Shown: positions 1 through 64,000 of the stretch, piece after piece | Layout of the letters: each line of letters opens with the position of its first letter | Position numbering within the stretch: position 1 is the stretch's first letter | Assembly (NCBI GenBank): GCA_963699155.1 | Contig: OY969414.1 | Location: 2,219,757-2,283,756 of the forward strand | Direction of reading: 5' to 3' | Source: an uncultured Chlamydiales bacterium | GTDB taxonomy: Bacteria; Chlamydiota; Chlamydiia; Chlamydiales; JAAKFR01 | DNA length: 64,000 nt | Program-made: the position numbers and the translations under genes | Notes under the pieces: model-generated | What the model was told of the DNA's origin: nothing | The model's input: only the letters and a program-made list of their open reading frames with translations | Databases searched by the model: none

Positions 1-873
1 ATCGAGAAAGAGGATCAATCCACATGTGGAATTTTCCATCACCTGCGCTCCCCAACCCGCTTGAGCCCCTGCGTAGAAGCGTTCGCGACAGTGAAAGCCG
101 AGCGTCTCGAAGAGGCGGACCAGCTGGTTGAAATTTTTGCGGCTGCTGCGGAAGGTATGGTGATCATGGTTGGCCCATCCCATGCCGACACGGTCTTGGC
201 GCATCTTTTGGAGCTGTGCAGCGAGATTGCGGGATTGCCAGTAGCTCCGTTCCACTTCGAGAGTGGCCCACGCTGCAGCCTCTTTCCCAATGGTATTCAC
301 AATCTCCTCGATGAGGGTCAATGTATCGGGAAGGGAGCTTCTAGGGCGTGTTTGGAGCCGCTCGACTGCGAGTTGATAGCCTTCGCTTTCCTGATATACG
401 GGCTCCATCGAGCGCGTGCTGCGCCGCTCGACACAAAAAAGGGCAATCTCCCCCTCCTTGCTGATCAAAGAGCGTCGGTAGGGAGAGAGGTGCGACCCTT
501 CGATGACCCGCTCTAAACGATGGACCATCAAAAAATCGGCTATCTTTTCCACTTTGACAGAGATGCCAAGGGGATGTGAGCCCCTATTTTCTGTCAGCAA
601 AACGGAAGGGAGCTGCGCTCCAGTATGGCGAAAGAGGCGGTAGCTCGGCATAGCACTCTCTTGGATAAAGCCTGCTCTCTCAAGCTCCTGCTCGATCTGA
701 GAAGAGGTGGCGACAGTCAGATGGTCGATCCAATCGAAGAGGCGGCTACTGGCCTTTAGGTAGAGCTCCGCTTCGAGAGCCGCTATCTGCTGATTTTTTT
801 CTTTATAGTCGCTAAGAAGGCGATAGAGCCACTTTTCAGCCTCGGGCTGGCGCTGCCAATCAAATTCACTCAT
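1..873 (-). CDS. conserved hypothetical protein, 3' end runs off the window
   Basis: Not in the ORF track. Manual translation is open from ATG 873 to position 1 (MSEFDWQRQPEAEKWL...GMGWANHDHHTFRSSR...RERFYAGAQAGWGAQVME); ATGA overlap with the stop of the heptose kinase gene. Confidence 0.8.
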   Translation of the reverse strand, partial: MSEFDWQRQPEAEKWLYRLLSDYKEKNQQIAALEAELYLKASSRLFDWIDHLTVATSSQIEQELERAGFIQESAMPSYRLFRHTGAQLPSVLLTENRGSHPLGISVKVEKIADFLMVHRLERVIEGSHLSPYRRSLISKEGEIALFCVERRSTRSMEPVYQESEGYQLAVERLQTRPRSSLPDTLTLIEEIVNTIGKEAAAWATLEVERSYWQSRNLAAQLQKMRQDRVGMGWANHDHHTFRSSRKNFNQLVRLFETLGFHCRERFYAGAQAGWGAQVMENSTCGLILFLD

Positions 874-1826
874 GCCCCTCTCTTTAACAGACGGGAGCTC
901 AGATCTGCAAGAGAAATTCGGGCGCAACCGATACGTTCGATAGCGATGCCTGCGGCGACATTGGCAAGTGTAGCTGCATCAGCAAGTGAGAGCCGATTTG
1001 CCAGCGCTGCCGTGATGACAGCCAGAACGGTGTCACCAGCGCCTGTCACATCTTTGACCTCGTGCACCTGCGCAGAAAAATCTTGGCGGACACCTCCTTG
1101 GGTAAAGACAGTGATCCCCTCTTTTGATCGGGTGACCATCAAGGTCTCGATAGCGGTATCTCGCAAAATCCGCTTCGCGACCTCATCGAGGGTTGCCTCC
1201 CTGCCAAGACCGGCGGCGTGAATCGCCTCAGCCAAATTGGGCTTGATCAACGTCGCTCCATAATAGCGGACGAAGTCGATCCCCTTCGGATCGACGATCA
1301 CCGGAATCGAACGGAGTTTCGCCGCATGGATCACCTTCTTTAAGAGGCTTTGGGTCAACAGCCCTTTGGCATAGTCTGAAATTGCGATGATCTCCACCTC
1401 TTCGAGCAGTTTCGGGAGAGAGGCTGTGATTTCTTCTTCGAGCGTCTCGCTAATGGAGTGCGGCTCCTCATAGTCGATCCGCACGATCTGCTGTCCCGCC
1501 GCGATCATCCGGTTTTTGAGAGGGGTTTGGAAGCCTTTGTCACAGATGATGCCTCGTGCGTCCACATTTTCCTTGGCCATCTCTTCTAAAAAGGTACGTC
1601 CCCCGAAATCGTCGCCCACACGTCCTACGGCGACCACCTTCATTCCGAGTGAGACCAGATTGAGGATCGCATTGCCCGCTCCCCCAGGACGGCGCGTCTC
1701 TTGACTGACACGTAAAACGGGGACAGGAGCTTCGGGAGAGATCCTTTCGACATTGCCCATCGTGTATACATCGACCATCAGATCGCCGATGACGAGGACT
1801 TTTTTACTCTTTAAACGATCGATCAC
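870..1826 (-). CDS. rfaE1: D-glycero-beta-D-manno-heptose-7-phosphate kinase (RfaE domain I only)
   Basis: GDLMVD, RISPEAPVPV, GGAGN, DVTGAGDT motifs; no C-terminal adenylyltransferase domain; GTG start overlapping the upstream stop assumed. Confidence 0.93.
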   Translation of the reverse strand: MIDRLKSKKVLVIGDLMVDVYTMGNVERISPEAPVPVLRVSQETRRPGGAGNAILNLVSLGMKVVAVGRVGDDFGGRTFLEEMAKENVDARGIICDKGFQTPLKNRMIAAGQQIVRIDYEEPHSISETLEEEITASLPKLLEEVEIIAISDYAKGLLTQSLLKKVIHAAKLRSIPVIVDPKGIDFVRYYGATLIKPNLAEAIHAAGLGREATLDEVAKRILRDTAIETLMVTRSKEGITVFTQGGVRQDFSAQVHEVKDVTGAGDTVLAVITAALANRLSLADAATLANVAAGIAIERIGCARISLADLSSRLLKRGA

Positions 1827-2797
1827 CAATATTTCCCTGGCAACAAATAGTTCTGCACATAGTCTTTGACAGCCGCCTGTAGCGAATAGCGGGTCTTCAG
1901 CAAACTTTCTGAGCGCGCCATATCGGCGCAGGTGTAGTTCTGGTACTTCCCAATGAGGTCAGGAGGCATGTCGATATATTCGATCTCAACGGGTTTGCCC
2001 ACAGCAGCGATCACCGCTTGCGCCAGCGCTTTCCACGTCTCCTCTTTGCCGGAGCCGATATTGAAGAGTCCTCCCAGATCATTCTCGAGAAACTGGATCG
2101 TCATCTGAGCGGCATCTTTCACATAGATAAAGTCGCGGATCTGTCCGCCATCGCCATATTTTTCAGGCTCGGACGATTTAAACAACTTGATTTTGGCATG
2201 AGTCATGGCATCAGGGACCATCTTCACGATGGCAGAGCACATTCTTCCCTTGTGGTACTCATTGGGCCCAAAGACATTGAAGTATTTCAGGCCGACAACA
2301 CGATCAAGGACCCCCTGGTTTCTCAGCCAGAGATCGACGAGATGTTTCGAATAGCCATACATATTCAACGGAGCTAAGGAATCAAGATCAGCTCTGTCGG
2401 AAAAGCCCAAACTTCCATCACCATAAGTGGCTGCCGAGGAGGCGTAGATGAAGCGGTGGCCATGGTTCAGTGCATAGTCGGCCAATCGGATCGTATAGCG
2501 GTAGTTATTCTCTAGGAGGTAATTGGCATCACGCTCCACAGTGCTCGAACAGGCTCCAAGATGGATGAAAGCCTGAATCTCTCCTTCACGCCCCTCCAGC
2601 CAGTCAAACAGCTTCTCCTTCGGCAACAGATCGACAAACTGTTTGCCCACCAAATTTTTCCACTTCTCGGAGCTGCCCAGATTGTCGACGATGACAATCT
2701 GTGTCACACCACACTCATTGAGCGCGCGGACCACCCCGGAGCCGATAAAGCCGGCACCCCCGGTGACCACTACCATTCGATCGCTAAACTTTTTCAT
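1823..2797 (-). CDS. rfaD: ADP-L-glycero-D-manno-heptose-6-epimerase
   Basis: TGGAGFIGS, GACSST, YASSAATYG, PLNMYGYSK, EYHKGRM, YQNYTCAD motifs. Confidence 0.95.
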   Translation of the reverse strand: MKKFSDRMVVVTGGAGFIGSGVVRALNECGVTQIVIVDNLGSSEKWKNLVGKQFVDLLPKEKLFDWLEGREGEIQAFIHLGACSSTVERDANYLLENNYRYTIRLADYALNHGHRFIYASSAATYGDGSLGFSDRADLDSLAPLNMYGYSKHLVDLWLRNQGVLDRVVGLKYFNVFGPNEYHKGRMCSAIVKMVPDAMTHAKIKLFKSSEPEKYGDGGQIRDFIYVKDAAQMTIQFLENDLGGLFNIGSGKEETWKALAQAVIAAVGKPVEIEYIDMPPDLIGKYQNYTCADMARSESLLKTRYSLQAAVKDYVQNYLLPGKYW

Positions 2798-2845
2798 GAG
2801 TAAAACGATAACAGAAAGGGTAAAAAAAGTAACTGTTCAACAGTT

Positions 2846-2872
2846 CTCCGTGTGCTCTGTGCTCTCTGTGGT
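2846..2872. repeat. left arm of a 9-nt-periodic (CACAGAG) inverted-repeat element split by IS481
   Basis: ctccgtgtgctctgtgctctctgtggt is an imperfect reverse complement of accacagagctcacagagaccacagag at 4344-4370. Confidence 0.65.
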
Positions 2873-3024
2873 AAAATAAAAGGTTCAATCGGTCACATAG
2901 GTAACAAATGATTCACCCACATAGGTAAAACTTTTGGTTAATTATTCCACCTACCCAGGGGGGAAGTTTGAGGGGGCCTCCCCCTCATATCAATTTTAAA
3001 TAGCAAGCTTCAAAGTCCAACTAA

Positions 3025-3048
3025 GGCAGTGGGCTTTAGCCCACTGCC
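3025..3048. terminator. hairpin downstream of the IS481 transposase
   Basis: ggcagtgggct-tt-agcccactgcc, 11-bp perfect arms. Confidence 0.45.
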
Positions 3049-3068
3049 GAGGGCGGAAGTTATTCCCC

Positions 3069-4238
3069 CTAAGACCTTCTTTTTTTCATCTTTGGTTTCT
3101 TTAAGCCTTGCCTAAGGTCAAGTGTTCCTAGATAAATGGGTCCATAATAGACCTCTGTTACTTCTTCGGCATTTTTTTTCAGCCCTACATATTCACCAAT
3201 TAAGGCTTGCCCAATATAAAACTCTTTTTGGTTCAACCATATGCAACCACTTTGACATACTTTTCTCACCTTTGTTTTTTGTGTATCATATTCAGGTGAT
3301 CGCAATATCCCATCCCAAGCTTTAAGAGAAGGCTGATAACAACTAGCTGGGGTTTTCATATTCAATGCTTCGTGAGGTCTTTCAAAATTATACTCTTCAT
3401 GAAATTGATTGATCGATTGGAGCTGCAAAGCCAAAGTCATTTTAGGTGGGCTTGCCACTTCTTGTTGAAGGGTCAAATGAAATCGCTCATGCTGACCATT
3501 TTCTTCAGGATGTCCCGGTCTTATCCATTCTGGAATTACCCCAGCTTTTATCAAATTTACTGAAAGGCGTGTCAGCCTCCCTGCCCCTATACATCCAAAG
3601 GGTGGTCCATTATCCGATCGCAATCGATTGGGAAGGCCATATTCTCGAAATGCACTATCCAAAATTGGCCATACGTAGTCTACGGTATGCTTTCTGAGGT
3701 GCGTACAACGTATAAGATATCTTGAGAAGCAATCAGTGATCGTTAGTGGCTCACATTTATCCCCATCTGCTGTCAAAAACCATCCTTTCAAATCAACGGC
3801 CCACGTGTCATTACAGCTCTTTACATCTCCCAGTGGTGCTGTAGCTGGCATACGTCCTTTTATTCTCTTCTTGGTCACAAGATGGTAGTCTTTAAAGATC
3901 TCATACAACCTTGTTGCAGATGGCCACTCTTGATCTGGATATTTTTCTCTTAGCTTGACTAAGATCTTTTTAGGTCCCCACGTCAGATGCTGCCGTTTAT
4001 AATCAATTGCAAGATCAATTTGTGCATCTGAATAGAGTATACTAGGAGCATGACGAGCTCTAGACAGATCCTTAAGACCTTCCTCTCCCATTAACTGAAA
4101 TCGCAGATACCATTTGTATGCAGTCTTACGACTGATGTGATATTTTTTACAAAGCTTTGATACTGAATCTTCGCCTTTGATAAACTCCTGGATAAACAGT
4201 TGTCTTTGCTCTTCCACTTTACAACACCTCCACGCCAT
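3069..4238 (-). CDS. IS481-family transposase (HTH + rve integrase core)
   Basis: ISRKTAYKW HTH; DDE core WAVDLKG, RSDNGPPF, ENGQHERFH; YNFERPHEAL. Confidence 0.95.
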   Translation of the reverse strand: MAWRCCKVEEQRQLFIQEFIKGEDSVSKLCKKYHISRKTAYKWYLRFQLMGEEGLKDLSRARHAPSILYSDAQIDLAIDYKRQHLTWGPKKILVKLREKYPDQEWPSATRLYEIFKDYHLVTKKRIKGRMPATAPLGDVKSCNDTWAVDLKGWFLTADGDKCEPLTITDCFSRYLIRCTHLRKHTVDYVWPILDSAFREYGLPNRLRSDNGPPFGCIGAGRLTRLSVNLIKAGVIPEWIRPGHPEENGQHERFHLTLQQEVASPPKMTLALQLQSINQFHEEYNFERPHEALNMKTPASCYQPSLKAWDGILRSPEYDTQKTKVRKVCQSGCIWLNQKEFYIGQALIGEYVGLKKNAEEVTEVYYGPIYLGTLDLRQGLKKPKMKKRRS

Positions 4239-4343
4239 CAGAACCTCCTGAGCCAGGCATGATAGCGATTTTTTTTTAGAAAGTGTTACCTATGTGGGTG
4301 AATCAAAGTGTTACCCATGTGGGTGAATTGGACCAAAAAAAAC

Positions 4344-4370
4344 ACCACAGAGCTCACAGAGACCACAGAG
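4344..4370. repeat. right arm of the CACAGAG-periodic element
   Basis: accacagagctcacagagaccacagag just outside the IS481 end. Confidence 0.65.
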
Positions 4371-4464
4371 GGGTTATAGTAACTAAAAAAACAGAATTAG
4401 ACAAAAAAAGGAGCAAAGAGATAAATAGATTTTACCTGAAAAAAAATTTTACTATGAGGTGGAT

Positions 4465-4764
4465 ATGACAAGATCAATTGGACAGGGAACATCTGAACAT
4501 GTCGCTTTTGACCCCAAGACCCGCAGTTTTGGCCCCATGAAGGGGAGTGTCGCCAAAAAGGTCGACCAGATGAACGCTGTGAGTGCCCGTGTGAGCCATC
4601 TCTCTGTCCCGACGGACTATGCGAGCCCCACCTTCCTCTCCCGTCTCAAACCTGCCAAACTGGATGCCACCGCCTCCCCTATCCACGTCTCTACCCAGGG
4701 AGTCAAGCCCTCCGCCCGTTCCCAGCTCCTTAACTCTGTCCGTGCCGCCCAGCGCTCGATCTAA
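4465..4764 (+). CDS. small Ser/Ala-rich hypothetical protein, candidate secreted effector
   Basis: GAGGT RBS before ATG 4465; followed by a hairpin. Confidence 0.6.
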   Translation: MTRSIGQGTSEHVAFDPKTRSFGPMKGSVAKKVDQMNAVSARVSHLSVPTDYASPTFLSRLKPAKLDATASPIHVSTQGVKPSARSQLLNSVRAAQRSI

Positions 4765-4767
4765 CCC

Positions 4768-4792
4768 TAAGCCCGAGAACCCCTCGGGCTTA
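4768..4792 (+). terminator. putative intrinsic terminator
   Basis: taagcccgag-aaccc-ctcgggctta, 10-bp stem right after the stop; weak U-tract. Confidence 0.55.
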
Positions 4793-4864
4793 AAATAATA
4801 ATTACATATAATTACATTTCCATATTAAAATCAAATTAACTATATAAGTTAATTGGGTTTATTT

Positions 4865-6538
4865 ATGTCAGTTAGTTTTAATCAAAAACCGGATGACGCC
4901 TACAGAACCATGCAAAGCGCCCTCACAACAGAGGGCCATCGCTTAGTCTTCAACAAAACATCAAAAAAGTTTGAAAATGTCACCACAGATGACGCTAAAA
5001 AAAATAAAGACTTTGTCTCTGATCTTGTTGAACTCAAAAAACTTGTAGCCTCCTTTATTAGCCAGCAAGGTAGCATCAACCCTAACCAAAAACAGCAGTT
5101 AGAAGCTGCTTTTGAAAAAAGGGCGAGTACCCTTGCGGATCGGACAGTCTTAGTTGGTCGGGATAAAAGAGATGCCGCAGTTAACACGCTGAGGGGCTTT
5201 ACCGATGTCATTGAGACTGCCGACTACCTTGCCCGTTCAACTCTCGGCCAACGCTCCACAACCGAATCAGCCCCGCCTCCACCAAGAGCAGTTCCGCCGA
5301 CTCCTGATGAAACCTCCCCCTTGCTCAGGACAGCTCCTCCAGCAAGATTACAAGCAGCCCCTCCCCCACCCCCGCCTCCGGGTGTAGGTGGACCTCCACC
5401 TCCTCCTCCTCCAGGGGTGGGTGGTCCACCCCCACCTCCAGGTGCTGGCGGTCCTCCACCTCCTCCGCCCCCAGGTGGACTGGCACCCAAAAAGCTAAGA
5501 TTTGCCAATGAGCCAGAGGAACCCTCTTTTGACAGAAAAGCAGATCCAAACAAGCCAAAGGAAACCCTGAAAAAAGAAGTTGCAGCCATTCGCAAATATA
5601 TTGAAGATTCAAATAAAGCATTAGAGCCCATCGAAAGAGATCTCAAAAGTGATGACGAGCTCACCGCGCAGATTAAAGCGGCCACGGAAGATCAATATAA
5701 CCCCGGCAGAGTACTCTTTGAAGGGCTTCCCACAAACATTACCGAACTCACAGAATTATGGAACAGTAAGAGTGGTGGGAGATTAACAGCAGGTGATGGA
5801 AGCCTCCGCTTGATGACTGATGAGGAGTATGAGAAAGAGGTAGTTTACCGAAATAGTCTTCCTGGCCCCTTCAAAAAACTCTACGGTTCTTTCGCCCCTC
5901 TCACTGAGGCTAATAAAATGTCTTTTACCTTTCTAGTCGCCTATTCAGAATTTAAGAGCGCAGAGCAAGGGGTTAAAAAAAGGGGGGAAAAAACTTGGTC
6001 ATTAGTCGATAGCAATGGAAAACACATTATTCCTGTGAAAGCTGAAAAAAAAGGAACAACGACGATATTAAAACCTATTGAGATACCTGAGGATCAAAAA
6101 AAGTATTATGTATTGCTGGAACAAGCAAAAGGGCCGCTAAATCTTGTTAGGGAAAAAGTCGAACACGATGGGGATGTGACAGACGAAATTGAGATGGCAA
6201 AGAAGCAGAAAGATACATTATCTACCGCTAAAAGCGGAGAGATTCCCTTCAAGGATTACAAAACGAAGTTCGAGGCAAAAAAAGGGACTCTCAAACTTTG
6301 GCAGACAGCTTTAGTCAGGCGAGAAGAGATTTTATCTGGAAAAGCCACAACTAAGACGGAAGAATCCTCTCCAAGAGGTCAAAATACCGATTGGGTTGAA
6401 GGGGTTGAGGAAAAAAGGCCTGAGATTAAGGAACAGGCAGCTGAATGGAAAAAAATCGATGGTAAGACTCAACAAAACCTGATGATTGCACCTGCTGTGG
6501 AATTACGAAAGTTACTTATTAGCGGGGAAGTGAAGTAA
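4865..6538 (+). CDS. polyproline (formin FH1-like) protein, candidate T3SS effector
   Basis: Four P5-7-G-x-G-G-type tracts at ~5360-5480; charged, probably helical C-terminal half; AT-rich upstream region. Confidence 0.8.
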   Translation: MSVSFNQKPDDAYRTMQSALTTEGHRLVFNKTSKKFENVTTDDAKKNKDFVSDLVELKKLVASFISQQGSINPNQKQQLEAAFEKRASTLADRTVLVGRDKRDAAVNTLRGFTDVIETADYLARSTLGQRSTTESAPPPPRAVPPTPDETSPLLRTAPPARLQAAPPPPPPPGVGGPPPPPPPGVGGPPPPPGAGGPPPPPPPGGLAPKKLRFANEPEEPSFDRKADPNKPKETLKKEVAAIRKYIEDSNKALEPIERDLKSDDELTAQIKAATEDQYNPGRVLFEGLPTNITELTELWNSKSGGRLTAGDGSLRLMTDEEYEKEVVYRNSLPGPFKKLYGSFAPLTEANKMSFTFLVAYSEFKSAEQGVKKRGEKTWSLVDSNGKHIIPVKAEKKGTTTILKPIEIPEDQKKYYVLLEQAKGPLNLVREKVEHDGDVTDEIEMAKKQKDTLSTAKSGEIPFKDYKTKFEAKKGTLKLWQTALVRREEILSGKATTKTEESSPRGQNTDWVEGVEEKRPEIKEQAAEWKKIDGKTQQNLMIAPAVELRKLLISGEVK

Positions 6539-7364
6539 ACCACTCTTTGACTTTGCGGTTGATTGCAGAATGCGTTCCGGAGCCCATCGCGATTAGGGCA
6601 CTTCCAGAGCCTGTCATGAAGGCGTTTTCTTTGATCTTAATGGTCTGAAGTTCTGAGTAGAGTCGGAAGGCAGGCTTTTCCAAATCATTGATATATTTTG
6701 GATTTCCAGCGTAGAAGGAGGCGAGGAGCTGTTCGGGGTCTTCTGCGTAGCATTCTTCTAATTTGAGTTCTTTATAGATAGCGGGTGTGGAGAGGCCTAG
6801 GGCTGGTTTAATGAGCGAAAAGGGCATTAGGGGAAGTGGTGGGAGGTCGCGGACGATTTCGCCACGGCCGGTGCAGTAGGCGGTTCCGTGGGAGAAGAAG
6901 AAGGGGATGTCGGAGCCGATTTCGGAAGACCAGCTTTGGAGTTCGAGATCGGTGTAGGGGAAGTTGTGGAGGGCGTTGAGTGCCCAGAGGGTGGTGGCGG
7001 CGTTGCTGCTGCCCCCGCCGAGACCAGCTTGTGTGGGGATTTTTTTATCGAGATCGATCTGGATGGAGAAGCGGAGGCCGCTTTTGCGGCGGAAGAGGTC
7101 GACGGCTTTCAGGACAAGGTTAGAGCCATCGCAAGGCAGCGTGGGATCGGTGCAGGTGAGTTGGTCAGTGCTGCTGAAAGTAAAGGTGAGGGTGTCACCG
7201 AGATTGATGGTTTGGAAAAGCGACGCGAGCTCATGATAGCCATCAGGCCGTTTTCCGAGAATGCGGAGAAAGAGATTGATTTTGGCGGGAGAAAATAGGG
7301 TAATCGAGCGAGCGCCAGCGAGCTCCCTGGAGTGCGGCGTTCTACGCCGCCCTTCAATAGTCAT
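6519..7364 (-). CDS. ispE: 4-(cytidine 5'-diphospho)-2-C-methyl-D-erythritol kinase
   Basis: SPAKINLFL, GYHEL, AGLGGGSSNAA, GSDIPFF, MTGSGS; N-terminal extension encoded by a REP. Confidence 0.95.
   Translation of the reverse strand: MTIEGRRRTPHSRELAGARSITLFSPAKINLFLRILGKRPDGYHELASLFQTINLGDTLTFTFSSTDQLTCTDPTLPCDGSNLVLKAVDLFRRKSGLRFSIQIDLDKKIPTQAGLGGGSSNAATTLWALNALHNFPYTDLELQSWSSEIGSDIPFFFSHGTAYCTGRGEIVRDLPPLPLMPFSLIKPALGLSTPAIYKELKLEECYAEDPEQLLASFYAGNPKYINDLEKPAFRLYSELQTIKIKENAFMTGSGSALIAMGSGTHSAINRKVKEWFTSLPR
7306..7352 (+). repeat. REP copy 1 (GGAGTGCGGC type)
   Basis: gagcgagcgccagcgagctc-cctggagt-gcggcgttctacgccgc-cc. Confidence 0.85.
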
Positions 7365-7884
7365 CGAACACCTTCACTTTTGAATAGTCAAAGCTGTTGA
7401 CCGATTTGATGAAGCTCTTAGTGGCTTCATGTTCAAATTTCGCAGCTGAACACCAGGAATACTCAGTAGCTTTGGATACTAATCCATGTTTCACGGGATT
7501 TTGAAGCACATAGTTCATACGAGCTAAGTATGAGGTTTGGATGGTGATATGGCTATCCCAATACTGATACCAGACTTTTCGATTAGGGGTATTATCGCGA
7601 CAATTCACTTCATGAGCTGTTGTTTGGTGGAGTTGCGCAATCCAAATTTTTAAATTTGAGGGATCTTTTGGCGATTCCGCAATGAAATGATAATGGTTGG
7701 AGAAAATAGCCCACGCTTTGAGCTGCCAACCTGACTCTTTGGAAAGAGAGAGTAGACTATATTGAAGTAGGTCTAAGAGGTCCGGGGATTTGAAAAAATG
7801 AGCTTTTAAGTAGGTACCGGCGGTGACCATATAGGTCCCGCGCGAAGAGAATTGGTGCAGAGGTGCGTGCGGCCAATGATGCAT
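7354..7884 (-). CDS. REP-associated tyrosine transposase (RAYT, Y1 HUH)
   Basis: YMVTAGT, HUH motif FSNHYH, VWYQYWDSHI, NYVLQNPVKHGLV, YSWCS; flanked by inverted REPs. Confidence 0.92.
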   Translation of the reverse strand: MHHWPHAPLHQFSSRGTYMVTAGTYLKAHFFKSPDLLDLLQYSLLSLSKESGWQLKAWAIFSNHYHFIAESPKDPSNLKIWIAQLHQTTAHEVNCRDNTPNRKVWYQYWDSHITIQTSYLARMNYVLQNPVKHGLVSKATEYSWCSAAKFEHEATKSFIKSVNSFDYSKVKVFDDY

Positions 7885-7897
7885 AATTGCAATTGTA

Positions 7898-8003
7898 GGG
7901 CGGCGCAAAGCGCCGCACTCCAGGGAGCTCGCTAAAGCGAGCTCGATAGTCATGAAAGTGCGGCATGGTCTCCATGCCGCACTCCAGGGAGCGCTACGTG
8001 CTC
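7898..8003 (-). repeat. REP copies 2 and 3 (tandem, inverted relative to copy 1)
   Basis: gggcggcgcaaagcgccgcactccagggagctcgctaaagcgagctc and agtgcggcatggtctccatgccgcactccagggagcgctacgtgctc. Confidence 0.85.
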
Positions 8004-8515
8004 GGAGCAGCGGCTTCCTCTGCTGGAGGGGCTTCTGGAGCCGCTTTTTTCTGAGGAAGAATGCCCCCTTCAGATTGAACCTCGAGGGTGAAAGTGGCGG
8101 GAACGCCCTCTTTCAAGCGGAGGTTGATCGTATGGGTGCCGAGCGACTTGATCGCTTGGGGCAAGAGAACATTCTTGCGCTCGAGTGGGTAGCCTTTGCT
8201 TTGGAGCAGGCGTGCGATATCGAGCGTAGAGACAGACCCATACATCTTGCCTTCGGGATCGATCTTCACTTCGGTGGTGATCACCAAAGAGCGGATCGAA
8301 TTTGCTACCTCTTCCGCCTCTTTGCGGTCGACGGCAGCCCGTTTTTCCCGCTCCTCTTTGAGGCGGGCCTGCATTTTTAGGGTCTGCTTATCGGCAATGA
8401 CTGCCTTTTGCTGAGGAAGGAGGAAGTTGCGGATAAAGCCCGGCTTGGCGGTCACCACGTCACCGCTGCGTCCTAAACCGTCCACATCTTCCAAAAGAAG
8501 GAGTTGCTGTTTCAT
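7994..8515 (-). CDS. rplI: 50S ribosomal protein L9
   Basis: MKQQLLLLEDVDGLGRSGDVVTAKPGFIRNFLLP; GKMYGSV. Confidence 0.97.
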   Translation of the reverse strand: MKQQLLLLEDVDGLGRSGDVVTAKPGFIRNFLLPQQKAVIADKQTLKMQARLKEEREKRAAVDRKEAEEVANSIRSLVITTEVKIDPEGKMYGSVSTLDIARLLQSKGYPLERKNVLLPQAIKSLGTHTINLRLKEGVPATFTLEVQSEGGILPQKKAAPEAPPAEEAAAPST

Positions 8516-8525
8516 ATGAATATAC

Positions 8526-8786
8526 CTATTCTTCAGAGACAAATGGAAGGAGGCCGATAATTCGGGCTCGTTTAATCGCGATGTTGAGCAGGCGCTGGAA
8601 GTGCGCTGATACACCGGTGATGCGACGGGGAAGAATTTTACCTCGATCGGTGATGAACCGTTTGAGGGTCTCGATATCTTTGTAATCGATGGTCTTCCAG
8701 CCGGCCGCCATGAACGGACAACGCTTCGAAGAGGAGCGTTTCTTGCGAAACTCCACAATGGGAGAGTCGGACGACATCTTGCTCAT
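8526..8786 (-). CDS. rpsR: 30S ribosomal protein S18
   Basis: [25 protein letters not shown]. Confidence 0.97.
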
Positions 8787-8798
8787 AATTTACTATCC

Positions 8799-9134
8799 TC
8801 ACTCAGGAAGTTGTTTAAATTCAATTGTTTCTCTCACCGTATCTGTTCTCAGGGTCAAAAACCTGAGCAGATCTTCGTTGAGGTGGTACTCCCTCCACAA
8901 CTGAGCAAAAGCGGTGCTCGGCGCTGTGAAGTAGAGCAGAAAGTAGTGACCCTCGCGCACGCCACGGATCTCATAGGACAGTTTTTTACGGCCCTGATCG
9001 TGGACTTTGTGGATCTCTCCACCATGCTCGGCGATCCCTGACAAGATTTTCTCGAGGCATTTCTGCCGCGCATCTTCGCTGAGGGCCGCGTTGAGGATGT
9101 ACATCCCTTCGTAAAGTTGATTTCTTTCTTTCAT
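8799..9134 (-). CDS. rpsF: 30S ribosomal protein S6
   Basis: YEGMYIL, GRKKLSYEI, EGHY; operon position. Confidence 0.97.
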   Translation of the reverse strand: MKERNQLYEGMYILNAALSEDARQKCLEKILSGIAEHGGEIHKVHDQGRKKLSYEIRGVREGHYFLLYFTAPSTAFAQLWREYHLNEDLLRFLTLRTDTVRETIEFKQLPE

Positions 9135-9136
9135 TC

Positions 9137-9772
9137 TTACCTTGCGGTTGACAATTCGCCAGCCAGCTTGCTGGCCAATTCGGCTCCCTGGGTGAGCCAG
9201 GCTTCTGCAACAGAAACCCCTTTTTCCACAAACTGGGCAAGATCAACCTGCTCAGAGAAGGTGAAACGTCCCAGGACATAATCTTCGAGGGCTTGGTTCC
9301 CCAAGCCACTTTCCAGATCCCCTTCTTGTGGTCCCACCCCCATCCGGAGGCGAGGATAATCGGGCGTGGTTAAACACGCTTCGATACTTTTTAAGCCGTT
9401 ATGCCCTCCAGGACTTCCTGAGGGGCGCAGGCGCATCGCGCCAAACTTGAGATAGACATCATCGACAACGATGAGCAGCTGCGGCAGCGCTATCTTATAA
9501 TAGTTCACTGCTTGGCGCACCGCCTGCCCACTCAAGTTCATGTAGGTGGTCGGCTTGAGCAACACCACCTTCTGTTCTTCAGCGGCGCCATTCGCTCCTT
9601 GTCCTACCTTATGGCTTCCATTAGCCACCTCTCCTGCGATGCGGCTTCCCTTTTTAAAGGCTATGCCCAGCTTGTGTGCCAGCGCATCGACCACCATAAA
9701 CCCTAAGTTATGGCGCGTCCTCTCATATTTGGAGCCTGGATTGCCAAGCCCCACAATGAGAAATAGGCCCAT
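9137..9772 (-). CDS. pth: peptidyl-tRNA hydrolase
   Basis: GLGNPG, TRHNLG, KPTTYMNLSG, GGHNGLKS. Confidence 0.97.
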   Translation of the reverse strand: MGLFLIVGLGNPGSKYERTRHNLGFMVVDALAHKLGIAFKKGSRIAGEVANGSHKVGQGANGAAEEQKVVLLKPTTYMNLSGQAVRQAVNYYKIALPQLLIVVDDVYLKFGAMRLRPSGSPGGHNGLKSIEACLTTPDYPRLRMGVGPQEGDLESGLGNQALEDYVLGRFTFSEQVDLAQFVEKGVSVAEAWLTQGAELASKLAGELSTAR

Positions 9773-9824
9773 CGTTAACCCTCAAAGCAAAAAAATGGCA
9801 GCTCTCCAAAAAAAACTCCCATCG

Positions 9825-10382
9825 CTATTTTCTCGCGATGATGATGGCCACCTCTTTGAGGCTCATGCGCGGACGCACTCCTTTGGGCATCGTGAGGACG
9901 CTCAGCTTCTTCATCTGCCCGAGTCCCATGTCTCTGACATCGATCTCAAACTCCGAAGGAATATCTTTTGGCAAACAGCTGACAGGGATATGGCGCACCA
10001 CTTGGCGAATAACACCGCCCAATTTAACACCGGCACAGTCATTTATGTTGATGCACTGAATAGGGATATTGAGGTTGACAGGCAGATCCTTATGCAGCTC
10101 TTCGAAGTCGATGTGAATCACATCATAGGTGATGATGTTGTACTGGATATCTTTGACGATCGCATTGATTTTTTTCCCATCGAGAGTCAGCTCGAAAACT
10201 TTTGAGGAGAGAGTTCCCGTCGGGGTGGTATTGAGAATTTTTTTGAATGCAATCCCTTCGACAACAATTTCTTGCCCCTTTTCTCCTTTAGAATAGAGAA
10301 CCGCGGGGACATTTCCGGCACGGCGGATCTCTTTATTTTGTGACTTGCTGCCTGGGGTGCGTTTCTTAATTGTGAGTTTCAT
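9825..10382 (-). CDS. rplY: 50S ribosomal protein L25/Ctc
   Basis: RRAGNVPAVLY, HIDF, GVKLGG. Confidence 0.95.
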   Translation of the reverse strand: MKLTIKKRTPGSKSQNKEIRRAGNVPAVLYSKGEKGQEIVVEGIAFKKILNTTPTGTLSSKVFELTLDGKKINAIVKDIQYNIITYDVIHIDFEELHKDLPVNLNIPIQCININDCAGVKLGGVIRQVVRHIPVSCLPKDIPSEFEIDVRDMGLGQMKKLSVLTMPKGVRPRMSLKEVAIIIARK

Positions 10383-10428
10383 GACCTTCTCCCATTGTAA
10401 AAAGCGGTAGTATAGAACAGAGAGGATT

Positions 10429-11367
10429 TTAATTAAAGATCGATGAAATGGAGTCGGCCGAGATGATGCAGCGCATCGCTTCGCCTAAGAGGGGAGCTGT
10501 AGAGAGGAGCTCGATTTTGGGGGAGTGTTGACTCTCTAGTAGAGGGATCGTGTTGGTAAAGTAAATTTTTTCAATGGGAGATTTATTGATTTTTTCGACC
10601 GCACCACTCACTAATAAACCATGGGTGAAAGCTGCGAAAATACGTTTGGCACCATAGCGAGCGCACGTTTCGGCTGCTGTCACCAGAGTGCCCGCAGTGG
10701 AACAGAGGTCGTCGACGAGAACGACATCTCTCCCCTTCACATCGGAGCCGATGATGGAGGTGATGCTCACCTCTTCGGTGCTGACCCGCCGTTTATCCAT
10801 GACTGCAAACTCGGTATGAAGGTGATTCGAATAGGCGCGGGCGATCTTGATCGCGCCTAGGTCGGGGGCCATGATGACAAAATCTTTCAGATGGAGTTTC
10901 GCAATCTCTTCGGCCAAGAGAGGACGGGCATAGAGGTTGTCGACAGGGACGTCAAAAAAACCTTGAATCTGACCCGCGTGGAGATCCATCGTCAGGACCC
11001 GTGTTGCCCCCGCTGTCGCGATCAGATCGGCCACCAACTTGGCCGAAATCGGCACACGCGGCTTATCTTTTCGGTCTTGACGACTGTAACCAAAGTAGGG
11101 GATGACGGCAACGATGCTCTTGGCGGAGGCCCGCTTCAGCGCATCGATCATGATCAACATTTCCATCAGATAGTAGTTGGGGTCACGTGCAATGGACTGG
11201 ACGACAAAGACATCACGCCCCCTCACATTTTCTTGGATCTGGAGATAGATCTCGCCATCAGGGAAGGGCTCAAAATTGACTTTACCGAGAGCAATGCCAA
11301 GATAACGGGCTAGTTCAGCAGCCAATGTAGGATGGGAGGTGCCGGAGAAGACGGTAAACGTTTGCAT
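10429..11367 (-). CDS. prs: ribose-phosphate pyrophosphokinase
   Basis: FPDGE, PYFGYSRQDRK, DLHAGQIQGFF, VDDLCSTAGT. Confidence 0.97.
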   Translation of the reverse strand: MQTFTVFSGTSHPTLAAELARYLGIALGKVNFEPFPDGEIYLQIQENVRGRDVFVVQSIARDPNYYLMEMLIMIDALKRASAKSIVAVIPYFGYSRQDRKDKPRVPISAKLVADLIATAGATRVLTMDLHAGQIQGFFDVPVDNLYARPLLAEEIAKLHLKDFVIMAPDLGAIKIARAYSNHLHTEFAVMDKRRVSTEEVSITSIIGSDVKGRDVVLVDDLCSTAGTLVTAAETCARYGAKRIFAAFTHGLLVSGAVEKINKSPIEKIYFTNTIPLLESQHSPKIELLSTAPLLGEAMRCIISADSISSIFN

Positions 11368-11422
11368 GATCAAATGTTTGATTGCCCCCTAGCGCTCGGT
11401 AAGCTTGGGATCTAATCAAAGT

Positions 11423-11494
11423 TTGGGGTGGAAGGGATCGAACCTCCGAATGGCGGTACCAAAAACCGCTGCCTTACCGCTTGGCGACACCCCA
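11423..11494 (-). tRNA. tRNA-Gln(TTG)
   Basis: TGGGGTGTCGCCAAGCGGTAAGGCAGCGGTTTTTGGTACCGCCATTCGGAGGTTCGATCCCTTCCACCCCAA cloverleaf; CCA not encoded. Confidence 0.97.
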
Positions 11495-11577
11495 GCAGCC
11501 GATTCATCATACTACCCGCTATCAGCCATTTTTGCCAAGTATTGCAAGATAAAGAATCGGTAGTTAGATTCCGGGCT

Positions 11578-12975
11578 ATGCAGATTATCCATGTTTCGGC
11601 TGAATTGGCGCCGGTTGCTAAAGTGGGCGGACTTGCCGATGTCATCCATGGCCTGTCACGAGCCATTATTGAAAAGCAGCACCAGGTCACGGTGGTGATG
11701 CCGAAGTACGATACGCTCAATCTCAATTGGATAAAAAATTTGGAGATCTTTGATGATCAAAAGATCCGTTTTGACAAGATCGAATGCCACAATACCCTCT
11801 GGAGAGGCAGTGTCGACGAGATCCCGGTCGTTTTCATCGAATCCCATGATCCTTACCAGTTTTTTGAACGGGGCAAAGTCTATGGCTGTCCCGATGACAT
11901 TGCCCGCTTTACCTATTTTGCACTTTCGGCTCTAGAATATCTCAAGGGCCAAAATTGCGATGTGGTCCACCTGCATGATTGGCATACCGCCTGTTTAGCC
12001 GGTTTATTGAAAGAAAAATGCCCTGAAAACGATGCTAAAGTGATTCTTACAATTCACAATTTAGCCTACCAGGGGCTCTGTACCGCTGCTGATCTTGCAA
12101 AAATCCATTGGCGCAATGAGCTTTTGCGCCAAGGTGATCACTACAACCTGCTTCAAGGGGGTATCATCTTTGCCGACCAGGTAACCACCGTCTCCCCTAC
12201 CTATGCTCAAGAGATTTTAACTCCTGAGAGTGGAGGCGCTCTTCACGAGATTCTCAATGAGTATCAAGGCAAAATCTCCGGTATCCTCAACGGCATCGAC
12301 TATGAATTCTGGAACCCACGAAAGGACCCCTTTTTGCCTTTCCACTATTCGGTGCACAAGATGGATGGGAAGGAGCGCAACAAAGAGCTCCTCAAAAAGC
12401 GTCTTTCTCTCGCAGACGAGGCTTGCCCTCTCGTCTGTGCCGTCACTCGATTAGTTCCGCAAAAAGGGCCTGAGCTGATTAAAGCTGCACTTCTCAAAAC
12501 GCTGGAATGGGGTGGCCAATTTGTTTTGCTGGGATCAGCTTCTGATGAACTTACCCACGCGCACTTTTATAACCTCAAAAGAAAGCTCTATGGCTCCAAA
12601 CATGTCCACTTTGAGCTTACCTTCAGTGAAGAGCTCTCCCATCTCGTCTTTGCTGCGAGTGACCTTTTCCTCATGCCCTCCCTTTTCGAACCGTGCGGAC
12701 TCACCCAGCAGATCGCGATGCGCTACGGCACTCTTCCCATCGCAAGAGCCACCGGCGGCCTCAAAGATACCGTGATTGAACATCACAATGGTTTCCTCTT
12801 CAGTGCCCCCACAGCAGAAGGGATCCATGCAGCGCTCGACCATGCTCTCGGCACATGGTACCACCACCCCCAGCAGTGGCGTCTCCTGGTAGAAAACGGC
12901 ATGCGCACCGACTTCAGCTGGAACAATCCCGCCGACCAATACCTACGTCTTTACCGCTCCGAGACCCTCGTTTAA
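11578..12975 (+). CDS. glgA: glycogen synthase
   Basis: KVGGLADV, HLHDWH, TIHNLAYQG, PSLFEPCGLTQ; start reset to ATG 11578. Confidence 0.97.
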   Translation: MQIIHVSAELAPVAKVGGLADVIHGLSRAIIEKQHQVTVVMPKYDTLNLNWIKNLEIFDDQKIRFDKIECHNTLWRGSVDEIPVVFIESHDPYQFFERGKVYGCPDDIARFTYFALSALEYLKGQNCDVVHLHDWHTACLAGLLKEKCPENDAKVILTIHNLAYQGLCTAADLAKIHWRNELLRQGDHYNLLQGGIIFADQVTTVSPTYAQEILTPESGGALHEILNEYQGKISGILNGIDYEFWNPRKDPFLPFHYSVHKMDGKERNKELLKKRLSLADEACPLVCAVTRLVPQKGPELIKAALLKTLEWGGQFVLLGSASDELTHAHFYNLKRKLYGSKHVHFELTFSEELSHLVFAASDLFLMPSLFEPCGLTQQIAMRYGTLPIARATGGLKDTVIEHHNGFLFSAPTAEGIHAALDHALGTWYHHPQQWRLLVENGMRTDFSWNNPADQYLRLYRSETLV

Positions 12976-13829
12976 ATTTTATAATTGAGGCCGAAGCGTA
13001 CCATATTGGTATGCAAGTTCACTCTATTGTTAAAGGTATCCAAATCTGGGATATTGCCATCAAATTGAGGAACAGCCACAAAGCCGCCACTAAATTTAAT
13101 ATCTCGAAAATGGGTATAGAGATAGGTCACAAAAGCCGATAGGCAACGACTAATGGCATACTCAACACCGGCACCCACTGTCCAGCCTGGGAGAGTCGTT
13201 GTTTTTTTTGCGATTTCTAAAGCATCAGGGAAAGGGTTTTGATCAACAGTGTTGAAATTGTCAAAATACTTCTGACGCGCCCTCAAGTTGGTAACAGCCA
13301 GTCCGCCGGTAACGAAGGTGAACCAGCGATTGCAGCTGTATCCTAAACGGGCCCTTAACGTATATAACCAATTTGTTTGGATGTGACGATTCAGGTGAAT
13401 AGTCGCTTCAGGGATATCAGCAAATGGAGCCGAAATGTGGTGACTCTTCTTGAGAAGAAATGCGTCAAAATCGGTTTCAACTCCCAAAACCATCGGACTA
13501 TAACAAAATTTCCAATTATAGCCTGCCTGCACCCCGCCGACAAAGCCTGAGGGATGTAAACGACGCTTCGCAAAGCCTGCAAGCAGCTGATGTTCTAAAG
13601 AGTCAAAATAATCACCGATATCGCCAGTCCCAGGAACTGTTGTTCTAAAATTAACATTGCCCCAGGCATAGCCACTGTTTAAACCGAAATAGAAACCAGA
13701 CCAACGCTTACTATCATAAAAATCGGGCCAAAAAGTAGATTCATAATAATCGGGCCAACGAATCCATTGCGCTGAGGCCATCTGTCCAAATAGCAGAAAT
13801 GCAATGAGTGTAAAGAGTGTGGGTTTCAT
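12972..13829 (-). CDS. outer-membrane beta-barrel protein (Omp25/RopB-like)
   Basis: Signal peptide; WSGFYFGLNSGY, GGVQAGYNW, LRARLGY, GWTVGAGVEY, terminal VRFGLNYKI. Confidence 0.85.
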   Translation of the reverse strand: MKPTLFTLIAFLLFGQMASAQWIRWPDYYESTFWPDFYDSKRWSGFYFGLNSGYAWGNVNFRTTVPGTGDIGDYFDSLEHQLLAGFAKRRLHPSGFVGGVQAGYNWKFCYSPMVLGVETDFDAFLLKKSHHISAPFADIPEATIHLNRHIQTNWLYTLRARLGYSCNRWFTFVTGGLAVTNLRARQKYFDNFNTVDQNPFPDALEIAKKTTTLPGWTVGAGVEYAISRCLSAFVTYLYTHFRDIKFSGGFVAVPQFDGNIPDLDTFNNRVNLHTNMVRFGLNYKI

Positions 13830-14005
13830 AAAAACCTCCCTATTCGTTTTCTTTATAGCGTTTCAAAGATTAAATACAATATGGTATCACCCTCTCCGAA
13901 AACGGCTCTCGCGGTGTGGAAGGCTCTTAATATTTTTTTAATTGAATTAAAATTCTAATTATATTAGAAGTAATCTTCGAATATCTTTAACTAGGTAATT
14001 TTCTC

Positions 14006-14833
14006 ATGTCTTCACGCACTGATTTTAATCAAAGAGGGTCAATGAAGCCTGTCGCGGCCCATTCAGATCAACCCTCTTTTTTAGAAGCTAATAAGGGTAA
14101 GATGACGGTTATCTTGGGTGTTGCTTTATTGGCTTTAGCTCTTTTAATTACTGGGGGTTTGTTATTTAAAACAAACCAAGTGGTTGCCTTCGGCCTCATG
14201 ATAGGAGGTGGAACTGTCGCTGTAGGAAGTTTGGTAGGCAGTGTAGTCATCTATGTACGGCATCAGCGACTCAGCAAGAATTCTGAATTCAGTGTAGTCC
14301 CAAGCCAACCTGCTGAATCGAGTGAATCTGAGGAAATAGCTGTGCACAAACTGACAAAAGCAGTAGATGGTGCCTCTACTGGCCATCAGCTTTCCGAAGA
14401 GGAACAAAGGGAATTAAGAGAGAAGATAGGAAAAGAAATCCAAAAGTATAATGCGAAGGTGGGACAAAAGGGTTATGAAAAAACGAGTGTAGGTTTTGAT
14501 AAGAGTGAACGAGGTTATCTTTTGAAGCTGTTTTTACGTAGTAAATTAAGGGATGATGCACATTTCTTAATTAAAGTAGATGAGGCTGGTCTCTTTTTGG
14601 TCTTCCCTCGTCATGCGCACCTGCTTCCTGGTGAAAATGAAAACCAATTTGAGAAACAACGGGTTTGGCCATTACTCGCCTGCAAAGTGAACCATGGAGA
14701 CTATCTTTACTTTCCCTGTGGTTTAAATGATCTTTTATTTAGTGCTATTAAAATCACTGAGTTTCTCTCTTCTGACTCTTTAAAAGAAGAACGTGCGGCT
14801 TACAAAGAGCTTTTTGGGGAAGAGCTACTCTAA
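14006..14833 (+). CDS. Inc-like protein (bilobed hydrophobic domain)
   Basis: Polar N-terminus, ~50-aa two-lobed hydrophobic stretch, charged tail. Confidence 0.7.
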   Translation: MSSRTDFNQRGSMKPVAAHSDQPSFLEANKGKMTVILGVALLALALLITGGLLFKTNQVVAFGLMIGGGTVAVGSLVGSVVIYVRHQRLSKNSEFSVVPSQPAESSESEEIAVHKLTKAVDGASTGHQLSEEEQRELREKIGKEIQKYNAKVGQKGYEKTSVGFDKSERGYLLKLFLRSKLRDDAHFLIKVDEAGLFLVFPRHAHLLPGENENQFEKQRVWPLLACKVNHGDYLYFPCGLNDLLFSAIKITEFLSSDSLKEERAAYKELFGEELL

Positions 14834-14869
14834 AATCCAAATTGCGTGTCTGTGCACGATCACGTTAAG

Positions 14870-15850
14870 TTACTGGAGAGAATTCTTGAGTTGTAGGTAG
14901 ATCTCTTCCCAGGCGGAGTGGGGGATGACGGGACCCATGACCTGGACGACGGCCCTGCCTGCGATGGCGCCATAGTGGGCGCAGATTTCGAGGGGGTAGC
15001 CACGCATGAGGCCATGGAGAAAGCCGCTGATGAAGAGATCGCCGGCTCCTGTGGTATCGAGGGGCTGGACAGGATAGGCAGGGCAATGGAGATGGAGATC
15101 ACCCTGCTTGACCCAACAGCCTTTGGGGCCCATGAGGACGATGCCGATCTCGCAACGGTCTGCGAGAAACTGCGCCCCTATCTCTGGGTCACGCTGACCT
15201 GTGAGCGCAAAGATCTCCTCTTCATTGGCAAAGATGATATCAACGTAATGATCTAAGAGATAGAGAATATGCGGGAGAAACTTCTTGACCACCTCGAAAC
15301 TGGCGAGATCGAAAGCGACTCTGGCTCCTGCGGCCTTGGCCAGCTTCATCGCGGTTTCGGTGAGATCTTCGTTAAAGAGCGTGTAGCCCTCCAGATAGAC
15401 AATTTTGGTCCCTGCAAAATGGTCCGGGTTGAGGTGTCGACCCCGAATTTCGAGGGAAGCGCCCTGGAAAGTACGAAAGGTACGTTCTCCATCGGGTGTG
15501 ACCAGTGAGAGTACGATGGCTGTCGGCGTTTCACTCTCAATCAAGAGGGGAATGATTTTTTGCTCTTCGAGGAGAGCACGGTAGGTTTTTCCACGCGGAT
15601 CGTTCCCAACCATGCCGATCAGGGCGCACTTTTCTCCGAAGCGAGAGAGGCCGTGGAGAGTATTGCGTGTGCAGCCTCCAGGAACTAAAATGGGCTCTTG
15701 GCCGCTGTGCGCGATGATGCGTTCGAGTCTCTCGAAATCGATCGGAATCATGCCCCCTTTTTGCCCCGCCATCTCGGCCAAATAACTCTCGCTCACCCGC
15801 AACAGTTGGTCCATGATTGGTCCGCCGATGCCGAGAATCTCGTACCTCAT
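14870..15850 (-). CDS. PfkB-family (adenosine/inosine-like) kinase
   Basis: PDGERTF, FANEEE, DTTGAGDLF. Confidence 0.9.
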   Translation of the reverse strand: MRYEILGIGGPIMDQLLRVSESYLAEMAGQKGGMIPIDFERLERIIAHSGQEPILVPGGCTRNTLHGLSRFGEKCALIGMVGNDPRGKTYRALLEEQKIIPLLIESETPTAIVLSLVTPDGERTFRTFQGASLEIRGRHLNPDHFAGTKIVYLEGYTLFNEDLTETAMKLAKAAGARVAFDLASFEVVKKFLPHILYLLDHYVDIIFANEEEIFALTGQRDPEIGAQFLADRCEIGIVLMGPKGCWVKQGDLHLHCPAYPVQPLDTTGAGDLFISGFLHGLMRGYPLEICAHYGAIAGRAVVQVMGPVIPHSAWEEIYLQLKNSLQ

Positions 15851-16446
15851 CCCTCTCCTTTATCGACAAGTAAGCGGAGCACATAGTTGCGATTGGCCCA
15901 GATATACTCGACTCCTGAGTAGAGTGCATAGATAGCAGAGATGGAAACGACAGTGATAGAAATCCCCCGCAGCCAAGAATAGGAGATATAGTTGAGGGAA
16001 TAGGGGATTAAGAGTAGGAGGATGATGAAGGCACTGCCTGCCTGGATCACCGCCTTGATCTTCCCTGAAGAGCGTGCGGCTAACGCAAAGCCGCGAAGGG
16101 CACAGATCGTGCGCAGGGTGCTGATCACCGAATCACGATAGAGAAAGATAAAGACAAGCAGCAGGGGAAGATTGACAGGGGGTTGGGTAAAGGTCAAAAA
16201 GACGGAGATGCGGTAAATGCTATCTGCCATCGGATCTAAAATTTTCCCCAGGTCTGTAACCTGATGAAATTTACGGGCGACATAGCCATCAAAGGCATCT
16301 GAAAGTTCCGAGATACCCAAAAGAAAGAGCAAGACATAGGGCAAAGCAACCAGGCTGATTCCCATAAGATCATGTTCCAGATAGAGGAACATGAATATGG
16401 GACTGATAAAGATCCGGATGAAAGTGAGGTAATTAGCAATGCTCAC
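15847..16446 (-). CDS. pgsA: CDP-diacylglycerol--glycerol-3-phosphate 3-phosphatidyltransferase
   Basis: ANYLTFIRI, DAFDGYVAR, GKILDPMAD. Confidence 0.93.
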   Translation of the reverse strand: MSIANYLTFIRIFISPIFMFLYLEHDLMGISLVALPYVLLFLLGISELSDAFDGYVARKFHQVTDLGKILDPMADSIYRISVFLTFTQPPVNLPLLLVFIFLYRDSVISTLRTICALRGFALAARSSGKIKAVIQAGSAFIILLLLIPYSLNYISYSWLRGISITVVSISAIYALYSGVEYIWANRNYVLRLLVDKGEG

Positions 16447-16494
16447 AGGGAATGAAAGTAACTATCCCCTCTATTAATTTGCAATAGTAGATGA

Positions 16495-17802
16495 TCAGAC
16501 AACTTCATAGGCCGATTTCATGATCACGCCCTCCATTTCCCGATCCGTCGTTTTCACCGTTTCCGAGAAATTTTTGATAATACTCGCCATTCTTTCGACA
16601 GCCGCTCTATGAGTGATTTCCTGGCCATCGACCACTACCTTTTTAGTCTCTAAACTGAGAAGGATCGCTTTCAGTTTTTCCTCTGTCCCGGCATCATGAT
16701 AGTCACCCCCAGCCAGAAGGACTAAAGAGGCCTGCATCGCCCTAACCATGGTGGCGCTTTTTCCATTAAATTTGACGGGCTCTCTGGAACGGGGTGAATT
16801 ACGAGGTGATACGAGTGGTGTAACGAGAGGCGTGACGTCGGCATTTTCACTTTTTTTGAGGGCCCACCACAACCTCCCAAATTCGTTCAGATAACCGAGC
16901 AGGAGGTGTATTTGTTGGGGCCGCTGTTCCTCACTCTTTTTGTCTAAGATGGCTGTGAAATATTTTTTGAGCTGTAAACCTTCGAGTTCCTCAAGTTCTG
17001 AGACTCTTGCTTCACCAGATTCCCAAAATTGGCAGAAGAGATCTAAGAAACCAAAATGGGTGATGAGGTTGAGTGCTACGGGAGATAGAGCGTCAACTTC
17101 ATCACCTGGTGAGAGGTAGCGGTCTGCCAAAGTCTCTTTCGCCCTCTTAAAAAAGAATTGATCGCCATCTGCTCTGATAGCTGTTTTTTTGAGAGCGACT
17201 CTTTCGGCATTTCCATTGAGATTACTTTCTAATTCATCATTCCAGAGGCTTAAGTTATGAGAGCGGTACCATTGATGGATGGTCGGATGGTTTTGGATCC
17301 TTTCATCGAGCGCATAGGCAGCAGGAGGACAAAAAATTCCTATAATTCCCGAACCCACCTCCCCTAATGCCCCTAGAAAAACCCAGCCACGCTCTTTCAT
17401 GCCTGCAGCATAAGATCCTTCAGCACAACAGAGAATAAGAGACCCTACAGCCAAGCGTAGCACCGTAATGACAAGAATCACTACACGGATAGGAAGGGCG
17501 AGCGCGTAGGCGACCATTCCAAAGATATAGAGAGCAGGATACATAGCTGGGTTACTTTCACAGCGGGACCAGGTCCATTGGGTGCTCAGCATGTTGTAAA
17601 AAAGAAATCGCCTATCGGGAACAAAAAAATTGGGTTGAGCAGCTGCTTCTACTCTCATAGCCTCTTCTTGAAGAGGTTCTGCACCGAAAATGGACAAGAC
17701 AGCTTCGACCTGATCTCTCGGAAAGAGATCATGATTCACTCTGAGAAAGTCGATGAGAACTTCCTGATCAAATCCACCCTCTACAGCAGCTGCCATACTC
17801 AC
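16495..17802 (-). CDS. hypothetical membrane protein (possibly Inc-like)
   Basis: 435-aa ORF with a long hydrophobic segment near residues 88-125. Confidence 0.7.
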   Translation of the reverse strand: MSMAAAVEGGFDQEVLIDFLRVNHDLFPRDQVEAVLSIFGAEPLQEEAMRVEAAAQPNFFVPDRRFLFYNMLSTQWTWSRCESNPAMYPALYIFGMVAYALALPIRVVILVITVLRLAVGSLILCCAEGSYAAGMKERGWVFLGALGEVGSGIIGIFCPPAAYALDERIQNHPTIHQWYRSHNLSLWNDELESNLNGNAERVALKKTAIRADGDQFFFKRAKETLADRYLSPGDEVDALSPVALNLITHFGFLDLFCQFWESGEARVSELEELEGLQLKKYFTAILDKKSEEQRPQQIHLLLGYLNEFGRLWWALKKSENADVTPLVTPLVSPRNSPRSREPVKFNGKSATMVRAMQASLVLLAGGDYHDAGTEEKLKAILLSLETKKVVVDGQEITHRAAVERMASIIKNFSETVKTTDREMEGVIMKSAYEVV

Positions 17803-17912
17803 CTCATTGCATAAAAGAACTCTTAGAATAACGAATTCTTTGTTAAGAGTGTATAAAAACTTGAGGGAAAAGAAGAGTGAGTATTAAATCAATGAAACAA
17901 CGGGAGAGAAAA

Positions 17913-18353
17913 ATGTTAAAAATTCTTTCTATTATGGTGTTTATCATGGTACAGCCCCTATTTGCCGATCATGAAATGGTCATTCAACAGGCTCAGCAGG
18001 CCCGCTCGAGAGCCTATTGCCCCTACTCCAATTACTCTGTCGGCGCAGCGCTTGTGACAACGAGTGGTGAGATCATCCAAGGCTGTAATGTCGAGAATGC
18101 CTCCTACGGCATGACCTGTTGCGCTGAGCGCTCCGCCGTTTTTGCCGCCGTTTCCCAAGGGAAACAAAATTTTAAAACCCTCGTCGTCGCCACACGAGAT
18201 GGCGGCACCCCATGCGGCGCCTGCCGTCAGGTGCTCAATGAGTTCAATCCCACTCTGGAAATCATCACTGTCGATGGCAATGGCAAAATCACCCACCAGA
18301 CCACTTTGGAGAAGCTACTGCCGACTGCTTTCGGACCACATAATCTTGAGTAA
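17913..18353 (+). CDS. cdd: cytidine deaminase (tetrameric type) with N-terminal signal-like peptide
   Basis: AYCPYS, GCNVENASY, CAERSA, PCGACRQ, LLPTAF; RBS gggag before ATG 17913. Confidence 0.92.
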   Translation: MLKILSIMVFIMVQPLFADHEMVIQQAQQARSRAYCPYSNYSVGAALVTTSGEIIQGCNVENASYGMTCCAERSAVFAAVSQGKQNFKTLVVATRDGGTPCGACRQVLNEFNPTLEIITVDGNGKITHQTTLEKLLPTAFGPHNLE

Positions 18354-18403
18354 ATGATTGCTCATTTTGAACGCTTTTTTTAGAGTTAAGGGCAAGAGGT
18401 CTG

Positions 18404-21400
18404 ATGTTAAATTTTCAAGAGATGATCGCGAGGCTCACCCTGTTTTGGGCTGAGCAGGGTTGTGTAGTTCATCAGGGTTATGATCTGGAGGTAGGTGCGG
18501 GGACCTTTAACCCAGCCACCTTTTTACGCTGTTTAGGACCTGAACCCTATGCTGCCGTCTATGTGGAGCCTTCGCGTCGCCCTAAAGATGGCCGTTATGG
18601 GGAAAACCCCAATCGGGTGCAGTTCTACCATCAGATGCAGGTCATTCTGAAGCCCTCTCCCCCCAATGTACAAGATCTCTATCTGCAATCTCTGGAAGCC
18701 ATTGGATTTGATCTGTCGCAGCACGATATCCGTTTTGTCCATGATGACTGGGAAAATCCGACGATTGGCGCCTGGGGACTTGGCTGGGAGGTCTGGTCCG
18801 ATGGCATGGAGGTGACTCAATTCACCTATTTCCAAGCGGTCGGCGGAATCCCTGTCACCCCTGTCAGTGGAGAGATTACCTATGGCCTTGAGCGATTGGC
18901 GATGTATCTCCAAGGGGTCGACTCGATGTTCGATCTGAAATGGAATGACGAAGTCACCTATGGCGATATCTACAAACGGAACGAATATGAATGGAGCCAT
19001 TACAATTTCACTGAAGCCGACACAGCGATGTGGCTTCGCCATTTTGAGGACTTCGAGGCGGAAGCGAAAAGGCTGATCCGCAACAATTTCCCTATCCCCG
19101 CCTACGATTTTGTCATTAAATCCTCTCATGCCTTCAACATTCTCGATGCGCGTGGGGTCATCTCCGTCACGGAACGGACTGGCTACATTGCGCGGATCCG
19201 TGCACTCTCCAAAATGATGGCTGAAGCCTTTATCAAGAGTAGAGAAGAGTTAAAACATCCCCTTTTGAGAAATAACAAGCCGAAAGCCGATCTGCTTCAA
19301 ACCTTCTCTGTCACCAAAGAGTATATACCCAATGAACAAAGAGATTTCCTGCTGGAAATAGGCTCCGAAGAGCTTCCTGCAACCTTTGTTCCCATTGGAA
19401 TGCACCATTTAGAACAATTGATGCGTAATCTTTTACGCGATCATGGCCTCTCCTACCAGACGCTTGAGGTGTATGGAACACCGCGCCGTCTTTCACTCTT
19501 CATTAAAGGATTGGCCGGAGGAACAGCTCCTCAAAAGGTCGAGCGCAAGGGTCCTCCTGTCACTGCCGCCTTTGAAAGCGATGACACCCCGACGATGGCA
19601 GGAGCCGGTTTTTTCCGGAGCCTCGGAGACAAATGCCCCGAATTGCCTCGATTATCTGCAATTGAAAGGGGAGAAATATCGGCAGTCGAAGTCCGCAAAA
19701 TTAAAGAGACTCCCTACCTCTTTGCCACCTATGAAGAGAAAGGCATTTCGACACGTGCCCTGCTCGCCGAACATCTGCCCAAAATCATTTTAGGGATCGA
19801 ATTTCCCAAAAAGATGCGCTGGTCCGATTTGGAAATCGAATATGCTCGCCCCTTACGCTGGATTGTCTCCCTTTATGGCCAGGAGGTCATTCCCTTTGTT
19901 GTCGGTAACGTTATGGCTTCAAACCACTCCTACGGCCATCGCCAATTGTCACCAGGATCTATTCTCATCTCCGAACCCAAGGATTATCTCAAAGTGCTGC
20001 GTCAAGGCTTTGTGATGGCAGATGTGAAAGAGAGGCAAAAATCGATACTCGATCAAATTGTTCAAATCGAAAGCACTCTTCAGGGCCAGGTAGCGGTGCG
20101 CGAACGTGTGATGCCGCAAGTTCTCCATCTCGTGGAATGGCCCTTTTTGGCAGTTGGCCACTTTGATGAAAAATTCCTCCAAGCGCCCAAAGAAGTGCTC
20201 ATTTCAGAAATGGTGGAGCATCAGAAATATTTCCCCGTTGTCTCAACAGATGGATCGCTACAACCCCATTTTGTCATCGTTTGCAATAATAGACCCTCAG
20301 ATTTGATACGGGCAGGCAATCAGAAAGCGCTCTCTCCACGGCTCGCTGATGGCATGTTTCTCTATGAAGAAGATCTGAAGGTTCCTCTCGAAAAGTTTAA
20401 TGAAAAACTCAAGTCGATGACCTACCAGAAAGAGCTGGGAAGCGTATGGGACAAAGTTAAAAGGGTGCGATCGATCGCAGAAATGCTCCATACCTACCTA
20501 CCGATATGTGACACGCAACACTTACTACGGTCTGCACAGCTCTGCAAAGCCGACCTCGCCTCCCTCCTCGTAGGGGAATTCCCCGAATTGCAGGGCACAG
20601 TCGGCAAACTTTATGCTTTAAAACAGGGTGAGGAGCCAGAAGTGGCCCTCGCTATCGAAGAGCACTGGATGCCGCGGGGTGAAAAAGCTCCCCTGCCAAA
20701 AACGGCTTGTGGAGTACTCCTCAGCCTTGCTGAAAAGATGGATAACTTTATAGCCTGCTACGCACTCGATCTAAAGCCTACCTCATCGAGCGACCCGTAC
20801 GGTCTGCGTCGACAAGCGATCGGCTTATTGAAAATAGTGATTGAAAACAACTACCATCTGCCGCTCAAAAAAGCCTTCAAACAGGCTTTTGAGCTATTTA
20901 TCCGCTCACCTGACATTCCCCATAAGCTTGTGAAACATCTGCAAGACCACCACGAAGCTCTTCTCGATGAAATCTTTGCCTTTCTCGCCTCTCGCTTCCG
21001 CTCTATCTTACAAGACTATGGCTTTGGCAAGGATGAGATCGAAGCCTCTCTCGTCCATGATCTGGACGATGTCTACGATCTCTATCGAAGGCTGGAAGGG
21101 CTCCACCGCTATCGCAAAGAGAACCATGCCGATTTCCTGAAGCTGCTCGAAGTGCATACGCGCACCAAGAAAATCCTCTTCAGTCAAAACCCCCACCTCG
21201 CCCCTTCTAGGGAGGTGAGCCAGCTCGTCAAAAAACGGACACCGGTCAACCGCTACCCTACGGTCGATCCCGCTCTATTACATGAACCCAGCGAGAAAAA
21301 ACTCTTCCAAATTCTCGAAAAGACCAAAGAGCAGCTCCACACAGAACTTGTCGACCGCCGCAATCCAGAAAATCACCAATGGCGTGAAGCCTTCGCCTTA

Positions 21401-21565
21401 GTTTCGAGCCTCCATAAGCCCCTCAGTGAGCTTTTCGACCAAGTCAAAATCATCGATGATGATGAAAACTTACGCACCAACCGCCTCTCCCTCCTCCAGG
21501 AAGCGTGGGACATCACCGAAGAGCTCCTCGACTTCAGCAAAATCCAAGAACACGCAGCGCTATAA
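18404..21565 (+). CDS. glyQS: glycine--tRNA ligase, fused alpha/beta
   Basis: EVGAGTFNP and EITYGLERL (alpha); [10 protein letters not shown] and [10 protein letters not shown] (beta) in one ORF. Confidence 0.97.
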
Positions 21566-21638
21566 TCTGTCTAGCATTCTGTCCATTTGTCCGAAAGGCA
21601 CATGGTTTACAACTTATCTACCCACATAGTTTTCTTCT

Positions 21639-21879
21639 AACCTGAGTTTTGGGTTGATTTCCCTCGCAATCAGAGGAGTTTTTCGAGATGAGCTTGGTTT
21701 TTTTTTGCGAAGTTCATAGCCGAAGGCGACAAGGTACCTCGAAAGAGCTCCGGCGGAGCTCTTACGATGGGTTGTCCGAGAGTGACGTAGTCACCGAGGG
21801 GATTATTAACGAGCAAAAAAAGACAAGATCAGCCGAAAAAGTCCCTGAGTGTGAGCGAAATCAACCCAAAACTCAGGTT
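21639..21879. mobile_element. 241-bp MITE-like palindromic element
   Basis: Perfect 23-bp terminal inverted repeat aacctgagttttgggttgatttc; imperfect pairing continues inward; small central hairpins. Confidence 0.8.
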
Positions 21880-21977
21880 GGTAGGCTAGGGTCAGCAAGC
21901 CTTTATTTCGACATAGAATTAGGTACAGACTGCTAGCTTTTATTCAGATTGGTTATCTGGACAAACATCTTCAAATA

Positions 21978-22118
21978 TGGGTGGGAGAGGGGTTTGGGGA
22001 GGGGGGTGAGCGAAGCGAAGGGCCCTCCACATTCTATCCTTTAGCTCTCTCTTGTTTCTTTACTTGGGGAGGGCCCTTCGCTTCGCTCACCCCCCTCCCC
22101 AAACCCCTCTCCCACCCA
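21978..22118. repeat. G-rich perfect inverted repeat (51-bp arms, 39-nt spacer)
   Basis: tgggtgggagaggggtttggggaggggggtgagcgaagcgaagggccctcc and its exact reverse complement at 22068-22118. Confidence 0.9.
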
Positions 22119-22310
22119 GGCCTCAAGCCTTTTTTGGGCAAGCGATTCCTTTTTTCTCGGGGTATCTGAAATCTTTTCTCTTGGTCCCTAGATATATCGG
22201 TCCATAATAAAGTTCGATTATCCCATCAGCTACTTCTTTTAAGGCGACGCCTTCATGGCTCAATTTCCCACAGGATCTGATCCACCCACCCCACCCCTTT
22301 AGCCATTACA

Positions 22311-22353
22311 GGGCGGCGTAGAACGCCGCACTCCAGGGAGCGCTAACGCGCTC
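22311..22353 (-). repeat. REP copy 4
   Basis: 22311-22340 is the exact reverse complement of 7323-7352. Confidence 0.9.
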
Positions 22354-22421
22354 GAAGATTTCAGCTTCTTTACCCCGAGCGAGCGGAGCCGCCCTGCAAT
22401 GGACATAGACGCTCACTAGGC

Positions 22422-22452
22422 AAAAAAAAACGGTGAGTTTTCACTCACCGTT
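22422..22452 (-). terminator. intrinsic terminator of the OMP genes
   Basis: aacggtgagt-tttc-actcaccgtt stem with a minus-strand T-run. Confidence 0.8.
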
Positions 22453-22479
22453 AACTTTAAATCAAAATCTACTGATCGA

Positions 22480-23448
22480 CTAGAACGTATAACCGACGTT
22501 GAATGTGGCTATAACCGAGTGCCAATGAGTATCGGCCTCATAGTTATTAGGATTTCCATCAAACTCCTCGAGGTTTGTACCCTCTGTTAGAGTTGTTCTT
22601 GTTCTTTGATCCCAGATCGAGTACTTAAGTCCAAAGCCCCATGTCCAACCACAACTTAATGCATAAAGACCATCTAATCTAAACGATTGTCCTCGTGCAT
22701 TTCTTGATCGGAAGTGGTCAGGACCAAGGAACTCAGATGCAAGAACTGCATTGTCAGCTATATTAAATATACGGTCCTTAATTCTACCAAAGATATACTC
22801 ATAACCCGCAGTGAAAGCCCAATTGCAAGAGCTGAAGAAGAAATCGATCCCAATTAAAGGTCCGTAGAATCTGATATCTTCTTTCTGATGGTGGTTCTTA
22901 TTGGCTGGCCCAACACCTGGGATAAGATTTATACTATCTGAGACTAAGTTGACTAATTGGAAACGCAACTTATCATAACTATATCCCACAACAGGTGCCA
23001 TTCCTAAGCAATCATTGCAGGATAAGAGATAGCCAACAGCGCCAGCCGCATCCCAAGTATATCCACGCACTTCAGCGATAGTGACCTGAATGTTGTAAAT
23101 ACCATCTGTAAGAACCCCATAGTGTCCTCTACCACGGATGTAAAAATTTCCGAAAGAGAGGGCACCCTTCGCGCCAAACTGGGCTGAAGAAATATTTTCA
23201 TATCGCAGAGACTCTGATCCAGCGGTGAATGGATCTCCTCCAAAAGTTTCCACAAATTCAGACACTCTATCCCAACGATAACCACCATCGAAAACGAGGT
23301 AATTGAGGAAAGGACGGAAGAAATAGGATTGATTATAACAGCATTGGTTATCTAGGAAATATCCTTCGGCATAACCCTGCGTCGGCTGCCAGAATTGCAT
23401 CGCGGCGCTAAGCACTCCGATAGCAATACCCATTTTAAATTTTTTCAT
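22480..23448 (-). CDS. outer-membrane beta-barrel protein (MOMP/omptin-like)
   Basis: Signal peptide; amphipathic strands (APVVGYSYD); C-terminal Phe (NVGYTF). Confidence 0.8.
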   Translation of the reverse strand: MKKFKMGIAIGVLSAAMQFWQPTQGYAEGYFLDNQCCYNQSYFFRPFLNYLVFDGGYRWDRVSEFVETFGGDPFTAGSESLRYENISSAQFGAKGALSFGNFYIRGRGHYGVLTDGIYNIQVTIAEVRGYTWDAAGAVGYLLSCNDCLGMAPVVGYSYDKLRFQLVNLVSDSINLIPGVGPANKNHHQKEDIRFYGPLIGIDFFFSSCNWAFTAGYEYIFGRIKDRIFNIADNAVLASEFLGPDHFRSRNARGQSFRLDGLYALSCGWTWGFGLKYSIWDQRTRTTLTEGTNLEEFDGNPNNYEADTHWHSVIATFNVGYTF

Positions 23449-23514
23449 TCTAAACTCCTTGCATTAAGAAGGCTTATATATTTTTTTGATTTCATTTGTT
23501 AAATTTTCATCACT

Positions 23515-24492
23515 TTAAAAACCGAATCCGATTCTAGCCAGGGCTGAGAAGGAATCCCATGCGATTTCTGCTAAAATGTGTTCCTGAACTGAAGGATCAC
23601 TTGTACTAAAACCGTCGCTCGCTGTGGCATTCCATTCATTGTCATTACCCATATTTCTCCAGAATTGGTATTTCAGCTCGATGCCAAAATTCCAACCACC
23701 ACAGAACGTATAATATGACTCGATTCGGAAAAGATTTCCCCACATATTGTTGCTCTTCATATGCTGAGAGAATTCTGGTCCCGTTTCTTTTTCTCTCCAT
23801 GCTGCCCAGTGCAACTCATAGCCAAGGGCATAATCGATGCAAGAGTTGATGCGGAATAGAGTATCAAAGCCGACAAACGCGCTGTTAAAACGTTGTTTTG
23901 TCGTGATGTTGAACCTGGGGATTGATGGGACGGCAGTGAGATCATTCACTCTATTTTTGAAGCACATACTGTCATAGGAATAGCCGATCACTGGTGCAAT
24001 TCCCCAGCAGCGGGAGACATCAAAGAGATGGCCTAACGCCAGATTGACATCCCACATATTGCCGCATATATTTCCTTCTGCCAGTTGGTGAAAGGGAAAG
24101 CCAACTAGGCCATGTCGTAGTGGTGTATATTCCTTGTAATGTCCACTATTTCCAACGGGCTTACTCCAGTGAAATTCTCCACGGAAGTAGAAATTTGAGC
24201 AGGGGGCATTCCAAAGGCCGCTCAATCCCACTTGGACGCTATTGATATGTTTCATCTGTTGAAAGACACCAGTGAAAGCAAAGTTCGGATTGATTGGATT
24301 CTCAGCCCAAGCAACTGTGCTGAGTAAAAATTTATCCGATCTATACCCAATATCGAAGTCAAGAAAACTGCGTAAACCACAAGAGTTGTTGCAGTCGCCT
24401 TGCCAAAACTCTGCATGTGCAGTTGATGTAGTACCTAAACCGAGTAGGCACAACATTGCGCTTAGCGTTATCCCTTTTTTCATTTTTTTCAT
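23515..24492 (-). CDS. outer-membrane beta-barrel protein, paralog of 22480-23448
   Basis: GGAGG RBS, signal peptide MKKMKK...AHA; APVIGYSYD; C-terminal IGFGF; Cys-rich. Confidence 0.8.
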   Translation of the reverse strand: MKKMKKGITLSAMLCLLGLGTTSTAHAEFWQGDCNNSCGLRSFLDFDIGYRSDKFLLSTVAWAENPINPNFAFTGVFQQMKHINSVQVGLSGLWNAPCSNFYFRGEFHWSKPVGNSGHYKEYTPLRHGLVGFPFHQLAEGNICGNMWDVNLALGHLFDVSRCWGIAPVIGYSYDSMCFKNRVNDLTAVPSIPRFNITTKQRFNSAFVGFDTLFRINSCIDYALGYELHWAAWREKETGPEFSQHMKSNNMWGNLFRIESYYTFCGGWNFGIELKYQFWRNMGNDNEWNATASDGFSTSDPSVQEHILAEIAWDSFSALARIGFGF

Positions 24493-24729
24493 TTTTTTCG
24501 TTCCTCCAAATTGTCTCTCGATTAATTTTTCAGAAAAGCACACCGTCACAAAATACGTGACTTTCCTATAGATAACAATTTGTATGCCACCATAACTCAA
24601 ACCTTTCAGAAAATCTAGAAAAATTTAACGCATATTAACAAATCAAAAGAGCATGCATGAAAATGCGATTCGCATGCGATTGAAAGTGTGTTGGTTATTA
24701 TGAATGCCAAAGTGCAAGCAGAATGGTTA

Positions 24730-25128
24730 TTAGGGCAAAAATTTTTCGTTCGTCTTGGGCAAAGGCGCATGAAATGAAAAAAGATGGTAGCGATTCCGCG
24801 CAATCAAACGATAGAAGAGATCGGTGATGAAGGGGGGCAGAAATGAGAACCACCCAAGCCATGCATACTTTCCACCCAACTTCCAGAGAATACGGAGGGC
24901 GCCTTTTCCTTCGATGAGAATTTTCTCATCAGATGTGTTATAGTTGAGCAGCAAGACGAGTGTGTCGAGCTCGGGATTTTTTAAGTAGAGATGGGAGAGC
25001 TTTTTTTCTGCAGTAACCCCGTTGAGAGGGGCAAAATAGAAGAGGTTTTCTTTGTCTGCTTTTAATAGGAAGCGAACCATCCGATTGCAAAGAGGACAGC
25101 TCCCATCGTAGAAGATGACATGCTTCAT
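24730..25128 (-). CDS. DCC/DUF393 thiol-disulfide oxidoreductase family
   Basis: IFYDGSCPLC, FAPL, YRLIARNRY; alternative in-frame ATG at 25170. Confidence 0.9.
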   Translation of the reverse strand: MKHVIFYDGSCPLCNRMVRFLLKADKENLFYFAPLNGVTAEKKLSHLYLKNPELDTLVLLLNYNTSDEKILIEGKGALRILWKLGGKYAWLGWFSFLPPFITDLFYRLIARNRYHLFSFHAPLPKTNEKFLP

Positions 25129-25166
25129 TGAGGACAGCCCCCCCCCCTTCATAGAAGACACATGCT

Positions 25167-26903
25167 TCATTTAACTAGTGATGCGATTGTGCGGTGGGTT
25201 TTGAGGGCATCGAACTGTTTTGCCAGCTCCAGCACCTTCTCTTCGGAATGGCCCCCGCTTTGAATTTGCATCTTAACGGTCTCACGAATTTCCATCCATT
25301 CTCGATCGAGCAATTTTTGCACAGTCTCTAAAAAATGGGTTTCGGCCCTCTCTCGGTTCACTTTTTTCTGCAAGAGTTCATCGATCAGCGCAGGATCTTC
25401 GCAATTAGCGGCTAATGTGAACAGATCACTCTTTCCCTCGGTGAGGATTTTCTGAAAAAGGTGACGACAGGGGGGTGTCAGAAAATGTTTCTCAGTGAGA
25501 TATTTTCTTACCGTTGGCAAAAATCCCTCCCCCATCAAGAGCAGCCATCTCAATAGATCCAGCTCCAGAACCCTTTTAGGATCAATGGGGTTGAGAGTGA
25601 GTGCGGCATGGCTTCTCACAAAAGTGGGCGCAAAATGTTCATGCTTCACACCCACCATCTCTTCTGGAACGCGGATCAGAGAGGCCAGTTTACGCAGTGT
25701 CTCATGCACCAAAACAGGGTCATCCCACTCCCCAATCTGTTTTTTCAGCTGTTTCACCAATTCCGCCTTCCCTGCCGGAGAGTCGAGATTGAGCTCTCGT
25801 CCCAAATAACTCACCTGAAAGGCAAGATAGCTCTCCGATCGTTCGATCTCTTCGATCAAGCGAGCCGTGCCAAATTGGCTCAGATAGGCATCTGGGTCGC
25901 TCCCTTTAGGAAGATTGACCACAAAGACTTCGATCCCCCTTTTTTGAAGCAGATCGCCCACTTTAGAAGCAGCCGCTCTTCCCGCATCATCACCATCTAG
26001 AAGCAGATAGCCACTCCTCACTCCCAATTTCTGCAGCTCCTCTGCATGGCTTTCGCCAAAGGCAGTCCCCAATGCAGCGACACTCAAATTAAGACCTGCC
26101 TCGATCAATTTCAAACAGTCGATCTGTCCCTCAACAATGAGAGCCCTCCTCTCTTTGGCAATGCGTCGCCTACAGTAGTTGAGTCCAAACAAAATCCTCG
26201 ACTTCTTAAAGAGCTGAGTTTCAGGTGTGTTGATATATTTTCCGCCAAAAGTCTCTTCCTTATATTTCCGGGCCGAAAAACCGATCACAGCCCCCGCCGC
26301 ATTGCGTATAGGGAACGTAATTCTATCACGAAAGAAGGGCCTTGCCCCTCCCTCAACTAAAAGTCCCGACTCTACCAAGTGGGTCTCAAAGATCTTCTCT
26401 TTCCTCAGAAATGCCTTCAGTCCTGTCCCATCATTCGGGGCAATGCCCACCTCAAATCTCGCAATAAAATCGAGATTCAATCCCCTCTTAAATAAATAGT
26501 GGAGCGCCTCTCTCCCCTCCTCACTATATAATAATGTGGCGTGAAAGTAGTGGCAGGCCAAAGAGCAGGCCTCCTTCAATAAACTCTTATCTGTCCCCCT
26601 CTCTCCCTGATCCTGCCTCTCCAGAGGTACATGAAACCTCTCCGCCAATGCCTCAACGGCATCAACAAAACCTAAATTCATATGCTGCATCAGAAACTGA
26701 ATCGCATCTCCATGAGCTCCACAACCATAACAGTGGTAGTGGGTATCCCCTTTCTGGATCATAAAAGAGGGGCTTTTCTCCTGATGAAAAGGGCACAATC
26801 CCTTATGAGCCGCCCCCGCTCGCTTCAGATCGATATGAGCCGTCACGACCTCCAACAGGTCGATCTTCTCCTTCAGCCTCTCTAAACTCTCTTTCGTAAA
26901 CAT
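25167..26903 (-). CDS. dnaG: DNA primase
   Basis: CPFHQEKSPSF, CYGCG, KYINTPET, VEGQID, DGDDAG. Confidence 0.97.
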   Translation of the reverse strand: MFTKESLERLKEKIDLLEVVTAHIDLKRAGAAHKGLCPFHQEKSPSFMIQKGDTHYHCYGCGAHGDAIQFLMQHMNLGFVDAVEALAERFHVPLERQDQGERGTDKSLLKEACSLACHYFHATLLYSEEGREALHYLFKRGLNLDFIARFEVGIAPNDGTGLKAFLRKEKIFETHLVESGLLVEGGARPFFRDRITFPIRNAAGAVIGFSARKYKEETFGGKYINTPETQLFKKSRILFGLNYCRRRIAKERRALIVEGQIDCLKLIEAGLNLSVAALGTAFGESHAEELQKLGVRSGYLLLDGDDAGRAAASKVGDLLQKRGIEVFVVNLPKGSDPDAYLSQFGTARLIEEIERSESYLAFQVSYLGRELNLDSPAGKAELVKQLKKQIGEWDDPVLVHETLRKLASLIRVPEEMVGVKHEHFAPTFVRSHAALTLNPIDPKRVLELDLLRWLLLMGEGFLPTVRKYLTEKHFLTPPCRHLFQKILTEGKSDLFTLAANCEDPALIDELLQKKVNRERAETHFLETVQKLLDREWMEIRETVKMQIQSGGHSEEKVLELAKQFDALKTHRTIASLVK

Positions 26904-26970
26904 TCCCAAGATATTACTTCCCCATCCCCTAACCGTCAATGCCTCTCACACTCAATCACCTAAATCTTTT

Positions 26971-26999
26971 CTTTGCTTCTTCGCGTCTTTGCGTTGAAT
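26971..26999 (-). repeat. solo arm of the ACGCAAAG-octamer repeat family
   Basis: ctttgcttcttcgcgtctttgcgttgaat, same terminus as 30013-30025. Confidence 0.75.
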
Positions 27000-27051
27000 T
27001 ATTTCTTCAGCCCATTGACACGAAGCCTTACTATACCGTAGCCTTTTGGCT

Positions 27052-29523
27052 ATGTCCATGTCCAGCAACCTCGACGAAATAAAAACAACCCCCATGATGG
27101 AGCAGTGGCATCGCTGCAAGAAAGCTGCCAAAGGGGCTCTCCTCTTTTTCCGCATGGGCGATTTTTATGAGGCCTTTTATGAGGATGCGCGCATTATGGC
27201 CGAAGAGCTCGAGTTGACCCTGACCCAAAGAGGAGGAATCCCGATGAGCGGGGTTCCCTGGCATACCTGTGACAGCTATATCGACAGGCTGGTTGAGAAG
27301 GGATACCGGATTGCGGTCGCAGAACAGACAGAAGATCCCAAAAAAGCGAAGGGTCTCGTCAACCGTGAAATTGTCCGTTTTGTGACACCTGGAACGGTGA
27401 TCCATTCTGGACTCATCCGCGACAAAAGCTACAATTTTATAGCGTCTCTCAGTCAGGTGGGCTCGATTTTTGGTCTTGCTGTCTGCGACATCACTACCAC
27501 CTTCAGCCGAGTTGTGGAGGTCGATTCCCTTCAGGAGCTCATCGATGAGATCTACCGCTTATCACCTACAGAACTGGTGACGACCAAGAAATTCCAGGAA
27601 AAATATCCTACGTTGTTCCGTGAATGTGAAAAAACTCCTGTATCGCTGACCGATGAGTGGCGATTTGAGCACCAGACTGCCCTCACCTATTTGACAAACC
27701 ATTTTCAGCTGCCTCATCTCGACGGTTTTGGACTGAAAGGAATGGTGGCGGCGATCAATGCGGCTGGAGCACTTTTAGCCTATCTTCACGAAGAGCTAGC
27801 TCTTTCGATTACCCATATCCGAGAGGTCAAGCCTTATCCCTTTCATGAGGGTCTTCTGCTCGATAAGACCTGCCAGATGAACTTAGAATTGATCAATCCC
27901 CTCCATGACCACGGGAAAAAGACGACCCTTCTCCATGTGATCGATCATACCCTCACACCGATGGGGGGCAGGCTAATACGGGAGTGGTTGAAAAAACCTC
28001 TTATCGACATCAAGCAGATCCAACTTCGACAGGATGCTGTCGAAGCTTTTTTGCATCTCCCTGAGATTCGCACCCAGCTCCAACGTGATCTGAAAGAGGT
28101 CCGCGATTTGGAACGTCTCATGATGAGAGCCTCCTCAGGTTTTGCCACACCGCGCGATCTGGTCAGCCTCCGCCTCTCGCTAGAGAGGATAGTTCCGATC
28201 AAAAAGGCTGTCCGCAATGTGAGCAGTGAACTGCTTTTTCAGTGCGGAGAACAGCTGTCCGACCTCTCATCGCTTATCCTGCAATTGAAAAATGCGTTGA
28301 TCGATGAACCCCCTCTACGCATCTCTGAAGGCCATATTTTTCGAGATGGCTACCATTCTGATCTCGACCAGTTACGCAGCTTGATGCAAGGGAGCAAAGA
28401 GTGGCTGGCCCGTTATCAAGTCACGCTCAAAGAGCAAACAGGGATCAAAAATCTCAAAGTCAGCTTCAACAAAATTTTCGGCTACTACATCGAAGTGAGT
28501 AAAGGGCAGGCCCACTTGATGCCCACAGCCTTTGACCGCAGACAGACATTGGTCAATAGTGAGCGCTTCGTCTCCCCAGAGTTGAAAGAATATGAAAGCC
28601 GCGTGTTGACAGCAGAAGAGCGGAGCTTGAGCCTTGAGCAGGAGCTCTTCCATCAGTTGAGAAATGAGGTGATTGGCTATGAAAAACCCATCTTCACGAT
28701 GGCCAAAGCGATTGCCGAGATCGATGCGCTTCTCTCTCTTGCCCATGTGGCTCGCCATCGCCGCTTCTGCCGCCCGAAAATTGACTCCAGTCAGCAACTT
28801 TCCATTCTCGAAGGTCGTCATCCTGTTGTCGAAGCCACTGTGGAAAAAGGAACTTTCATCCCGAATGATACTCAACTCGATGATCAGGAGCGGATGATGT
28901 TGATTACGGGTCCCAACATGGCTGGGAAATCGACCTATATCCGCCAAGTCGCTCTCATAGTCATCCTCGCACAAATGGGGAGCTTTGTTCCTGCCTCGGC
29001 AGCCCACATCGGCATCATCGACCGCATCTTCACCCGCATAGGTGCAAGCGACGACCTATCCAGGGGGCATTCGACCTTCATGGTTGAAATGAGCGAGACC
29101 GCTAACATTCTCAATAATCTGACATCCCGCTCTCTCGTCATTCTTGACGAAATTGGACGTGGTACCAGCACCTACGATGGTGTCTCAATCGCCTGTGCAG
29201 TCGCTGAACATCTCCTCTCCACCCGCGCCAAGACCCTCTTCGCCACACACTATTGGGAGCTCACCGAGCTAGAAAAAACAATCCCCGGAGCCGTCAACTA
29301 TCACGCCTCGGTGCAAGAGTGGAACGACTCGATCGTCTTTCTCCATAAAATCTCTCGCGGCGGCACCGATCGCAGCTACGGCATCCATGTCGCCCGCCTC
29401 GCAGGCCTTCCCCTCCCCGTCATCCACCGCGCCACCGCCATCCTCTCCCACCTCGAATCCCGCAAAGACCCCTCCCGCCGCCCCAGGAAAGAATCTGCTG
29501 ATACCCAGTTAACTCTTTTTTAG
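27052..29523 (+). CDS. mutS: DNA mismatch repair protein MutS
   Basis: TPMMEQW, FRMGDFYE, TGPNMAGKSTY, DEIGRGTST. Confidence 0.97.
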   Translation: MSMSSNLDEIKTTPMMEQWHRCKKAAKGALLFFRMGDFYEAFYEDARIMAEELELTLTQRGGIPMSGVPWHTCDSYIDRLVEKGYRIAVAEQTEDPKKAKGLVNREIVRFVTPGTVIHSGLIRDKSYNFIASLSQVGSIFGLAVCDITTTFSRVVEVDSLQELIDEIYRLSPTELVTTKKFQEKYPTLFRECEKTPVSLTDEWRFEHQTALTYLTNHFQLPHLDGFGLKGMVAAINAAGALLAYLHEELALSITHIREVKPYPFHEGLLLDKTCQMNLELINPLHDHGKKTTLLHVIDHTLTPMGGRLIREWLKKPLIDIKQIQLRQDAVEAFLHLPEIRTQLQRDLKEVRDLERLMMRASSGFATPRDLVSLRLSLERIVPIKKAVRNVSSELLFQCGEQLSDLSSLILQLKNALIDEPPLRISEGHIFRDGYHSDLDQLRSLMQGSKEWLARYQVTLKEQTGIKNLKVSFNKIFGYYIEVSKGQAHLMPTAFDRRQTLVNSERFVSPELKEYESRVLTAEERSLSLEQELFHQLRNEVIGYEKPIFTMAKAIAEIDALLSLAHVARHRRFCRPKIDSSQQLSILEGRHPVVEATVEKGTFIPNDTQLDDQERMMLITGPNMAGKSTYIRQVALIVILAQMGSFVPASAAHIGIIDRIFTRIGASDDLSRGHSTFMVEMSETANILNNLTSRSLVILDEIGRGTSTYDGVSIACAVAEHLLSTRAKTLFATHYWELTELEKTIPGAVNYHASVQEWNDSIVFLHKISRGGTDRSYGIHVARLAGLPLPVIHRATAILSHLESRKDPSRRPRKESADTQLTLF

Positions 29524-29553
29524 ATCAAGTTGTTCTGGTATAAGCTTGAGGGC

Positions 29554-29592
29554 AGATTCAACGCAAAGACGCCAAGACGCAGAGGCGCAAAG
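29554..29592 (+). repeat. left inverted-repeat arm of the GxxExxY cassette
   Basis: agattca-acgcaaag-acgccaag-acgcagag-gcgcaaag. Confidence 0.9.
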
Positions 29593-29610
29593 AGGGGTAA
29601 AGAGGGGTAA

Positions 29611-29988
29611 ATGGAAAATGAATTATCTCATGAAATCATCGGTGCTGCGATAGAGGTGCATAAAGTTTTGGGAGGCCCGGGGCTTCTGGAAAGCATTTAT
29701 GAAGCTGCTCTATGCCATGAGTTATCTTTACGAGGGCTAAAATTTGAAAGACAGAGGATAGTACCCGTAGTATACAAAGGAGTCTCTATAAAAGAACCCT
29801 TCTATCTTGATGTACTAGTAGAAAAGAAAGTCATTATTGAGATAAAGGCGACAGAAGAAAAACATCCTATTCATCTAAACCAAATACTGACATACTTACG
29901 ATTAACAGGTATTAAATTAGGTCTACTTATTAACTTTGGAGAAAAGTGCCTCAAAGATGGGATTGGCAGAGTCGTCAATGATCTATAA
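29611..29988 (+). CDS. GxxExxY protein (PD-(D/E)XK nuclease-like fold)
   Basis: IIGAAIEVH, GPGLLESIY, YLDVLVEKKVIIEIKA, QILTYL, GLLINFG. Confidence 0.93.
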   Translation: MENELSHEIIGAAIEVHKVLGGPGLLESIYEAALCHELSLRGLKFERQRIVPVVYKGVSIKEPFYLDVLVEKKVIIEIKATEEKHPIHLNQILTYLRLTGIKLGLLINFGEKCLKDGIGRVVNDL

Positions 29989-30130
29989 CTTTGCGTCTCT
30001 GCGTCTTTGCGTCTTTGCGTTGAATCTTGACGCACGCTTTGCGTCTTGGCGTCTTTGCGTTGAATCTTGACGCACGCTTTGCGTCTTGGCGTCTTTGCGT
30101 TGAATCTTGACGCACGCTTTGCGTCTTGGC
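29989..30130 (-). repeat. right inverted-repeat arm plus three exact 40-bp tandem copies
   Basis: 29989-30027 matches the reverse complement of 29554-29592 at 37/39; gtctttgcgttgaatcttgacgcacgctttgcgtcttggc three times at 30011-30130. Confidence 0.92.
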
Positions 30131-30143
30131 GATTCATTTTTTT

Positions 30144-31994
30144 ATGTTTGATGTGGAGCAGTTGAAACAATTTCCGACGGAGCCTGGGGTCTATCTCATG
30201 AAAGATAGCACCGGGATGGTGCTCTACGTGGGGAAGGCGAAGAATTTGCGGGCCCGCGTGAAACAATATTTTGTGCCTGGGCGGGATGGGCGAGAGATGG
30301 TCCCCTATCTGACGAGCCAGGTGGCGGCGATCGATGTGGTTGTGGTCAGTTCAGAAAAAGAGGCCTTGATTCTGGAGAATAATCTCGTCAAGGAGCATTG
30401 GCCCAAATACAATGTTTTGCTGAAAGATGATAAGTCATTCTTTAGCCTCATGATCAATCATAAGCATGAATGGCCGATGATTCGGATCGTCCGATTTAAA
30501 GGAAAAGCTCCTGCGGGCAATCTCTATTTTGGCCCTTATGCTCACGGCTATGCTGCGAGGCAGACATTGGATTTGCTTAGGAGGCTCTTTCCGATGCGTC
30601 AATGTTCAGACCGGGAGTTGGGCTCGCGAACGCGTCCCTGCATACTCTACGATTTGAAACAGTGCATTGCCCCTTGTGTCTTGAAATGCACCCATGAGGA
30701 ATATAACAGCCTGGTCAAACGGGTTATCGATTTTCTACGTGGTCATGATTCGGCTATTCTGAAAGAGTTGAAGACAGAGCGAGAGGCAGCGGTCGAGATG
30801 CTCGCTTTTGAAAAGGCGGAAAGGATCCATCAAACGATCCTCTACATCGAAAAGACGCTGGAAAAACAGAAAGTGGAGCAGGCGGGAATGGCCGACCGGG
30901 ATGTGATCGCCCTCTATCGGGAAGCCGATCGGGTGGCTTTGTCACAGCTGATTTTCCGTGAAGGAAAGCTCATGCGCTCATATGACCGTTTTTTCAACCA
31001 TAATGCGCAAAGTGATGCCGAATTGCTCTCCTCCTTTATCTTGCAAATGTATGGGGGTCAAGAACTCCTTCCCCACGAGATTCTTCTTCCTGTCACCCTT
31101 GCAGATGCAGAAGCTATATCTGAGTTGATTGCGACGGGGAAAAAGAGAGGAGTCGCTATTTTACATCCTCAACGAGGTAACAAAAAAGCGCTCGTGGAGA
31201 TGGCTGAAGCAAATGCGAAAGTGAGATTTTCCCTTGAAAAAGAGGAGGCCAATGAAAAAGAGAAGATACTTTTGGGGCTTGAGGAGACATTCCATCTCAC
31301 AAACTATCCAGAGCGCATCGAGTGCTTTGATAATTCCAACATCGCAGGTACAGAGCCAGTCAGTGCTATGGTTGTCTTCACTGATGGAGAAAAGGATTCA
31401 CAGCGCTATCGGAAATATGCGCTGAAAAAAACGGCTCCCTCCGATGATTATGGGGCGTTGAAAGAGGTTCTAGAGCGGCGCTATAAAAGAGCGAAACAAG
31501 AAGAGGAGGCGCTGCCCGATCTGATCTTGATCGATGGGGGCAGGGGCCATCTCAACATGGCTCTCGAGGTTCTTTCTGAACTAGATATCAGCACTGTTGA
31601 TCTCATTTCCATCGCCAAGGAAGAGGGACGGCATGATAAAGGGATGACAGCAGAGCAGATCTTTCTTCCGGATGTTCCAGAGCCGTTCATTTTAAAGCCT
31701 AACTCTCCCATCCTCTTTTATCTTCAACGCATCCGAGATGAAGCCCACCGTTTTGCCATCACCTATCAGCGGCAGAGGCGGAAGAAAAAGACTTTTGCCA
31801 GCGCTCTCGATCAGTTACCAGGGATAGGACCGATTAAAAAGCAGAGGCTCTTACGCCACTTTGGCAGCCTCAAACGGATTCTTGCGGCCACTCCCGATGA
31901 GTGGCAATCGATTCCAGGAATCACTAAGAGGGATATCGAGACTCTGAACTCCTTGAAGAAGCAGCAGCTTGATGCGGATGAAAGCTCACATTAA
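30144..31994 (+). CDS. uvrC: excinuclease ABC subunit C
   Basis: PGVYLM, YVGKAKNLR, ECFDNSN, PDLILIDGG, RDEAHRFA. Confidence 0.97.
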   Translation: MFDVEQLKQFPTEPGVYLMKDSTGMVLYVGKAKNLRARVKQYFVPGRDGREMVPYLTSQVAAIDVVVVSSEKEALILENNLVKEHWPKYNVLLKDDKSFFSLMINHKHEWPMIRIVRFKGKAPAGNLYFGPYAHGYAARQTLDLLRRLFPMRQCSDRELGSRTRPCILYDLKQCIAPCVLKCTHEEYNSLVKRVIDFLRGHDSAILKELKTEREAAVEMLAFEKAERIHQTILYIEKTLEKQKVEQAGMADRDVIALYREADRVALSQLIFREGKLMRSYDRFFNHNAQSDAELLSSFILQMYGGQELLPHEILLPVTLADAEAISELIATGKKRGVAILHPQRGNKKALVEMAEANAKVRFSLEKEEANEKEKILLGLEETFHLTNYPERIECFDNSNIAGTEPVSAMVVFTDGEKDSQRYRKYALKKTAPSDDYGALKEVLERRYKRAKQEEEALPDLILIDGGRGHLNMALEVLSELDISTVDLISIAKEEGRHDKGMTAEQIFLPDVPEPFILKPNSPILFYLQRIRDEAHRFAITYQRQRRKKKTFASALDQLPGIGPIKKQRLLRHFGSLKRILAATPDEWQSIPGITKRDIETLNSLKKQQLDADESSH

Positions 31995-32475
31995 AGACGA
32001 ACTCCCCATCATACTGACATTGCTTTTTCAAAGTGAGAACAAGAACCCGTTCGATTTCGTTGAGGATATGTTCTCGGCTGCTTTCTGAAAGAGGAGGAAT
32101 ATTCGCCATGATCTCAATCTTTCCCTGCGCTCTGCCAAATACTTCGCAAGCCACAGATTGGCCAGGGAAAAACTTTTGTAAGCTCTCCTCTGCAAAATGG
32201 GCAAGAACGCGATCTTCTATAGAAACCCCACCCATTTTTAAGAGAAAATAGCGGCGTCTGCTCAGCCGAAAAAGTGCCGCTAAAAAGAGCAGACCAGAGA
32301 GAAATAGGCAAAGTCCAAAGTAGGAGAGCCTCTCCTGATGATTCAGGATAAGCGCCCTGATAGCCAATTCTAGGTTGGGAAGATAGCGGATCAGAAAGAG
32401 AAAAAGGCCCCCACAAATCATCAGGAAGCCAAGGAGTAAACCCAAAAGTGAAATGAGAAGATGTTGCCTTTTCAT
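31924..32475 (-). CDS. hypothetical membrane protein
   Basis: Two N-terminal TM segments; directly follows the Asp23-family gene. Confidence 0.7.
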   Translation of the reverse strand: MKRQHLLISLLGLLLGFLMICGGLFLFLIRYLPNLELAIRALILNHQERLSYFGLCLFLSGLLFLAALFRLSRRRYFLLKMGGVSIEDRVLAHFAEESLQKFFPGQSVACEVFGRAQGKIEIMANIPPLSESSREHILNEIERVLVLTLKKQCQYDGEFVFNVSFHPHQAAASSRSSESRYPS

Positions 32476-32478
32476 ACC

Positions 32479-32898
32479 CTATTGATCTAATGCGATCATT
32501 TTCTCTGCTAGCTGCTCCTTCGGTGGGATCAGCCCCTTAACCACCACATGGATGCTCGCTACGTGAAGACCTGTCAGCTGGATGATCTCTTTGACAACTT
32601 TATTTTGAACCTCTTCCGCTTTTTCTGGAATGGAGATCCCATAAGCAATAGTGATTTCTACATGAACTTTGACCGAATGGTTCTTACTGTCTTGCTCAAC
32701 AGTGATTCCTTTGACTTTTTCGACCTCTCGGCCTAAAAGAGAGTCAATCAAACCGCCACCGAGGAGACCGACACCCTCAATCTTGCCGAGGCAGTATAAA
32801 ATAATCACTTGAATGACTCGACTTTCGATATCTCTGCTAAAAACTGTTCGGGGAACTTCAAATTCCTTTGTATCTACTTTAACTGGTCTTTCAGCCAT
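32479..32898 (-). CDS. Asp23/Gls24 family envelope stress protein
   Basis: IEGVGLLGG, VKGITV, YGISIPE, LTGLHVASIHVVV. Confidence 0.88.
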   Translation of the reverse strand: MAERPVKVDTKEFEVPRTVFSRDIESRVIQVIILYCLGKIEGVGLLGGGLIDSLLGREVEKVKGITVEQDSKNHSVKVHVEITIAYGISIPEKAEEVQNKVVKEIIQLTGLHVASIHVVVKGLIPPKEQLAEKMIALDQ

Positions 32899-32955
32899 CA
32901 ATCCCCCATTTAATTTGAAAAAAAACCACCTAGAAAGTAAAATTGTAGATTATCT

Positions 32956-33372
32956 ATGGGTATGTTGCAACTAATCATATTGCTTTTTGGACTCATCTTT
33001 GGTCTATTGACCTCCTCTTTTGCAACCAAACGGGGCCGCTCCCCCCTTCCCTGGTTCATCGCCGGGTTTATGTTCGGGATTTTCGGCTTAGCAACACTTC
33101 TCTTGCTGCCTCTTATTAAAAAAAAGAGCCAGCAGACCATTGTCAAAAAAACAGCCCCCCAGATCACACGGAGCGATGCCTGGCTGAAACTCTGGTATTA
33201 TCTCGATCCAAACCACTCCCAAAAGGGACCAATCGAGTTCCCTGAGCTCATTCAATCTTGGAAAGCGCGCCAAATTGGCGAGTCGACCTTCATTTGGGGA
33301 GAGGGAATGGCTGAGTGGAAAAGGTTGCGCGATCAACCCGACATCATCACAGAGATCGAGCAAGCCCCCTAA
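32956..33372 (+). CDS. membrane protein with GYF_2/DUF4339 domain
   Basis: KRGRSPLPWF TM region; WYYLD...KGP...IWGEGMAEW. Confidence 0.85.
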   Translation: MGMLQLIILLFGLIFGLLTSSFATKRGRSPLPWFIAGFMFGIFGLATLLLLPLIKKKSQQTIVKKTAPQITRSDAWLKLWYYLDPNHSQKGPIEFPELIQSWKARQIGESTFIWGEGMAEWKRLRDQPDIITEIEQAP

Positions 33373-33379
33373 ATACCCT

Positions 33380-33423
33380 GAGCGCGAAGCGCTCCCTGGA
33401 GTGCTGCGTTCTACGCCCCGCCC
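33380..33423 (+). repeat. REP copy 5 (degenerate)
   Basis: gagcgcgaagcgctc-cctggagt-gctgcgttctacgccccgccc. Confidence 0.8.
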
Positions 33424-33744
33424 TCTATCGGCTAACTCGACGTCGACGCCCAAGACCTCGAAATCGTCGCCGACCTCATCGCCCAAGAATTCACCACTTC
33501 GCTTTAGCTGTCGAGAAACTGGCTAACTCACTTTCAATTATTGGAGTGAAATCGTCGAAAAAACAAGATGGTACAGAACCTCAAAAAAAACCTCTTGTTG
33601 GGATTTCAGTAGACTTTTGATGGAAGAGCTTGAAGCGGCCTAAGGGGCGAGACTTCAGAGGGTGGCGCCGAGCAACGGCTCGGCAATTGAGTGGCAGCGG
33701 CCCATTGAGGGCCGCGAGCGATCTTCGGTGCCAGAGGTGGGTTG

Positions 33745-34050
33745 TTACCAGCTTGCTTTGGTGACGCCGGGGATCATGCCCAGGCCGGCCAGTTCGCGGA
33801 AACAGAGACGTGAGACTTTAAACTTACGGAGATAGCCGTGAGGGCGACCAGTAAGCTGGCAGCGATTTTTGAGGCGCGAGGGTGAGGTATCTCGGCGCAT
33901 TTTATTGAGGGCTACGCGGGCAGCTTCCCTCTCTTCTTCAGAAATATGGATATTTTTGGATTGACTACGAAGCTCAGTACGACGCTGCCAATTTAATTTT
34001 ACAAGCTTTTCACGCTTTTTTTGTTTTGCAATTGAAGAAGTTTTTGCCAT
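33745..34050 (-). CDS. rpsN: 30S ribosomal protein S14
   Basis: [27 protein letters not shown]. Confidence 0.97.
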
Positions 34051-34062
34051 TCTATCCCTTCA

Positions 34063-34200
34063 CTATTTTTTACGAGCAGGACCCTTCTGACGCTGTTTGC
34101 GGTTGGGGTCTTTTTTGTTAATCACATAGAGACGACCACGACGACGAACAAGTTTGTCGCCTTTTGTGGGGTCGGCCTTGATTGAGGCTGCTGTCTTCAT
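34063..34200 (-). CDS. rpmJ: 50S ribosomal protein L36
   Basis: Manual translation [45 protein letters not shown]. Confidence 0.95.
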
Positions 34201-34320
34201 GACAATCCTTAATGTTCTCATTAAAAGATAGCAATTTACTGCAGATCCCCATTTTTTGCAATTGTCATTTTCGTAGCCATCTGCTATTCTCTCACCCTTA
34301 AAGTTAAAAAGGAAAATAAG

Positions 34321-34458
34321 ATGTTACGCACCTATCAACCCAGCAAAAAGCGGCGCAAAAAAGCGACCGGCTTTCGCGCGAGAATGGCCACTAGAGGGGG
34401 ACGCAAAGTCCTGGCACGCCGCAGAAAATCGGGCCGTTTCCAGCTCACAGCTGTCTGA
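34321..34458 (+). CDS. rpmH: 50S ribosomal protein L34
   Basis: Manual translation [45 protein letters not shown]. Confidence 0.96.
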
Positions 34459-34482
34459 TAGAGTATCGGCTTGGCAGAGGGG

Positions 34483-34833
34483 ATGGTTTCTTTCAACTTT
34501 CCAAAGGGATTACGCCTATTAAATGGTCACCAGTTCCGCCGCGTCTCAAAACAGGGAGGCAGCTGCACAGGTCACTTCCTCTCCCTCACCCTCTGCCAAG
34601 CTGATACCCTAAAATTGGGGTTGACTGTCTCCCGAAAGTTTGGAAATGCCGTCGAACGCAACCGGTTTAAGCGGCTCGTGAGAGAGGCCTTCCGCCTTTC
34701 CCAACATGACCTTCCCCCACTCCACCTCAATGTCCGCCCCACCTCCCCTGCAGCCCAATCAGCCACCCTCCACGAGATTCAGTCTGAACTGAAAGCCCTT
34801 TGTGCTTCATGGACAACAAGCGCAGTGAGCTAA
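34483..34833 (+). CDS. rnpA: ribonuclease P protein component
   Basis: LGLTVSRKFGNAVERNRFKRLVREAFR. Confidence 0.95.
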   Translation: MVSFNFPKGLRLLNGHQFRRVSKQGGSCTGHFLSLTLCQADTLKLGLTVSRKFGNAVERNRFKRLVREAFRLSQHDLPPLHLNVRPTSPAAQSATLHEIQSELKALCASWTTSAVS

Positions 34834-34842
34834 TTCTTTCTG

Positions 34843-34942
34843 AAGATTCAACGCAAAGACGCTAAGACGCAAAGACACAAAGAAGGAGGGTACGCGAAGC
34901 GCTCCTATTTCTTTGCGCCTCTGCGTCTTTGCGTTGAATCTT
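34843..34942. mobile_element. gene-less (MITE/REPIN-like) copy of the ACGCAAAG inverted-repeat element
   Basis: aagattcaacgcaaagacgctaagacgcaaagacacaaagaa ... ttctttgcgcctctgcgtctttgcgttgaatctt with a ~24-nt spacer. Confidence 0.85.
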
Positions 34943-34953
34943 GACGAAGAACT

Positions 34954-35925
34954 TTAACGGGCGGTGGTGGAGCGGATGTAGTTGAGGGAGTGGGCGATCT
35001 CGTCGTGCATGGTGGAAGGGGCTGTCTGGAGCGCTTTTTCGGCATGGAGTAGGGCCTTCTGCATGAGATCAGCCTCCATGTAGTGCTGAGCGATCATCAT
35101 CTCGATGCGCCAGACATTTTGGTCATCTTTTAGCCCGAAATGGTCGAGATAGTCTAATAGGGGTCGCACTGCTTCATCTGCAGGAATCGGCTTTTGGGAG
35201 AGATCCTGGAAATCGATCAAAGCTAGCGTAAAGTGGAGGGTGAGTTGGTTATCGGGATCAAGAGAAGTGATTTTTTCACGCAGCTGCTGCGTGGATTTTT
35301 TTTGGCCTTCACCTCGTTCAACAAGCAGGCGATACTTTTCGAGAAAAAAGAAAGAGTCTTCCGTTTTGAGCCCCGCATCAAGGATGCTCTCTTGCTCCTT
35401 CTGTCTGGCCAATTCTTGAGCAATCTGATAGAGCTTTTTCAATGCAGCCGGATCTGAACTCAGATTCTTCATTCCTTCGATCAATTGGCCATCTTGGCCG
35501 AGAATATGGACCAGATCATCTGCAAACTGCTCTCCACTCTCAGGGAGATAACCGATCTGAGCAATCACCCTTTCCTGGGAATCGAGCAATAGAAGTGTGG
35601 GCGTCTCTTGCACATGGAAGCGCTTTTTCAGCTCTTGGTTTTGTGCCATCTTCTTTTCTGAAAGGGCGGTATGTTCAGGAAAGTCGATTTCCATGCAGAG
35701 GAATCTATGAGCGATTTTTTGCTCAAAGGCGAGGGTATCGAGGACCTCACGTTTCATCCACATCGCTTCCCCAGACCAATCGGAGCCATTGAAAAAAAGG
35801 AGGATCGGCTTTTCATCTTGCCGACTAAGTGCAACCACTTTGTCATAATCGGTCTGCCATTGGAGTGCAGAAAGGGAAAATGACAATGAGAAGCTTAAAA
35901 AAAATAAGATCGCAAAAAAATTCAT
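34954..35925 (-). CDS. exported thioredoxin-fold protein with helical C-terminus (DsbH paralog)
   Basis: Signal peptide; KPILLFFNGSDW, IDFP, TPTLLLLD; CXXC replaced by SGEA. Confidence 0.8.
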   Translation of the reverse strand: MNFFAILFFLSFSLSFSLSALQWQTDYDKVVALSRQDEKPILLFFNGSDWSGEAMWMKREVLDTLAFEQKIAHRFLCMEIDFPEHTALSEKKMAQNQELKKRFHVQETPTLLLLDSQERVIAQIGYLPESGEQFADDLVHILGQDGQLIEGMKNLSSDPAALKKLYQIAQELARQKEQESILDAGLKTEDSFFFLEKYRLLVERGEGQKKSTQQLREKITSLDPDNQLTLHFTLALIDFQDLSQKPIPADEAVRPLLDYLDHFGLKDDQNVWRIEMMIAQHYMEADLMQKALLHAEKALQTAPSTMHDEIAHSLNYIRSTTAR

Positions 35926-36014
35926 CGCCTAATCCTCTTTAAAGGGCCTCAAAAAGCTGCAAGAGCGCAAATAGTTTTCTGAGAGGCCCCTCATGGAGAG
36001 GGGCTCTCTTTTAA

Positions 36015-36563
36015 TTAATATTGCAACAGAGTTCTCAGATAATCGGCGTAGGCCTTTCCACCACCAGGGCGGTAACCCGTTTCTGCAATAAAGTTCTCGT
36101 TGGAATCGAGAATGATGATGGTAGGATAACCTGTCACACCATATTTTTGCTTGAGTTGGGTATTTTGCTGTTGGTGATCCGCTGGTAGCTGTTGGTTCAT
36201 AGGAAAGTCAACGTCAACAAAGACGAAGGCAGTGCCCACTTGGCTAGCAAACTCTGGAGATGAGAAAATCTCTTGCTGCATTTTTTTGCACCAACCACAC
36301 CAGTCTGACCCTGTAAAAAAGAGAAGCAGAGGCTTATGGCTTCTGGCTGCTTCTTGCACAGCTTGTTGATAATTGGTGAACCAATTGATCTGAGTAGGTT
36401 GTGCAGGTGGTGTCGCTTGTGCTGTTGGATTTGTAGGTGCTGTTGGATTTGCGGGTGCTCCCTGAGAATGGTTAACATCAGTTGGTGCAGAATCAGCAAA
36501 TGAAGGGATGACCCCAAATGTGACAATCGCACAACAGATCGCGACAAAAATTTGTTTGTTCAT
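36015..36563 (-). CDS. dsbH: periplasmic thiol-disulfide oxidoreductase DsbH-like
   Basis: FFTGSDWCGWC, VDFP, GYPT; signal peptide. Confidence 0.85.
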   Translation of the reverse strand: MNKQIFVAICCAIVTFGVIPSFADSAPTDVNHSQGAPANPTAPTNPTAQATPPAQPTQINWFTNYQQAVQEAARSHKPLLLFFTGSDWCGWCKKMQQEIFSSPEFASQVGTAFVFVDVDFPMNQQLPADHQQQNTQLKQKYGVTGYPTIIILDSNENFIAETGYRPGGGKAYADYLRTLLQY

Positions 36564-36646
36564 TTTTTTCTCCTCCTAATAGAGAACATGCTATTTACGA
36601 CGTTATATCATTTACTAAAACAGCATAAAATGGTATACTTTTCTTC

Positions 36647-37165
36647 ATGCGATTTCATCAAATCTCTGATAACGAACAGTTTCCACCTACGATCGTCATC
36701 CGCCATAAGAAGGAAAATCTCAAAAAATGTTCATTGCGCGGTTTAGAAAACCGTTCCGATTTTTTATTTTATCGCTATCCGCTGCAAGCGCTTCCTGCGT
36801 TGGAAAATTACCTGCTCTTATCCTTAGAGAGTGAAGTAGATCTCTCGATAGACGATCGTGATTCTGGCCTACTCCTCCTCGATGCCACCTGGAAATATGC
36901 TCAAGAGATGGGGAAAAAAATCGATTTTCCTGCAACGCTCCAGAAGCGGCGCCTCCCGGGAGAGTTGATCACAAGCTATCCTCGTCGCCAGCAAGACTGT
37001 CTCGATCCGCAACATGGCTTAGCTTCTCTCGAAGCGATCGCAGCGTCCTATGCGATTTTGGGAAGGTCGATTGAGGGGCTTCTCGATCATTATTATTGGA
37101 AAGACTCTTTTATCGAAAAAAACAAAGGGTTTCTGATAAATTGCCAGCATGCAAACAAATGTTAA
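36647..37165 (+). CDS. Tsr3/DTW-like aminocarboxypropyltransferase
   Basis: HKKENLKKCS, LLLLDATW, RRLP, SYPR, LASLEAIAA. Confidence 0.7.
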   Translation: MRFHQISDNEQFPPTIVIRHKKENLKKCSLRGLENRSDFLFYRYPLQALPALENYLLLSLESEVDLSIDDRDSGLLLLDATWKYAQEMGKKIDFPATLQKRRLPGELITSYPRRQQDCLDPQHGLASLEAIAASYAILGRSIEGLLDHYYWKDSFIEKNKGFLINCQHANKC

Positions 37166-37775
37166 AAGCCGCTTTGCTTTTCATCATCAAAATGAGGCTC
37201 TGCTTTTCCAATTTCTTTTGCATGAATCCCTCTCTGCTCACAACATTTTGAGACAAAAACCCTCACCACTGCTTCTCTGCCAAGTGATTGGACCGATCGA
37301 TCGAGAAAATGTCTGGCAAAGCATGTTGGGTCATCTGCCACGTCTGCGCCACTATTGCTCTCTCTTTATCAAATATTTTGATGAAGGGGCTTCTCCTTTA
37401 TCCCAACAGTTGCACGATACACTAGAAAGGGCCCAAAAGGTAGCTCGCAAATGCTCCCTATTTCAAGAGAAAAGTCTAGATGAACAAAAAATGCTCTACA
37501 GGCCACTCAAAAAGGAGCTTGTCAATGTGATCAAACTCCTTTTGCAGAAAGTATACGACTATAAAGAGAATCCATCGATTCTCCTTTTCTTGCTGCGCCA
37601 CCAAGAAGAGTGCCGTACCGTTTTTCGGAAACCGATTGTCAAGGATCTCTTTTCTGACATTTTTCCCGATGGCAGAGATCAGGCTTACGCCTTTCTTTCT
37701 GAAAAATTTTCACAAAAAGGGTTTGAACATCTGATTCCCTCAATAGAAACCTACCTCAAACAGCTGAGATTTTAG
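37149..37775 (+). CDS. hypothetical protein
   Basis: 208-aa ORF overlapping both neighbours in an operon. Confidence 0.7.
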   Translation: MQTNVKSRFAFHHQNEALLFQFLLHESLSAHNILRQKPSPLLLCQVIGPIDRENVWQSMLGHLPRLRHYCSLFIKYFDEGASPLSQQLHDTLERAQKVARKCSLFQEKSLDEQKMLYRPLKKELVNVIKLLLQKVYDYKENPSILLFLLRHQEECRTVFRKPIVKDLFSDIFPDGRDQAYAFLSEKFSQKGFEHLIPSIETYLKQLRF

Positions 37776-38419
37776 TGAAAGCCCATCGCGAGTTGGCTAC
37801 ATTAGTACGTGACACCCGCCTCTATCTCCAAACATTGGTGAAGGGAAAGGTAGAACCATTAGTGAAGGGAAAAGCAGAACTGTTGGTGAAGGGAAAGGTA
37901 GAGCCAGTGGTAAAGGGAGAAAGTGCCGTTGAGAAACCCGCTCCAAAAGAAGCTCCCAAAGTGGTAGTGAAGGCAGAAAGAGCCCCACAGCCTCTTCTTC
38001 CCAATCCCAAGTGGGAGCTCCATCCGATGGAACAAGCGACGCTCCCAGTGGGGCTACAGGGGAGAATTGCCTCCTCAACACAAGTTTCGGATCCCCCATT
38101 AGATCTTTGCTTAGTCTTGCCAGAAGAAAATAGCCACCACAGGCTTTTTTTAGAAAACGTCGCACGCGCCGTCACACGCTCTTTCGCTTCATCGGTCGTT
38201 GTGCTTTATCAAGAAACCCTTTTCAAAAAACCGATCAGCCGTTTTCTTCTTCTCCCTGCGGATCTCTTGCAGAAAAAATTTCCCAAAGCACGTCCCCACC
38301 ATCCGATCGTCGATGGCGGAGTAACCTGGATTCCTTTGGAACCACTCGACCTCTATGCCCTCGACATCAACGCAAAACGAGCTTTATGGATGGCTATTCA
38401 ACGTTTGTTTCAGTCATAG
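37775..38419 (+). CDS. hypothetical protein upstream of priA with 8-aa tandem repeats
   Basis: LVKGKxEx repeats; C-terminal KRALW. Confidence 0.7.
   Translation: MKAHRELATLVRDTRLYLQTLVKGKVEPLVKGKAELLVKGKVEPVVKGESAVEKPAPKEAPKVVVKAERAPQPLLPNPKWELHPMEQATLPVGLQGRIASSTQVSDPPLDLCLVLPEENSHHRLFLENVARAVTRSFASSVVVLYQETLFKKPISRFLLLPADLLQKKFPKARPHHPIVDGGVTWIPLEPLDLYALDINAKRALWMAIQRLFQS
37835..37924 (+). repeat. 24-bp in-frame tandem repeat (~3.7 copies)
   Basis: ttggtgaagggaaaggtagaacca-type units. Confidence 0.85.
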
Positions 38420-40617
38420 TTGACCTGGGACTCAATCGTCAGCTCGATTATGGGGTCCCACAGGAATGGGAGGGGCGGATTAAAAGAGGGATGCAGGTCG
38501 AAGTGCCCCTCCGTGGACAGTTGTGCGTCGGGTATATCTTCGAAATTAAGAAAGAGGCGAGCCATCCCAAGGTCCTCCCCCTCCATTCTCTCTTATCCAA
38601 TGATGAGCTTTTAACGGAGGAGATCTTCGAGCTTGTCATCTGGATGAGTCGCTACTACAATGCCCCTCTCAACCAGGTCCTCAAAACCGTTTTACCTGCA
38701 ACCATCCGCAATCAGACGCCACACAAAGAACAATTTTTTGTGAAACGCTCCTTGTCATTAGAGAAACTGCGGAAGCTCTGTATCGAGCTGCGCGAAAAGT
38801 TTCCCTCACAAGCACGCGCCCTCGATCATCTCTTAATGGCAGAGAAAGGAATGCTGCTCACTGAACTGATGGAAAAGGCTGAGATCTCACGCAGCCCCGT
38901 CGATACATTGGAAAAACAGGGCTACATCACTTTAGAAAAGGTCTGTTTCGACCGCTCGCCACTTCAGGGCGAGGAATATTTCAAAACAACCCCCAAGCAG
39001 CTCAACGAGGCGCAAGGCCAAGCTTTTGAGAAAATTACCCAGGCAGTGAAAGAGAATAAATTTGAAACCCATCTGCTCTACGGCATTACGGGGAGTGGAA
39101 AGACTGAGATCTACCTCCAGGCCATCGAATATGCGCTCGCTTTAGGAAAAAGTGCCCTCATGCTAGTACCTGAGATCTCTTTGACTGGACAGACGATCGA
39201 GCGCTTTCGCTCACGCTTTGACCAGCGGATCGCCATCCTTCACCACCGCCTAAGCCCCGGAGAGCGCTCTGACGAGTGGCGCCGGATCAAACGGGGAGAG
39301 GCCGAGATTGTCATCGGAGCCAGATCAGCCCTCTTTTGCCCTCTCCGAAACCTTGGCCTCATCATCATCGATGAGGAGCATGATGGCGCCTACAAACAGA
39401 GTGAGGAGAGCCCCTGCTATCATGCCCGCGATGTGGCCGTGATGCGCGGCAAGCTCAGCAAGGCGGTCGTCATCTTAGGAACCGCCACTCCAAGTCTCGA
39501 AAGCTACCACAATGCCAAAACGGGAAAGTACCAGATGACATTCCTACCCACACGTGCTTCCAAGGCATTTTTACCGAAAGTCCACATTGTCGACATGAAA
39601 CCTGAATATGAAAAAGCGCGCGGCTTTACCTGCTTTTCAGAACTTTTGATCGGCAAAATGAAAGAGCGGCTCGAACTGGGTGAACAGACCATTCTCTTCC
39701 TCAACCGGCGCGGCCACAACACCAGCTTGCAGTGCAAAGCGTGCGGCCATATTTTTAGCTGCCCCTCTTGCGATTTGACCCTCACCTTCCATCGTGGGGA
39801 AAATACCTTAGCGTGTCATCTCTGTGACCACCATATCTCCCCTCCCCCCAGCCGTTGCCCCAAATGCAACACGCAAGAAACTCTTAAATATCATGGTATC
39901 GGTACAGAGTCCGTAGAAAGAGCTGTGCACGCCCTTTTCCCGGAAGCACGCACCCTTCGCATCGACAGCGACACGACGCGGCATAAAGGGAGCCATGAAC
40001 GGCTCCTCAGAAGCTTCAGCACCCAAAAGGCTGATATTCTCATCGGCACCCAGATGGTCGCCAAAGGGCTCCACTTCCCCTCCGTCACGCTCGTCGCTGC
40101 CATCAATAGCGATGGAGGCCTCCATATCCCCGACTTCCGCTCTTCGGAACGCGTCTTTCAGCAGATCACCCAAGTCGCCGGCAGAGCAGGCCGCGGTGAG
40201 CTTCCCGGGGAGGTGATCATCCAGACTCAGATGCCCGATAACCTCACCATTCTCCAAGCCTCACAGCATAACTACGACGCCTTCTTCCACTCTGAAATTG
40301 AGAGCCGCAAACTCTTCGGCTTTCCCCCCTTCACCCACTTTGTCAAACTCACCTTCAGTGGCCCTGACTCCCTCAAAACCCAACAAGAGGCCGAAAAATT
40401 CCGCGCCGTAATCACTCCCCCACCCCACTCTCAAGTCCACCCCATCGTCCCCTCCGGCTACGCCAAAATCCGTGACATGTACCGCTTCCAGTGCCTCATC
40501 CGCGGCCCCAGCATCTACGCCATCAACCACTCCCTCGACCAAGCTGTGAAGCGCTATGCATTACCACGATCGATCCGCCTCCATATCGACATCGACCCAA
40601 TCTCTACTTATTATTAA
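38386..40617 (+). CDS. priA: primosomal protein N'
   Basis: GITGSGKTEIY, DEEH, four CxxC, QVAGRAGR. Confidence 0.97.
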   Translation: MDGYSTFVSVIVDLGLNRQLDYGVPQEWEGRIKRGMQVEVPLRGQLCVGYIFEIKKEASHPKVLPLHSLLSNDELLTEEIFELVIWMSRYYNAPLNQVLKTVLPATIRNQTPHKEQFFVKRSLSLEKLRKLCIELREKFPSQARALDHLLMAEKGMLLTELMEKAEISRSPVDTLEKQGYITLEKVCFDRSPLQGEEYFKTTPKQLNEAQGQAFEKITQAVKENKFETHLLYGITGSGKTEIYLQAIEYALALGKSALMLVPEISLTGQTIERFRSRFDQRIAILHHRLSPGERSDEWRRIKRGEAEIVIGARSALFCPLRNLGLIIIDEEHDGAYKQSEESPCYHARDVAVMRGKLSKAVVILGTATPSLESYHNAKTGKYQMTFLPTRASKAFLPKVHIVDMKPEYEKARGFTCFSELLIGKMKERLELGEQTILFLNRRGHNTSLQCKACGHIFSCPSCDLTLTFHRGENTLACHLCDHHISPPPSRCPKCNTQETLKYHGIGTESVERAVHALFPEARTLRIDSDTTRHKGSHERLLRSFSTQKADILIGTQMVAKGLHFPSVTLVAAINSDGGLHIPDFRSSERVFQQITQVAGRAGRGELPGEVIIQTQMPDNLTILQASQHNYDAFFHSEIESRKLFGFPPFTHFVKLTFSGPDSLKTQQEAEKFRAVITPPPHSQVHPIVPSGYAKIRDMYRFQCLIRGPSIYAINHSLDQAVKRYALPRSIRLHIDIDPISTYY

Positions 40618-40643
40618 ATGCAAAGACACAGAGACGCAAAGAG
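40617..40643 (+). repeat. degenerate solo arm of the ACGCAAAG repeat
   Basis: aatgcaaagacacagagacgcaaagag right after the priA stop. Confidence 0.65.
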
Positions 40644-40650
40644 ATAAGAA

Positions 40651-41022
40651 TTAGATGCCCCCAAAATCTTCAGAATTGGGCTGGTGAGGCGGTTTGCGGG
40701 CGATGGAGGGTTCAGCGATGTAGAGGTCGATCTTCTCTTTCTGTAATTTCTCCCTTAAGGTTATTGAACCCGCAAGGATCAGCCCGATAGCCGCTGGTAC
40801 GCATAGGTCTATTCCAAATACTCCCGATCCCACAGATGGCAATGGACCTTTGAATTTAAGAAAAACTGTAAAGGCAAGAATCCCTAAAACGAGTCCAATT
40901 ACCAGAAGAGTTGTCCCGCTTGCAATACCGCTGATTGCCAAACTACGACGTGTTCTTCCTGCTTCGGTAAGCCCTTCAGAACCATGTCTGGAATAAGCAT
41001 CTGAAATTGATTGAATTGCCAT
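40651..41022 (-). CDS. small Inc-like protein
   Basis: Ser-rich start, two hydrophobic lobes, AT-rich upstream region. Confidence 0.65.
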   Translation of the reverse strand: MAIQSISDAYSRHGSEGLTEAGRTRRSLAISGIASGTTLLVIGLVLGILAFTVFLKFKGPLPSVGSGVFGIDLCVPAAIGLILAGSITLREKLQKEKIDLYIAEPSIARKPPHQPNSEDFGGI

Positions 41023-41161
41023 AATTATCCTAACTAAATTGTTACTATAGTTAAATTATAGCTTAGTATTGTTAATGAGTTATAAAGATTAATTGCTAAA
41101 GGAATTTGTTGATAGAAAAAGGATTGAAGGAGAGGGGGGATTGATGTATGGTAGTGGGGCT

Positions 41162-41320
41162 ATGAGGCTGGTGAGAGCGTTTAGAGAGGCAAGTCGGCAG
41201 ACGAAGATCTTTTGGATCATCGCTGTGGGGGTTTTTGTGCTCTCTACTGGCATGTGTTTATATCCTTTTTTTTGGTTTCCGCAACATCGGAGTAGTGTCG
41301 AGGTGGTAAGTGATTCCTAA
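41162..41320 (+). CDS. possible small single-TM protein
   Basis: MRLVRAFREASRQTKIFWIIAVGVFVLSTGMCLYPFFW..., overlaps the lysS start. Confidence 0.35.
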   Translation: MRLVRAFREASRQTKIFWIIAVGVFVLSTGMCLYPFFWFPQHRSSVEVVSDS

Positions 41321-42899
41321 ACCTGAATATCATGAACATGAAGAGTTTCAGAATCGCTCGAAGAAATTGGAGGAGATTCGAGGGGCGGGAGTTGACCCTT
41401 ATCCTCATAAGTTTGAGCCGACTACGAGCGCCAGGCAGATCTTGGAGAAGTATGAGGGTCAAGAGGTGGGCCACAGCGAAGAGGCTGGAGAAGGGAAGAC
41501 GCCTCTTGTCAGAGTGGCTGGACGATTGATTTTGTTTCGCGCGATGGGGAAAAATGCCTTTGCCCATATCCAGGAGTCGACCCATAAGATTCAGCTGATG
41601 TTTAACCGCGACTTGACGCAGGTGGAGGGGTTGGGGAGAGGTGAACAGGTGGATGGGCTGGAGACAAGTGAGACACCGCTCAAGTTCATCGAGAAAAAGA
41701 TCGATTTGGGCGACATTATTGGAGTGGAAGGGCACCTCTTTAGGACGCAGAAGGGCGAACTGACCATTTTTGTGAAAAAGCTGACCTTGTTATGTAAGAC
41801 GCTACTGCCGCTGCCTGAAAAGCATAGTGGGTTGATCGATAAAGAGATGCGCTACCGTAAACGGTGGCTCGATCTGATCACCCATGAAGAGGTGCGTAGG
41901 GTCTTTATCATCCGGAGCAAGATGGTCGGAGTGATTCGTAACTTCATGAATGAGTGGAAGTTCATGGAAGTAGAAACGCCGGTTGTACAAAGTATCTATG
42001 GAGGTGCCGAGGCGCGCCCATTTACCACTCATCTCAATGCGATCGGACAAGATATGTTTCTGAGGATCTCATTAGAGATCTCTCTCAAGAAAATTCTCAT
42101 TGGTGGAATGGAGAGGATCTACGAGATTGGAAAGATTTTCCGTAACGAAGGGATCGATCGTACGCATAATCCTGAGTTTACGATGTTGGAAGCTTATGCG
42201 GCTTACTGGGACTATAATGATATGATGCACTTCTTGGAGCAGATGATCGAAAGGATCGCTCTCGAGCTACATGGCACGACGAAAATCAATTATACTGTTG
42301 AAGATGAGAATGTTGTGGTCGATGTGAAAGCCCCTTGGCGACGACTCAGTATGAAAGGAAGCATCAAGGAGTTTGCGGGAATCGATGTCGATGCCCTCTC
42401 CGATACCCAGATGAGACAGATATTGGTAAATGAAACAGAGGTAGATCCGAAATTCATCGATCTGAGTCCACGAGGTGGTTTAATCGCTCTTCTTTTTGAT
42501 GAGTTTGTCTCAAATAAACTGATTCAGCCGATCCATATCACCGACCACCCGATCGAAACGACGCCTCTTTGTAAACCTCACAGAGATCCTACTTTAAGGA
42601 AGGAAGGTTTTGTGGAGCGCTTCGAAAGCTACTTCTTAGGAAAAGAGCTCTGCAATGCCTATTCAGAGCTCAATGATCCCCAAATCCAACGGCAGCTCCT
42701 GGAAGAGCAGTTTGCCAAACGGGAACGGGGAGATGATCAAGCACATCCCCTTGATGAAGAATTCCTTGAGGCGATCTGCCAGGGCATGCCTCCTGCAGGC
42801 GGTATCGGCATCGGAATCGACCGATTGACGATGCTCTTCACAAATTCACCCTCCATTCGAGATGTCCTTTACTTCCCAATCATGAAAATGATATCTTAA
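41310..42899 (+). CDS. lysS: lysine--tRNA ligase (class II)
   Basis: GGAEARPF, FRNEGID, HNPEFTMLE, GIGIDRL. Confidence 0.97.
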   Translation: MIPKPEYHEHEEFQNRSKKLEEIRGAGVDPYPHKFEPTTSARQILEKYEGQEVGHSEEAGEGKTPLVRVAGRLILFRAMGKNAFAHIQESTHKIQLMFNRDLTQVEGLGRGEQVDGLETSETPLKFIEKKIDLGDIIGVEGHLFRTQKGELTIFVKKLTLLCKTLLPLPEKHSGLIDKEMRYRKRWLDLITHEEVRRVFIIRSKMVGVIRNFMNEWKFMEVETPVVQSIYGGAEARPFTTHLNAIGQDMFLRISLEISLKKILIGGMERIYEIGKIFRNEGIDRTHNPEFTMLEAYAAYWDYNDMMHFLEQMIERIALELHGTTKINYTVEDENVVVDVKAPWRRLSMKGSIKEFAGIDVDALSDTQMRQILVNETEVDPKFIDLSPRGGLIALLFDEFVSNKLIQPIHITDHPIETTPLCKPHRDPTLRKEGFVERFESYFLGKELCNAYSELNDPQIQRQLLEEQFAKRERGDDQAHPLDEEFLEAICQGMPPAGGIGIGIDRLTMLFTNSPSIRDVLYFPIMKMIS

Positions 42900-42972
42900 A
42901 ATAATAAATTAACAGTTGTAGTTTTTGCTTATAAGCAAATCAGAATAAAACGTTATTATTTAGGGGGATCAG

Positions 42973-43401
42973 ATGAGTCAGGCTAAACAAGGAGACCATG
43001 TCAAGGTTCATTTTACAGGTAAAATGGAAAATGGGGAAATCTTTGCTTCCTCCCAAGGGCGTGAGCCTCTTGAATTTGCAGTCGGTGATGGGACTGTCTT
43101 GCCCGGTGTCGATAAAGCGATCGCAGGGATGAATCCTGGCGATCATAAGACGGTGACTCTCAGCCCACAAGAGGGATTTGGAGAACAAACGGAATCTCTG
43201 ATTCTCACCGTTGACCGCTCTCACTTTCCGGAAGGCTTTGAATTGCACGAAGGTATGGAGCTACAGGTTCCCCAACCTGATGGCTCGGTGGTCTTCTTCA
43301 AAATCTTGCAGATCCTGAATAACCAAGTGAGGCTCGATGCGAACCATCCTCTTGCAGGGAAAAAGTTGACCTTTGAGTTGGATCTCTTGGAAGTCGGCTA
43401 G
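42973..43401 (+). CDS. FKBP-type peptidyl-prolyl isomerase (SlyD/SlpA-like)
   Basis: VKVHFTG, LDANHPLAGKKLTF; no His-rich tail. Confidence 0.92.
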   Translation: MSQAKQGDHVKVHFTGKMENGEIFASSQGREPLEFAVGDGTVLPGVDKAIAGMNPGDHKTVTLSPQEGFGEQTESLILTVDRSHFPEGFELHEGMELQVPQPDGSVVFFKILQILNNQVRLDANHPLAGKKLTFELDLLEVG

Positions 43402-43455
43402 TCGCTCGTCCACTTTAGATAAGATTGCTCTTTGGCCTGAGCTTCAGGGTGCGGG

Positions 43456-44463
43456 CTAGCCGCTCGTCCAATTTAGGGTTGAGGCGGTGCGATACTCTGT
43501 GACGGTCCCCTCGAAGAAATTCTTTTCTTTGTAGAGGTCGATGGCTTCACTCATCCATGTGAGGGGGTTTTCTGCATGGTAGCGCATGGGTAGCCCGATC
43601 CGCTCTAAACGACGATCGGCCAGATACTCAATATAGCGGCGGAAATGTGCGGGATTGAGTCCAAAAATCCCATGGGGAAGGGCCTCAGCCGTGTAGCGAG
43701 ACTCCAGCTCGACCGCCTCTTCGACCCGCGCGAGAATCCTCTGTTGAACATCACGAGTCCAGAGTGAAGGATTCTCCTCTTTGATGCCATTGATCAGGTC
43801 GATGCCAAAGTTGAGGTGAATGGTCTCATCGCGCAGGATAAATTCATACATCTGACAGAGACCCTTCATCTTATTCTGGCGGCGCAGAGCCAACACCATG
43901 GCAAAGCCTCCATAAAAATAGATACCTTCCAAGATGACATAGAAGCCGACGAGGTTTTCTAAAAACCTTTGGGCACCCTCAAAGGTGGCTGTCGAAAAAT
44001 CGGGCGCGATCATCTCAGCGACCAGTTGATTCTGAAAGGCCTCTTTGGCCCAGATTGAGGGGATCTTGCGATACATGTTAAAGATCTCATTGGGATCGAG
44101 CGCAAGCGATTCGCAGATGTAGACAAAGGCCTGCGCATGAATCGCCTCTTCATAGGCTTGACGAAGGAGATATTGGCGACATTCGCCTGCAGTGACGAAT
44201 TTATAGACTGTGAGGGCCAAATTATTGGAAACAAGGGTTTCGCCCGTGCTAAAAAAGCCAAAGCTGCGCAGCAGGAGTAGCCGCTCATCGGCGGTGAGCT
44301 CATCCGATTTCCAGAGGGCCACATCATCGACCATCGGGATTTCGTGGGGAAACCAGTTATTGGCACACCCATTCAGATAGTGTTCCCAGGCCCAGGGATA
44401 GCGGATAGGCATCAATGGATTGATCTCAGCGCTATCCCCATTGATCAAGCTTTTTTCACTCAT
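43456..44463 (-). CDS. nrdB: ribonucleotide reductase beta subunit, class Ic-type (Mn/Fe)
   Basis: FFSTGETLV (Glu ligand), EEAIHAQAF (Phe at the radical-Tyr position), EGIYFYGGF, RDETIH, KNFFE...EY. Confidence 0.9.
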   Translation of the reverse strand: MSEKSLINGDSAEINPLMPIRYPWAWEHYLNGCANNWFPHEIPMVDDVALWKSDELTADERLLLLRSFGFFSTGETLVSNNLALTVYKFVTAGECRQYLLRQAYEEAIHAQAFVYICESLALDPNEIFNMYRKIPSIWAKEAFQNQLVAEMIAPDFSTATFEGAQRFLENLVGFYVILEGIYFYGGFAMVLALRRQNKMKGLCQMYEFILRDETIHLNFGIDLINGIKEENPSLWTRDVQQRILARVEEAVELESRYTAEALPHGIFGLNPAHFRRYIEYLADRRLERIGLPMRYHAENPLTWMSEAIDLYKEKNFFEGTVTEYRTASTLNWTSG

Positions 44464-44465
44464 CT

Positions 44466-44702
44466 CTACTTGCCGAGCAAAGAGCGTGCCAGGGCGCGTC
44501 CTCCCTCTGTGAGAGTGATCTCCTCAGGGCCATAGGATTTGATAAAGTTAGCTTTAGCAAGCCCTTTGATGATCTCGCGGAGCAGCACTTCACGGAAGCC
44601 CAATTTTTTAGCGATTTTTTGGGGATTGACACTCCCTTCGAGATTGCCAGCTGCTTGGAGGGCTTTGTAGATTTCGATTAAAAAGCGCTCATCTTTGGTC
44701 AT
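44466..44702 (-). CDS. small winged-helix-like hypothetical protein
   Basis: IAKKLG...GLAKANFI...ITLTEGG; coupled to cysS. Confidence 0.65.
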   Translation of the reverse strand: MTKDERFLIEIYKALQAAGNLEGSVNPQKIAKKLGFREVLLREIIKGLAKANFIKSYGPEEITLTEGGRALARSLLGK

Positions 44703-46159
44703 TTCTTTTTCAACCTGACTCCATGGGCAGTATCTTCGATGAGGTAGCCTGCGCAGGTGATCTCGTTACGGAACTGGTCGGCTAGCGCCCAGTTTTTCTC
44801 TTTTCGAGCACTCTCTCGCTTTTCCAATAGCTCTTGGAGATAGGGAGGGGCATGCTCTTCCCTGTCAAAACTTAAAACACCGAGAACTCGATTGAATTCT
44901 TCAACCACTGTGAGCACTTTCAAGGCATCACCTGGACCTAATTGACCCTCTGTTTCCAAGACATTGATCTGATGCATCATCTCGAAAAGAGCCGCAAGGG
45001 CCACGGAGATGTTCAGATCGTCTGCCATAGCCGATGAGAAATCATCGACAGCCTTCTGAAGGATCTCCCGCACTGATCCCGTTGGCTCTGCTGATGGATC
45101 TGCCAGCTCTTGCATCCGTTGGATAAAATCGTTGAGGCGGGTAAGAGAGACTTTTGCCCCCTCCAACCCCTCGAAGGTGAAATTGAGTTGGGTACGATAA
45201 TGGGTATGCATCAGCATATAGCGCACCTCCATCCCAGAGTAACCTTTTTTCAACAGGTCGCGGAGAGTGTAAAAATTGCCCAAGCTCTTCGACATTTTTT
45301 TGTGGTTGACGATGAGATGTTCGGAATGGACCCAGAGGCGGACAAAGGTCTTTCCAGAGAGTGCTTCCGATTGGGCGATCTCATTTTCATGATGGGGAAA
45401 AATATTGTCGACCGCCCCACAGTGAATATCGATCGTCTCCCCTAGCAGCGACATCGCCATTGCAGAGCACTCCAGATGCCATCCAGGACGGCCCGGACCA
45501 AAAGGGCTGTTCCAGTAAATATTGCCATCTCTCTTTTCATCGTAAGATTTCCAGAGCACAAAGTCAGAGACATGATCCTTCTCATATTCATCACAAGCGA
45601 CCCTAGCGTCACCAGCACCGACTTTGAGCTCCTCAAGATTTAAGTGGGAGAGGCGGCCATAACGGGGACATTGGTCGATCGCATAGTAGATGCTCTTATC
45701 TTTGCTATGGTAGGCGATCCCTTTGTCGATCAGTTTCTGGATAAAGTCGACCATCTGGGGGATGTAATCGGTCGCGGCAGGATAGTTTTCGGCCCTCTCG
45801 ATGCCGAGCGATTGCAGATCGACAAAAAAGGCATTTCTGAAGGGTTGTGTGAAGTCGGCCAGACTTTGATTCGATTCAATCGCTCCTCGGATGGTCTTAT
45901 CGTCCACATCGGTGATATTCATCACCTGCGTGACTTGAAAACCAAAAAACTTGAAAGTCCTCCTCAAAATGTCTTCAAATACATAGGTGCGGAAGTTGCC
46001 GATGTGGGCAAAGTGGTAGACAGTCGGCCCACAGGTGTACATTTTGACATGGTTGTCGTGGGAAGGGCGAAAGGTCTCTTTTTGCCGACTCTCTGAATTA
46101 AAGAGATGGAGCTCCTTCTTCGGAAAAGTCAACTCTTCCTCAGACTGTTTTCTGGCCAT
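44699..46159 (-). CDS. cysS: cysteine--tRNA ligase
   Basis: CGPTVY, HIGN, GRPGWHLECS, KMSKS. Confidence 0.97.
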   Translation of the reverse strand: MARKQSEEELTFPKKELHLFNSESRQKETFRPSHDNHVKMYTCGPTVYHFAHIGNFRTYVFEDILRRTFKFFGFQVTQVMNITDVDDKTIRGAIESNQSLADFTQPFRNAFFVDLQSLGIERAENYPAATDYIPQMVDFIQKLIDKGIAYHSKDKSIYYAIDQCPRYGRLSHLNLEELKVGAGDARVACDEYEKDHVSDFVLWKSYDEKRDGNIYWNSPFGPGRPGWHLECSAMAMSLLGETIDIHCGAVDNIFPHHENEIAQSEALSGKTFVRLWVHSEHLIVNHKKMSKSLGNFYTLRDLLKKGYSGMEVRYMLMHTHYRTQLNFTFEGLEGAKVSLTRLNDFIQRMQELADPSAEPTGSVREILQKAVDDFSSAMADDLNISVALAALFEMMHQINVLETEGQLGPGDALKVLTVVEEFNRVLGVLSFDREEHAPPYLQELLEKRESARKEKNWALADQFRNEITCAGYLIEDTAHGVRLKKK

Positions 46160-46249
46160 ACTTAAACCTGCGTGATTAATCCACGAGAGTAAGCTAGACG
46201 TGGGTTATGTCTCAAGAGCTTTTTGATCGGACACGGGGACGAGAATTGG

Positions 46250-48946
46250 TCATTCTTCAGGTCTATTATTTGTAAGTTTGGAGGAGAGGCGGCGGTAGTC
46301 GATCTTGCCGGTGCCAAGGAGGGGGATGAAGGGAACTTTTTTGACGGAGCGGATTTTGATGATATTGCTCATGCCGCTATTGCGAAGCACTTGATTGACC
46401 GCATCCAAAGAGGTGTCGAAGATGGTAAAGAGGTGGATTTCGCTCTTTTTGCCATCGACTTCAAGGGCACAGACTGCGAGAGAAGGGGCCTCAGGATCGA
46501 TCTTCCAGCCTTGTTGGGAGCCGATTTGGTGGAGGGTCTCTTCGATGGCAGTGAGGCTGACCATTTCGCCACCGATTTTCACAAAGCGTTTGAGCCGTCC
46601 TGAAAGGGTGAGATAGCCTCGCGTGTCGAAAGAGCCGAGATCCCCTGTCAGGTACCACTCCTTTCCATCTAATGTGACAAATGGAGAGGGGAGATTAGGG
46701 TCTAAATAACCTTTGAAGACATTGGGCCCCTGAGCGAGAACTAAGCCTTGTTGGCCTAAGGGCAAAGGATTCATAGTCTCAGGGTCGACGATGCGGAGCG
46801 TAACTCCTGGTAGCGGCTTGCCTACCCCTTGTGTGGGCTCATCCGGAGGATTTAGAGTCAAAATGGGAGCACACTCAGTGATTCCATAACCTTCACAGAG
46901 GATCGCTCGAGGATTCAGTTCTCGGAGTTTATCGAAGAGCTCAGCGGCGGCCTTTTCGGCACCGGCTACTACTAAACGAAGAGAGGAGAGCTGTTTCGCT
47001 GTCCCTGCACGGAATAAATTTTTTAGAAAGGTGGGCGCGAGGCAAAGAAGGGAAATTTTCCACCGCTCGATCGCTTCTGCGACTCTTTTTCCGTCGGTCG
47101 GGTTGGGCGAGTAGGCTACCCGTATGCCGACGAGAAGGGGAAAAAGACCTGTGACAGAAAAGCCGAACGAATGAAAAGAGGGCAATGCTCCTAATAAGAT
47201 ATCATTTCCCTGCACTGTCGCCATCGCATATGCCCCTCTTTGGTTAGAAAGGATGTTGTCGTGGCTGAGTGGGACTCCTTTAGGATAGCTTTCCGTTCCA
47301 CTCGTGAAGAGAATCACAGCCGTCTCCTCTTTCTGAATGCGATCGGCGCCGAAAGTTTTTAAGAGCGAAGGCGCCTTTTTTTGCGCGCGCAAGAGGGCCC
47401 TTAACTTATCCCAGAGTGTCAGATTTTTTCGAATATCTTCGAGAAGGAGAATGGTGTCATCAAGGCCATTGAGCTCGGCATTATCGAGCCGATCGAGAAA
47501 GCTCCAAGCGCTCAAAGTAAGCGTGATGCCCGATTGTTCGACCACGGAACGTAAGTTTCGCTCGCCGAGTGTCCAATTGATCATGACAGGCACTTTTCCC
47601 GCCAACATCACTGCTAGGACCATGGCATTGACACCAACCGATGCTGGCATCATGATCCCGATCCTTTCAGAGGGCATCTTTCGGATGACTTCGGCCAATA
47701 AGATGACTCCTGTTTTGAGTTTCTTATAACTCATTTCACCTGCCACTAGATCGACACAGGCGATCGACTTGCCCATCCGATCGCAGGTTTTGAGAAAGAC
47801 CTCCGGAATGGTATCTCCGGTAGGATAGTGGTAGTCGGGGCGATTGCGCTCTTTTGCCCAGACGCCCTTCAATTGCTGAGGCTCCACCTCCTCTTCTTTC
47901 CCCGTTTTCAATTTAGCCGCATAGGCGATAACAGAGCCTACGGTCGAAAGATCAGAACTATGGAGAGTCATCACTCCAAATTGATCCTTTAAGGCGACGA
48001 CAAGCTGGGCGATATCTAACGAATCTAAGCCGAGATCGTGAGCCAAATCGCTGTCGTGAGTGATTTCTTTGAGAGGAGTTCTCGTGAGCTTGGCGATCTC
48101 TTCGACCACTTTTTGGTGTATCTCTTCAGGGACATTTTCTAAAGAGAGCTCTTCTCTTTGTTCAGGCTCTTTGATCGAGGGGAATTCGTTTTTAAATCGA
48201 CTAAAGGAGACAAGATTTAAAGGTTCAGAACCCCCAGCATTAAACCATTTTTCCAGATAACGATTCACCTCGATGCGTGAACCTTTCCAGGGAAAATCAG
48301 CGGGTGCAGGCTCACAATGGATGGTCACCTCTCTTCGAGGAGCGAAGAAAATCCCATTCTTGAGCAATACTTTGAACCCATGGAGGAAAGCGCGCAAGAT
48401 TTCTGGAGTCTTGCCTGTCGGGGCCCTGGAAAAGCTACTTCCCCAAAGTCCCCAAGTTCTGATAAGCACCACATTGGCATCTGGGCAGGCTTCTAAGATA
48501 GTTTGAACACCAGAAGCCCCTCCAATCACCTCTTCAGGCCCATTCTTCAATGAGCCAGCAGGATAGATCAATACATTCTCTCTCTTTTTTAAATAGGAGA
48601 AGAGATTCTGGTAGGTCTTTTCGATCTGTCTCCTCTTGTAGCTATTGGAGGAGCCGTCAAAGTTGGGAATAGGTAGAGCGTCGATAAATTGGAGGAGCGA
48701 GCGCACGATCGGCTTACGAAAGAGATAATCGATGGCCACAGGATGGGGTTTAAAGGGATACCAGAAGGTGGTTAAGAGGATCAGGGGATCGATTTCCGCC
48801 GGATGGTTGGCGAGAAAGAGGATCCCTCCTTTTTTTGAGAGCGCTTTCTTAGTCAGCTTCTCTTTTCCCTCTACCTGGATCTGATAGCGCAATTTCAAAA
48901 GAAGGCGCAGATGGAGGTATAATAACCACTCAAGAATCTTTTTCAA
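46250..48946 (-). CDS. aas: acyltransferase / ACP-like / acyl-ACP synthetase fusion
   Basis: NHPAEID acyltransferase, LGLDSL carrier motif, FTSGTESYPKGV, EGYGITE, TGD. Confidence 0.9.
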   Translation of the reverse strand: MKKILEWLLYLHLRLLLKLRYQIQVEGKEKLTKKALSKKGGILFLANHPAEIDPLILLTTFWYPFKPHPVAIDYLFRKPIVRSLLQFIDALPIPNFDGSSNSYKRRQIEKTYQNLFSYLKKRENVLIYPAGSLKNGPEEVIGGASGVQTILEACPDANVVLIRTWGLWGSSFSRAPTGKTPEILRAFLHGFKVLLKNGIFFAPRREVTIHCEPAPADFPWKGSRIEVNRYLEKWFNAGGSEPLNLVSFSRFKNEFPSIKEPEQREELSLENVPEEIHQKVVEEIAKLTRTPLKEITHDSDLAHDLGLDSLDIAQLVVALKDQFGVMTLHSSDLSTVGSVIAYAAKLKTGKEEEVEPQQLKGVWAKERNRPDYHYPTGDTIPEVFLKTCDRMGKSIACVDLVAGEMSYKKLKTGVILLAEVIRKMPSERIGIMMPASVGVNAMVLAVMLAGKVPVMINWTLGERNLRSVVEQSGITLTLSAWSFLDRLDNAELNGLDDTILLLEDIRKNLTLWDKLRALLRAQKKAPSLLKTFGADRIQKEETAVILFTSGTESYPKGVPLSHDNILSNQRGAYAMATVQGNDILLGALPSFHSFGFSVTGLFPLLVGIRVAYSPNPTDGKRVAEAIERWKISLLCLAPTFLKNLFRAGTAKQLSSLRLVVAGAEKAAAELFDKLRELNPRAILCEGYGITECAPILTLNPPDEPTQGVGKPLPGVTLRIVDPETMNPLPLGQQGLVLAQGPNVFKGYLDPNLPSPFVTLDGKEWYLTGDLGSFDTRGYLTLSGRLKRFVKIGGEMVSLTAIEETLHQIGSQQGWKIDPEAPSLAVCALEVDGKKSEIHLFTIFDTSLDAVNQVLRNSGMSNIIKIRSVKKVPFIPLLGTGKIDYRRLSSKLTNNRPEE

Positions 48947-49032
48947 CTAGTCCTCATTCTAAAAATCATCATCCTAACATATCACCTCCTCTTTGTTGAC
49001 AAGATTTTTCTATTACCGCATCTTCTCCATTT

Positions 49033-50010
49033 ATGAACCGCACCTACGACAAGGAAAAAAAAGTTGCTATTGAAGCAGTTATGCAAGCATCAGCATTAGC
49101 ACGCCAGATGCAAGGGCAACTTGCCGCCCTCGATGTGGTGAATAAGGAGGATCTCTCCCCTGTCACCATCACCGACTTTAGCGTGCAAGCCCTCGTCAAC
49201 CGCAACCTGATGGAGTCCTTTCCTGCCGATGAAATTATGGGAGAAGAAGATTCTCTCTTTTTGCGCAGTCCTGAACATAGCCTCATCCGGAAAAAGGTGA
49301 TCGAACAGCTCTCGAAAATTTATCCAGGGATCTCTGAAAACAGCATTCTCGAGGCGATCGATCGCGGAGGCAGCAAAGGGGGAGCGAAGGGCCGTTTTTG
49401 GGTCCTCGATCCCATCGATGGAACACGCGGATTTATTCAAAATGAACCCTATGCCATAGCTCTGGCTCTGATTGAGGAGGGAAAAGTGGTCCTCGGTCTC
49501 CTCGGATGCCCCCGGTCGATTTTCAAGGAGCATCCCAATGGGGGACTTTTTGTCGCCGCTCATGGAGAAGGAACCTCTTTCACTCCTTATGGATCTACTG
49601 AAACCATTCCCCTCAAAGTGAAGAAGTCGGATAAGCTCATCTACTGTGAAGCCCACACCGCTTCAAAAACCCATTCTCATTCGGAAGCATTCGAGATTGC
49701 CAAAAAAATCCATGCCCATCCCCACCCTTTTCGTCTCGATAGCCAATGCAAATATGCCCATGTGGCCATCGGCGATGCGGCGATCTATCTCCGTATTCCT
49801 CTTTCCGGTGTTCGCTCAGAACAAATTTGGGACCATGCCGCGGGAGCAATCGTCGTTGAGGAAGCAGGAGGAAGGGTGAGCGACATGGAGGGAAAGCCTC
49901 TAGACTTTACTCAGGGAACAGCCCTAATCAAAAATCGAGGAATCGTCGCGACCAATGGCTTTGTCCATGACCAGGTGATCGCAGCCATTCGCGAAGTGAA
50001 TCACTTGTGA
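49033..50010 (+). CDS. cysQ: 3'(2'),5'-bisphosphate nucleotidase (HAL2/CysQ type)
   Basis: SPVTITD, WVLDPIDGTRGF, DSQCKY, IWDHAAG. Confidence 0.9.
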   Translation: MNRTYDKEKKVAIEAVMQASALARQMQGQLAALDVVNKEDLSPVTITDFSVQALVNRNLMESFPADEIMGEEDSLFLRSPEHSLIRKKVIEQLSKIYPGISENSILEAIDRGGSKGGAKGRFWVLDPIDGTRGFIQNEPYAIALALIEEGKVVLGLLGCPRSIFKEHPNGGLFVAAHGEGTSFTPYGSTETIPLKVKKSDKLIYCEAHTASKTHSHSEAFEIAKKIHAHPHPFRLDSQCKYAHVAIGDAAIYLRIPLSGVRSEQIWDHAAGAIVVEEAGGRVSDMEGKPLDFTQGTALIKNRGIVATNGFVHDQVIAAIREVNHL

Positions 50011-51098
50011 AACACCGGAGCGATCGTCCGTTTGCCGATACCCTGTTTGAGATTATGCTGGGCCACTTCCTTGGCAACCTGATGGGTCGGTCGATTTTTC
50101 TCTTCCGCAATGGCGAAAATGGTCGAGAGCACATCGTAGATGCGGTCGACATGCTGGCGCGCGATGTTGGGATCAAACCCCTCGGGCTCTATCTCCACAC
50201 AAACGGCTCTCAGTCCTCCCCCATTGATCACATAATCGGGAGCATAGAGAATGCCTCTTTTGGAGAGGGCATCCCCATCAGCATCTGTGAGTAGCTGGTT
50301 ATTGGCTAAGCCTGCAACCGCTTTGCAGCGCAGTTTGGGAATCGAGGTGGGGTTGAGAATAGCGCCTAAAGCACAAGGCACAAATACATCACAAGAGACA
50401 GAGCCAATTTGATCTGGTGGGACTGCCTGGGCTCCAAATTCCCTCACAGCATGCTCGACAGCTGCCGTGTTGATATCGGAGACAATGAGCTGGGCATCGC
50501 CCCAAAATAGCCACTCAGCAATAGGCATCCCCACAGCGCCAAGACCCTGGATAGCAAAGGTTTTTCCAGCCACTGAATCGCTTCCCCAAATCTTTTTACA
50601 GACTGCCTGAATCCCTCGATAACCTCCGAAAGAGGTGAAGCGCGAAGGATCGCCGCTTGATTTCGAGCGCAAAATGCCCACAGCATAGGGTGTCATCTCT
50701 GCGACTTGGGAGAGATCGTTCACAGTCATCCCAATATCTTCGGCACAGATGTAACCTCCTTCAAAAAAGTTGACCGCTTCTGCAAAAGCATGGAGCAGCT
50801 CTTTGGACTTCGGCCTCCGATTATCAGCAAAAATTACACTTTTACCGCCGCCCGTTCCTGTTTCGGAGACAGCCGCTTTATTCGTCATTCCTTCTGCGAG
50901 CCGTAAGACATCCTTTAACCCCTCTTCAAAAGTGGCATAGGGATAGGCTCGGGTACCACCCAAAGCGGGACCTAGACGGGTATCATGGAGAGCGACGAGC
51001 GCATGGAGACCCTTGCTTTCATTTTTAAATTCGACGACGCGTTCAAAGCCATCAATTTTAAGTTCTTTAACTTTCAGCTCACTAGCTAATTTACCCAT
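50001..51098 (-). CDS. ldh: Leu/Phe/Val dehydrogenase
   Basis: GPALGGTR, GGGKSV, AEDIG, GLGAVG, PDYVINGGG. Confidence 0.92.
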   Translation of the reverse strand: MGKLASELKVKELKIDGFERVVEFKNESKGLHALVALHDTRLGPALGGTRAYPYATFEEGLKDVLRLAEGMTNKAAVSETGTGGGKSVIFADNRRPKSKELLHAFAEAVNFFEGGYICAEDIGMTVNDLSQVAEMTPYAVGILRSKSSGDPSRFTSFGGYRGIQAVCKKIWGSDSVAGKTFAIQGLGAVGMPIAEWLFWGDAQLIVSDINTAAVEHAVREFGAQAVPPDQIGSVSCDVFVPCALGAILNPTSIPKLRCKAVAGLANNQLLTDADGDALSKRGILYAPDYVINGGGLRAVCVEIEPEGFDPNIARQHVDRIYDVLSTIFAIAEEKNRPTHQVAKEVAQHNLKQGIGKRTIAPVFHK

Positions 51099-51216
51099 AA
51101 AACCCTTAACTAATAAAAAAAGAAGGTTATTATTTTTCCATCTAAAGCTTTTAAAGTCAACCTTGACTATAGATCTTCAGATGAGTAGACTACCACATCA
51201 AAAAAAGGAAAAAGCA

Positions 51217-51906
51217 ATGAATGAACAGCCTCTCTGGAATTTGATGAATCTTTTTTGTAGATCTCATCCCTGGCATGGAGTTCCCATTGGAAATGATGCG
51301 TCCGATGAAATTCATTGTTACATCGAGATTGTGCCTACCGACACAGTGAAATTTGAACTTGATAAATCGACAGGTCTACTTAAGGCCGATAGACCTCAAA
51401 AATATTCCAACTACTGTCCCACCCTTTATGGACTGATTCCTCAAACCTATGCTGGCAAGCGGGTAGGCGACTATTGTAGCGAAAAGGCAGGGCGCCGAGG
51501 AATTATGGGTGATAAAGACCCTCTCGACATCTGCATCCTCACTGAAAAGCCGATCTTAAGGGGCGATATTTTAGTGACAGCCGTTCCTATCGGTGGCATC
51601 CGTGCCATCGATGGCAATGAGGCGGACGATAAAATCATCGCTGTGATGAAAGGGGATTTTATCTATGGGCATGTCAAAGATATCAGCGAATGTCCCGAAA
51701 ATTTAATCGAACGGCTCAAACACTATTTCCTTACCTACAAAGAATCGGCCGAAGAGCTCTGCAACAAAAGCAAGAGACGGATGGAAATTATAGAGGTCTA
51801 CAATAAAAAACAGGCGATGGAAGTGATCGCTTTAGCCGAAGCTGATTATGATGAACTCTTCCCTGGCAATCGACGACTTCTTAAAGAGTCTTTGAGTAAG
51901 CTGTGA
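51217..51906 (+). CDS. ppa: inorganic pyrophosphatase
   Basis: HPWHG, YGLIPQT, GDKDPLDI, EADDKI. Confidence 0.95.
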   Translation: MNEQPLWNLMNLFCRSHPWHGVPIGNDASDEIHCYIEIVPTDTVKFELDKSTGLLKADRPQKYSNYCPTLYGLIPQTYAGKRVGDYCSEKAGRRGIMGDKDPLDICILTEKPILRGDILVTAVPIGGIRAIDGNEADDKIIAVMKGDFIYGHVKDISECPENLIERLKHYFLTYKESAEELCNKSKRRMEIIEVYNKKQAMEVIALAEADYDELFPGNRRLLKESLSKL

Positions 51907-52301
51907 ACTGACCTACAGAGCTCTTTAGAAGCGGGGAAGGTCGCCCTTTCTGCTGCCTCTTCCAAATGGCACCAGCGGAAATCGGTGATCTCTTCCTCCT
52001 GAATTTTGACCTCACCACTCACCTCAGCAAGAAAATAGATCACTCTCTTATGGACAAGGTCTTCTTGGTAGCGAAATTGATATCTCTCTTCGAGCTCAGG
52101 AAGATCAAAAAAGCGGCTCACTTGTAAACCAGTCTCCTCCTCCAATTCCCTTCTCGCAGCTTCTTGAGGAGCCTCACCGGGATCAGGATGGCCTTTAGGA
52201 AAGCTCCAGTGTCCCTTTCCATGCTGGACCAACAAAACTTCCCAACCCTTTTTCACATAGCGTACAGGAATAATTCCATAAGAGAGATCAGACCTATGCA
52301 T
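51846..52301 (-). CDS. NUDIX hydrolase (Ap4A hydrolase-like)
   Basis: SYGIIP, HWSFPKGHPDPGE...AARRELEEETG Nudix box. Confidence 0.92.
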   Translation of the reverse strand: MHRSDLSYGIIPVRYVKKGWEVLLVQHGKGHWSFPKGHPDPGEAPQEAARRELEEETGLQVSRFFDLPELEERYQFRYQEDLVHKRVIYFLAEVSGEVKIQEEEITDFRWCHLEEAAERATFPASKELCRSVHSLLKDSLRSRRLPGKSSS

Positions 52302-52336
52302 AGAACCCAGAATATAGCATGGAAGGTTAAAAAGCG

Positions 52337-52706
52337 AAAAAACGTGCGCGGGAATGAATGGCCGGTATACCACGTTTCCAACTTGAGTTCGAGGCTAAGG
52401 CCCCCTGCCCAAAGGTCGATCGCGCATTCTCTGGCCAAGCCACGCTGTGGACTTACAGAGAAGGTATCCCGATGAACAACCGCTGCCGGTAACGGTCCTA
52501 GCAAAAGTTGCTAGCAACGACCCATTCATTACCACTTCTCCCCTCACTCGGGCTACTGAGAAGGAACTTCTGTGAACCTCCAGTAGAGTGTCGCAAGCTG
52601 GGCACTCTTTTAGAGACCGAAGCCTCTTGGGAAACACCGTCCCGAGTGCCCTCATACCGGGTGCTTTTGCCCGAGGGGATGCGGAAGCACGTTCCCGCAT
52701 TCACCT
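52337..52706 (-). ncRNA. unidentified ~370-nt structured RNA candidate
   Basis: GC-rich intergenic island with many helices, a C(UUCG)G hairpin, long-range pairings and a 3' U-run; no credible ORF. Confidence 0.65.
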
Positions 52707-52789
52707 ACTTAGACTCTTTTTTCTCATAAAATGTTCATTTTTAAGATTTTGCTTGAATCAAAAAACTATATTTTTTATATTTTTTCCAT

Positions 52790-54181
52790 ATGTCTTTACC
52801 AATTATTTCGTCTAATAAAACTCAATATAGATCCCAAGTTGAAGAACGAATCAAAAAATTAAAGGATGCCCTACAAAAAAGTACCGAAAAAAGAAACTCA
52901 ACTGACAACAAGATCATCGCAGCATTTGAGCCGCTTTTCACAAAGGTCGGTGGTCATCATTTTAGGCAGAAAGTAGAGCTAGAGCTAGAGAAGGGCCTCA
53001 CCGAAAATTGGGATAAAGTTGTCGCCAAAATTCACAGATCAGCTTTAAAAGCCTATCCCTTTTTCCAAAACCATGACTCTATTGGCTTCTGCACGGGGAC
53101 CCAATCTTCGACTGTTATCGGGATGAAACAATGGTCTAGGAAAAATGGACTGCCTCGCCCTGCTCTAGTTCCCACAGGAAGATTGTTGGCTCACCAAGTT
53201 GTTCCCTTAACAGGTGAATTGGGGATGGGGATTGCTTCAAGTGGAATTAACAGAAAATATCTTTCAGGAACCACTCTCGAAGGTTTTGGGACTGCTTACC
53301 GTTACGCACTACCCCTTACTGTCCATCACTATGTTATGGAAAGAGAGTGGACACGCGTACAGAGTTTCAAGTTAGCTGAATATGATTCCTTAAGATTAGA
53401 AATTGCTTGCCTCCGGCTGATCCATTTCGCGACCGATCCAGAGATTGTTAAACGAGCCAAAGAACACATTGCCGAAAAAATTCTTCCCTCTACTCAGCAA
53501 TTGCCGCTACTATGGCTTCTGCGGTTTCGCCTGCTTGTTAATCCTTACAGCATTAAATTATATGCAGATACTACCTCATCTGAAGAGGAGCTAGCCAATA
53601 TTGCGATAGGGACATTAGTGCTATTCGTAACTAATAGCAGACTGAAAACAGGCATGATCCTGGCCCGAAATCCTGATTCTAAAGAATATAGCATCCTCTA
53701 TTACGAAGGAAGTTTCCAGAGCTGTCTGCGTCGCCATAAGGAAGTCACTCTGTTTAATGGAGATTATGACCCATTCGTCCTAGATTACCCGTCGATAAGC
53801 CCTGAACTTTTAGCGAGTGTGAAAGAATTTTTCCCTCTCACCTATCGTCCTGAGCCGCTTCAGGCCATTTTGGCTCTCTTCGACACAGAAAAAAAAGTTG
53901 AATTGTCTGATGAAGAAAGAGTACTTCTCCAGGATCCATTCCCCATTGTTTGGGCAGCGCACCAAGAATTCAATGACGCCCAAGTTACTTCATCGTATTA
54001 CCAAATTGAGCGAGCGGCTGGAAAGGAGCTTCAAGTGGGAACCGATCTCACCTACCTCTTTACCAAAGAGCGTCGCATTCCCCAAATGCGTCAGTGGCTC
54101 CTCCATCAAGAGTGCTCTTCCGTCAAAGTCATGAGCTTCAGCTCTGGTTTATTTATCTCTGCCATGCACTTGCCATCCTAG
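52790..54181 (+). CDS. hypothetical protein (accessory, candidate effector)
   Basis: 463-aa ORF, Ser-rich start, no recognisable domain. Confidence 0.75.
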   Translation: MSLPIISSNKTQYRSQVEERIKKLKDALQKSTEKRNSTDNKIIAAFEPLFTKVGGHHFRQKVELELEKGLTENWDKVVAKIHRSALKAYPFFQNHDSIGFCTGTQSSTVIGMKQWSRKNGLPRPALVPTGRLLAHQVVPLTGELGMGIASSGINRKYLSGTTLEGFGTAYRYALPLTVHHYVMEREWTRVQSFKLAEYDSLRLEIACLRLIHFATDPEIVKRAKEHIAEKILPSTQQLPLLWLLRFRLLVNPYSIKLYADTTSSEEELANIAIGTLVLFVTNSRLKTGMILARNPDSKEYSILYYEGSFQSCLRRHKEVTLFNGDYDPFVLDYPSISPELLASVKEFFPLTYRPEPLQAILALFDTEKKVELSDEERVLLQDPFPIVWAAHQEFNDAQVTSSYYQIERAAGKELQVGTDLTYLFTKERRIPQMRQWLLHQECSSVKVMSFSSGLFISAMHLPS

Positions 54182-54231
54182 GGTCTCAGGAAGGAAAGAT
54201 ATGAAAGATCGCAAGGTCTGAGTACAAAATC

Positions 54232-54577
54232 GGGTGGGAGAGGGGTTCAAGGGGAGGGGGGCGAGCGCCCCGTTCGCAGGCAGGAGTCGCGAGGCGTTAC
54301 CAACATAACATGAAAACAGGAAGAGTTTTACTGCCTCAGGGTTTAACCAGCACCAGGTAGTGCGGGGCCGCGCCGTAGGCGCCCAAGGCCGCAGATTGCA
54401 AAGCCAGATCGCTTCCGGAGCTGAGCCGAAAGGCGTGGAGGGTAGTGCTGTGTACAGCCCCCCGTTCGCAGGCAGGAGTGGCGAGGCATTACTCACGCAA
54501 GATGTAACCTGAGATACTTTCACCGCCTCAGGGTTTAACCAGCACCAGGCAGTGCGGGACCGCGCCGTAGGCGCCCA
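54232..54577 (+). repeat. G-rich arm followed by two ~118-nt direct copies (period 192) of a structured element
   Basis: ccccgttcgcaggcaggagt...ctcagggtttaaccagcaccagg.agtgcggg.ccgcgccgtaggcgccca at 54268-54385 and 54460-54577. Confidence 0.85.
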
Positions 54578-54626
54578 GCGAGGAAGCGATATGGCAAAGC
54601 AAGATGCGGCTCAAGGGGTCGCAGGG

Positions 54627-55994
54627 TAATGCCGTCAAGTTAAGGAAATTTCTATTAGTTTATAAAAAAGTTCATGGCATCTTAGCCCTTATTCATTACC
54701 ACACGAAAAGGAGATGCCATGAAGACGTTCGAGATAGTCTGTAAAAGAATAAATCATCTCATATTGGCCCCTTCCTTTAAAGAGAGATTTCGATCCCGTC
54801 CCGAGGATTTTACTCGCATGCGTTGTCTTTCTTTTGAGCTTATTGTTTTTTCGATTCTCGATCTTGCCAAAAAATGCCTTCAGATTACTTTGAATGAATT
54901 GTTTACTGGAATAGGTCTTAACGCTGTTACAAAATAGGCTTTTTCTCTCTCAAGGCATAAGGTTACGTGGGAGGCTTTCAAAGTATTACACGAAGAGGTA
55001 GTGAATACTTTTTATAGCTCATCCCCTTACAGGCTTTTGTGGGGCAAATATCTAGTCATAGCAATGGATGGAAGCTCCATAACACTCTCTAATTCTAGCG
55101 ATTTAATTGACTATTTTGGAAAGGTCATCAATCAATTTTCAGAATGCTCCATGGGAAGAATTTCGCTTCTTTTTGATGTGCTGAATAAAATTACACTCGA
55201 CGTGCGAATTGTTCCCTGCGAATCTTCAGAAAAAGTCATGGCAATCGAGCATTTGCAGTGGCTTGCTGAGTTTAAGAGAAAGGTGAAGAAAAAGATCGTT
55301 CTTATTTTTGATAGAGGCTATCCATGCACCGGAATTTTTCTACTTCTTCAAAAGCATGGAATTGACTTTGTTTGTAGAGCGCAGTCTAAGGTGAACGGTG
55401 GGCTTATAAGTCAATTGGGCTCACAGAAAGATGGACAAGTGGTAGCAAAGCCAAATAGGGGAAACAAAAAGAAAATACTCAAAACATGGTTTCGGGAAGA
55501 AAAATTGACAAACGAGAGATCAGTATTGAGATGCGTTCGTACATCCAAAAAAGATATTTATTTAACTTCGCTAAAAAAGATAAAGCCTAAACAAGTAAAG
55601 AACTTATATTTAAAAAGATGGGGAATAGAACTTGACTATCGAACAATAAAAGCTGACACATTACTGGAAAACTTTAGTGGGCGGAAGCCAAACACCATTT
55701 TTCAAGAGATCTATGCAACAGTGATAATTCAAAACCTGGCAAGAATACTTGAGTTCGATCTCAGTAAGAGGTGTGCAAAAGGGCGATTCCCTAATCATCG
55801 AGAAGTTTTGGGAATAATAAGACTAGTTTTAAGGAATATGCATCTGAAAAAAAAGCCCTTGGTAGATATTTTGAGGCAAATAAAGATAAATTGGGAAAGA
55901 GAAAGGAAGGGAAGAAAATGTCCTAGGCCTATAGCTGATTATAGGCTCAAGACTAGGTTTACAAGGCTTTGTTATGCTTAACTTGACGGCATTA
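54627..55994 (+). mobile_element. IS4-family insertion sequence
   Basis: Perfect 18-bp TIR taatgccgtcaagttaag; 10-bp target duplication ggtcgcaggg/ggtcgcgggg (9/10); AT-rich interior. Confidence 0.93.
54719..55981 (+). pseudogene. IS4 transposase with in-frame TAG at 54935-54937
   Basis: The two track ORFs share a frame (VTK*AFSLSRHK); IAMDGS, IFDRGY, YLKRWGIELDYRTIK (YREK motif). Confidence 0.9.
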
Positions 55995-56120
55995 GGTCGC
56001 GGGGGGTGGTGCTGACACGAAGTGACGCACCCCACCCGACATGTCTATAAGCTGCCATTTAAGATCGATGCTTTGTCTTGGGCAAATATTCTCGCGGAGT
56101 CGACAGATCTCTCCCAAAAA

Positions 56121-56264
56121 TGGGTGGGAGAGGGGTTTAAGGGGAGGGGGGAAGCCCCGCATTGCCTGAGGCTGGTTAAACCCTGAGTTCGTGAAAGCAT
56201 TTCGGATTACATCTTGCGGGAGTAATGCCTCGCTACTCTTGCCTACGAACGGGGCGCCCTCCCC
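56121..56264 (-). repeat. G-rich arm enclosing an inverted third copy of the 100-nt element
   Basis: 56155-56254 aligns in reverse complement to 54268-54367 and 54460-54559. Confidence 0.85.
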
Positions 56265-56271
56265 TTTCATT

Positions 56272-57528
56272 CTATTTGCGGAAAGGGGCGAAGATGATGG
56301 AGGAGTTGTGGCCGCCGAAGCCGAAGGAGTTGGAGAGGGCAACATCGATGGTGTGTGCTTTGGCTGTGTGGGCGATGGGGTCGATGTCGCGAAGGATGGG
56401 TTCGGGGTCATCGAGGTTGATGGTGGGGTGGAGTTTTCCTGTTTTGATGGCCATGATGGTGGCGATCGCTTCGATACCACCTGCAGCACCTAGACAGTGG
56501 CCCGTCATCGATTTGGTGGCATTCATTTTGATCTTCTTGGTGAGAGGTCCAAAGACTGTGTGGATGGCTTCGACCTCTGCCGTATCGCCGAGAGGTGTGG
56601 AGGTGGCGTGGGCATTGATGTAATTGATGCGCTCTTTGGAAACTCCTGCATCTGCCAAAGCCATTTCGATACATTGGGAAATCCCACGGCCATCTTGGCG
56701 GGGAGCTGTCATGTGGTAGGCATCGCAGCTGACGGCTCCGCCGAGATATTCACAGAGAATCGGTGCGCCGCGCGCCAGAGCGTGCTCCAAACTTTCTAAG
56801 ACGAGGACGCCCGAACCCTCACCCATTACAAAACCATCACGGCCCCTATCCCAAGGGCGTGAAGCCTTTTCGGAGGCATCGTTGCGCTCTGAAAGCGCTC
56901 CATTGGCCACAAAGCCGGCCAAACCGACAGGATAGACAGCAGCCTCAGCGCCGCCCGCGATCATGAGATCGGCATGACCCATCCGAATGTGGTTGGCTGC
57001 AGCTGTAATACTAAAATTGGCTGTCGCGCAAGCAGTCGAAATAGAGTAGTTAGGACCCATAAAGTCGAGATCGATCGCCAGAAGAGCGCCAGCCATATTG
57101 GTAATGATATAAGGAATAAAGAAGGGAGTCAGTCGCTTATAGCCCTTTTCACTGAGGGTTGTAGTGCCCTCGTAAAAGGTACGCAAGCCTCCCATCCCCG
57201 AGCCAACCAGCACCCCACAACGCGTTTTATCAAAGCTTGCGAGTAACTCCGGTGTGATCTGAGCCATCTCTAGCGCCCTCTTGCCAGCCACAATCGCATA
57301 GCGAATAAAGGGATCGATCCGGCGATCTTGTTTGCGGTCGATGTAGGCGCTGGCATCAAAATCGGGAACGCTGGCAGCAAATCGTGTGGGATAATCTTCG
57401 CAGGGAAAATGGGTAATCGGCCTTACACCACTTTTTCCGGCCAAAAGAGCGTTATAAAATTCATCGACATCGTTTCCAAAACAAGAAACAATCCCCATTC
57501 CTGTGACAACGATTCGTTTTTTACTCAT
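56272..57528 (-). CDS. fabF: beta-ketoacyl-ACP synthase II
   Basis: STACAT, NAHATST, GHCLGAAG, SNSFGFGGHN. Confidence 0.97.
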   Translation of the reverse strand: MSKKRIVVTGMGIVSCFGNDVDEFYNALLAGKSGVRPITHFPCEDYPTRFAASVPDFDASAYIDRKQDRRIDPFIRYAIVAGKRALEMAQITPELLASFDKTRCGVLVGSGMGGLRTFYEGTTTLSEKGYKRLTPFFIPYIITNMAGALLAIDLDFMGPNYSISTACATANFSITAAANHIRMGHADLMIAGGAEAAVYPVGLAGFVANGALSERNDASEKASRPWDRGRDGFVMGEGSGVLVLESLEHALARGAPILCEYLGGAVSCDAYHMTAPRQDGRGISQCIEMALADAGVSKERINYINAHATSTPLGDTAEVEAIHTVFGPLTKKIKMNATKSMTGHCLGAAGGIEAIATIMAIKTGKLHPTINLDDPEPILRDIDPIAHTAKAHTIDVALSNSFGFGGHNSSIIFAPFRK

Positions 57529-57892
57529 TATATTCCCTCTCTTGAAGGACGAGGTCGACGATTTTCCCCTCGCGCCATAATTCTTCTAAACGGTACCGAT
57601 CACGTAGACCCGGTTTAAAGAGGTGGATCACAAATTCCAAATAGTCGATGACTACCCAATCCCCTTGATCCAGACCTTCTACGTGAAGAGGGAACTCTCC
57701 CTCTTTTTTTAACTGTGCGACCGACTCTTTCGCGAGAGCGATGACATGCTTATCAACATTACCCTCAGCGATGAGAAAAAAGTCAGTCAATGTCGAGACG
57801 CCCCGCACATCGAGCGCCAGGATATTAAAGCCCTTCTTATCATAGATAGCTTGGGCAATAATATTTAAAAGGCGCGCAGGATCTCTCTTCAT
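57521..57892 (-). CDS. rsfS: ribosome silencing factor
   Basis: DKKGFNI, DWVVIDY, RYRLEELW. Confidence 0.95.
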   Translation of the reverse strand: MKRDPARLLNIIAQAIYDKKGFNILALDVRGVSTLTDFFLIAEGNVDKHVIALAKESVAQLKKEGEFPLHVEGLDQGDWVVIDYLEFVIHLFKPGLRDRYRLEELWREGKIVDLVLQEREYNE

Positions 57893-58506
57893 GTTAGGGT
57901 GTTAAAATATAATTGATGGACCATTATATAGTCCAGGACTTTCTCAGGGATTAAGTGGCCACAGTAAAATCTTTTTTTGAGCCTGTCCCGGATCTCGGAC
58001 GCGCTGATCTCGAGTTGACGGGTGGGGATGATCCCCTGGCGGATAACCTCATTCACCTCAACCCCTAAACCGAGCTCGGGCAGATGAGTCATCAGCTCCG
58101 ATTTATGTCTGGAGCCGATGAGCAAAGGGAGCAGACGAGCCAATTCTTGATATTCTTTCCATTCCCGAAAACGGATCAGGCTATCCTCGCCGACCACTAG
58201 AGAGAAGCTGAGATCTGGGTAGCTTTGTTTGAGAAGTTTGACTGTATCGATCGTATAGGAGGGGGGTCGCCTTTCGATTTCGACGGGGCAGATCTGAAAG
58301 CATGGGATTGGCTCAAGACCGATTTCTAATATTTTGAGACGGTGTTGGTCAGCTAAATGTGGCTCACCCGTTTTCAATGGAGAACAATGGGCGGGGATGA
58401 ACCAGACCTCATCGAGCTCTCTTTTTTCTTGGATCTCGAGAGCTAGATTGATATGGCCAAAATGGAGCGGATTAAATGTCCCTCCGAAAAGGCCCACTTG
58501 CTTCAC
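57889..58506 (-). CDS. nadD: nicotinate-nucleotide adenylyltransferase
   Basis: GGTFNPLHFGH, SYTIDT, ISASEIR. Confidence 0.95.
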   Translation of the reverse strand: MKQVGLFGGTFNPLHFGHINLALEIQEKRELDEVWFIPAHCSPLKTGEPHLADQHRLKILEIGLEPIPCFQICPVEIERRPPSYTIDTVKLLKQSYPDLSFSLVVGEDSLIRFREWKEYQELARLLPLLIGSRHKSELMTHLPELGLGVEVNEVIRQGIIPTRQLEISASEIRDRLKKRFYCGHLIPEKVLDYIMVHQLYFNTLT

Positions 58507-59123
58507 AAAATCTCCCACCCTTTTTCGAAGGCGACCTTCTTGAGGCGGCGCTGTGGATTGACAGCGACAGCGATATCGGCAGCTTGCAGGAAAGGAAGAT
58601 CGTGATAGCTATCAGAAAAAGCGACCGTTTTTTCAGAGCCCAAAGCGAGTAGCTCTTTTTTCTTACGATCACCATCCATCAAGAGGTCTAAACTGGAAAA
58701 TTTACCTTGTTTATCAATCTGATATTCAGTGGCGTAGACTTTTTCGACCTCCAACTTTTTCGCAATATGTTCGACAAAAAAGCGGGGAGAATTGGACAAG
58801 ATGATGCACTCGAATCCCCTTCGCCTCATTCTCTCTAGCCGCAAGACGGCAGGCGCATACCAGAGTTCATTGACGTGGCTGTTCAAGAACTCATCGATAT
58901 AGGGAACAAGATCTGAAACGGGGCATCCCTTAAAGGAGCGTTCAAAAATGTAGGTATGGAGATCCCAGAAAGAGAGACCGAGGAAACGGTGGCGCGCATA
59001 GGTCCAGGCATAGTAGAACATATCGCGCTCAGAGATAAACCCCTTTTCACAGAGAAAGTCACAGAAGAGAAAACTTCCGTTCTTTTTCAAAAGGGTGCCG
59101 TCCAGATCAAAAGCGGCAATCAC
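58503..59123 (-). CDS. HAD-IB family phosphatase
   Basis: FDLDGTL, AFSDSYHDLPFL, AVNP. Confidence 0.9.
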   Translation of the reverse strand: MIAAFDLDGTLLKKNGSFLFCDFLCEKGFISERDMFYYAWTYARHRFLGLSFWDLHTYIFERSFKGCPVSDLVPYIDEFLNSHVNELWYAPAVLRLERMRRRGFECIILSNSPRFFVEHIAKKLEVEKVYATEYQIDKQGKFSSLDLLMDGDRKKKELLALGSEKTVAFSDSYHDLPFLQAADIAVAVNPQRRLKKVAFEKGWEIL

Positions 59124-59138
59124 GTGTCACCGAGCTGT

Positions 59139-60785
59139 TTATTTACTTTTCTTGAGGTCGCGGATTTTCTTTTTGATTTCGGCGATCGTTTCATCAATTT
59201 TCGCCAAAGCCCCTTTCTCCGTCTCCATCAGCTCACCATAGCGCATCGCTTTTTCAAAGTCTAGACCAGAACCACCGATAATTTTACGATACTCTTCGAT
59301 CTGATTTTTGATCTCTTTACGTCTCTCCGTCTGCTGATTCAAGATTTTTTCCAGATCCTCAAGAACAGCGCGGTCATCTGCAGAAAGCAGCAAGACTGCC
59401 TGGCTCTGTTTTTCAGCGATATGATCGCGGATCGTTTTCAATGTTCTTTCGAGATGCTGCCGTTCGGCTTTCGTTATCGAAAGAACATGAAGGCTCTTTC
59501 TTGCCTCCTCTAATTCTGCAGAAAGAGAGTCGATATCCCCATGGACCGAATTTTTCTGGAGCGTTTCAACCTGTTGCCTGAAACTTTCGACTTTTTCTTG
59601 GCGCGCTTTTTCAAATTCCGCCTCTTTTTCTCGCCGCTGCTGCTCCTGTGCCGTGGCCTGGGTCTCGAGAGGCTCCCGCGCTTGTCGCAAGAGATCTTTC
59701 AAGAAGTTGACATCATGCCTTGTGAGCTGCACATCGCGCATGGCACGGCTGATCGCATCCAACTGAGTAAGCCCCTCATCCATGGATAGAGGTTTCTCTC
59801 TCTGACCTTCGATGAAAGTTTCGATTTGGGTCTTGATCTGCTGCACATTTTCAGAGGACTTCTGACGGTGTTCAGCATACTCTTTTTTGAGCTCCTTCTC
59901 CATCCCCTTCAACTTATCCCAGCAATTGCTCAACATCTCACGGGTTACGGAGAAGGCGTGCGTATTCAGTGTCAGAATTTTAGCTACAGTTTGTAGGTTT
60001 TTGATCTCATTGCGGAAGAGAAAAACAGAGCGTCTCACCTCAGCTTCATCGAAATTCTGCTCCGAAAAGTACTCCTCTGCAAAAGTCGAAACATCATGGA
60101 CAAACATCTCGCTGATCGTGCGGATGAGCTCTTTTCGCGTGGGGAAAACCAGATCGCCTAATAGGGAAAGATCTTGGAAAAATTTATTTTTTTGTCGGAT
60201 ACGCATCTCAGTTCGGATCAGCTCTTTGCGGAGTGCATTGATGCGTGAAGCGTAGAGATTTAAGAGATTGAGTTGCTTCTGCTGTTTTTGATAGGCAAAG
60301 AAATTTGTCTCTAAGGTATGAATTTCGGCAGGAAAGTCCACAGAGGGCGCTTTTTCCAGAATCTCGTCGATATGGGCATGGTAGCCTTTTACTTCATTCT
60401 CGAGAGAGGCAATGGCAAGATCGATCTGTTCTACCGCGAAGGCTGTCTCTTGATCGAGCAGATTTTTGAGCCGGCGCCCTTCACGCGTCAATTCGATATA
60501 TTCGCCCCAGAGCTGATTGCGCGCCATCGGAGTGATCGCCTCTTTGAAAAGAGGCAGACAGGTTTTCCGCACATCCCAAAAACCTTTGAAGTTGGGATTC
60601 CCTGGCTGAGAGAGCGCCTCGCGCATAAAGGCAATACAGACCTTCAACTTCTCTTCGGGTGTCGGAAGATTTTCGATCTCTTTGAGAAGATTTTCGACTT
60701 GAGGAGATTTGGGATCGTCTTGCGAAGGTTTAGAATCGTCTTGCTTGGGTAGGTCTTGTTCTTCCATGAGTAGGGTTTGGGTCAT
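59139..60785 (-). CDS. conserved chlamydial coiled-coil protein (CT768-like)
   Basis: FWDVRKTCLPLF, LSNCWDKLKG, GSGLDFEKAMRY; synteny. Confidence 0.8.
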   Translation of the reverse strand: MTQTLLMEEQDLPKQDDSKPSQDDPKSPQVENLLKEIENLPTPEEKLKVCIAFMREALSQPGNPNFKGFWDVRKTCLPLFKEAITPMARNQLWGEYIELTREGRRLKNLLDQETAFAVEQIDLAIASLENEVKGYHAHIDEILEKAPSVDFPAEIHTLETNFFAYQKQQKQLNLLNLYASRINALRKELIRTEMRIRQKNKFFQDLSLLGDLVFPTRKELIRTISEMFVHDVSTFAEEYFSEQNFDEAEVRRSVFLFRNEIKNLQTVAKILTLNTHAFSVTREMLSNCWDKLKGMEKELKKEYAEHRQKSSENVQQIKTQIETFIEGQREKPLSMDEGLTQLDAISRAMRDVQLTRHDVNFLKDLLRQAREPLETQATAQEQQRREKEAEFEKARQEKVESFRQQVETLQKNSVHGDIDSLSAELEEARKSLHVLSITKAERQHLERTLKTIRDHIAEKQSQAVLLLSADDRAVLEDLEKILNQQTERRKEIKNQIEEYRKIIGGSGLDFEKAMRYGELMETEKGALAKIDETIAEIKKKIRDLKKSK

Positions 60786-60855
60786 ATTAGAAGGGACGTT
60801 GACAAAAAACTTTAAAGTGAAGATCTTAATGATTCTACTACTTTTCGTCAATGCA

Positions 60856-61980
60856 ATGGCTCGCATCACTTATCAGGAAGGACTCGAACTTTTCAAAACC
60901 GGCTCTCTAGAAGAGCTAAAACTGCGTGCTCAAGAGAGGCGCAATCAAAAAAATCCCCCCTCACAGGTCACCTTCGTCCTCGACTCCAATCCGAACTATA
61001 CCAATGTGTGCAACATCGACTGCACTTTTTGTGCCTTCTACCGCCATGGGAACGCCAAAGATGCCTATACCAAAACGATCGAAGAGGTGATGGCCCATAT
61101 GGAGAAGGCGCGCCGCGCAGGATTGAAAACGGTGCTGCTTCAAGGTGGAGTCAATGACGATTTAAAAATTGACTATCACGTTCAGCTGGTCAAAACAGCG
61201 CGTGAACGCTATCCCGATATTCATCCCCACTTTTTCAGTGCTGTCGAGATCTGGAACGCCGCGCGCGTCTCGGGGATCACCATTCATGAAGCCTTAGAAA
61301 AGCTCTGGGAGGCGGGCTTACGCACCATTCCTGGAGGAGGCGCGGAGATTCTCTCCGAAAGAGTGCGCACCGCCATCTCTCCCAAGAAAATGGGCCCTGG
61401 CGATTGGATCGCCCTCCACCATCTCGCCCACCAAATTGGCTTCAAGACGACAGCCACGATGATGTATGGCCACATCGAAGAGCCCGAAGATATCCTCGAC
61501 CATCTGGAAACCCTCCGAAGCCACCAGGATCGACTTCCTGGCTTCACCAGCTTCATTCCCTGGAGCTATAAGCGGAATCGCACGCTGTTGCGCCGTACGG
61601 TGAAAAATTGGGCTGGTAAAGATGCCTATTTCCGCATCCTCGCCTTTTCCCGCATCTATCTCGATAATTTTGATCACATCGGCGCTTCTTGGTTCAGTGA
61701 GGGCAAAGAGATCGGCATCGAATCGCTCCACTATGGCGCCGACGACTTCGGCGGTACCATCGTGGAAGAGAATGTCCACCGCGCCACCGAATGGATCTGC
61801 AAAGCTGACCATAACGATATGCTCCAGATGATCCGCGCCGCCGGCTTCGAGCCAGCCCAGCGCAACTCTTTCTACCAAATCATCCAGACCTACGCCGGTG
61901 TCGACACCGTCTACGTCCCCCCCGAAGGCCGTGTCACCGAGTCTGACAACCTCCCAGCGCTTGGCATTTTGAGTAAATAA
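60856..61980 (+). CDS. mqnC: cyclic dehypoxanthinyl futalosine synthase (radical SAM)
   Basis: NYTNVCNIDCTFCAF, LLQGG, PGGGAEIL, TATMMYGH, GADDFGGT. Confidence 0.9.
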   Translation: MARITYQEGLELFKTGSLEELKLRAQERRNQKNPPSQVTFVLDSNPNYTNVCNIDCTFCAFYRHGNAKDAYTKTIEEVMAHMEKARRAGLKTVLLQGGVNDDLKIDYHVQLVKTARERYPDIHPHFFSAVEIWNAARVSGITIHEALEKLWEAGLRTIPGGGAEILSERVRTAISPKKMGPGDWIALHHLAHQIGFKTTATMMYGHIEEPEDILDHLETLRSHQDRLPGFTSFIPWSYKRNRTLLRRTVKNWAGKDAYFRILAFSRIYLDNFDHIGASWFSEGKEIGIESLHYGADDFGGTIVEENVHRATEWICKADHNDMLQMIRAAGFEPAQRNSFYQIIQTYAGVDTVYVPPEGRVTESDNLPALGILSK

Positions 61981-62044
61981 ATCTTTTACTTATCTCACTA
62001 AAAGATTATCTTTCTTCCTTCGTAATGTTCATAAGGTTCCTAAG

Positions 62045-63307
62045 ATGAATTGGAAAGCTCTCTTTCTCTCAATTCTTGCCTGGCCTCTATCCCTCATAGC
62101 GGCCAATGTGGCCTATGTGGCCGAAATTAATAACGGTTCAGTCGCTGTAGTCGATTTAAGCACAAATATGGTGATTACCACGATTCCGATAGGGGCTGGT
62201 TCGGAACCTGTCAACATTGCGATCACCCCCAATGGACAGTTGGCTTTAGTGACCGATTTTGGAACCGGTACTGTTTCCGTGATCGATACCCATACGAACA
62301 CAGTTGTAAATACAATTACCGTAGGAACCAACCCGCACGGAATCGCAATCACTCCAGATGGCAATTTTGCCTATGTCGCCAATTTTGGAGGAGGTGGTGG
62401 TACCACTGTTTCAGTGATCAATATAGCCACCGGCATGGTTCAAACGATTAGCGGTTTTGATGGACCTGAAGGAGTGGCCATCACTCCAAATGGTCAATAT
62501 GTTCTTGTCGCTAATAACGCAGCGGGCGCCAACACTGTCTCGGTCATCGACCCCACCACGAACACCATCATAAAAACCATAACTGTAGGTATTGGGGCCT
62601 TTGAAATTGCCGTCACACCAGACGGAAAATCGGCCTATGTGACCAATTTTGAGGGAGATTCCGTCAATATCATCGATATAGCGACACTCACTGCTCCCGC
62701 CATTCCTCCCATTACCTACCCTGCAGGCTCACAGCCTGCTGGAATTGCCATTACCCCTAACGGACAATTTGCCTTTGTGACGCTTTTTGGTATTAGCGCC
62801 GGAACTGAAGTTTCTGTCATTAATATTGCTAACAATACCACTTCAACGATTCCTGTGGGGACAGGGCCCGTTGACGATGCGATCAGCCCCGATGGCAAGT
62901 TTGCGTATATTACAAATAACAGTTCTGGGACTGTTTCTGTCATCGATATCGCCTCAATGCAGGTGGAAGCTACAATCCCGATCGGCGCTGGTAGTGGTCC
63001 CTACGGGATAGCGATCCTTTTTGGAGTTCAACCTGCGACAGATGGAGCAATCACACAGCGCTTCGATGAATTTCTGACACAAGTCTGCTATGAGAATACA
63101 ATCACCTTTTCTCCCCCTCCCTTTGGCACACCCCCTGCCTCATACATCATCTTTGGAGATGCAAATCTGACGCAGGTCCTAGCCACTCTCCCTGCATCAG
63201 GCCCTCTTCTCTTTCAGATCTGCTCCACGAAAAAGCACATGACCTACTACATCGTGGCAGTAGATGCTTTTGGCAATCGCTCAACCCCAATCTCCGTCAG
63301 CATATAG
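62045..63307 (+). CDS. secreted YVTN/YncE beta-propeller protein
   Basis: Signal peptide; seven ~43-aa repeats (PxGIAITPDG..AYV.N...VSVID); Fn3-like tail YYIVAVDAFGNRS. Confidence 0.88.
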   Translation: MNWKALFLSILAWPLSLIAANVAYVAEINNGSVAVVDLSTNMVITTIPIGAGSEPVNIAITPNGQLALVTDFGTGTVSVIDTHTNTVVNTITVGTNPHGIAITPDGNFAYVANFGGGGGTTVSVINIATGMVQTISGFDGPEGVAITPNGQYVLVANNAAGANTVSVIDPTTNTIIKTITVGIGAFEIAVTPDGKSAYVTNFEGDSVNIIDIATLTAPAIPPITYPAGSQPAGIAITPNGQFAFVTLFGISAGTEVSVINIANNTTSTIPVGTGPVDDAISPDGKFAYITNNSSGTVSVIDIASMQVEATIPIGAGSGPYGIAILFGVQPATDGAITQRFDEFLTQVCYENTITFSPPPFGTPPASYIIFGDANLTQVLATLPASGPLLFQICSTKKHMTYYIVAVDAFGNRSTPISVSI

Positions 63308-63485
63308 AAAGACTTGGAGTTAACTGGCGCCGTTGCATAATTGCCATGTTGCGCAAGCTACATGGCTTTTTTGCTTCTGCGCCCCCACCCGCGCCTGAGA
63401 CCGAGGCTGCGCCAGCAGGCGAGGGTCTCAGCGGGGGAAAGATTGAAAGATCGCAAGCGGCAAGATATATTAGGATATCCTGCGA

Positions 63486-63602
63486 AGTTCGGCTAGGCCC
63501 GTAGGGCCTGCAGACAAAAATGACCCCTTTTTTCAAAACCTAAATTTTGAAAAAAAGGGGTGGTTTTTGTCTGCATCTGGCGCGAAGCGACAGGGCCGAA
63601 CT
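63486..63602. repeat. nested palindromic element
   Basis: ~30-bp stem tgcagacaaaaa..cccctttttt.caaaa / ttttgaaaaaaagggg..tttttgtctgca at 63509-63575 inside agttcggc...gccgaact. Confidence 0.75.
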
Positions 63603-63691
63603 GACCCATCCTGCCGGCGCAGCCGATCCTGCCCATCCTGTTAAATTACCCCCTTCTTTGCGACTTTGTGTTTAATTTTATGACGCAGAGG

Positions 63692-64000
63692 TTATTTCAC
63701 TAAGAGGCGTTTCATGCCGGAGACGTTGGCAGTTTCGGGGTTGGGCTGGGTGGCGACAGTTTTGCTCCAGAAATCGACGAAGTTGGGCCAAGCCTTGAGT
63801 CGCTTGAGGAGCCGGTCGGGGTGGGCGATCTGCCCTCTGAGTAGCGCGGCATCGATGATCAGATCTTGCATCCACTCGCTCTGCAGAATAAGGCGCATCT
63901 CCTCCTCTTTGGGGGCAAGTCGCCTCTTTCCTCTCTGAATGAGTTGGCCCGTTGCTGTGATGAGGAAGGCTCTATGTTTCACCTCGGGGTTGTCTGTCCC
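63692..64000 (-). CDS. hypothetical protein, 5' end outside the window
   Basis: Frame is open from the window edge to TAA at 63692. Confidence 0.55.
   Translation of the reverse strand, partial: GTDNPEVKHRAFLITATGQLIQRGKRRLAPKEEEMRLILQSEWMQDLIIDAALLRGQIAHPDRLLKRLKAWPNFVDFWSKTVATQPNPETANVSGMKRLLVK

Follow-up and report, generated by a model that had tools for sequence, protein, structure and literature searches.

The window analysed here, a 64,000-nt stretch of an uncultured Chlamydiales genome, contains places where the plus strand turns from C-rich to G-rich beside repeats and accessory genes, which raises the question of whether these flips are real and what writes them into the adjoining core genes. 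They are genuine and present across the whole genome. All six hand counts of C and G in 60-nt lines given in a preliminary description of this DNA were exact on recount, and the skew profile of the window switches from C-rich to G-rich at about 21.5, 29.5, 34.9 and 40.7 kb and in other places (Table 1). Short contig pieces from three runs of one study match several of the skewed stretches with 0 differences, which argues only against consensus error; the runs may come from the assembly's own study. A C-rich patch at 5.0–5.75 kb has its source in proline-codon repeats inside an accessory gene.

Table 1. Features of the window. C and G counts are on the gene's own strand; the last four gene features lie outside 26400–41700, the range of the preliminary description.
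Feature	Position	Strand	Remarks
dnaG 5′ part	26570–26903	−	G-shifted on own strand, C-rich on plus; four-fold C4/G13 of 35
Family A repeat, single copy, between divergent dnaG and mutS	26970–27000	−	Commonest palindromic repeat family
mutS end, C ramp	29220–29523	+	Four-fold C44/G3 of 58
Family A repeat, left arm	29554–29596	+	
GxxExxY protein (TIGR04256, PD-(D/E)XK_3 family)	29611–29988	+	Accessory cassette between mutS and uvrC
Family A repeat, right arms	29989–30131	−	Three 40-nt tandem units
uvrC 5′ part, G-shifted	30144–30475	+	Four-fold C14/G23 of 44
Repeat site, family other than A	33619–33721		Between convergent genes
Gene adjoining this repeat site	33745–34050	−	Four-fold C24/G3
rnpA, C-rich over full length	34483–34833	+	Ends at repeat hairpin; C32/G6 of 60
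Family A inverted pair	34834–34951		Between convergent genes
DsbH-like gene 3′ end, own-strand C ramp	34954–35255	−	C26/G5 of 45; plus strand G-rich because the ramp is on minus
priA end, C ramp	40315–40617	+	Four-fold C34/G2 of 49
Degenerate family A copy at priA stop	40611–40653	+	60% to reference
Accessory gene without family	40651–41022	−	C10/G11, no skew of its own
lysS G-rich leader and 5′ part	41100–41645	+	Four-fold C9/G17 of 41; divergent from the accessory gene, ~450 nt to nearest repeat copy
Ribokinase-family gene 3′ end	14870–15170	−	C40/G0 of 52, window's strongest ramp; faces accessory genes, no repeat site called
Glycine-tRNA ligase gene end, C ramp	21262–21565	+	C26/G3 of 39; repeat cluster 21637–22341 next
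fabF end, C ramp	56272–56575	−	C33/G3 of 52; repeats and IS4-family remnant next
RAYT match, genome's only one	7354–7830	−	Own inverted repeats on both sides, 7303–7358 and 7892–7947
Read-contig matches with 0 differences	26863–27078, 29081–29248, 30064–30292, 34585–34794, 34888–35049, 40269–40419		

The origin-like polarity that had been described, C-rich to the left and G-rich to the right, holds genome-wide. For 180 repeat sites in intergenic DNA, skew at 100–200 nt is −0.111 on the left and +0.145 on the right and falls to −0.017 and +0.010 at 2–3 kb; sharp flips (|z| > 5 in overlapping windows) run from C to G 435 times and from G to C 43 times. Of 97 flip peaks, 19 have a repeat motif no more than 200 nt away, another 60 fall at non-core DNA of other kinds and the remaining 18 in DNA that is core only; the corresponding numbers for 3,000 random core-gene ends are 143, 949 and 1,908.

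Read 5′ to 3′ on either strand towards a transcription-unit boundary, C rises and G falls somewhat over about 0.4–0.7 kb, forming a ramp with a decay length of about 440 nt and a local effect that is over within 1 kb. In a fit of log-odds, the amplitude at gene ends is 0.11 within operons, where the skew is flat, 0.52 at plain boundaries, 1.25 beside an accessory neighbour and 1.74 beside a repeat neighbour. Gene starts, rightly listed as affected in the preliminary description, carry the mirror image at about 40% of the strength (−0.22 plain, −0.42 accessory, −0.71 repeat). The further claim that repeat and accessory sites exceed plain operon boundaries is borne out at ends (C fraction 0.619, n = 60, versus 0.498, n = 353; permutation P = 1e-4) and at starts (n = 25 versus 390; permutation P = 7e-4).

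The wording ‘centred on repeats’ and ‘independent of gene direction’, by contrast, was right only in part. Gene ends (sense) are shifted about 2.5–3 times more than gene starts (antisense), which contradicts independence of direction. The skew is indeed strongest at repeats, but lnC/G stays at 1.65–2.02 over distances of 0–1,200 nt from the repeat (rho = −0.10, P = 0.31, n = 102), and 288 operon ends without repeats have values of 1.06–1.14, versus 0.62 at 366 intra-operon ends. Equal skew at repeat-free boundaries had been named as the observation that would overturn the description; skew exists there, but not at equal strength. It is anchored on the end of the core gene, not on the repeat, and repeats are not needed.

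The ramp follows the transcript and not the stop codon, because where the last gene is short it extends into the second-last gene (lnC/G 1.03 in 18 genes versus 0.54 in 253). An accessory gene directly downstream on the same strand goes with a higher lnC/G (1.17 in 42 genes versus 0.56 in 328), and one directly upstream has no effect (0.62 in 29 genes versus 0.66 in 339). Where a transcript running past the boundary would carry the accessory gene in sense, the ramp is on the whole stronger, although the values are suggestive only (ends, 1.62 versus 1.32 otherwise, P = 0.10; starts, 0.14 versus 0.36, P = 0.32). In non-coding DNA, the first 20 nt past the stop are mildly skewed (C 0.22–0.28, G 0.16–0.21). 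Ramp strength was predicted neither by downstream hairpin strength (rho = −0.01 at 310 non-repeat ends), nor by conservation at unit ends, taken as a stand-in for expression (rho = 0.08), nor by repeat age or copy number (23/26 family A sites, 20 near consensus, giving little power).

Silent codon positions hold most of the skew. It is seen at four-fold and at two-fold sites, and amino-acid composition, which the preliminary description had named as a possible cause, was rejected. At ramps, the gain of C is much the same against T (+0.85), A (+0.74) and G (+1.13) and appears in each of the eight four-fold families, with A/T neutral (+0.11); the effect is context-free and additive, and amino acids are shifted too. 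This is the pattern of a preference for the product base, and also the signature of a rut site. YC dimer content climbs with C, with no preference beyond composition, and no other motif is preferred; G-quadruplex, Chi-like and KOPS-like words were considered and rejected: no Chi- or KOPS-like word is enriched in ramps beyond codon content, nor is a purine-rich word that has a leading-strand bias of about 3:1 genome-wide.

These observations leave little room for the mechanism first proposed, in which RAYT or GxxExxY proteins would nick the repeats again and again and leave a footprint through outward single-strand exposure, error-prone repair synthesis or origin-like initiation. We regard it as very improbable, and the present data mostly rule it out, even though the polarity fits, the largest amplitude is found at repeats, and family A is expanded here (90 exact matches versus 0–7 in 40 relatives), in the lineage with the strongest skew. 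First, amplitude does not decay with distance from the repeat, and skew is present at the repeat-free ends and at repeat-free inserts (in one, C25/G0 of 33). Second, every repeat seed with enough sites behaves alike and single copies act on both sides, contrary to the suggested link with RAYT or GxxExxY activity; nothing points specifically to the one RAYT of the genome or to its GxxExxY genes (2 full and 6 partial matches), for whose function we found no account in the open literature. Third, the base changes are not those of deamination, as single-strand exposure would predict: the expected rise of A over G or T over C is absent (G/A at two-fold sites −0.20 beside repeats versus −0.16 within operons). 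Raised divergence is likewise absent (amino-acid difference 0.24 versus 0.26; four-fold difference 0.64 versus 0.66, near saturation). Fourth, replication skew shows one global switch near 0.33 Mb and 1.6 Mb, and the local flips differ from it in size, reach and dependence on direction: the repeat amplitude of 1.74 is about 9 times the leading/lagging difference of about 0.19, and the effect is equal on both replichores. Conversion by cDNA from transcript ends was dismissed, the genome having no reverse transcriptase match.

The reading that we prefer, holding it with about equal belief and doubt on the strength of the sequence, is that selection on RNA for Rho-type termination insulates acquired DNA from sense and antisense read-through. 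Weak selection would raise C at silent sites towards unit boundaries, since C-rich, G-poor and weakly folded RNA favours Rho loading; such RNA may also slow the polymerase if CTP is scarce. Sense transcripts would then end with the operon, and antisense transcripts would be cut off before they pass out of a gene start. The benefit would be larger, and the ramp steeper, next to nuclease, transposase, toxin–antitoxin or hairpin DNA into which read-through could run, so that repeats and cassettes would be the thing insulated and not the cutting agent. The model assumes loose ribosome–polymerase coupling, such that Rho could reach the RNA of the last 100–150 codons.

Several lines of evidence bear on this model. 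The excess of C over G on the RNA before termination that is expected of rut sites is present: the last 300 nt have C 0.329 and G 0.214 beside repeats, 0.294 and 0.219 at other ends, and 0.248 and 0.240 within operons. Secondary structure is low despite a higher GC content (−33.8 kcal at GC 0.547 beside repeats versus −35.8 at 0.477), and folding minus that of synonymous shuffles is 0.03 versus −1.41 kcal (61 genes versus the first 120 intra-operon genes). Intrinsic terminators are scarce, at 69 of 894 unit ends (intra-operon background 25 of 556); the same detector finds them in E. coli at 30 of 110 unit ends (background 3 of 42). Ends with an intrinsic terminator are no less C-rich (0.538 in 14 genes versus 0.496 in 323, P = 0.49). 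The NusG gene is intact, and Rho scores above the cut-off in 38 of the 41 genomes searched. In this assembly rho lies in three reading-frame pieces, with a core 93% identical to that of the relative G002; 14 of 827 conserved genes are split in the same way, and because very conserved long genes are among them, the split suggests an assembly error. No genus-specific Rho residues appear among 29 sequences.

Other observations count against the preferred reading. In E. coli, ribosomes shield coding RNA from Rho. The sense ramp sits in coding sequence and so lacks the untranslated RNA of a rut site, which is provided, by definition, only by the antisense ramp at gene starts. This position in translated sequence and the lack of a YC preference both weigh against Rho, as do convergent pairs, in which each ramp turns the read-through RNA of its partner G-rich, and the absence of compensation between fixed and free C (rho = +0.44). 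Across 139 accessory blocks, the amplitude on the left goes with that on the right (rho = 0.31, P = 2e-4), as it also would under a DNA process centred on the site. Should termination nevertheless be the cause, a bacterium nearly without hairpin terminators would place termination signals inside coding sequence and tune them to the risk posed by the neighbour, recoding host genes whenever foreign DNA settles alongside; this would depart from the E. coli shielding rule and offer a handle on chlamydial termination and coupling.

A different, unlikely account, which the correlation between flanks would fit, is that the ramps are not terminator signals but the trace of a strand- and base-specific DNA process at gene-transfer hotspots, a form of conversion or repair, modulated by transcription, that would fix G on the strands pointing outward. 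Accessory DNA would be exchanged by double recombination within the core genes on either side; the donor fragment's outward 3′ tails belong on both flanks to the G-rich strand, and a strand- and base-specific edge in pairing or mismatch resolution would fix G over the scale of a recombination tract. The ramps do lie in core genes flanking variable DNA, peaking at core/accessory junctions, and the context-free, additive effect that also reaches amino acids, its restriction to this lineage and a ComEC-type gene all fit such a polar fixation bias, as does the reported excess of recombination in core genes beside hotspots (PMC5635113). Set against it are the dependence on direction around one and the same block, with a shift at the gene end about double that at the gene start (0.230 versus 0.129; 66 blocks, P = 0.004), the absence of a shift below a directly adjacent upstream accessory gene, the shift at plain core–core boundaries and the lack of Chi- or KOPS-like enrichment. 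We know of no repair pathway with such a strand and base rule. Were this process real, codons and some amino acids of core genes would be rewritten within about 0.5 kb, and the ramps would record where and for how long the genome has exchanged DNA.

Transcription-linked mutation or repair, which we also think improbable, would need no selection: polymerases would pile up where hairpins, AT-rich inserts or head-on boundaries stall them, and strand-specific repair protecting template G, or errors biased by R-loops, would build up C on the sense strand. It would explain why the skew tracks transcript geometry and direction and why its shape is smoothly exponential; Mfd (in two frame pieces) and a Y-family polymerase are encoded, and unexplained gradients of a similar kind are described for fungi (PMC3315797). 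However, equal shifts through transitions (T→C) and transversions (A→C, G→C), independent of the neighbouring bases, are unusual for mutation, and near junctions the odds of sharing a base with G002 show no clear change (C 1.35–1.44 versus 1.45), a weak comparison given that 67% of four-fold sites differ, which is near saturation. The sign in E. coli, where sampled gene ends are G-shifted, is opposite.

The extra skew was gained in this lineage, at its own insertions. The C fraction of the mutS end is 0.75 here and 0.40 in G002, and most relatives have no ramp there. G002 also carries a repeat after mutS and, with repeat families of its own and a high-copy dispersed element, is not a clean repeat-free control; other genera were compared through 54 short loci.

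Known systems share some of these traits. Rho-dependent terminators of E. coli (Dar and Sorek 2018, PMC6061677) have the same C-over-G bias and little structure in the RNA, the same tie to REP hairpins, and a tie to ends without U-tract terminators that may also apply here; there, however, the bias is mild and the rut lies downstream of the 3′ hairpin or REP, whereas here the bias lies upstream, in the last 100–150 codons. In Bacilli, where genes are under runaway transcription, Rho leaves a purine bias in codon usage (Dierksheide et al. 2026, PMC13323073) and antisense strands likewise become better Rho targets, but pyrimidines are avoided along whole genes, whereas here C is gained towards unit ends, U is neutral and the neighbour sets the strength. 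Silencing of acquired DNA and of antisense RNA by Rho is on record for other bacteria (Cardinale 2008, as reviewed in PMC12360218) and resembles the guarding by termination proposed here, but it is described as acting within the AT-rich foreign DNA, whereas the signal here sits in flanking core genes; chlamydial Rho is active (PMC7755916). The fungal gene-end skews (McLean and Tirosh 2011, PMC3315797) are also position-dependent at four-fold sites, with A/T near neutral, amino acids affected and the cause unsettled, and the CTP-limitation idea may apply here; in unicellular fungi the sign is opposite (C at starts, G at ends) and the unit is the gene and not the operon, and the text consulted reports no link to acquired DNA. 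Gene-transfer hotspots whose core flanks recombine (Oliveira et al. 2017, PMC5635113) occupy the same genomic places, with no mention of strand skew in the text consulted. Within the open literature, we found no earlier report of such C ramps in bacteria. Whatever its cause, the ramp marks operon ends and insertion hotspots from sequence alone, and it confounds codon-usage and origin predictions in the genus.

The skew flips are real and genome-wide, strongest in the lineage of the genome under study (G000) and graded by adjoining foreign DNA. Six hand counts in the preliminary description were all exact on recount, and the polarity that it reported, C-rich to the left and G-rich to the right on the plus strand, holds around 180 intergenic repeat sites genome-wide, peaking at 50–200 nt and fading over ~1 kb. 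Sharp C-to-G flips outnumber G-to-C flips tenfold, and 79 of 97 strong flip peaks lie at repeats or other non-core DNA, compared with 36% of random core-gene ends. The window, positions 2,219,757–2,283,756 of a single 2.40-Mb contig, carries Protochlamydia outer-membrane proteins (Pom), DsbH-like genes and a fused glycine-tRNA ligase, markers that we take to indicate an environmental chlamydia. Across the genome as a whole, the replication skew is of the usual kind and weak, with a single minimum at ~0.33 Mb and a single maximum at ~1.6 Mb.

The skew is carried by silent sites. In a joint logistic fit to core genes (95,525 four-fold sites with C or G), the log-odds amplitude of C versus G at gene ends was 0.11 inside operons, 0.52 at plain boundaries, 1.25 beside an accessory neighbour and 1.74 beside a repeat (decay 436 nt); the corresponding gene-start amplitudes were −0.02, −0.22, −0.42 and −0.71 (decay 674 nt). 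Each strand thus gains C on approaching a boundary, and the gain on the sense strand is ~2.5–3 times that on the antisense strand, so that the skew, contrary to what had been proposed, is not independent of gene direction. This ramp, the rise of C over G towards the end of a transcription unit, extends into the second-last gene when the last is short, and is equally strong on both replichores. Within it, the gain of C is similar relative to T, A and G, with a slight fall in G, no change in A/T and no neighbour-base or motif effect seen. Amino-acid usage moves a little in this direction too, by a net +0.96 C and −0.98 G for every 100 codons at unit ends.

Genes were called with our own dicodon finder (2,209 calls, 88.7% coding), and a unit boundary was assumed wherever the strand switched or a gap reached 40 nt or more. 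Core genes are the 991 orthologues shared with G002, a relative of the same genus (median identity 73%), and accessory genes are those without a match of at least 45% in 2.4 of 2.585 Mb of the G002 main contig, a cut-off that takes in fast-evolving genes too. Such blurring of the proxy classes should weaken the contrasts rather than make them.

Repeats are not the centre of the skew. All 13 repeat seeds with enough sites show roughly −0.1 to −0.3 on the left and mostly +0.1 to +0.3 on the right, at single copies too, with seed E weakest. However, the ramp is also present at 288 repeat-free unit ends, and an accessory neighbour with no repeat raises it more than twofold (p = 1e-9 for gene ends, p = 1e-4 for gene starts). 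At gene ends its strength also holds over distances of 0 to 1,200 nt to the nearest repeat, a result that insertions made afterwards between the two could blur. Among the sharpest cases is a repeat-free two-gene insert, presumably a nucleotidyltransferase–HEPN pair judging by eye from motifs, in an operon whose G002 counterpart is uninterrupted; the gene end upstream of the insert has C25/G0 and the gene start downstream of it C9/G15. A same-strand accessory gene affects the ramp when downstream and has no effect when directly upstream. Skew amplitudes on the two flanks of accessory blocks are correlated, a pattern also compatible with two less likely DNA-level explanations, polar conversion at recombination hotspots and transcription-linked repair.

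Comparison with relatives, with substitutions between G000 and G002 near saturation, links the skew largely to present context. G000 skew tracks its own surroundings (a term of +0.144 ± 0.021 for accessory or repeat context) much more closely than those in G002 (+0.048 ± 0.021); G002 skew has an own-boundary term of +0.074 ± 0.020 and a small accessory term (+0.021 ± 0.015). Twelve genes lying within operons in G002 yet facing accessory DNA in G000 give lnC/G (log ratio of C to G) of 1.66 versus 0.43. One observation speaks against an origin that is wholly derived: 26 genes whose starts follow a repeat in G000 are G-shifted in G002 also (−0.04 versus ~−0.2). The end ramp is weaker in G002 (0.65 versus 0.39) and in a second relative, G003 (0.77 versus 0.54 in the 90 kb examined), and none was seen among 54 short loci from other genera and families; the mutS ramp is strong in G000, weak in G002 and absent from most of 28 other genomes. 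Escherichia coli (250 kb) has the opposite sign (−0.39 versus −0.31 at ends, −0.10 versus −0.26 at starts). Exact matches to family A, the commonest palindromic repeat family of G000, number 90 in G000 and 0–7 in 40 relatives. The literature searched, with subscription journals outside its coverage, yielded no report of such ramps in bacteria.

The features observed are those that selection for Rho action would leave: a product-base preference, with C up, G down and A and U neutral, and a C gain tied to transcript ends, more strongly on the more transcribed strand. Hairpin-plus-U terminators are scarce in G000 and NusG is intact. An assembly fault probably accounts for the splitting of rho: its core is 93% identical to that of G002, and similar splits affect 14 of 827 conserved genes. 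Frame splits in mfd and several other long, highly conserved genes among the 14 are most likely polishing errors. Grading of the ramp by neighbour fits the known role of Rho in silencing acquired DNA (PMC12360218). Against Rho, the ramp sits in translated RNA, non-coding DNA is only mildly skewed, the ramps show no YC preference beyond composition, and unit ends that have a terminator are not poorer in C than the rest. E. coli rut sites lie downstream of REP or hairpins, unlike the ramp (PMC6061677). In a possible variant, adapted with reversed sign from the CTP-limitation idea of McLean and Tirosh (PMC3315797), scarce CTP would slow polymerase, and no Rho loading on translated RNA would be needed. 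The ramp resembles a C-over-G termination signal in its action but does not share the untranslated position of rut sites, and for this reason we do not class it among classical rut sites.

Features located in the window, on the G000 contig (C1) and in G002
Feature	Location	Observation
542-aa accessory protein	window 4910–6538	Proline-glycine repeats, causing a local C-rich patch; no match in NCBIfam or Pfam; may be host-interacting
Two Pom genes in tandem	window 22480–24492	Beside a repeat cluster
GxxExxY nuclease-family gene	window 29554–30131	Between mutS and uvrC, inverted family A repeats on both sides; a repeat occupies this position in G002 too
Possible 49-aa hydrophobic ORF	window 41162–41311	Overlaps lysS start within G-rich leader; no Pfam match
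rho (locus L052)	C1 ~89,800–91,200	Three reading-frame pieces
Long tandem family A arrays	C1 520,308–520,771 and 2,337,293–2,338,135	Periods 50 nt and 125 nt
Dispersed element and several palindromic repeat families absent from G000	G002, loci L031–L050 and L083–L182	Dispersed element at ~135–175 places

Of 20 multi-copy sites of family A, 17 have a head-to-head arrangement, and six further places carry partial GxxExxY matches; the association of these repeats with the GxxExxY gene suggests a repeat–nuclease mobile unit. Separately, a purine-rich word around GGGGAG has a ~3:1 leading-strand bias across the whole genome and is a candidate KOPS- or Chi-like signal.

Follow-up and report, generated by a model that had tools for sequence, protein, structure and literature searches.

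What relates a small nuclease-like gene to the short inverted repeats that enclose it? The question is raised by a lone gene of the GxxExxY family (PF13366) that lies between mutS and uvrC in the 64,000-nucleotide stretch of an uncultured Chlamydiales genome analysed here (the window). The GxxExxY family is large (at least 575 relatives were found in one scan) and has no assigned function, and the conserved unit of gene plus arms offers it a testable candidate substrate, namely its own flanking unit arrays. On balance, the segment at 29554-30131 is best read as a complete copy of a widespread selfish cassette, the nuclease of which probably recognises its own arms and would cut there.

The element between mutS and uvrC

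The gene (29611-29988, + strand, with its TAA stop codon at 29986-29988) encodes a protein of 125 residues with a predicted PD-(D/E)xK fold. Its neighbours are mutS upstream (27046-29523; five MutS domains, I-V, with E values from 1.9e-85 to 1.5e-21) and uvrC downstream (30144-31994; GIY-YIG, UvrC RNase H and HhH domains), and all three genes are on the + strand. The uvrC reading frame is open from a TTG at 30126, the likely start being the ATG at 30144, which matches the start codons of relatives. The protein was assigned to the GxxExxY/PDDEXK_3 family by its matches to the profiles PF13366 (PDDEXK_3; E 6.1e-40, 136.7 bits against a cut-off of 22, residues 4-121 of 125) and TIGR04256 (GxxExxY; E 1.1e-41, 141.8 bits against a cut-off of 35). 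These matches, together with the domains of both neighbours, confirmed the lone GxxExxY gene between mutS and uvrC that had been described in an initial annotation.

Among 90 aligned sequences, G22, G24, E27, Y30, D67 and N108 are invariant, and E77 and K79 are conserved in at least 90%, so that the D...ExK triad is intact; the window protein carries the G24/E27/Y30 motif as well as D67, E77 and K79. The AlphaFold2 model of this protein (pLDDT 93.8, pTM 0.86) shows the order helix-helix-strand-strand-strand-helix-strand. Its nearest neighbour in a Foldseek search is Cas4 SSO0001 (4ic1; E 7e-4, TM 0.52); the archaeal Holliday-junction resolvase Hjc (2wiw/2wcz/1gef; TM 0.42-0.44), lambda-exonuclease-like proteins and Bax1 were also retrieved, all of them general PD-(D/E)xK proteins. 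The predicted fold and the triad place the protein in the PD-(D/E)xK nuclease superfamily. A profile search of the PDB for sequence relatives returned 0 chains at E<=1. The protein matched no PADLOC or PHROG family, and its identity as a member of a defence or phage family was rejected for this reason. In the available part of the survey by Steczkiewicz et al. (PMC3424549), the function of PF13366 is given as "Unknown" and its distribution as "multiple transfers, mixed clades".

The left arm (29554-29592, + strand) consists of the outer end AGATTCA followed by the four octamers ACGCAAAG, ACGCCAAG, ACGCAGAG and GCGCAAAG (a period-8 tract at 29561-29593). The right arm (29989-30027, - strand) is the reverse complement of the left one, with 37/39 matches, and begins at the first base after the stop codon; a repeat search lengthened this pair to 51 nt at 86%. 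Three exact tandem copies of 40 bp from the outer right arm, consisting of two octamers, TTGAAT and CTTGACGCACG, lie within 30009-30131 (TRF period 40, 3.3 copies, 98% matches), and this array stops 12 nt short of the likely uvrC ATG. The architecture initially proposed for the two arms, that is, 39-bp inverted repeats with an AGATTCA end and four octamers, the right one starting just past the stop codon and amplified into three exact 40-bp copies, was therefore correct. The spacer from the left arm to the start codon (29581-29610, + strand) is made of about three copies of AGAGGGGTAA (TRF 29581-29611, period 10, 3.1 copies); it contains a GAGG Shine-Dalgarno-like motif, and an in-frame TAA abuts the ATG. 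No convincing promoter was detected inside the unit, the one weak promoter-like match being located within the gene (mean of shuffled sequences, 0.9).

The mutS-uvrC synteny is retained in five relatives. In two members of the same genus (G001 and G003) and in one of another genus (G012) the spacer measures under ~35 nt and has no arms, thus providing the empty sites in relatives that the initial annotation had suggested looking for. A further member of the genus (G002) has a left arm (TAATTAAACGCAAAGACACAAAGGCGCAAAG) and ~40 codons of the gene followed by unrelated repeat DNA, and G005 carries an unrelated 1.4-kb insert. The window element is an insertion that close relatives lack, and it entered the short spacer between mutS and uvrC in the same orientation as the operon.

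Gene-less copies in the window and its genome

Arms without the gene occur at three further positions of the window, all of them between ORFs, as had been claimed. A palindromic copy composed of two arms and the centre GGAGGGTACGCGAAGCGCTCCTATTT is found at 34843-34942, between the convergent ORFs 34471-34833 (+) and 34954-35925 (-); as single-stranded DNA this 100-nt palindrome has a predicted minimum free energy of -36 to -37.5 kcal/mol (z -9 to -10), equalled by 0/200 shuffles. A solo right-type arm (26971-26999, - strand) lies in the divergent spacer upstream of mutS, and a solo left-type arm (40617-40643, + strand) begins at the last stop-codon base of a 743-aa ORF. The latter arm is missing from the corresponding site in G002, which at the 34843 site has a palindromic insert of another kind together with a degraded right arm, evidencing that these elements are gained and lost within one genus. 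A search of the arms and palindromes in the window (26000-41500) found no Rfam match, the only one at E<=1 being an unrelated weak L13 leader, and a known RNA family was rejected as the identity of the arms.

The genome of the window (G000) is complete in a single contig of 2,399,326 bp with a GC content of 47.5%, and contains about 90 arm tracts, nearly all of them intergenic. Judged from its nearest relatives, the host belongs to the environmental chlamydiae (Parachlamydiales). Clusters of three ACGCAAAG units with <=4 mismatches number 45 on the + strand and 46 on the - strand; the end motif TTCAACGCAAAGAC, if <=2 mismatches are allowed, marks 68 left and 75 right ends, and the 3-unit arm pattern has 145 matches vs 0 for the reversed pattern. 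With an ORF set that makes up 89% of the genome, 85/101 arm tracts (>=3 cores) are outside ORFs, and 10 of the 16 tracts that overlap ORFs belong to one 50-bp tandem array.

The 24 paired gene-less elements listed in this genome (77-108 bp) consist of an arm, GGAGGGTACGCGAAGCGCTCCTATTT (which includes GCGAAGC) and a reverse arm, the unit number being often unequal between the two arms of one element; some are fused to a terminator-like module or tandemly amplified. They resemble the occupied unit minus its ORF: the form ...AAGGAGGGTA-cgcgaagcgct-CCTATTTCTTTGCG corresponds to ...AAGAGGGGTA-ORF-CTATAACTTTGCG, a comparison that fits deletion or insertion equally, the latter being what a homing endonuclease gene, which interrupts its own recognition site, would show. 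No common direct repeat flanks these 24 copies, the inverted repeat often running outward (AGA...TCT, TTTAA...TTAAA). The asymmetric centres displayed no evident replication-strand bias (5:10 and 7:6 in the two replichores, counted manually from the listed positions with tandem copies collapsed).

Seven PF13366 matches were detected in G000, corresponding to the window gene, a second full gene (1919509-1919919) that belongs to another clade (clade 2), and five fragments. The window element is the only one in which an intact gene is enclosed by arms of this type, and with one intact clade-1 gene beside ~45 gene-less elements the cassette may no longer be active. The fragment at 1712075 (-) has CACAGAG-type arms on its flanks, and another three arose from the clade-2 element by internal deletion, with a shared breakpoint. 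This clade-2 element is present in five copies of up to ~865 bp, bounded by inverted repeats of ~80 nt; the five copies reach ~80 nt past these repeats on each side, a point against the mechanism proposed below.

Linkage of gene and arms across phyla

The scan that provided the at least 575 GxxExxY relatives covered one genome per species, and the association tests were performed on the best 80 of them, drawn from a wide range of bacterial phyla as well as from archaea (Methanothrix and Methanophagaceae); the 80 loci include Chlamydiota, Chloroflexota, Verrucomicrobiota, Planctomycetota, Acidobacteriota, Bacteroidota, Geobacter relatives and Methanothrix. Relatives with proteins only ~50% identical carry octamer-like tracts (CTCTGTG, CTTTGTG, CTCGGTG, CTCAGTG or CTGCGG) a few bases past the stop codon and their complements upstream. 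The shared design of these arms includes a core C-R-C-N-R-A-G with a spacing of 8-9 nt; on the outside the arms end in sequences similar to TT(A/C)A(C)C, and on the inside in sequences similar to GAGAA or GAGG.

With a threshold of >=3 cores, an upstream sense arm was present at 43/80 GxxExxY genes vs 2/532 control ORFs of the same loci, a downstream antisense arm at 31/80 vs 1/532, both arms at 25/80 vs 0/532, and either arm at 49/80; with >=2 cores the figures rose to 60 (upstream), 45 (downstream), 41 (both) and 64 (either) of the 80, all of these counts being lower bounds since the strict regular expression misses variant cores such as GACAAAG and CACTAAG. A motif-blind inverted-repeat score of >=36 was reached by 45/78 genes of clade 1 and 16/25 of clade 2, vs 3/516 controls. 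The enrichment of periodic inverted arms at the flanks of relatives, which the initial annotation had put forward as a check, is thus evident. The idea that the octamer tracts are ordinary low-complexity repeats placed beside the gene by accident can practically be discarded: 154 arm tracts were found in the 443,512 bp of these loci vs 0 in shuffled copies, the reversed pattern had no match in G000, and the orientation of the arms relative to the gene is conserved across phyla. This explanation is refuted by the shuffled-loci and reversed-pattern controls.

Gene and arms also go together at the level of whole genomes. Among 41 related genomes, the arm pattern was present in 16 and absent from 3 of those with a PF13366 match, and present in 3 and absent from 19 of those with no match (reversed-pattern control, 0-3 matches per strand per genome), with a Fisher odds ratio of 33.8 and a p value of 7e-6, which overstates the significance because related genomes are not statistically independent. 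Gene presence therefore tracks the genome-wide arm motif, as anticipated (16/19 genomes with the gene vs 3/22 without it). The three genomes that have arms and no gene are 74%, 71% and 90% complete; regarding the three with the gene and no arms, the gene of G021 is of a divergent clade with TGATTA-type arms, and those of G015 and G018 are at contig ends. Since flank arms, gene-repeat co-occurrence and empty sites were all found as predicted, the layout that had been likened to REP/RAYT, with an enzyme gene enclosed by repeats of its own and gene-less copies scattered elsewhere, is real and general across relatives.

The recurrence across phyla of the gene-plus-arms unit and of many gene-less hairpin copies makes this unit look like an undescribed selfish mobile cassette. 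It can be stated with high confidence that the arm-gene-arm cassette is selfish, spreads horizontally and leaves gene-less palindromic derivatives. A different explanation would regard the gene as a passenger: the palindromes would be moved or maintained by an unlinked transposase, a hairpin-targeting IS or host recombination, and GxxExxY would be carried along as cargo, to its own benefit or that of the host, for instance as an addiction or defence nuclease. Consistent with this, ORFs of other kinds are occasionally found between arms (a DUF5677 gene in L112, an unassigned 156-aa ORF in L052), and two genomes (G001 and G010) have 27 and 14 arm matches and no PF13366 match, although they are the two that are only 74% and 71% complete. 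The copies in G035 are also in line with a passenger, as they are carried in a larger composite repeat: this genome has 67 PF13366 matches and ~40 arm-bounded gene remnants (272 bp) nested in a repeat of 1.1 kb, and because of this nesting their spread cannot be credited to the arms, so they were rejected as proof of arm-driven amplification. On the other hand, GxxExxY is the sole constant ORF between the arms at 80 loci spread over many phyla, the class of arm motif shifts with protein clade and family, and the protein lacks a PADLOC or PHROG match. Moreover, no Y1 transposase (PF01797) was detected in the two most arm-rich genomes, G000 and G003 (145 and 144 arm matches), on which basis a RAYT/Y1 transposase was rejected as the enzyme for these repeats. 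A passenger gene is for these reasons considered quite unlikely.

The shift of arm type with protein type can be followed beyond clade 1. Clade-2 genes, with 46-63% identity to the second gene of G000, were matched in 79 of 301 genomes of the phylum. Their flanks carry octamer-like units in which the core is CAGGAT, AACGAT, CATGAT or CAAGAT, often together with a CGCAAGCG mini-hairpin. Genes for the four-helix-bundle proteins of PF05635 (the "23S rRNA IVS protein" family), found in 8/41 related genomes and not in G000, are flanked by inverted arrays of hexamers, for example GAGCCCGCGCCCGAGCCCGTGCCCG vs CGGGCTCGGGCTCG. The arm motif class goes with the protein clade, and each class is kept over a divergence that saturates neutral sites, which indicates selection on the motif itself. 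A distinct motif for each protein type is what cognate recognition predicts; linkage alone would also make arm type follow protein clade.

Mode of action and relation to known systems

In the mechanism proposed here, the cassette comprises a GxxExxY nuclease gene and, on either side of it, inverted arrays made of three or four units of 8-9 nt (core C-R-C-N-R-A-G; here ACGCAAAG). The gene would probably be expressed by read-through from the upstream host gene, and the nuclease would recognise the two terminal unit arrays, whether these are present as duplex repeats or are extruded into a hairpin or cruciform. Cutting at the arms may then lead to the copying or movement of any arm-bounded segment, the gene-less copies being presumptive non-autonomous derivatives served in trans. 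That the nuclease acts on its own arms is proposed with moderate confidence; from linkage, clade-specific arm motifs and conserved catalytic residues we infer that the protein may bind, nick or spread these repeats, as the initial annotation had suggested.

The arrangement of the elements relative to their neighbours bears on how they are expressed. The upstream neighbour is on the strand of the gene in 78/91 cases and the downstream neighbour in 63/84; both are on this strand in 53/74 and both opposite in 5/74. In addition, the right arm starts <=10 nt past the stop codon in 27/51 elements. Based on this co-orientation and on the closeness of the right arm to the stop codon, the cassette is probably reliant on read-through transcription. 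A co-orientation as strong as this fits a constraint at the level of RNA or expression as well as it fits a DNA mechanism. It can be hypothesized, with an eye on rRNA intervening sequences, that the unit is an RNA-level cassette within the host operon transcript, in which the arms pair into a long stem. This stem would be processed (e.g., by RNase III), or would serve to insulate or stabilise the mRNA of the cassette; such a function would account for the retention of the arms, and the unit would spread through host recombination or transformation rather than by the nuclease. Arms adjoining the start and the stop of the gene and the lack of a convincing promoter within the unit agree with this hypothesis, as does the arm-gene-arm design of the PF05635 family, known from ORF-bearing 23S rRNA intervening sequences (in the available part of PMC4990558).

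The mismatches between arms point in the opposite direction. In the 51/91 elements with a clear inverted repeat, the arms match at 1,819/2,158 aligned positions, and the 339 mismatches comprise 165 transversions, 89 pairs that are compatible with G-U on the sense strand and 85 that are so on the antisense strand (89 vs 85, p 0.82), so that these elements carry no RNA-strand signature. Concerted evolution of the two arms of an element was not significant in G000, where the arms of one element agreed at 31.5 of 38 positions vs 30.9 for arms of different elements (permutation p 0.12). The lack of a G-U bias and of a likeness between paired arms, along with the unequal unit numbers, speaks for arrays of a recognised motif rather than for stems under selection to pair, and it is as such arrays that the arms behave. 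Furthermore, the conservation of a 7-nt core across phyla exceeds what pairing needs, no Rfam family was matched, and a nuclease with intact catalytic residues would be left without a role. An RNA-level cassette is thus regarded as unlikely, although the arms may still have some role in RNA, and a nuclease that acts on DNA arms continues to be the preferred reading.

Regarding known mobile elements, the window cassette would act like REP/RAYT or IS/MITE and belongs to neither, because it lacks a Y1 transposase or one of another known class and is bounded by unit arrays; a target duplication was not clearly visible either. REP/RAYT systems (REPtrons; PMC3116915, PMC3337134) have, as here, an enzyme gene flanked by its own inverted repeats, many dispersed intergenic palindromes without the gene, and a presence of repeats that tracks that of the gene. 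The enzyme of those systems is an HUH/Y1 transposase (PF01797), whereas that of the cassette is a 125-aa PD-(D/E)xK protein; a REP, in the available part of PMC3733652, is a single imperfect palindrome of 20-40 nt with a GTAG or CGTC head, whereas the arms of the cassette are arrays of 8-9-nt units. Window-type arms have 3-4 tandem octamers ending in TTCAAC, and a GTAG end occurs only in some lineages such as that of G035. The GxxExxY gene is patchy, often decayed and mixed across phyla, in contrast to what is known of RAYTs.

IS/MITE systems resemble the cassette in terminal inverted repeats, short gene-less derivatives, intergenic insertion and presence/absence between relatives. Terminal inverted repeats are indeed a feature of the cassette, as judged from the 37/39 matches in the window and from the motif-blind scores given above for both clades. 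The cassette differs from them in having neither a known transposase fold nor a clear target-site duplication, and in that short tandem units make up its ends; no transposase of the DDE, HUH, serine, tyrosine or DEDD class is encoded in the unit, the sole ORF of which is PF13366.

The TnsA protein of Tn7, the homing endonuclease I-Ssp6803I and Rpn/YhgA-like nucleases are PD-(D/E)xK enzymes that act on the DNA of their own or related elements. They share the catalytic superfamily with the window protein and not its sequence family; TnsA requires the DDE partner TnsB, homing endonuclease genes reside in introns or inteins, and we know of none of these enzymes with unit-array arms. An integron gene cassette was rejected, given that the gene has an arm at either end and is situated between mutS and uvrC, whereas such a cassette has a single attC downstream of a promoterless ORF and an integrase and attI nearby. 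The STRR heptamer repeats of heterocystous cyanobacteria are intergenic as well and form inverted, hairpin-capable tracts of short tandem units, but they are heptamers of one phylum, whereas the units of the cassette measure 8-9 nt and occur in many phyla. In the literature covered, which extended to few subscription journals, neither a description of the gene-arm unit nor a function for GxxExxY was found, and six arm sequences searched as strings gave no result.

ORF-bearing intervening sequences of the 23S rRNA, described for Coxiella and Leptospira in the available part of PMC4990558, encode S23p/PF05635 and have in common with the cassette a small ORF within inverted repeats that is carried in a host transcript. 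They are located in an rRNA helix, whereas the window cassette is between the protein-coding genes mutS and uvrC; the ORF family and the type of unit differ, and the arms of the cassette have no RNA-strand signature. The PF05635 genes of the related genomes follow the same arm-gene-arm design with hexamer units instead. It is conceivable, although we would sooner doubt than affirm it, that all these units represent a new class of prokaryotic mobile element, distributed over more than 10 bacterial phyla and archaea, in which a PD-(D/E)xK nuclease of ~125 aa is the sole protein, reads the arrays at the ends and mobilises arm-bounded DNA including gene-less hairpins, and that a sister system of the four-helix-bundle "IVS protein" and hexamer arrays works alike, which would explain the origin of ORF-bearing rRNA intervening sequences. 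In any case, the parallel with the four-helix-bundle gene offers a route into the puzzle of how these intervening sequences spread.

If the nuclease does mobilise its arms, the cassette would be a type of mobile element with an enzyme class that is new for acting alone; to our knowledge, PD-(D/E)xK enzymes are not known to transpose by themselves. It would likewise be one origin of the palindromic intergenic repeats by which, in many phyla, assemblies are broken up and the structure of operons is influenced, and a sequence-programmable recognition of short tandem units by a nuclease of 125 aa could be useful as a tool. As a minor observation on these units, at loci where the upstream frame stays open the arms encode peptides, among them NAKTPRRQDAEK and TTEHTENTEKKK.

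Additional GxxExxY elements and other genes bounded by arms

A second family of GxxExxY elements, belonging to the clade-2 proteins, was detected in the complete genome containing the window (G000, contig C1) at 1919338-1920203, with further copies at approximately 1275860-1276495, 1513642-1514268, 2185426-2185951 and 2351887-2352517. Its arms consist of CAGGAT units plus a hairpin, CCCGCAAAGCGGG. Among the copies inspected, which were all but the one at 1276 kb, one is intact and at least three are internally deleted with one common breakpoint. A third arm variant within this genome, of the CACAGAG type, encloses a broken GxxExxY gene at 1712075-1712233 (minus strand).

Other ORFs occasionally lie between arms as well. 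In a Pirellulales MAG, a DUF5677 gene (L112, 1640-2491; E 3.8e-8) lies between CRCNRAG arms immediately behind a GxxExxY cassette, and a 156-aa ORF without family assignment is likewise arm-bounded at locus L052. The 1.9-Mb genome G035 carries about 40 near-identical, arm-bounded 272-bp remnants of the 3' half of the GxxExxY gene (L136-L157), nested inside a 1.1-kb composite repeat.

Palindromes, tandem arrays and dispersed repeats

A second small palindrome (G000, C1:349825-349905), with a terminator-like core, AAAGCGCCACTGGCGCTTT, has the terminal TTCAACGCAAAGAC in common with the octamer-arm elements. It was found alone and fused into octamer arms, the junction being a repeated CGTCTTT unit; joined copies are located at 534828-535000, 885252-885580, 912496-912811 and 1344952-1345125. 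Units containing arms are also tandemly amplified (520344-520767, 849379-849776, 2337164-2338135 and 2378590-2378925), in arrays of 50 bp x9, 151 bp x3 and 125 bp x8 as well as a 49-bp internal unit repeated about five times. Dispersed families of ~53 nt and ~150 nt, present at 1918857-1919330 and about 30 other places, bear no relation to the octamer arms, and TRF reported, within the window, CCT/CCA-rich tandem repeats (27-33 bp) and a 24 bp x3.6 repeat, at 5360-5477 and 37833-37918. This genome is unusually repeat-rich.

Insertions in related genomes

In the relative G005 (C35; L130) the mutS-uvrC spacer contains a 1.4-kb insert carrying opposite-strand ORFs; at its flanks, 45 nt of the mutS 3' end are duplicated in direct orientation. 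The same spacer thus serves as a hotspot for another integrating element as well. Another palindromic repeat, with TACCATTTCCAGAAAATAAAG ends (L131/L191; G002, C1 at approximately 2201130-2201240 and 2206330-2206760), truncates the GxxExxY remnant of G002 and fills the site corresponding to window position 34843.

Four-helix-bundle genes with hexamer arms

Genes of the PF05635 four-helix-bundle family ("23S rRNA IVS protein"), of which none was detected in G000, sit between inverted hexamer arrays (units CGGGCN / GAGCCC) in the relatives G031, G017, G001, G005 and G003 (L116-L120, L124). These loci share the arm-gene-arm design of the GxxExxY cassette but differ from it in the repeat unit.

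Follow-up and report, generated by a model that had tools for sequence, protein, structure and literature searches.

A large structured RNA in one chlamydial family and its candidate ECF sigma factor

To our knowledge, few large structured RNAs without an assigned function are known from bacteria, and most of those studied in depth belong to Gram-positive phyla. The raiA motif RNA (ModT) resembles the RNA reported here: it comes from a single locus, is abundant and stable, measures 200-260 nt, contains pseudoknots and variable peripheral stems, has its own promoter and acts in trans, and its biochemistry is unknown (PMC12968392, PMC11706538). OLE RNA is likewise made from its own promoter; it is very stable, stress-induced and multi-stemmed, and serves as a model of a scaffold RNA (PMC3413148). 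On the side of transcription the closest described system is E. coli sigmaE (RpoE), which uses a -35 element of GAAC plus a T-tract and a GTC-type -10 element (PMC1540707).

In our literature search we found no description of this RNA. The main text of preprint 10.64898/2026.10.21.760802 does not contain 'Chlamyd', and its supplements could hold the motif. In the retrieved portions of PMC8632094 (text and supplement search) Chlamydia pecorum was the only chlamydia analysed, and the retrieved portion of PMC11109978 held 0 occurrences of 'chlamydiae'. A family of large structured RNAs tied to a lineage-specific ECF sigma factor is apparently undescribed. Its novelty lies in family and architecture; OLE and raiA are analogues in the sense that they too are large RNAs of unknown function. 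The RNA comes from obligate intracellular chlamydiae, whose reduced genomes retain little that is dispensable, and its restriction to one family limits its general impact.

The RNA gene and its fold

The RNA gene lies in a window of 64,000 nt, the whole stretch of DNA that was analysed (G000:C1:2219757-2283756), from a closed chlamydial genome of 2.4 Mb (G000, the source genome; Table 1). Its G+C content is 56%, compared to 19% and 37% in its flanks. An earlier note on this DNA had proposed a large structured RNA here and had leaned towards the minus strand; the promoter upstream and the U-run downstream confirm the minus strand. The homologues have lengths of 216-372 nt that fall into all three frames, and their longest stop-free stretch was 33-101 aa. 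There is no conserved reading frame, and the RNA is non-coding.

Table 1. Features of the RNA locus and of the candidate sigma factor gene (positions in the window unless a contig is named)
Feature	Position	Strand	Remarks
Structured ncRNA gene	52337..52702	-	~365 nt; start predicted from the promoter, end from the U-run
-35 element TGAACATT, then T-tract (ECF/RpoE type)	52730..52737	-	best-scoring site in G000
-10 element GTCTAA	52709..52714	-	upstream of all copies examined
P1 hairpin	52680..52699	-	89% paired; 3/5 pairs with double changes
Pseudoknot 5′ strand, 7-nt P1 loop	52693-52687	-	
Pseudoknot clasp 3′ strand GCACGUU	52341..52347	-	96% paired; leads directly into U-run
Arm A	52539..52679	-	closed by P2 (52679-73/52545-39); much reduced in several homologues
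Arm A contents			P3; P4 (52651-44/52607-00); conserved hairpin GGGA-CGRUGUU-UCCC (52643-29)
Arm A variable hairpins	52627-12 and 52586-53	-	
Arm B	52348..52535	-	closed by P5 (52535-18/52365-48)
Arm B junction			P5, P6 (52514-52498), P7 (52494-85/52382-73); conserved GAYCG and ACGCGYAUAC strands
Arm B past P7			long hairpin 52462-27; P10 with (U/C)CUUA loop 52405-52391
U-run 3′ of the RNA	52337-52342	-	
NUDIX hydrolase gene, downstream neighbour	51846..52301	-	Pfam PF00293
463-aa protein gene	52790-54181	+	no Pfam or NCBIfam match
DDE_Tnp_1 transposase gene	55001-55981	+	
fabF-like gene, ancestral upstream neighbour	56272..57528	-	
Stand-alone ECF sigma gene	G000:C1:434594-435121 (L049:1432-1962)		176 aa

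Two soil metatranscriptome runs from two studies contain the sequence; the runs were located with that very sequence as query, and their contigs carry no strand, ends or level. On window positions 50000-55000 the contigs matched only 52359-52691 (333 nt, 0 mismatches) and 52466-52670 (205 nt). A third, separate contig of 326 nt is a relative, aligned from its 2nd base. The confinement of the contigs to the predicted gene is consistent with a discrete and stable RNA. The proposal of a large structured RNA stands on covariation, single-copy vertical inheritance and the RNA-library contigs. We consider it almost certain that this is a real, conserved structured RNA.

Rfam 15 covariance models gave five matches at E≤10 on 2 kb around the locus, none of them over the RNA, and on seven homologous loci only sub-threshold miRNA-hairpin matches were found (best 36 bits against cut-offs of 69-195). 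This agrees with the first reading, which could not match the RNA to a riboswitch. RNase P, tmRNA and SRP RNA, which had been set aside for want of their signatures, are similar in size and likewise have ends protected by pairing, but each has its own gene elsewhere in G000 (copies above cut-off at C1:806666, C1:1340142 and C1:1496177, respectively). The tmRNA match (G000:C1:1340142-1340596) spans 455 nt and exceeds the 374-position model.

On its own, the G000 sequence has a fold only slightly better than those of its shuffles (z -1.6 for the minus and -1.8 for the plus strand), and the structural case therefore rests on the homologues. To that end we used alignment A7, a plain MAFFT alignment of 33 sequences that was not fitted to the structure. 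On it, 90.5% of the 1226 cells of the named 38-pair structure were paired, with double-sided changes at 27/38 pairs. In a shuffle test, which ignores the relatedness of the sequences, 0/500 shuffles reached this structure on all five measures, and slid controls gave 36-55%. Covariation, which the earlier note had asked to be checked, was also scored with a G-test against a tree-based null on the 30 sequences common to both model-fitted alignments: two pairs reached E≤0.05, both of them in P10, and at least 90% Watson-Crick or G-U pairing was seen in 8 of the top 12. The core pairs of the pseudoknot are nearly invariant and, because they barely vary, are absent from the top 45 pairs. Moreover, RNAalifold on A7 returned three elements unprompted: the 5′ loop paired with the 3′ end, P7 as a long helix, and the hairpin P10.

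From 5′ to 3′ the RNA consists of the P1 hairpin, arm A, a short purine linker, arm B, the clasp strand that pairs into the P1 loop, and U residues; the layout of both arms draws, among other evidence, on per-sequence folds of 18 sequences. A helix of 6 bp on a loop of 7 nt would be compatible with H-type geometry. Support within the pseudoknot comes from G021 and G008, in which a C-G pair is replaced by U-A, and from G-C/A-U/G-U exchange at the outer pair. Two minor elements are less clear: the P8 hairpin of model R2 competes with a longer hairpin, and P5c is 66% paired with 0 double changes.

All complementary segments that had been pointed out in this sequence are present (52341-47/52687-93, 52348-54/52692-98, 52350-61/52522-33, 52362-68/52654-60, 52545-52/52641-48, 52427-33/52456-62 and 52493-504/52508-19), and the UUCG hairpin 52612-27 appears in the computed fold. 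The "multi-pseudoknot" RNA that was built on them is reduced to a single pseudoknot on A7. This is 52341-47/52687-93, whose five core pairs are 97-100% paired, with the C-G to U-A double change in 2/33 sequences. Pairing at 52348-54/52692-98 is uneven (27-97% depending on the column), and P1 and P5, which are conserved, compete with it, while 52362-68/52654-60 (13-53%) and 52545-52/52641-48 (13-84%) are not conserved. Three further elements, 52353-61/52522-30 (in P5), 52427-33/52456-62 and 52498-514, do exist as helices in homologues, but vary in length and align in poor register. Nor is the idea of an RNA that switches between mutually exclusive pairings supported, as no conserved pair of exclusive folds was seen and three of the proposed long-range pairings are private to this genome. 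We also rejected additional pseudoknots between GGA and the UCUU loop, GAYC and GRUC, and UAAG and CUUA, for which near-invariant strands or local helices are the better explanation.

The distribution of conserved nucleotides bears on whether the RNA is a base-pairing regulatory sRNA within a large protective frame. ECF sigma factors drive base-pairing sRNAs in other bacteria, which speaks for such a role. However, the conserved nucleotides lie mostly in helices or short junction strands and no long conserved single-stranded seed is visible, which makes this role quite unlikely.

Distribution and genomic neighbourhood

We sampled 29 genomes from 17 genera of the chlamydial family and found the RNA in 25, with one match per genome. 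BLAST with the minus strand detected it in 7/28 family genomes and in 0/32 genomes of other families. Searches with two domain models built from eight sequences, which were used in place of a full-length model, recovered it in 21/29 genomes and in addition in G021, and each of the weak matches, once inspected, proved to be a full homologue. G010 and a diverged copy in G008 were recognised by synteny, and the promoter pattern added G025. All 11 matches of a metagenome scan were true homologues; two of them duplicated G012 and G014 and were excluded. Four family genomes yielded no copy of the RNA: G007 (61% complete), G020 (contig break at the locus), G019 (98% complete) and G026 (96%, one contig), where fabF abuts the NUDIX gene. 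A weak match of domain model R3 in G019 (E 0.15) sits in apparent coding sequence and was rejected.

Outside the family we found no copy with model R2 (135 genomes, strict filters, 16 candidates scored per genome), with model R3 (38 genomes) or with a 3′ pattern (283 genomes), and models R1 and R2 reached at best 13.6 bits on 27 NUDIX loci of other families. A homologue as diverged as that of G008, which the models also missed, could exist outside the family. A contig scan with the NUDIX protein gave 31 loci, one of them chlamydial.

Several natural variants depart from the full layout. In G008 the clasp is kept and the core motifs of arm B are lost, so that at least one lineage can dispense with these motifs. 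A tandem mini-copy of ~110 nt was seen 3′ of the full RNA at L172:268-384 (minus strand). Its P1 sequence, P2 and P5 are still there, as are the clasp and, at the end, a U10 tail; with the interiors of both arms gone, it amounts to the clasp and two plain hairpins ahead of the tail. It folds at z -4.8, and its pseudoknot-free fold has a 5′-3′ helix instead of P1. Furthermore, the short homologues of G011, G013 and G015 have 50-68 nt between promoter and P1, with a 5′ extension that carries its own hairpin-like sequence. With lengths from ~110 to 372 nt, the variants define a minimal core for structure work.

These variants also bear on the invariant junction in which G-A-Y-C-G lies opposite A-C-G-C-G-Y-A-U, and which might form the pocket of a ribozyme or ligand binder. 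Invariant unpaired nucleotides do cluster at this one junction, and the size and complexity of the RNA are within the ribozyme range. Yet there was no Rfam ribozyme or riboswitch match, G008 and the L172 mini-copy are without the junction core, and we found no conserved substrate or adjacent enzyme, so that a catalytic or ligand-binding function seems unlikely.

The genes around the locus follow the order fabF - NUDIX - pyrophosphatase - Glu/Leu dehydrogenase - inositol monophosphatase family - acyltransferase, which presumably resembles that of Chlamydia and is one ground for placing the genome in the chlamydiae; from its sequence motifs we take the upstream gene to be fabF. The 3′ end of fabF is at most 900 nt upstream of the RNA in 30/34 loci, and in G000 the 463-aa orphan gene and the DDE transposase separate the two. 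In other families fabF ends at most 182 nt from the NUDIX gene with no RNA between them (26/27 loci), which indicates that the RNA gene was inserted there in the ancestor of the family.

This insertion, one tandem partial duplicate (L172) and the DDE transposase 2.3 kb away in the window would suit an RNA left by, or domesticated from, a mobile element that entered between fabF and NUDIX in the family's ancestor. However, there is one copy per genome at one syntenic site, strong compensatory change is seen and no cognate ORF was found. Viral contigs gave no true match either, one chance match being obtained with the first of two patterns and none with the second. A mobile origin of this kind is therefore highly improbable. 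The same fixed synteny and single match per genome dispose of a dispersed repeat, for which the earlier note had asked to look. A separate intergenic repeat family, REP- or MITE-like, was observed in G000:C1 near 84054, 193063-194028, 520239 and 2260401; its 13-nt core was counted 21 times, and 42 copies of a related 10-nt word are present.

The position of the NUDIX gene further raises the question of whether the clasp and U-run act in cis, as a terminator that gates read-through into this gene in the manner of an attenuator or riboswitch. Across 34 loci the NUDIX gene starts at most 135 nt from the RNA in 9, lies at 216-1124 nt in 7 and is unseen in the available sequence of 18, several of which are short. 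The U-run follows the pseudoknot directly, with no hairpin between, in 16 of the 34, and 11 of the other 18 have a separate hairpin terminator. Short distance and direct U-run are what an attenuator would show, but in most loci other genes or separate hairpin terminators intervene, and NUDIX and fabF are contiguous without the RNA in the 26/27 loci above and in G026, so that the RNA looks inserted. In addition, no conserved antiterminator was seen and the RNA-library contigs end within the RNA. Attenuation is thus very unlikely, and the RNA, which does not hold a consistent position 5′ of related genes, is probably not a NUDIX riboswitch. The regulatory link to NUDIX that had been suggested is weak, and the gene probably lies outside the RNA's function. 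Ahead of it, at 52311-52319, a TGCTATATT motif forms a putative -10 element.

Promoter and sigma factor

The RNA has an ECF-type promoter of its own (52709-52737), which was absent from the earlier note. The promoter (TGAACATTT-N-GTCTAA) stands ahead of 33/33 copies examined, as TGAACATT-N13/14-(T/C)GTCTAA or a close variant, 3-12 nt upstream of the RNA and 50-68 nt upstream in the three copies with a 5′ extension. Nine of these copies were picked by the promoter pattern and 24 independently of it. The marks of ECF dependence, GAAC plus T-tract at -35 and GTC at -10, are conserved in all 33, and a T-tract following the -35 element has been described for ECF promoters (PMC5758882; PMC1540707). 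Against this reading, TGAACA-N17-TCTAAN could equally pass for a sigma66 promoter of the weak kind.

In a scan of G000 the site at the RNA scored 24.9 bits and the next listed 16.2. Weaker sites showed no excess (181 over threshold vs 206 in the reversed-genome control). Most family genomes have one promoter site, at the RNA, and second intergenic sites were seen in G027 and G001. In G027 (L118:1310-1529, minus strand) the promoter precedes a small ORF that has a good ribosome-binding site and is followed by the gene for a cysteine-rich protein of 179 aa without Pfam match; in G001 (L185:1501-1781) it lies directly ahead of khpA. We rejected khpA as a regulon member, since it has the promoter in 1/21 family genomes (G001), and the lead to a partner protein of the RNA failed with it; no partner was found. 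khpA, whose product together with KhpB is associated with the raiA motif RNA, occurs in 58/61 genomes inside and outside the family, and most family genomes have two KhpA-like genes. Matches of the promoter pattern outside the family (3/283) were also discarded: the eight copies in G210 are antisense in a reverse-transcriptase ORF and the other two look coding. G210 (L126-L134 except L127) carries eight near-identical copies of this 441-aa ORF, which is presumably group II intron-like.

G000 encodes three sigma factors: sigma66, a FliA-like sigma and the 176-aa ECF sigma. The latter was found in 22/28 relatives within the family vs 0/32 genomes from other families. It lies between genes that we take to be enolase and rsgA, with an rRNA-methylase-like gene as a further recurrent neighbour, and no anti-sigma candidate was found beside it in 23 loci. 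A FliA/sigma28 gene was also observed in an environmental chlamydia (L050:1435-2193), downstream of genes that presumably are FlhA- and FlhF-like. In the available portion of a 2015 survey of Chlamydiae, sigma28 is described as lost from environmental chlamydiae, only sigma66, sigma54 and sigma28 are listed, and ECF or RpoE is mentioned 0 times (PMC4652624). Given this three-sigma survey, the ECF sigma is itself a surprise.

Across the 29 family genomes both RNA and ECF sigma are present in 21, neither in 2, and 6 are discordant. The RNA occurs without a detected ECF sigma in G001 (74% complete), G006 (85%), G011 (91%, 150 contigs) and G013 (59%), and the sigma without the RNA in the incomplete G007 and in G020, with its contig break. 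The nearly complete G019 and G026 lack both and carry only the two longer sigmas, whereas other members of their two genera have both; co-loss thus rests on two genomes.

Regions 2.3 and 4.2 of the ECF sigma can be aligned with those of E. coli sigmaE. On the GGAAC element of sigmaE, R171 is assigned to the C and S172 to the G of GAAC, and R176 to the preceding G (PMC1540707). In the 20 ECF sigmas that were parsed from the 23 loci, the equivalents of R171 and S172 are kept in 20/20 and that of R176 in 0/20; with T instead of G at the first -35 position, the residues fit TGAAC. A cognate sigma with matching recognition residues therefore co-occurs with the RNA, and it is likely that the RNA is transcribed by the ECF sigma of the family. 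As a candidate dedicated sigma it offers a handle for reconstituting RNA induction, either in vitro or in E. coli.

The missing protein anti-sigma could be replaced by the RNA itself, which would bind its own ECF sigma or the holoenzyme and shut it off, following a 6S-like logic with a different fold. This would account for the lack of an anti-sigma gene at the 23 loci and for the RNA as nearly the sole consensus promoter target; the P10 loop with its flank (GUCUUAA...UGAAC) resembles the -10 and -35 words, and no 6S RNA was found in G000. However, this resemblance was noticed post hoc and runs in reversed order, the P10 loop varies (UCUUC, ACUUA, GCUUA) without tracking promoter variants, and the fold is unlike the 6S rod. 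The 6S search, moreover, recovered 6S in just 5/14 control genomes. Such an RNA anti-sigma or decoy is improbable.

Proposed role and comparison with known systems

The role that we prefer, and hold tentatively as a whole, is that of a stable, end-clasped scaffold RNA that acts in trans as the main output of the family's ECF sigma. The sigma, lacking an anti-sigma neighbour, would be activated in a putative stress or late/extracellular stage and would then fire the RNA promoter almost alone. P1 would form first, followed by folding of the two arms, after which the last 7 nt would pair into the P1 loop. The resulting H-type clasp might hide both RNA ends from exonucleases, and where the U-run follows at once, as in 16/34 copies, it may also be the terminator helix. 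The long-lived RNA would then engage protein partners at the conserved junctions of arms A and B, acting as their scaffold or sponge as has been proposed for the OLE and raiA RNAs, and would help the cells to persist. A wider reading, possible but doubtful, is a two-gene module new to biology, in which an anti-sigma-less chlamydial ECF sigma has a near-sole RNA product that executes the response. This RNA would either feed back on the sigma, as an RNA anti-sigma, or set a dormant state in these intracellular bacteria, as a ribozyme or scaffold.

Compared to the described systems, the transcription unit differs from that of E. coli sigmaE by the lack of an anti-sigma neighbour, the replaced R176, a first -35 position that is T where sigmaE has G, and a regulon that apparently comprises about one gene. 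6S RNA (RF00013) shares the possible tie of a stable RNA to a sigma factor, but is an unbranched rod with a central bubble, whereas the chlamydial RNA is branched and pseudoknotted and has no such long irregular hairpin; it is not a 6S RNA. The gene for OapA is adjacent to the OLE RNA gene; the chlamydial RNA has no partner gene as neighbour and no Rfam match. OLE RNA, with OapA as its partner protein, is also larger (~600 nt) and comes from Bacillota (PMC3413148). The raiA RNA is found in Bacillota and Actinomycetota, has a sigmaA promoter, is closed by a long 5′-3′ P1 and contains two internal pseudoknots (PMC12968392, PMC11706538). In the chlamydial RNA, by contrast, a 5′ hairpin loop takes up the 3′ end, two arms are nested, the promoter is of the ECF type and there is no Rfam match; the extended 5′-3′ P1 and the core P3a-P3b-P4-PK1-PK2 of raiA (architecture per PMC12968392) are not found, and we rejected membership. 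The resemblance to raiA/ModT and OLE is one of lifestyle, not of fold.
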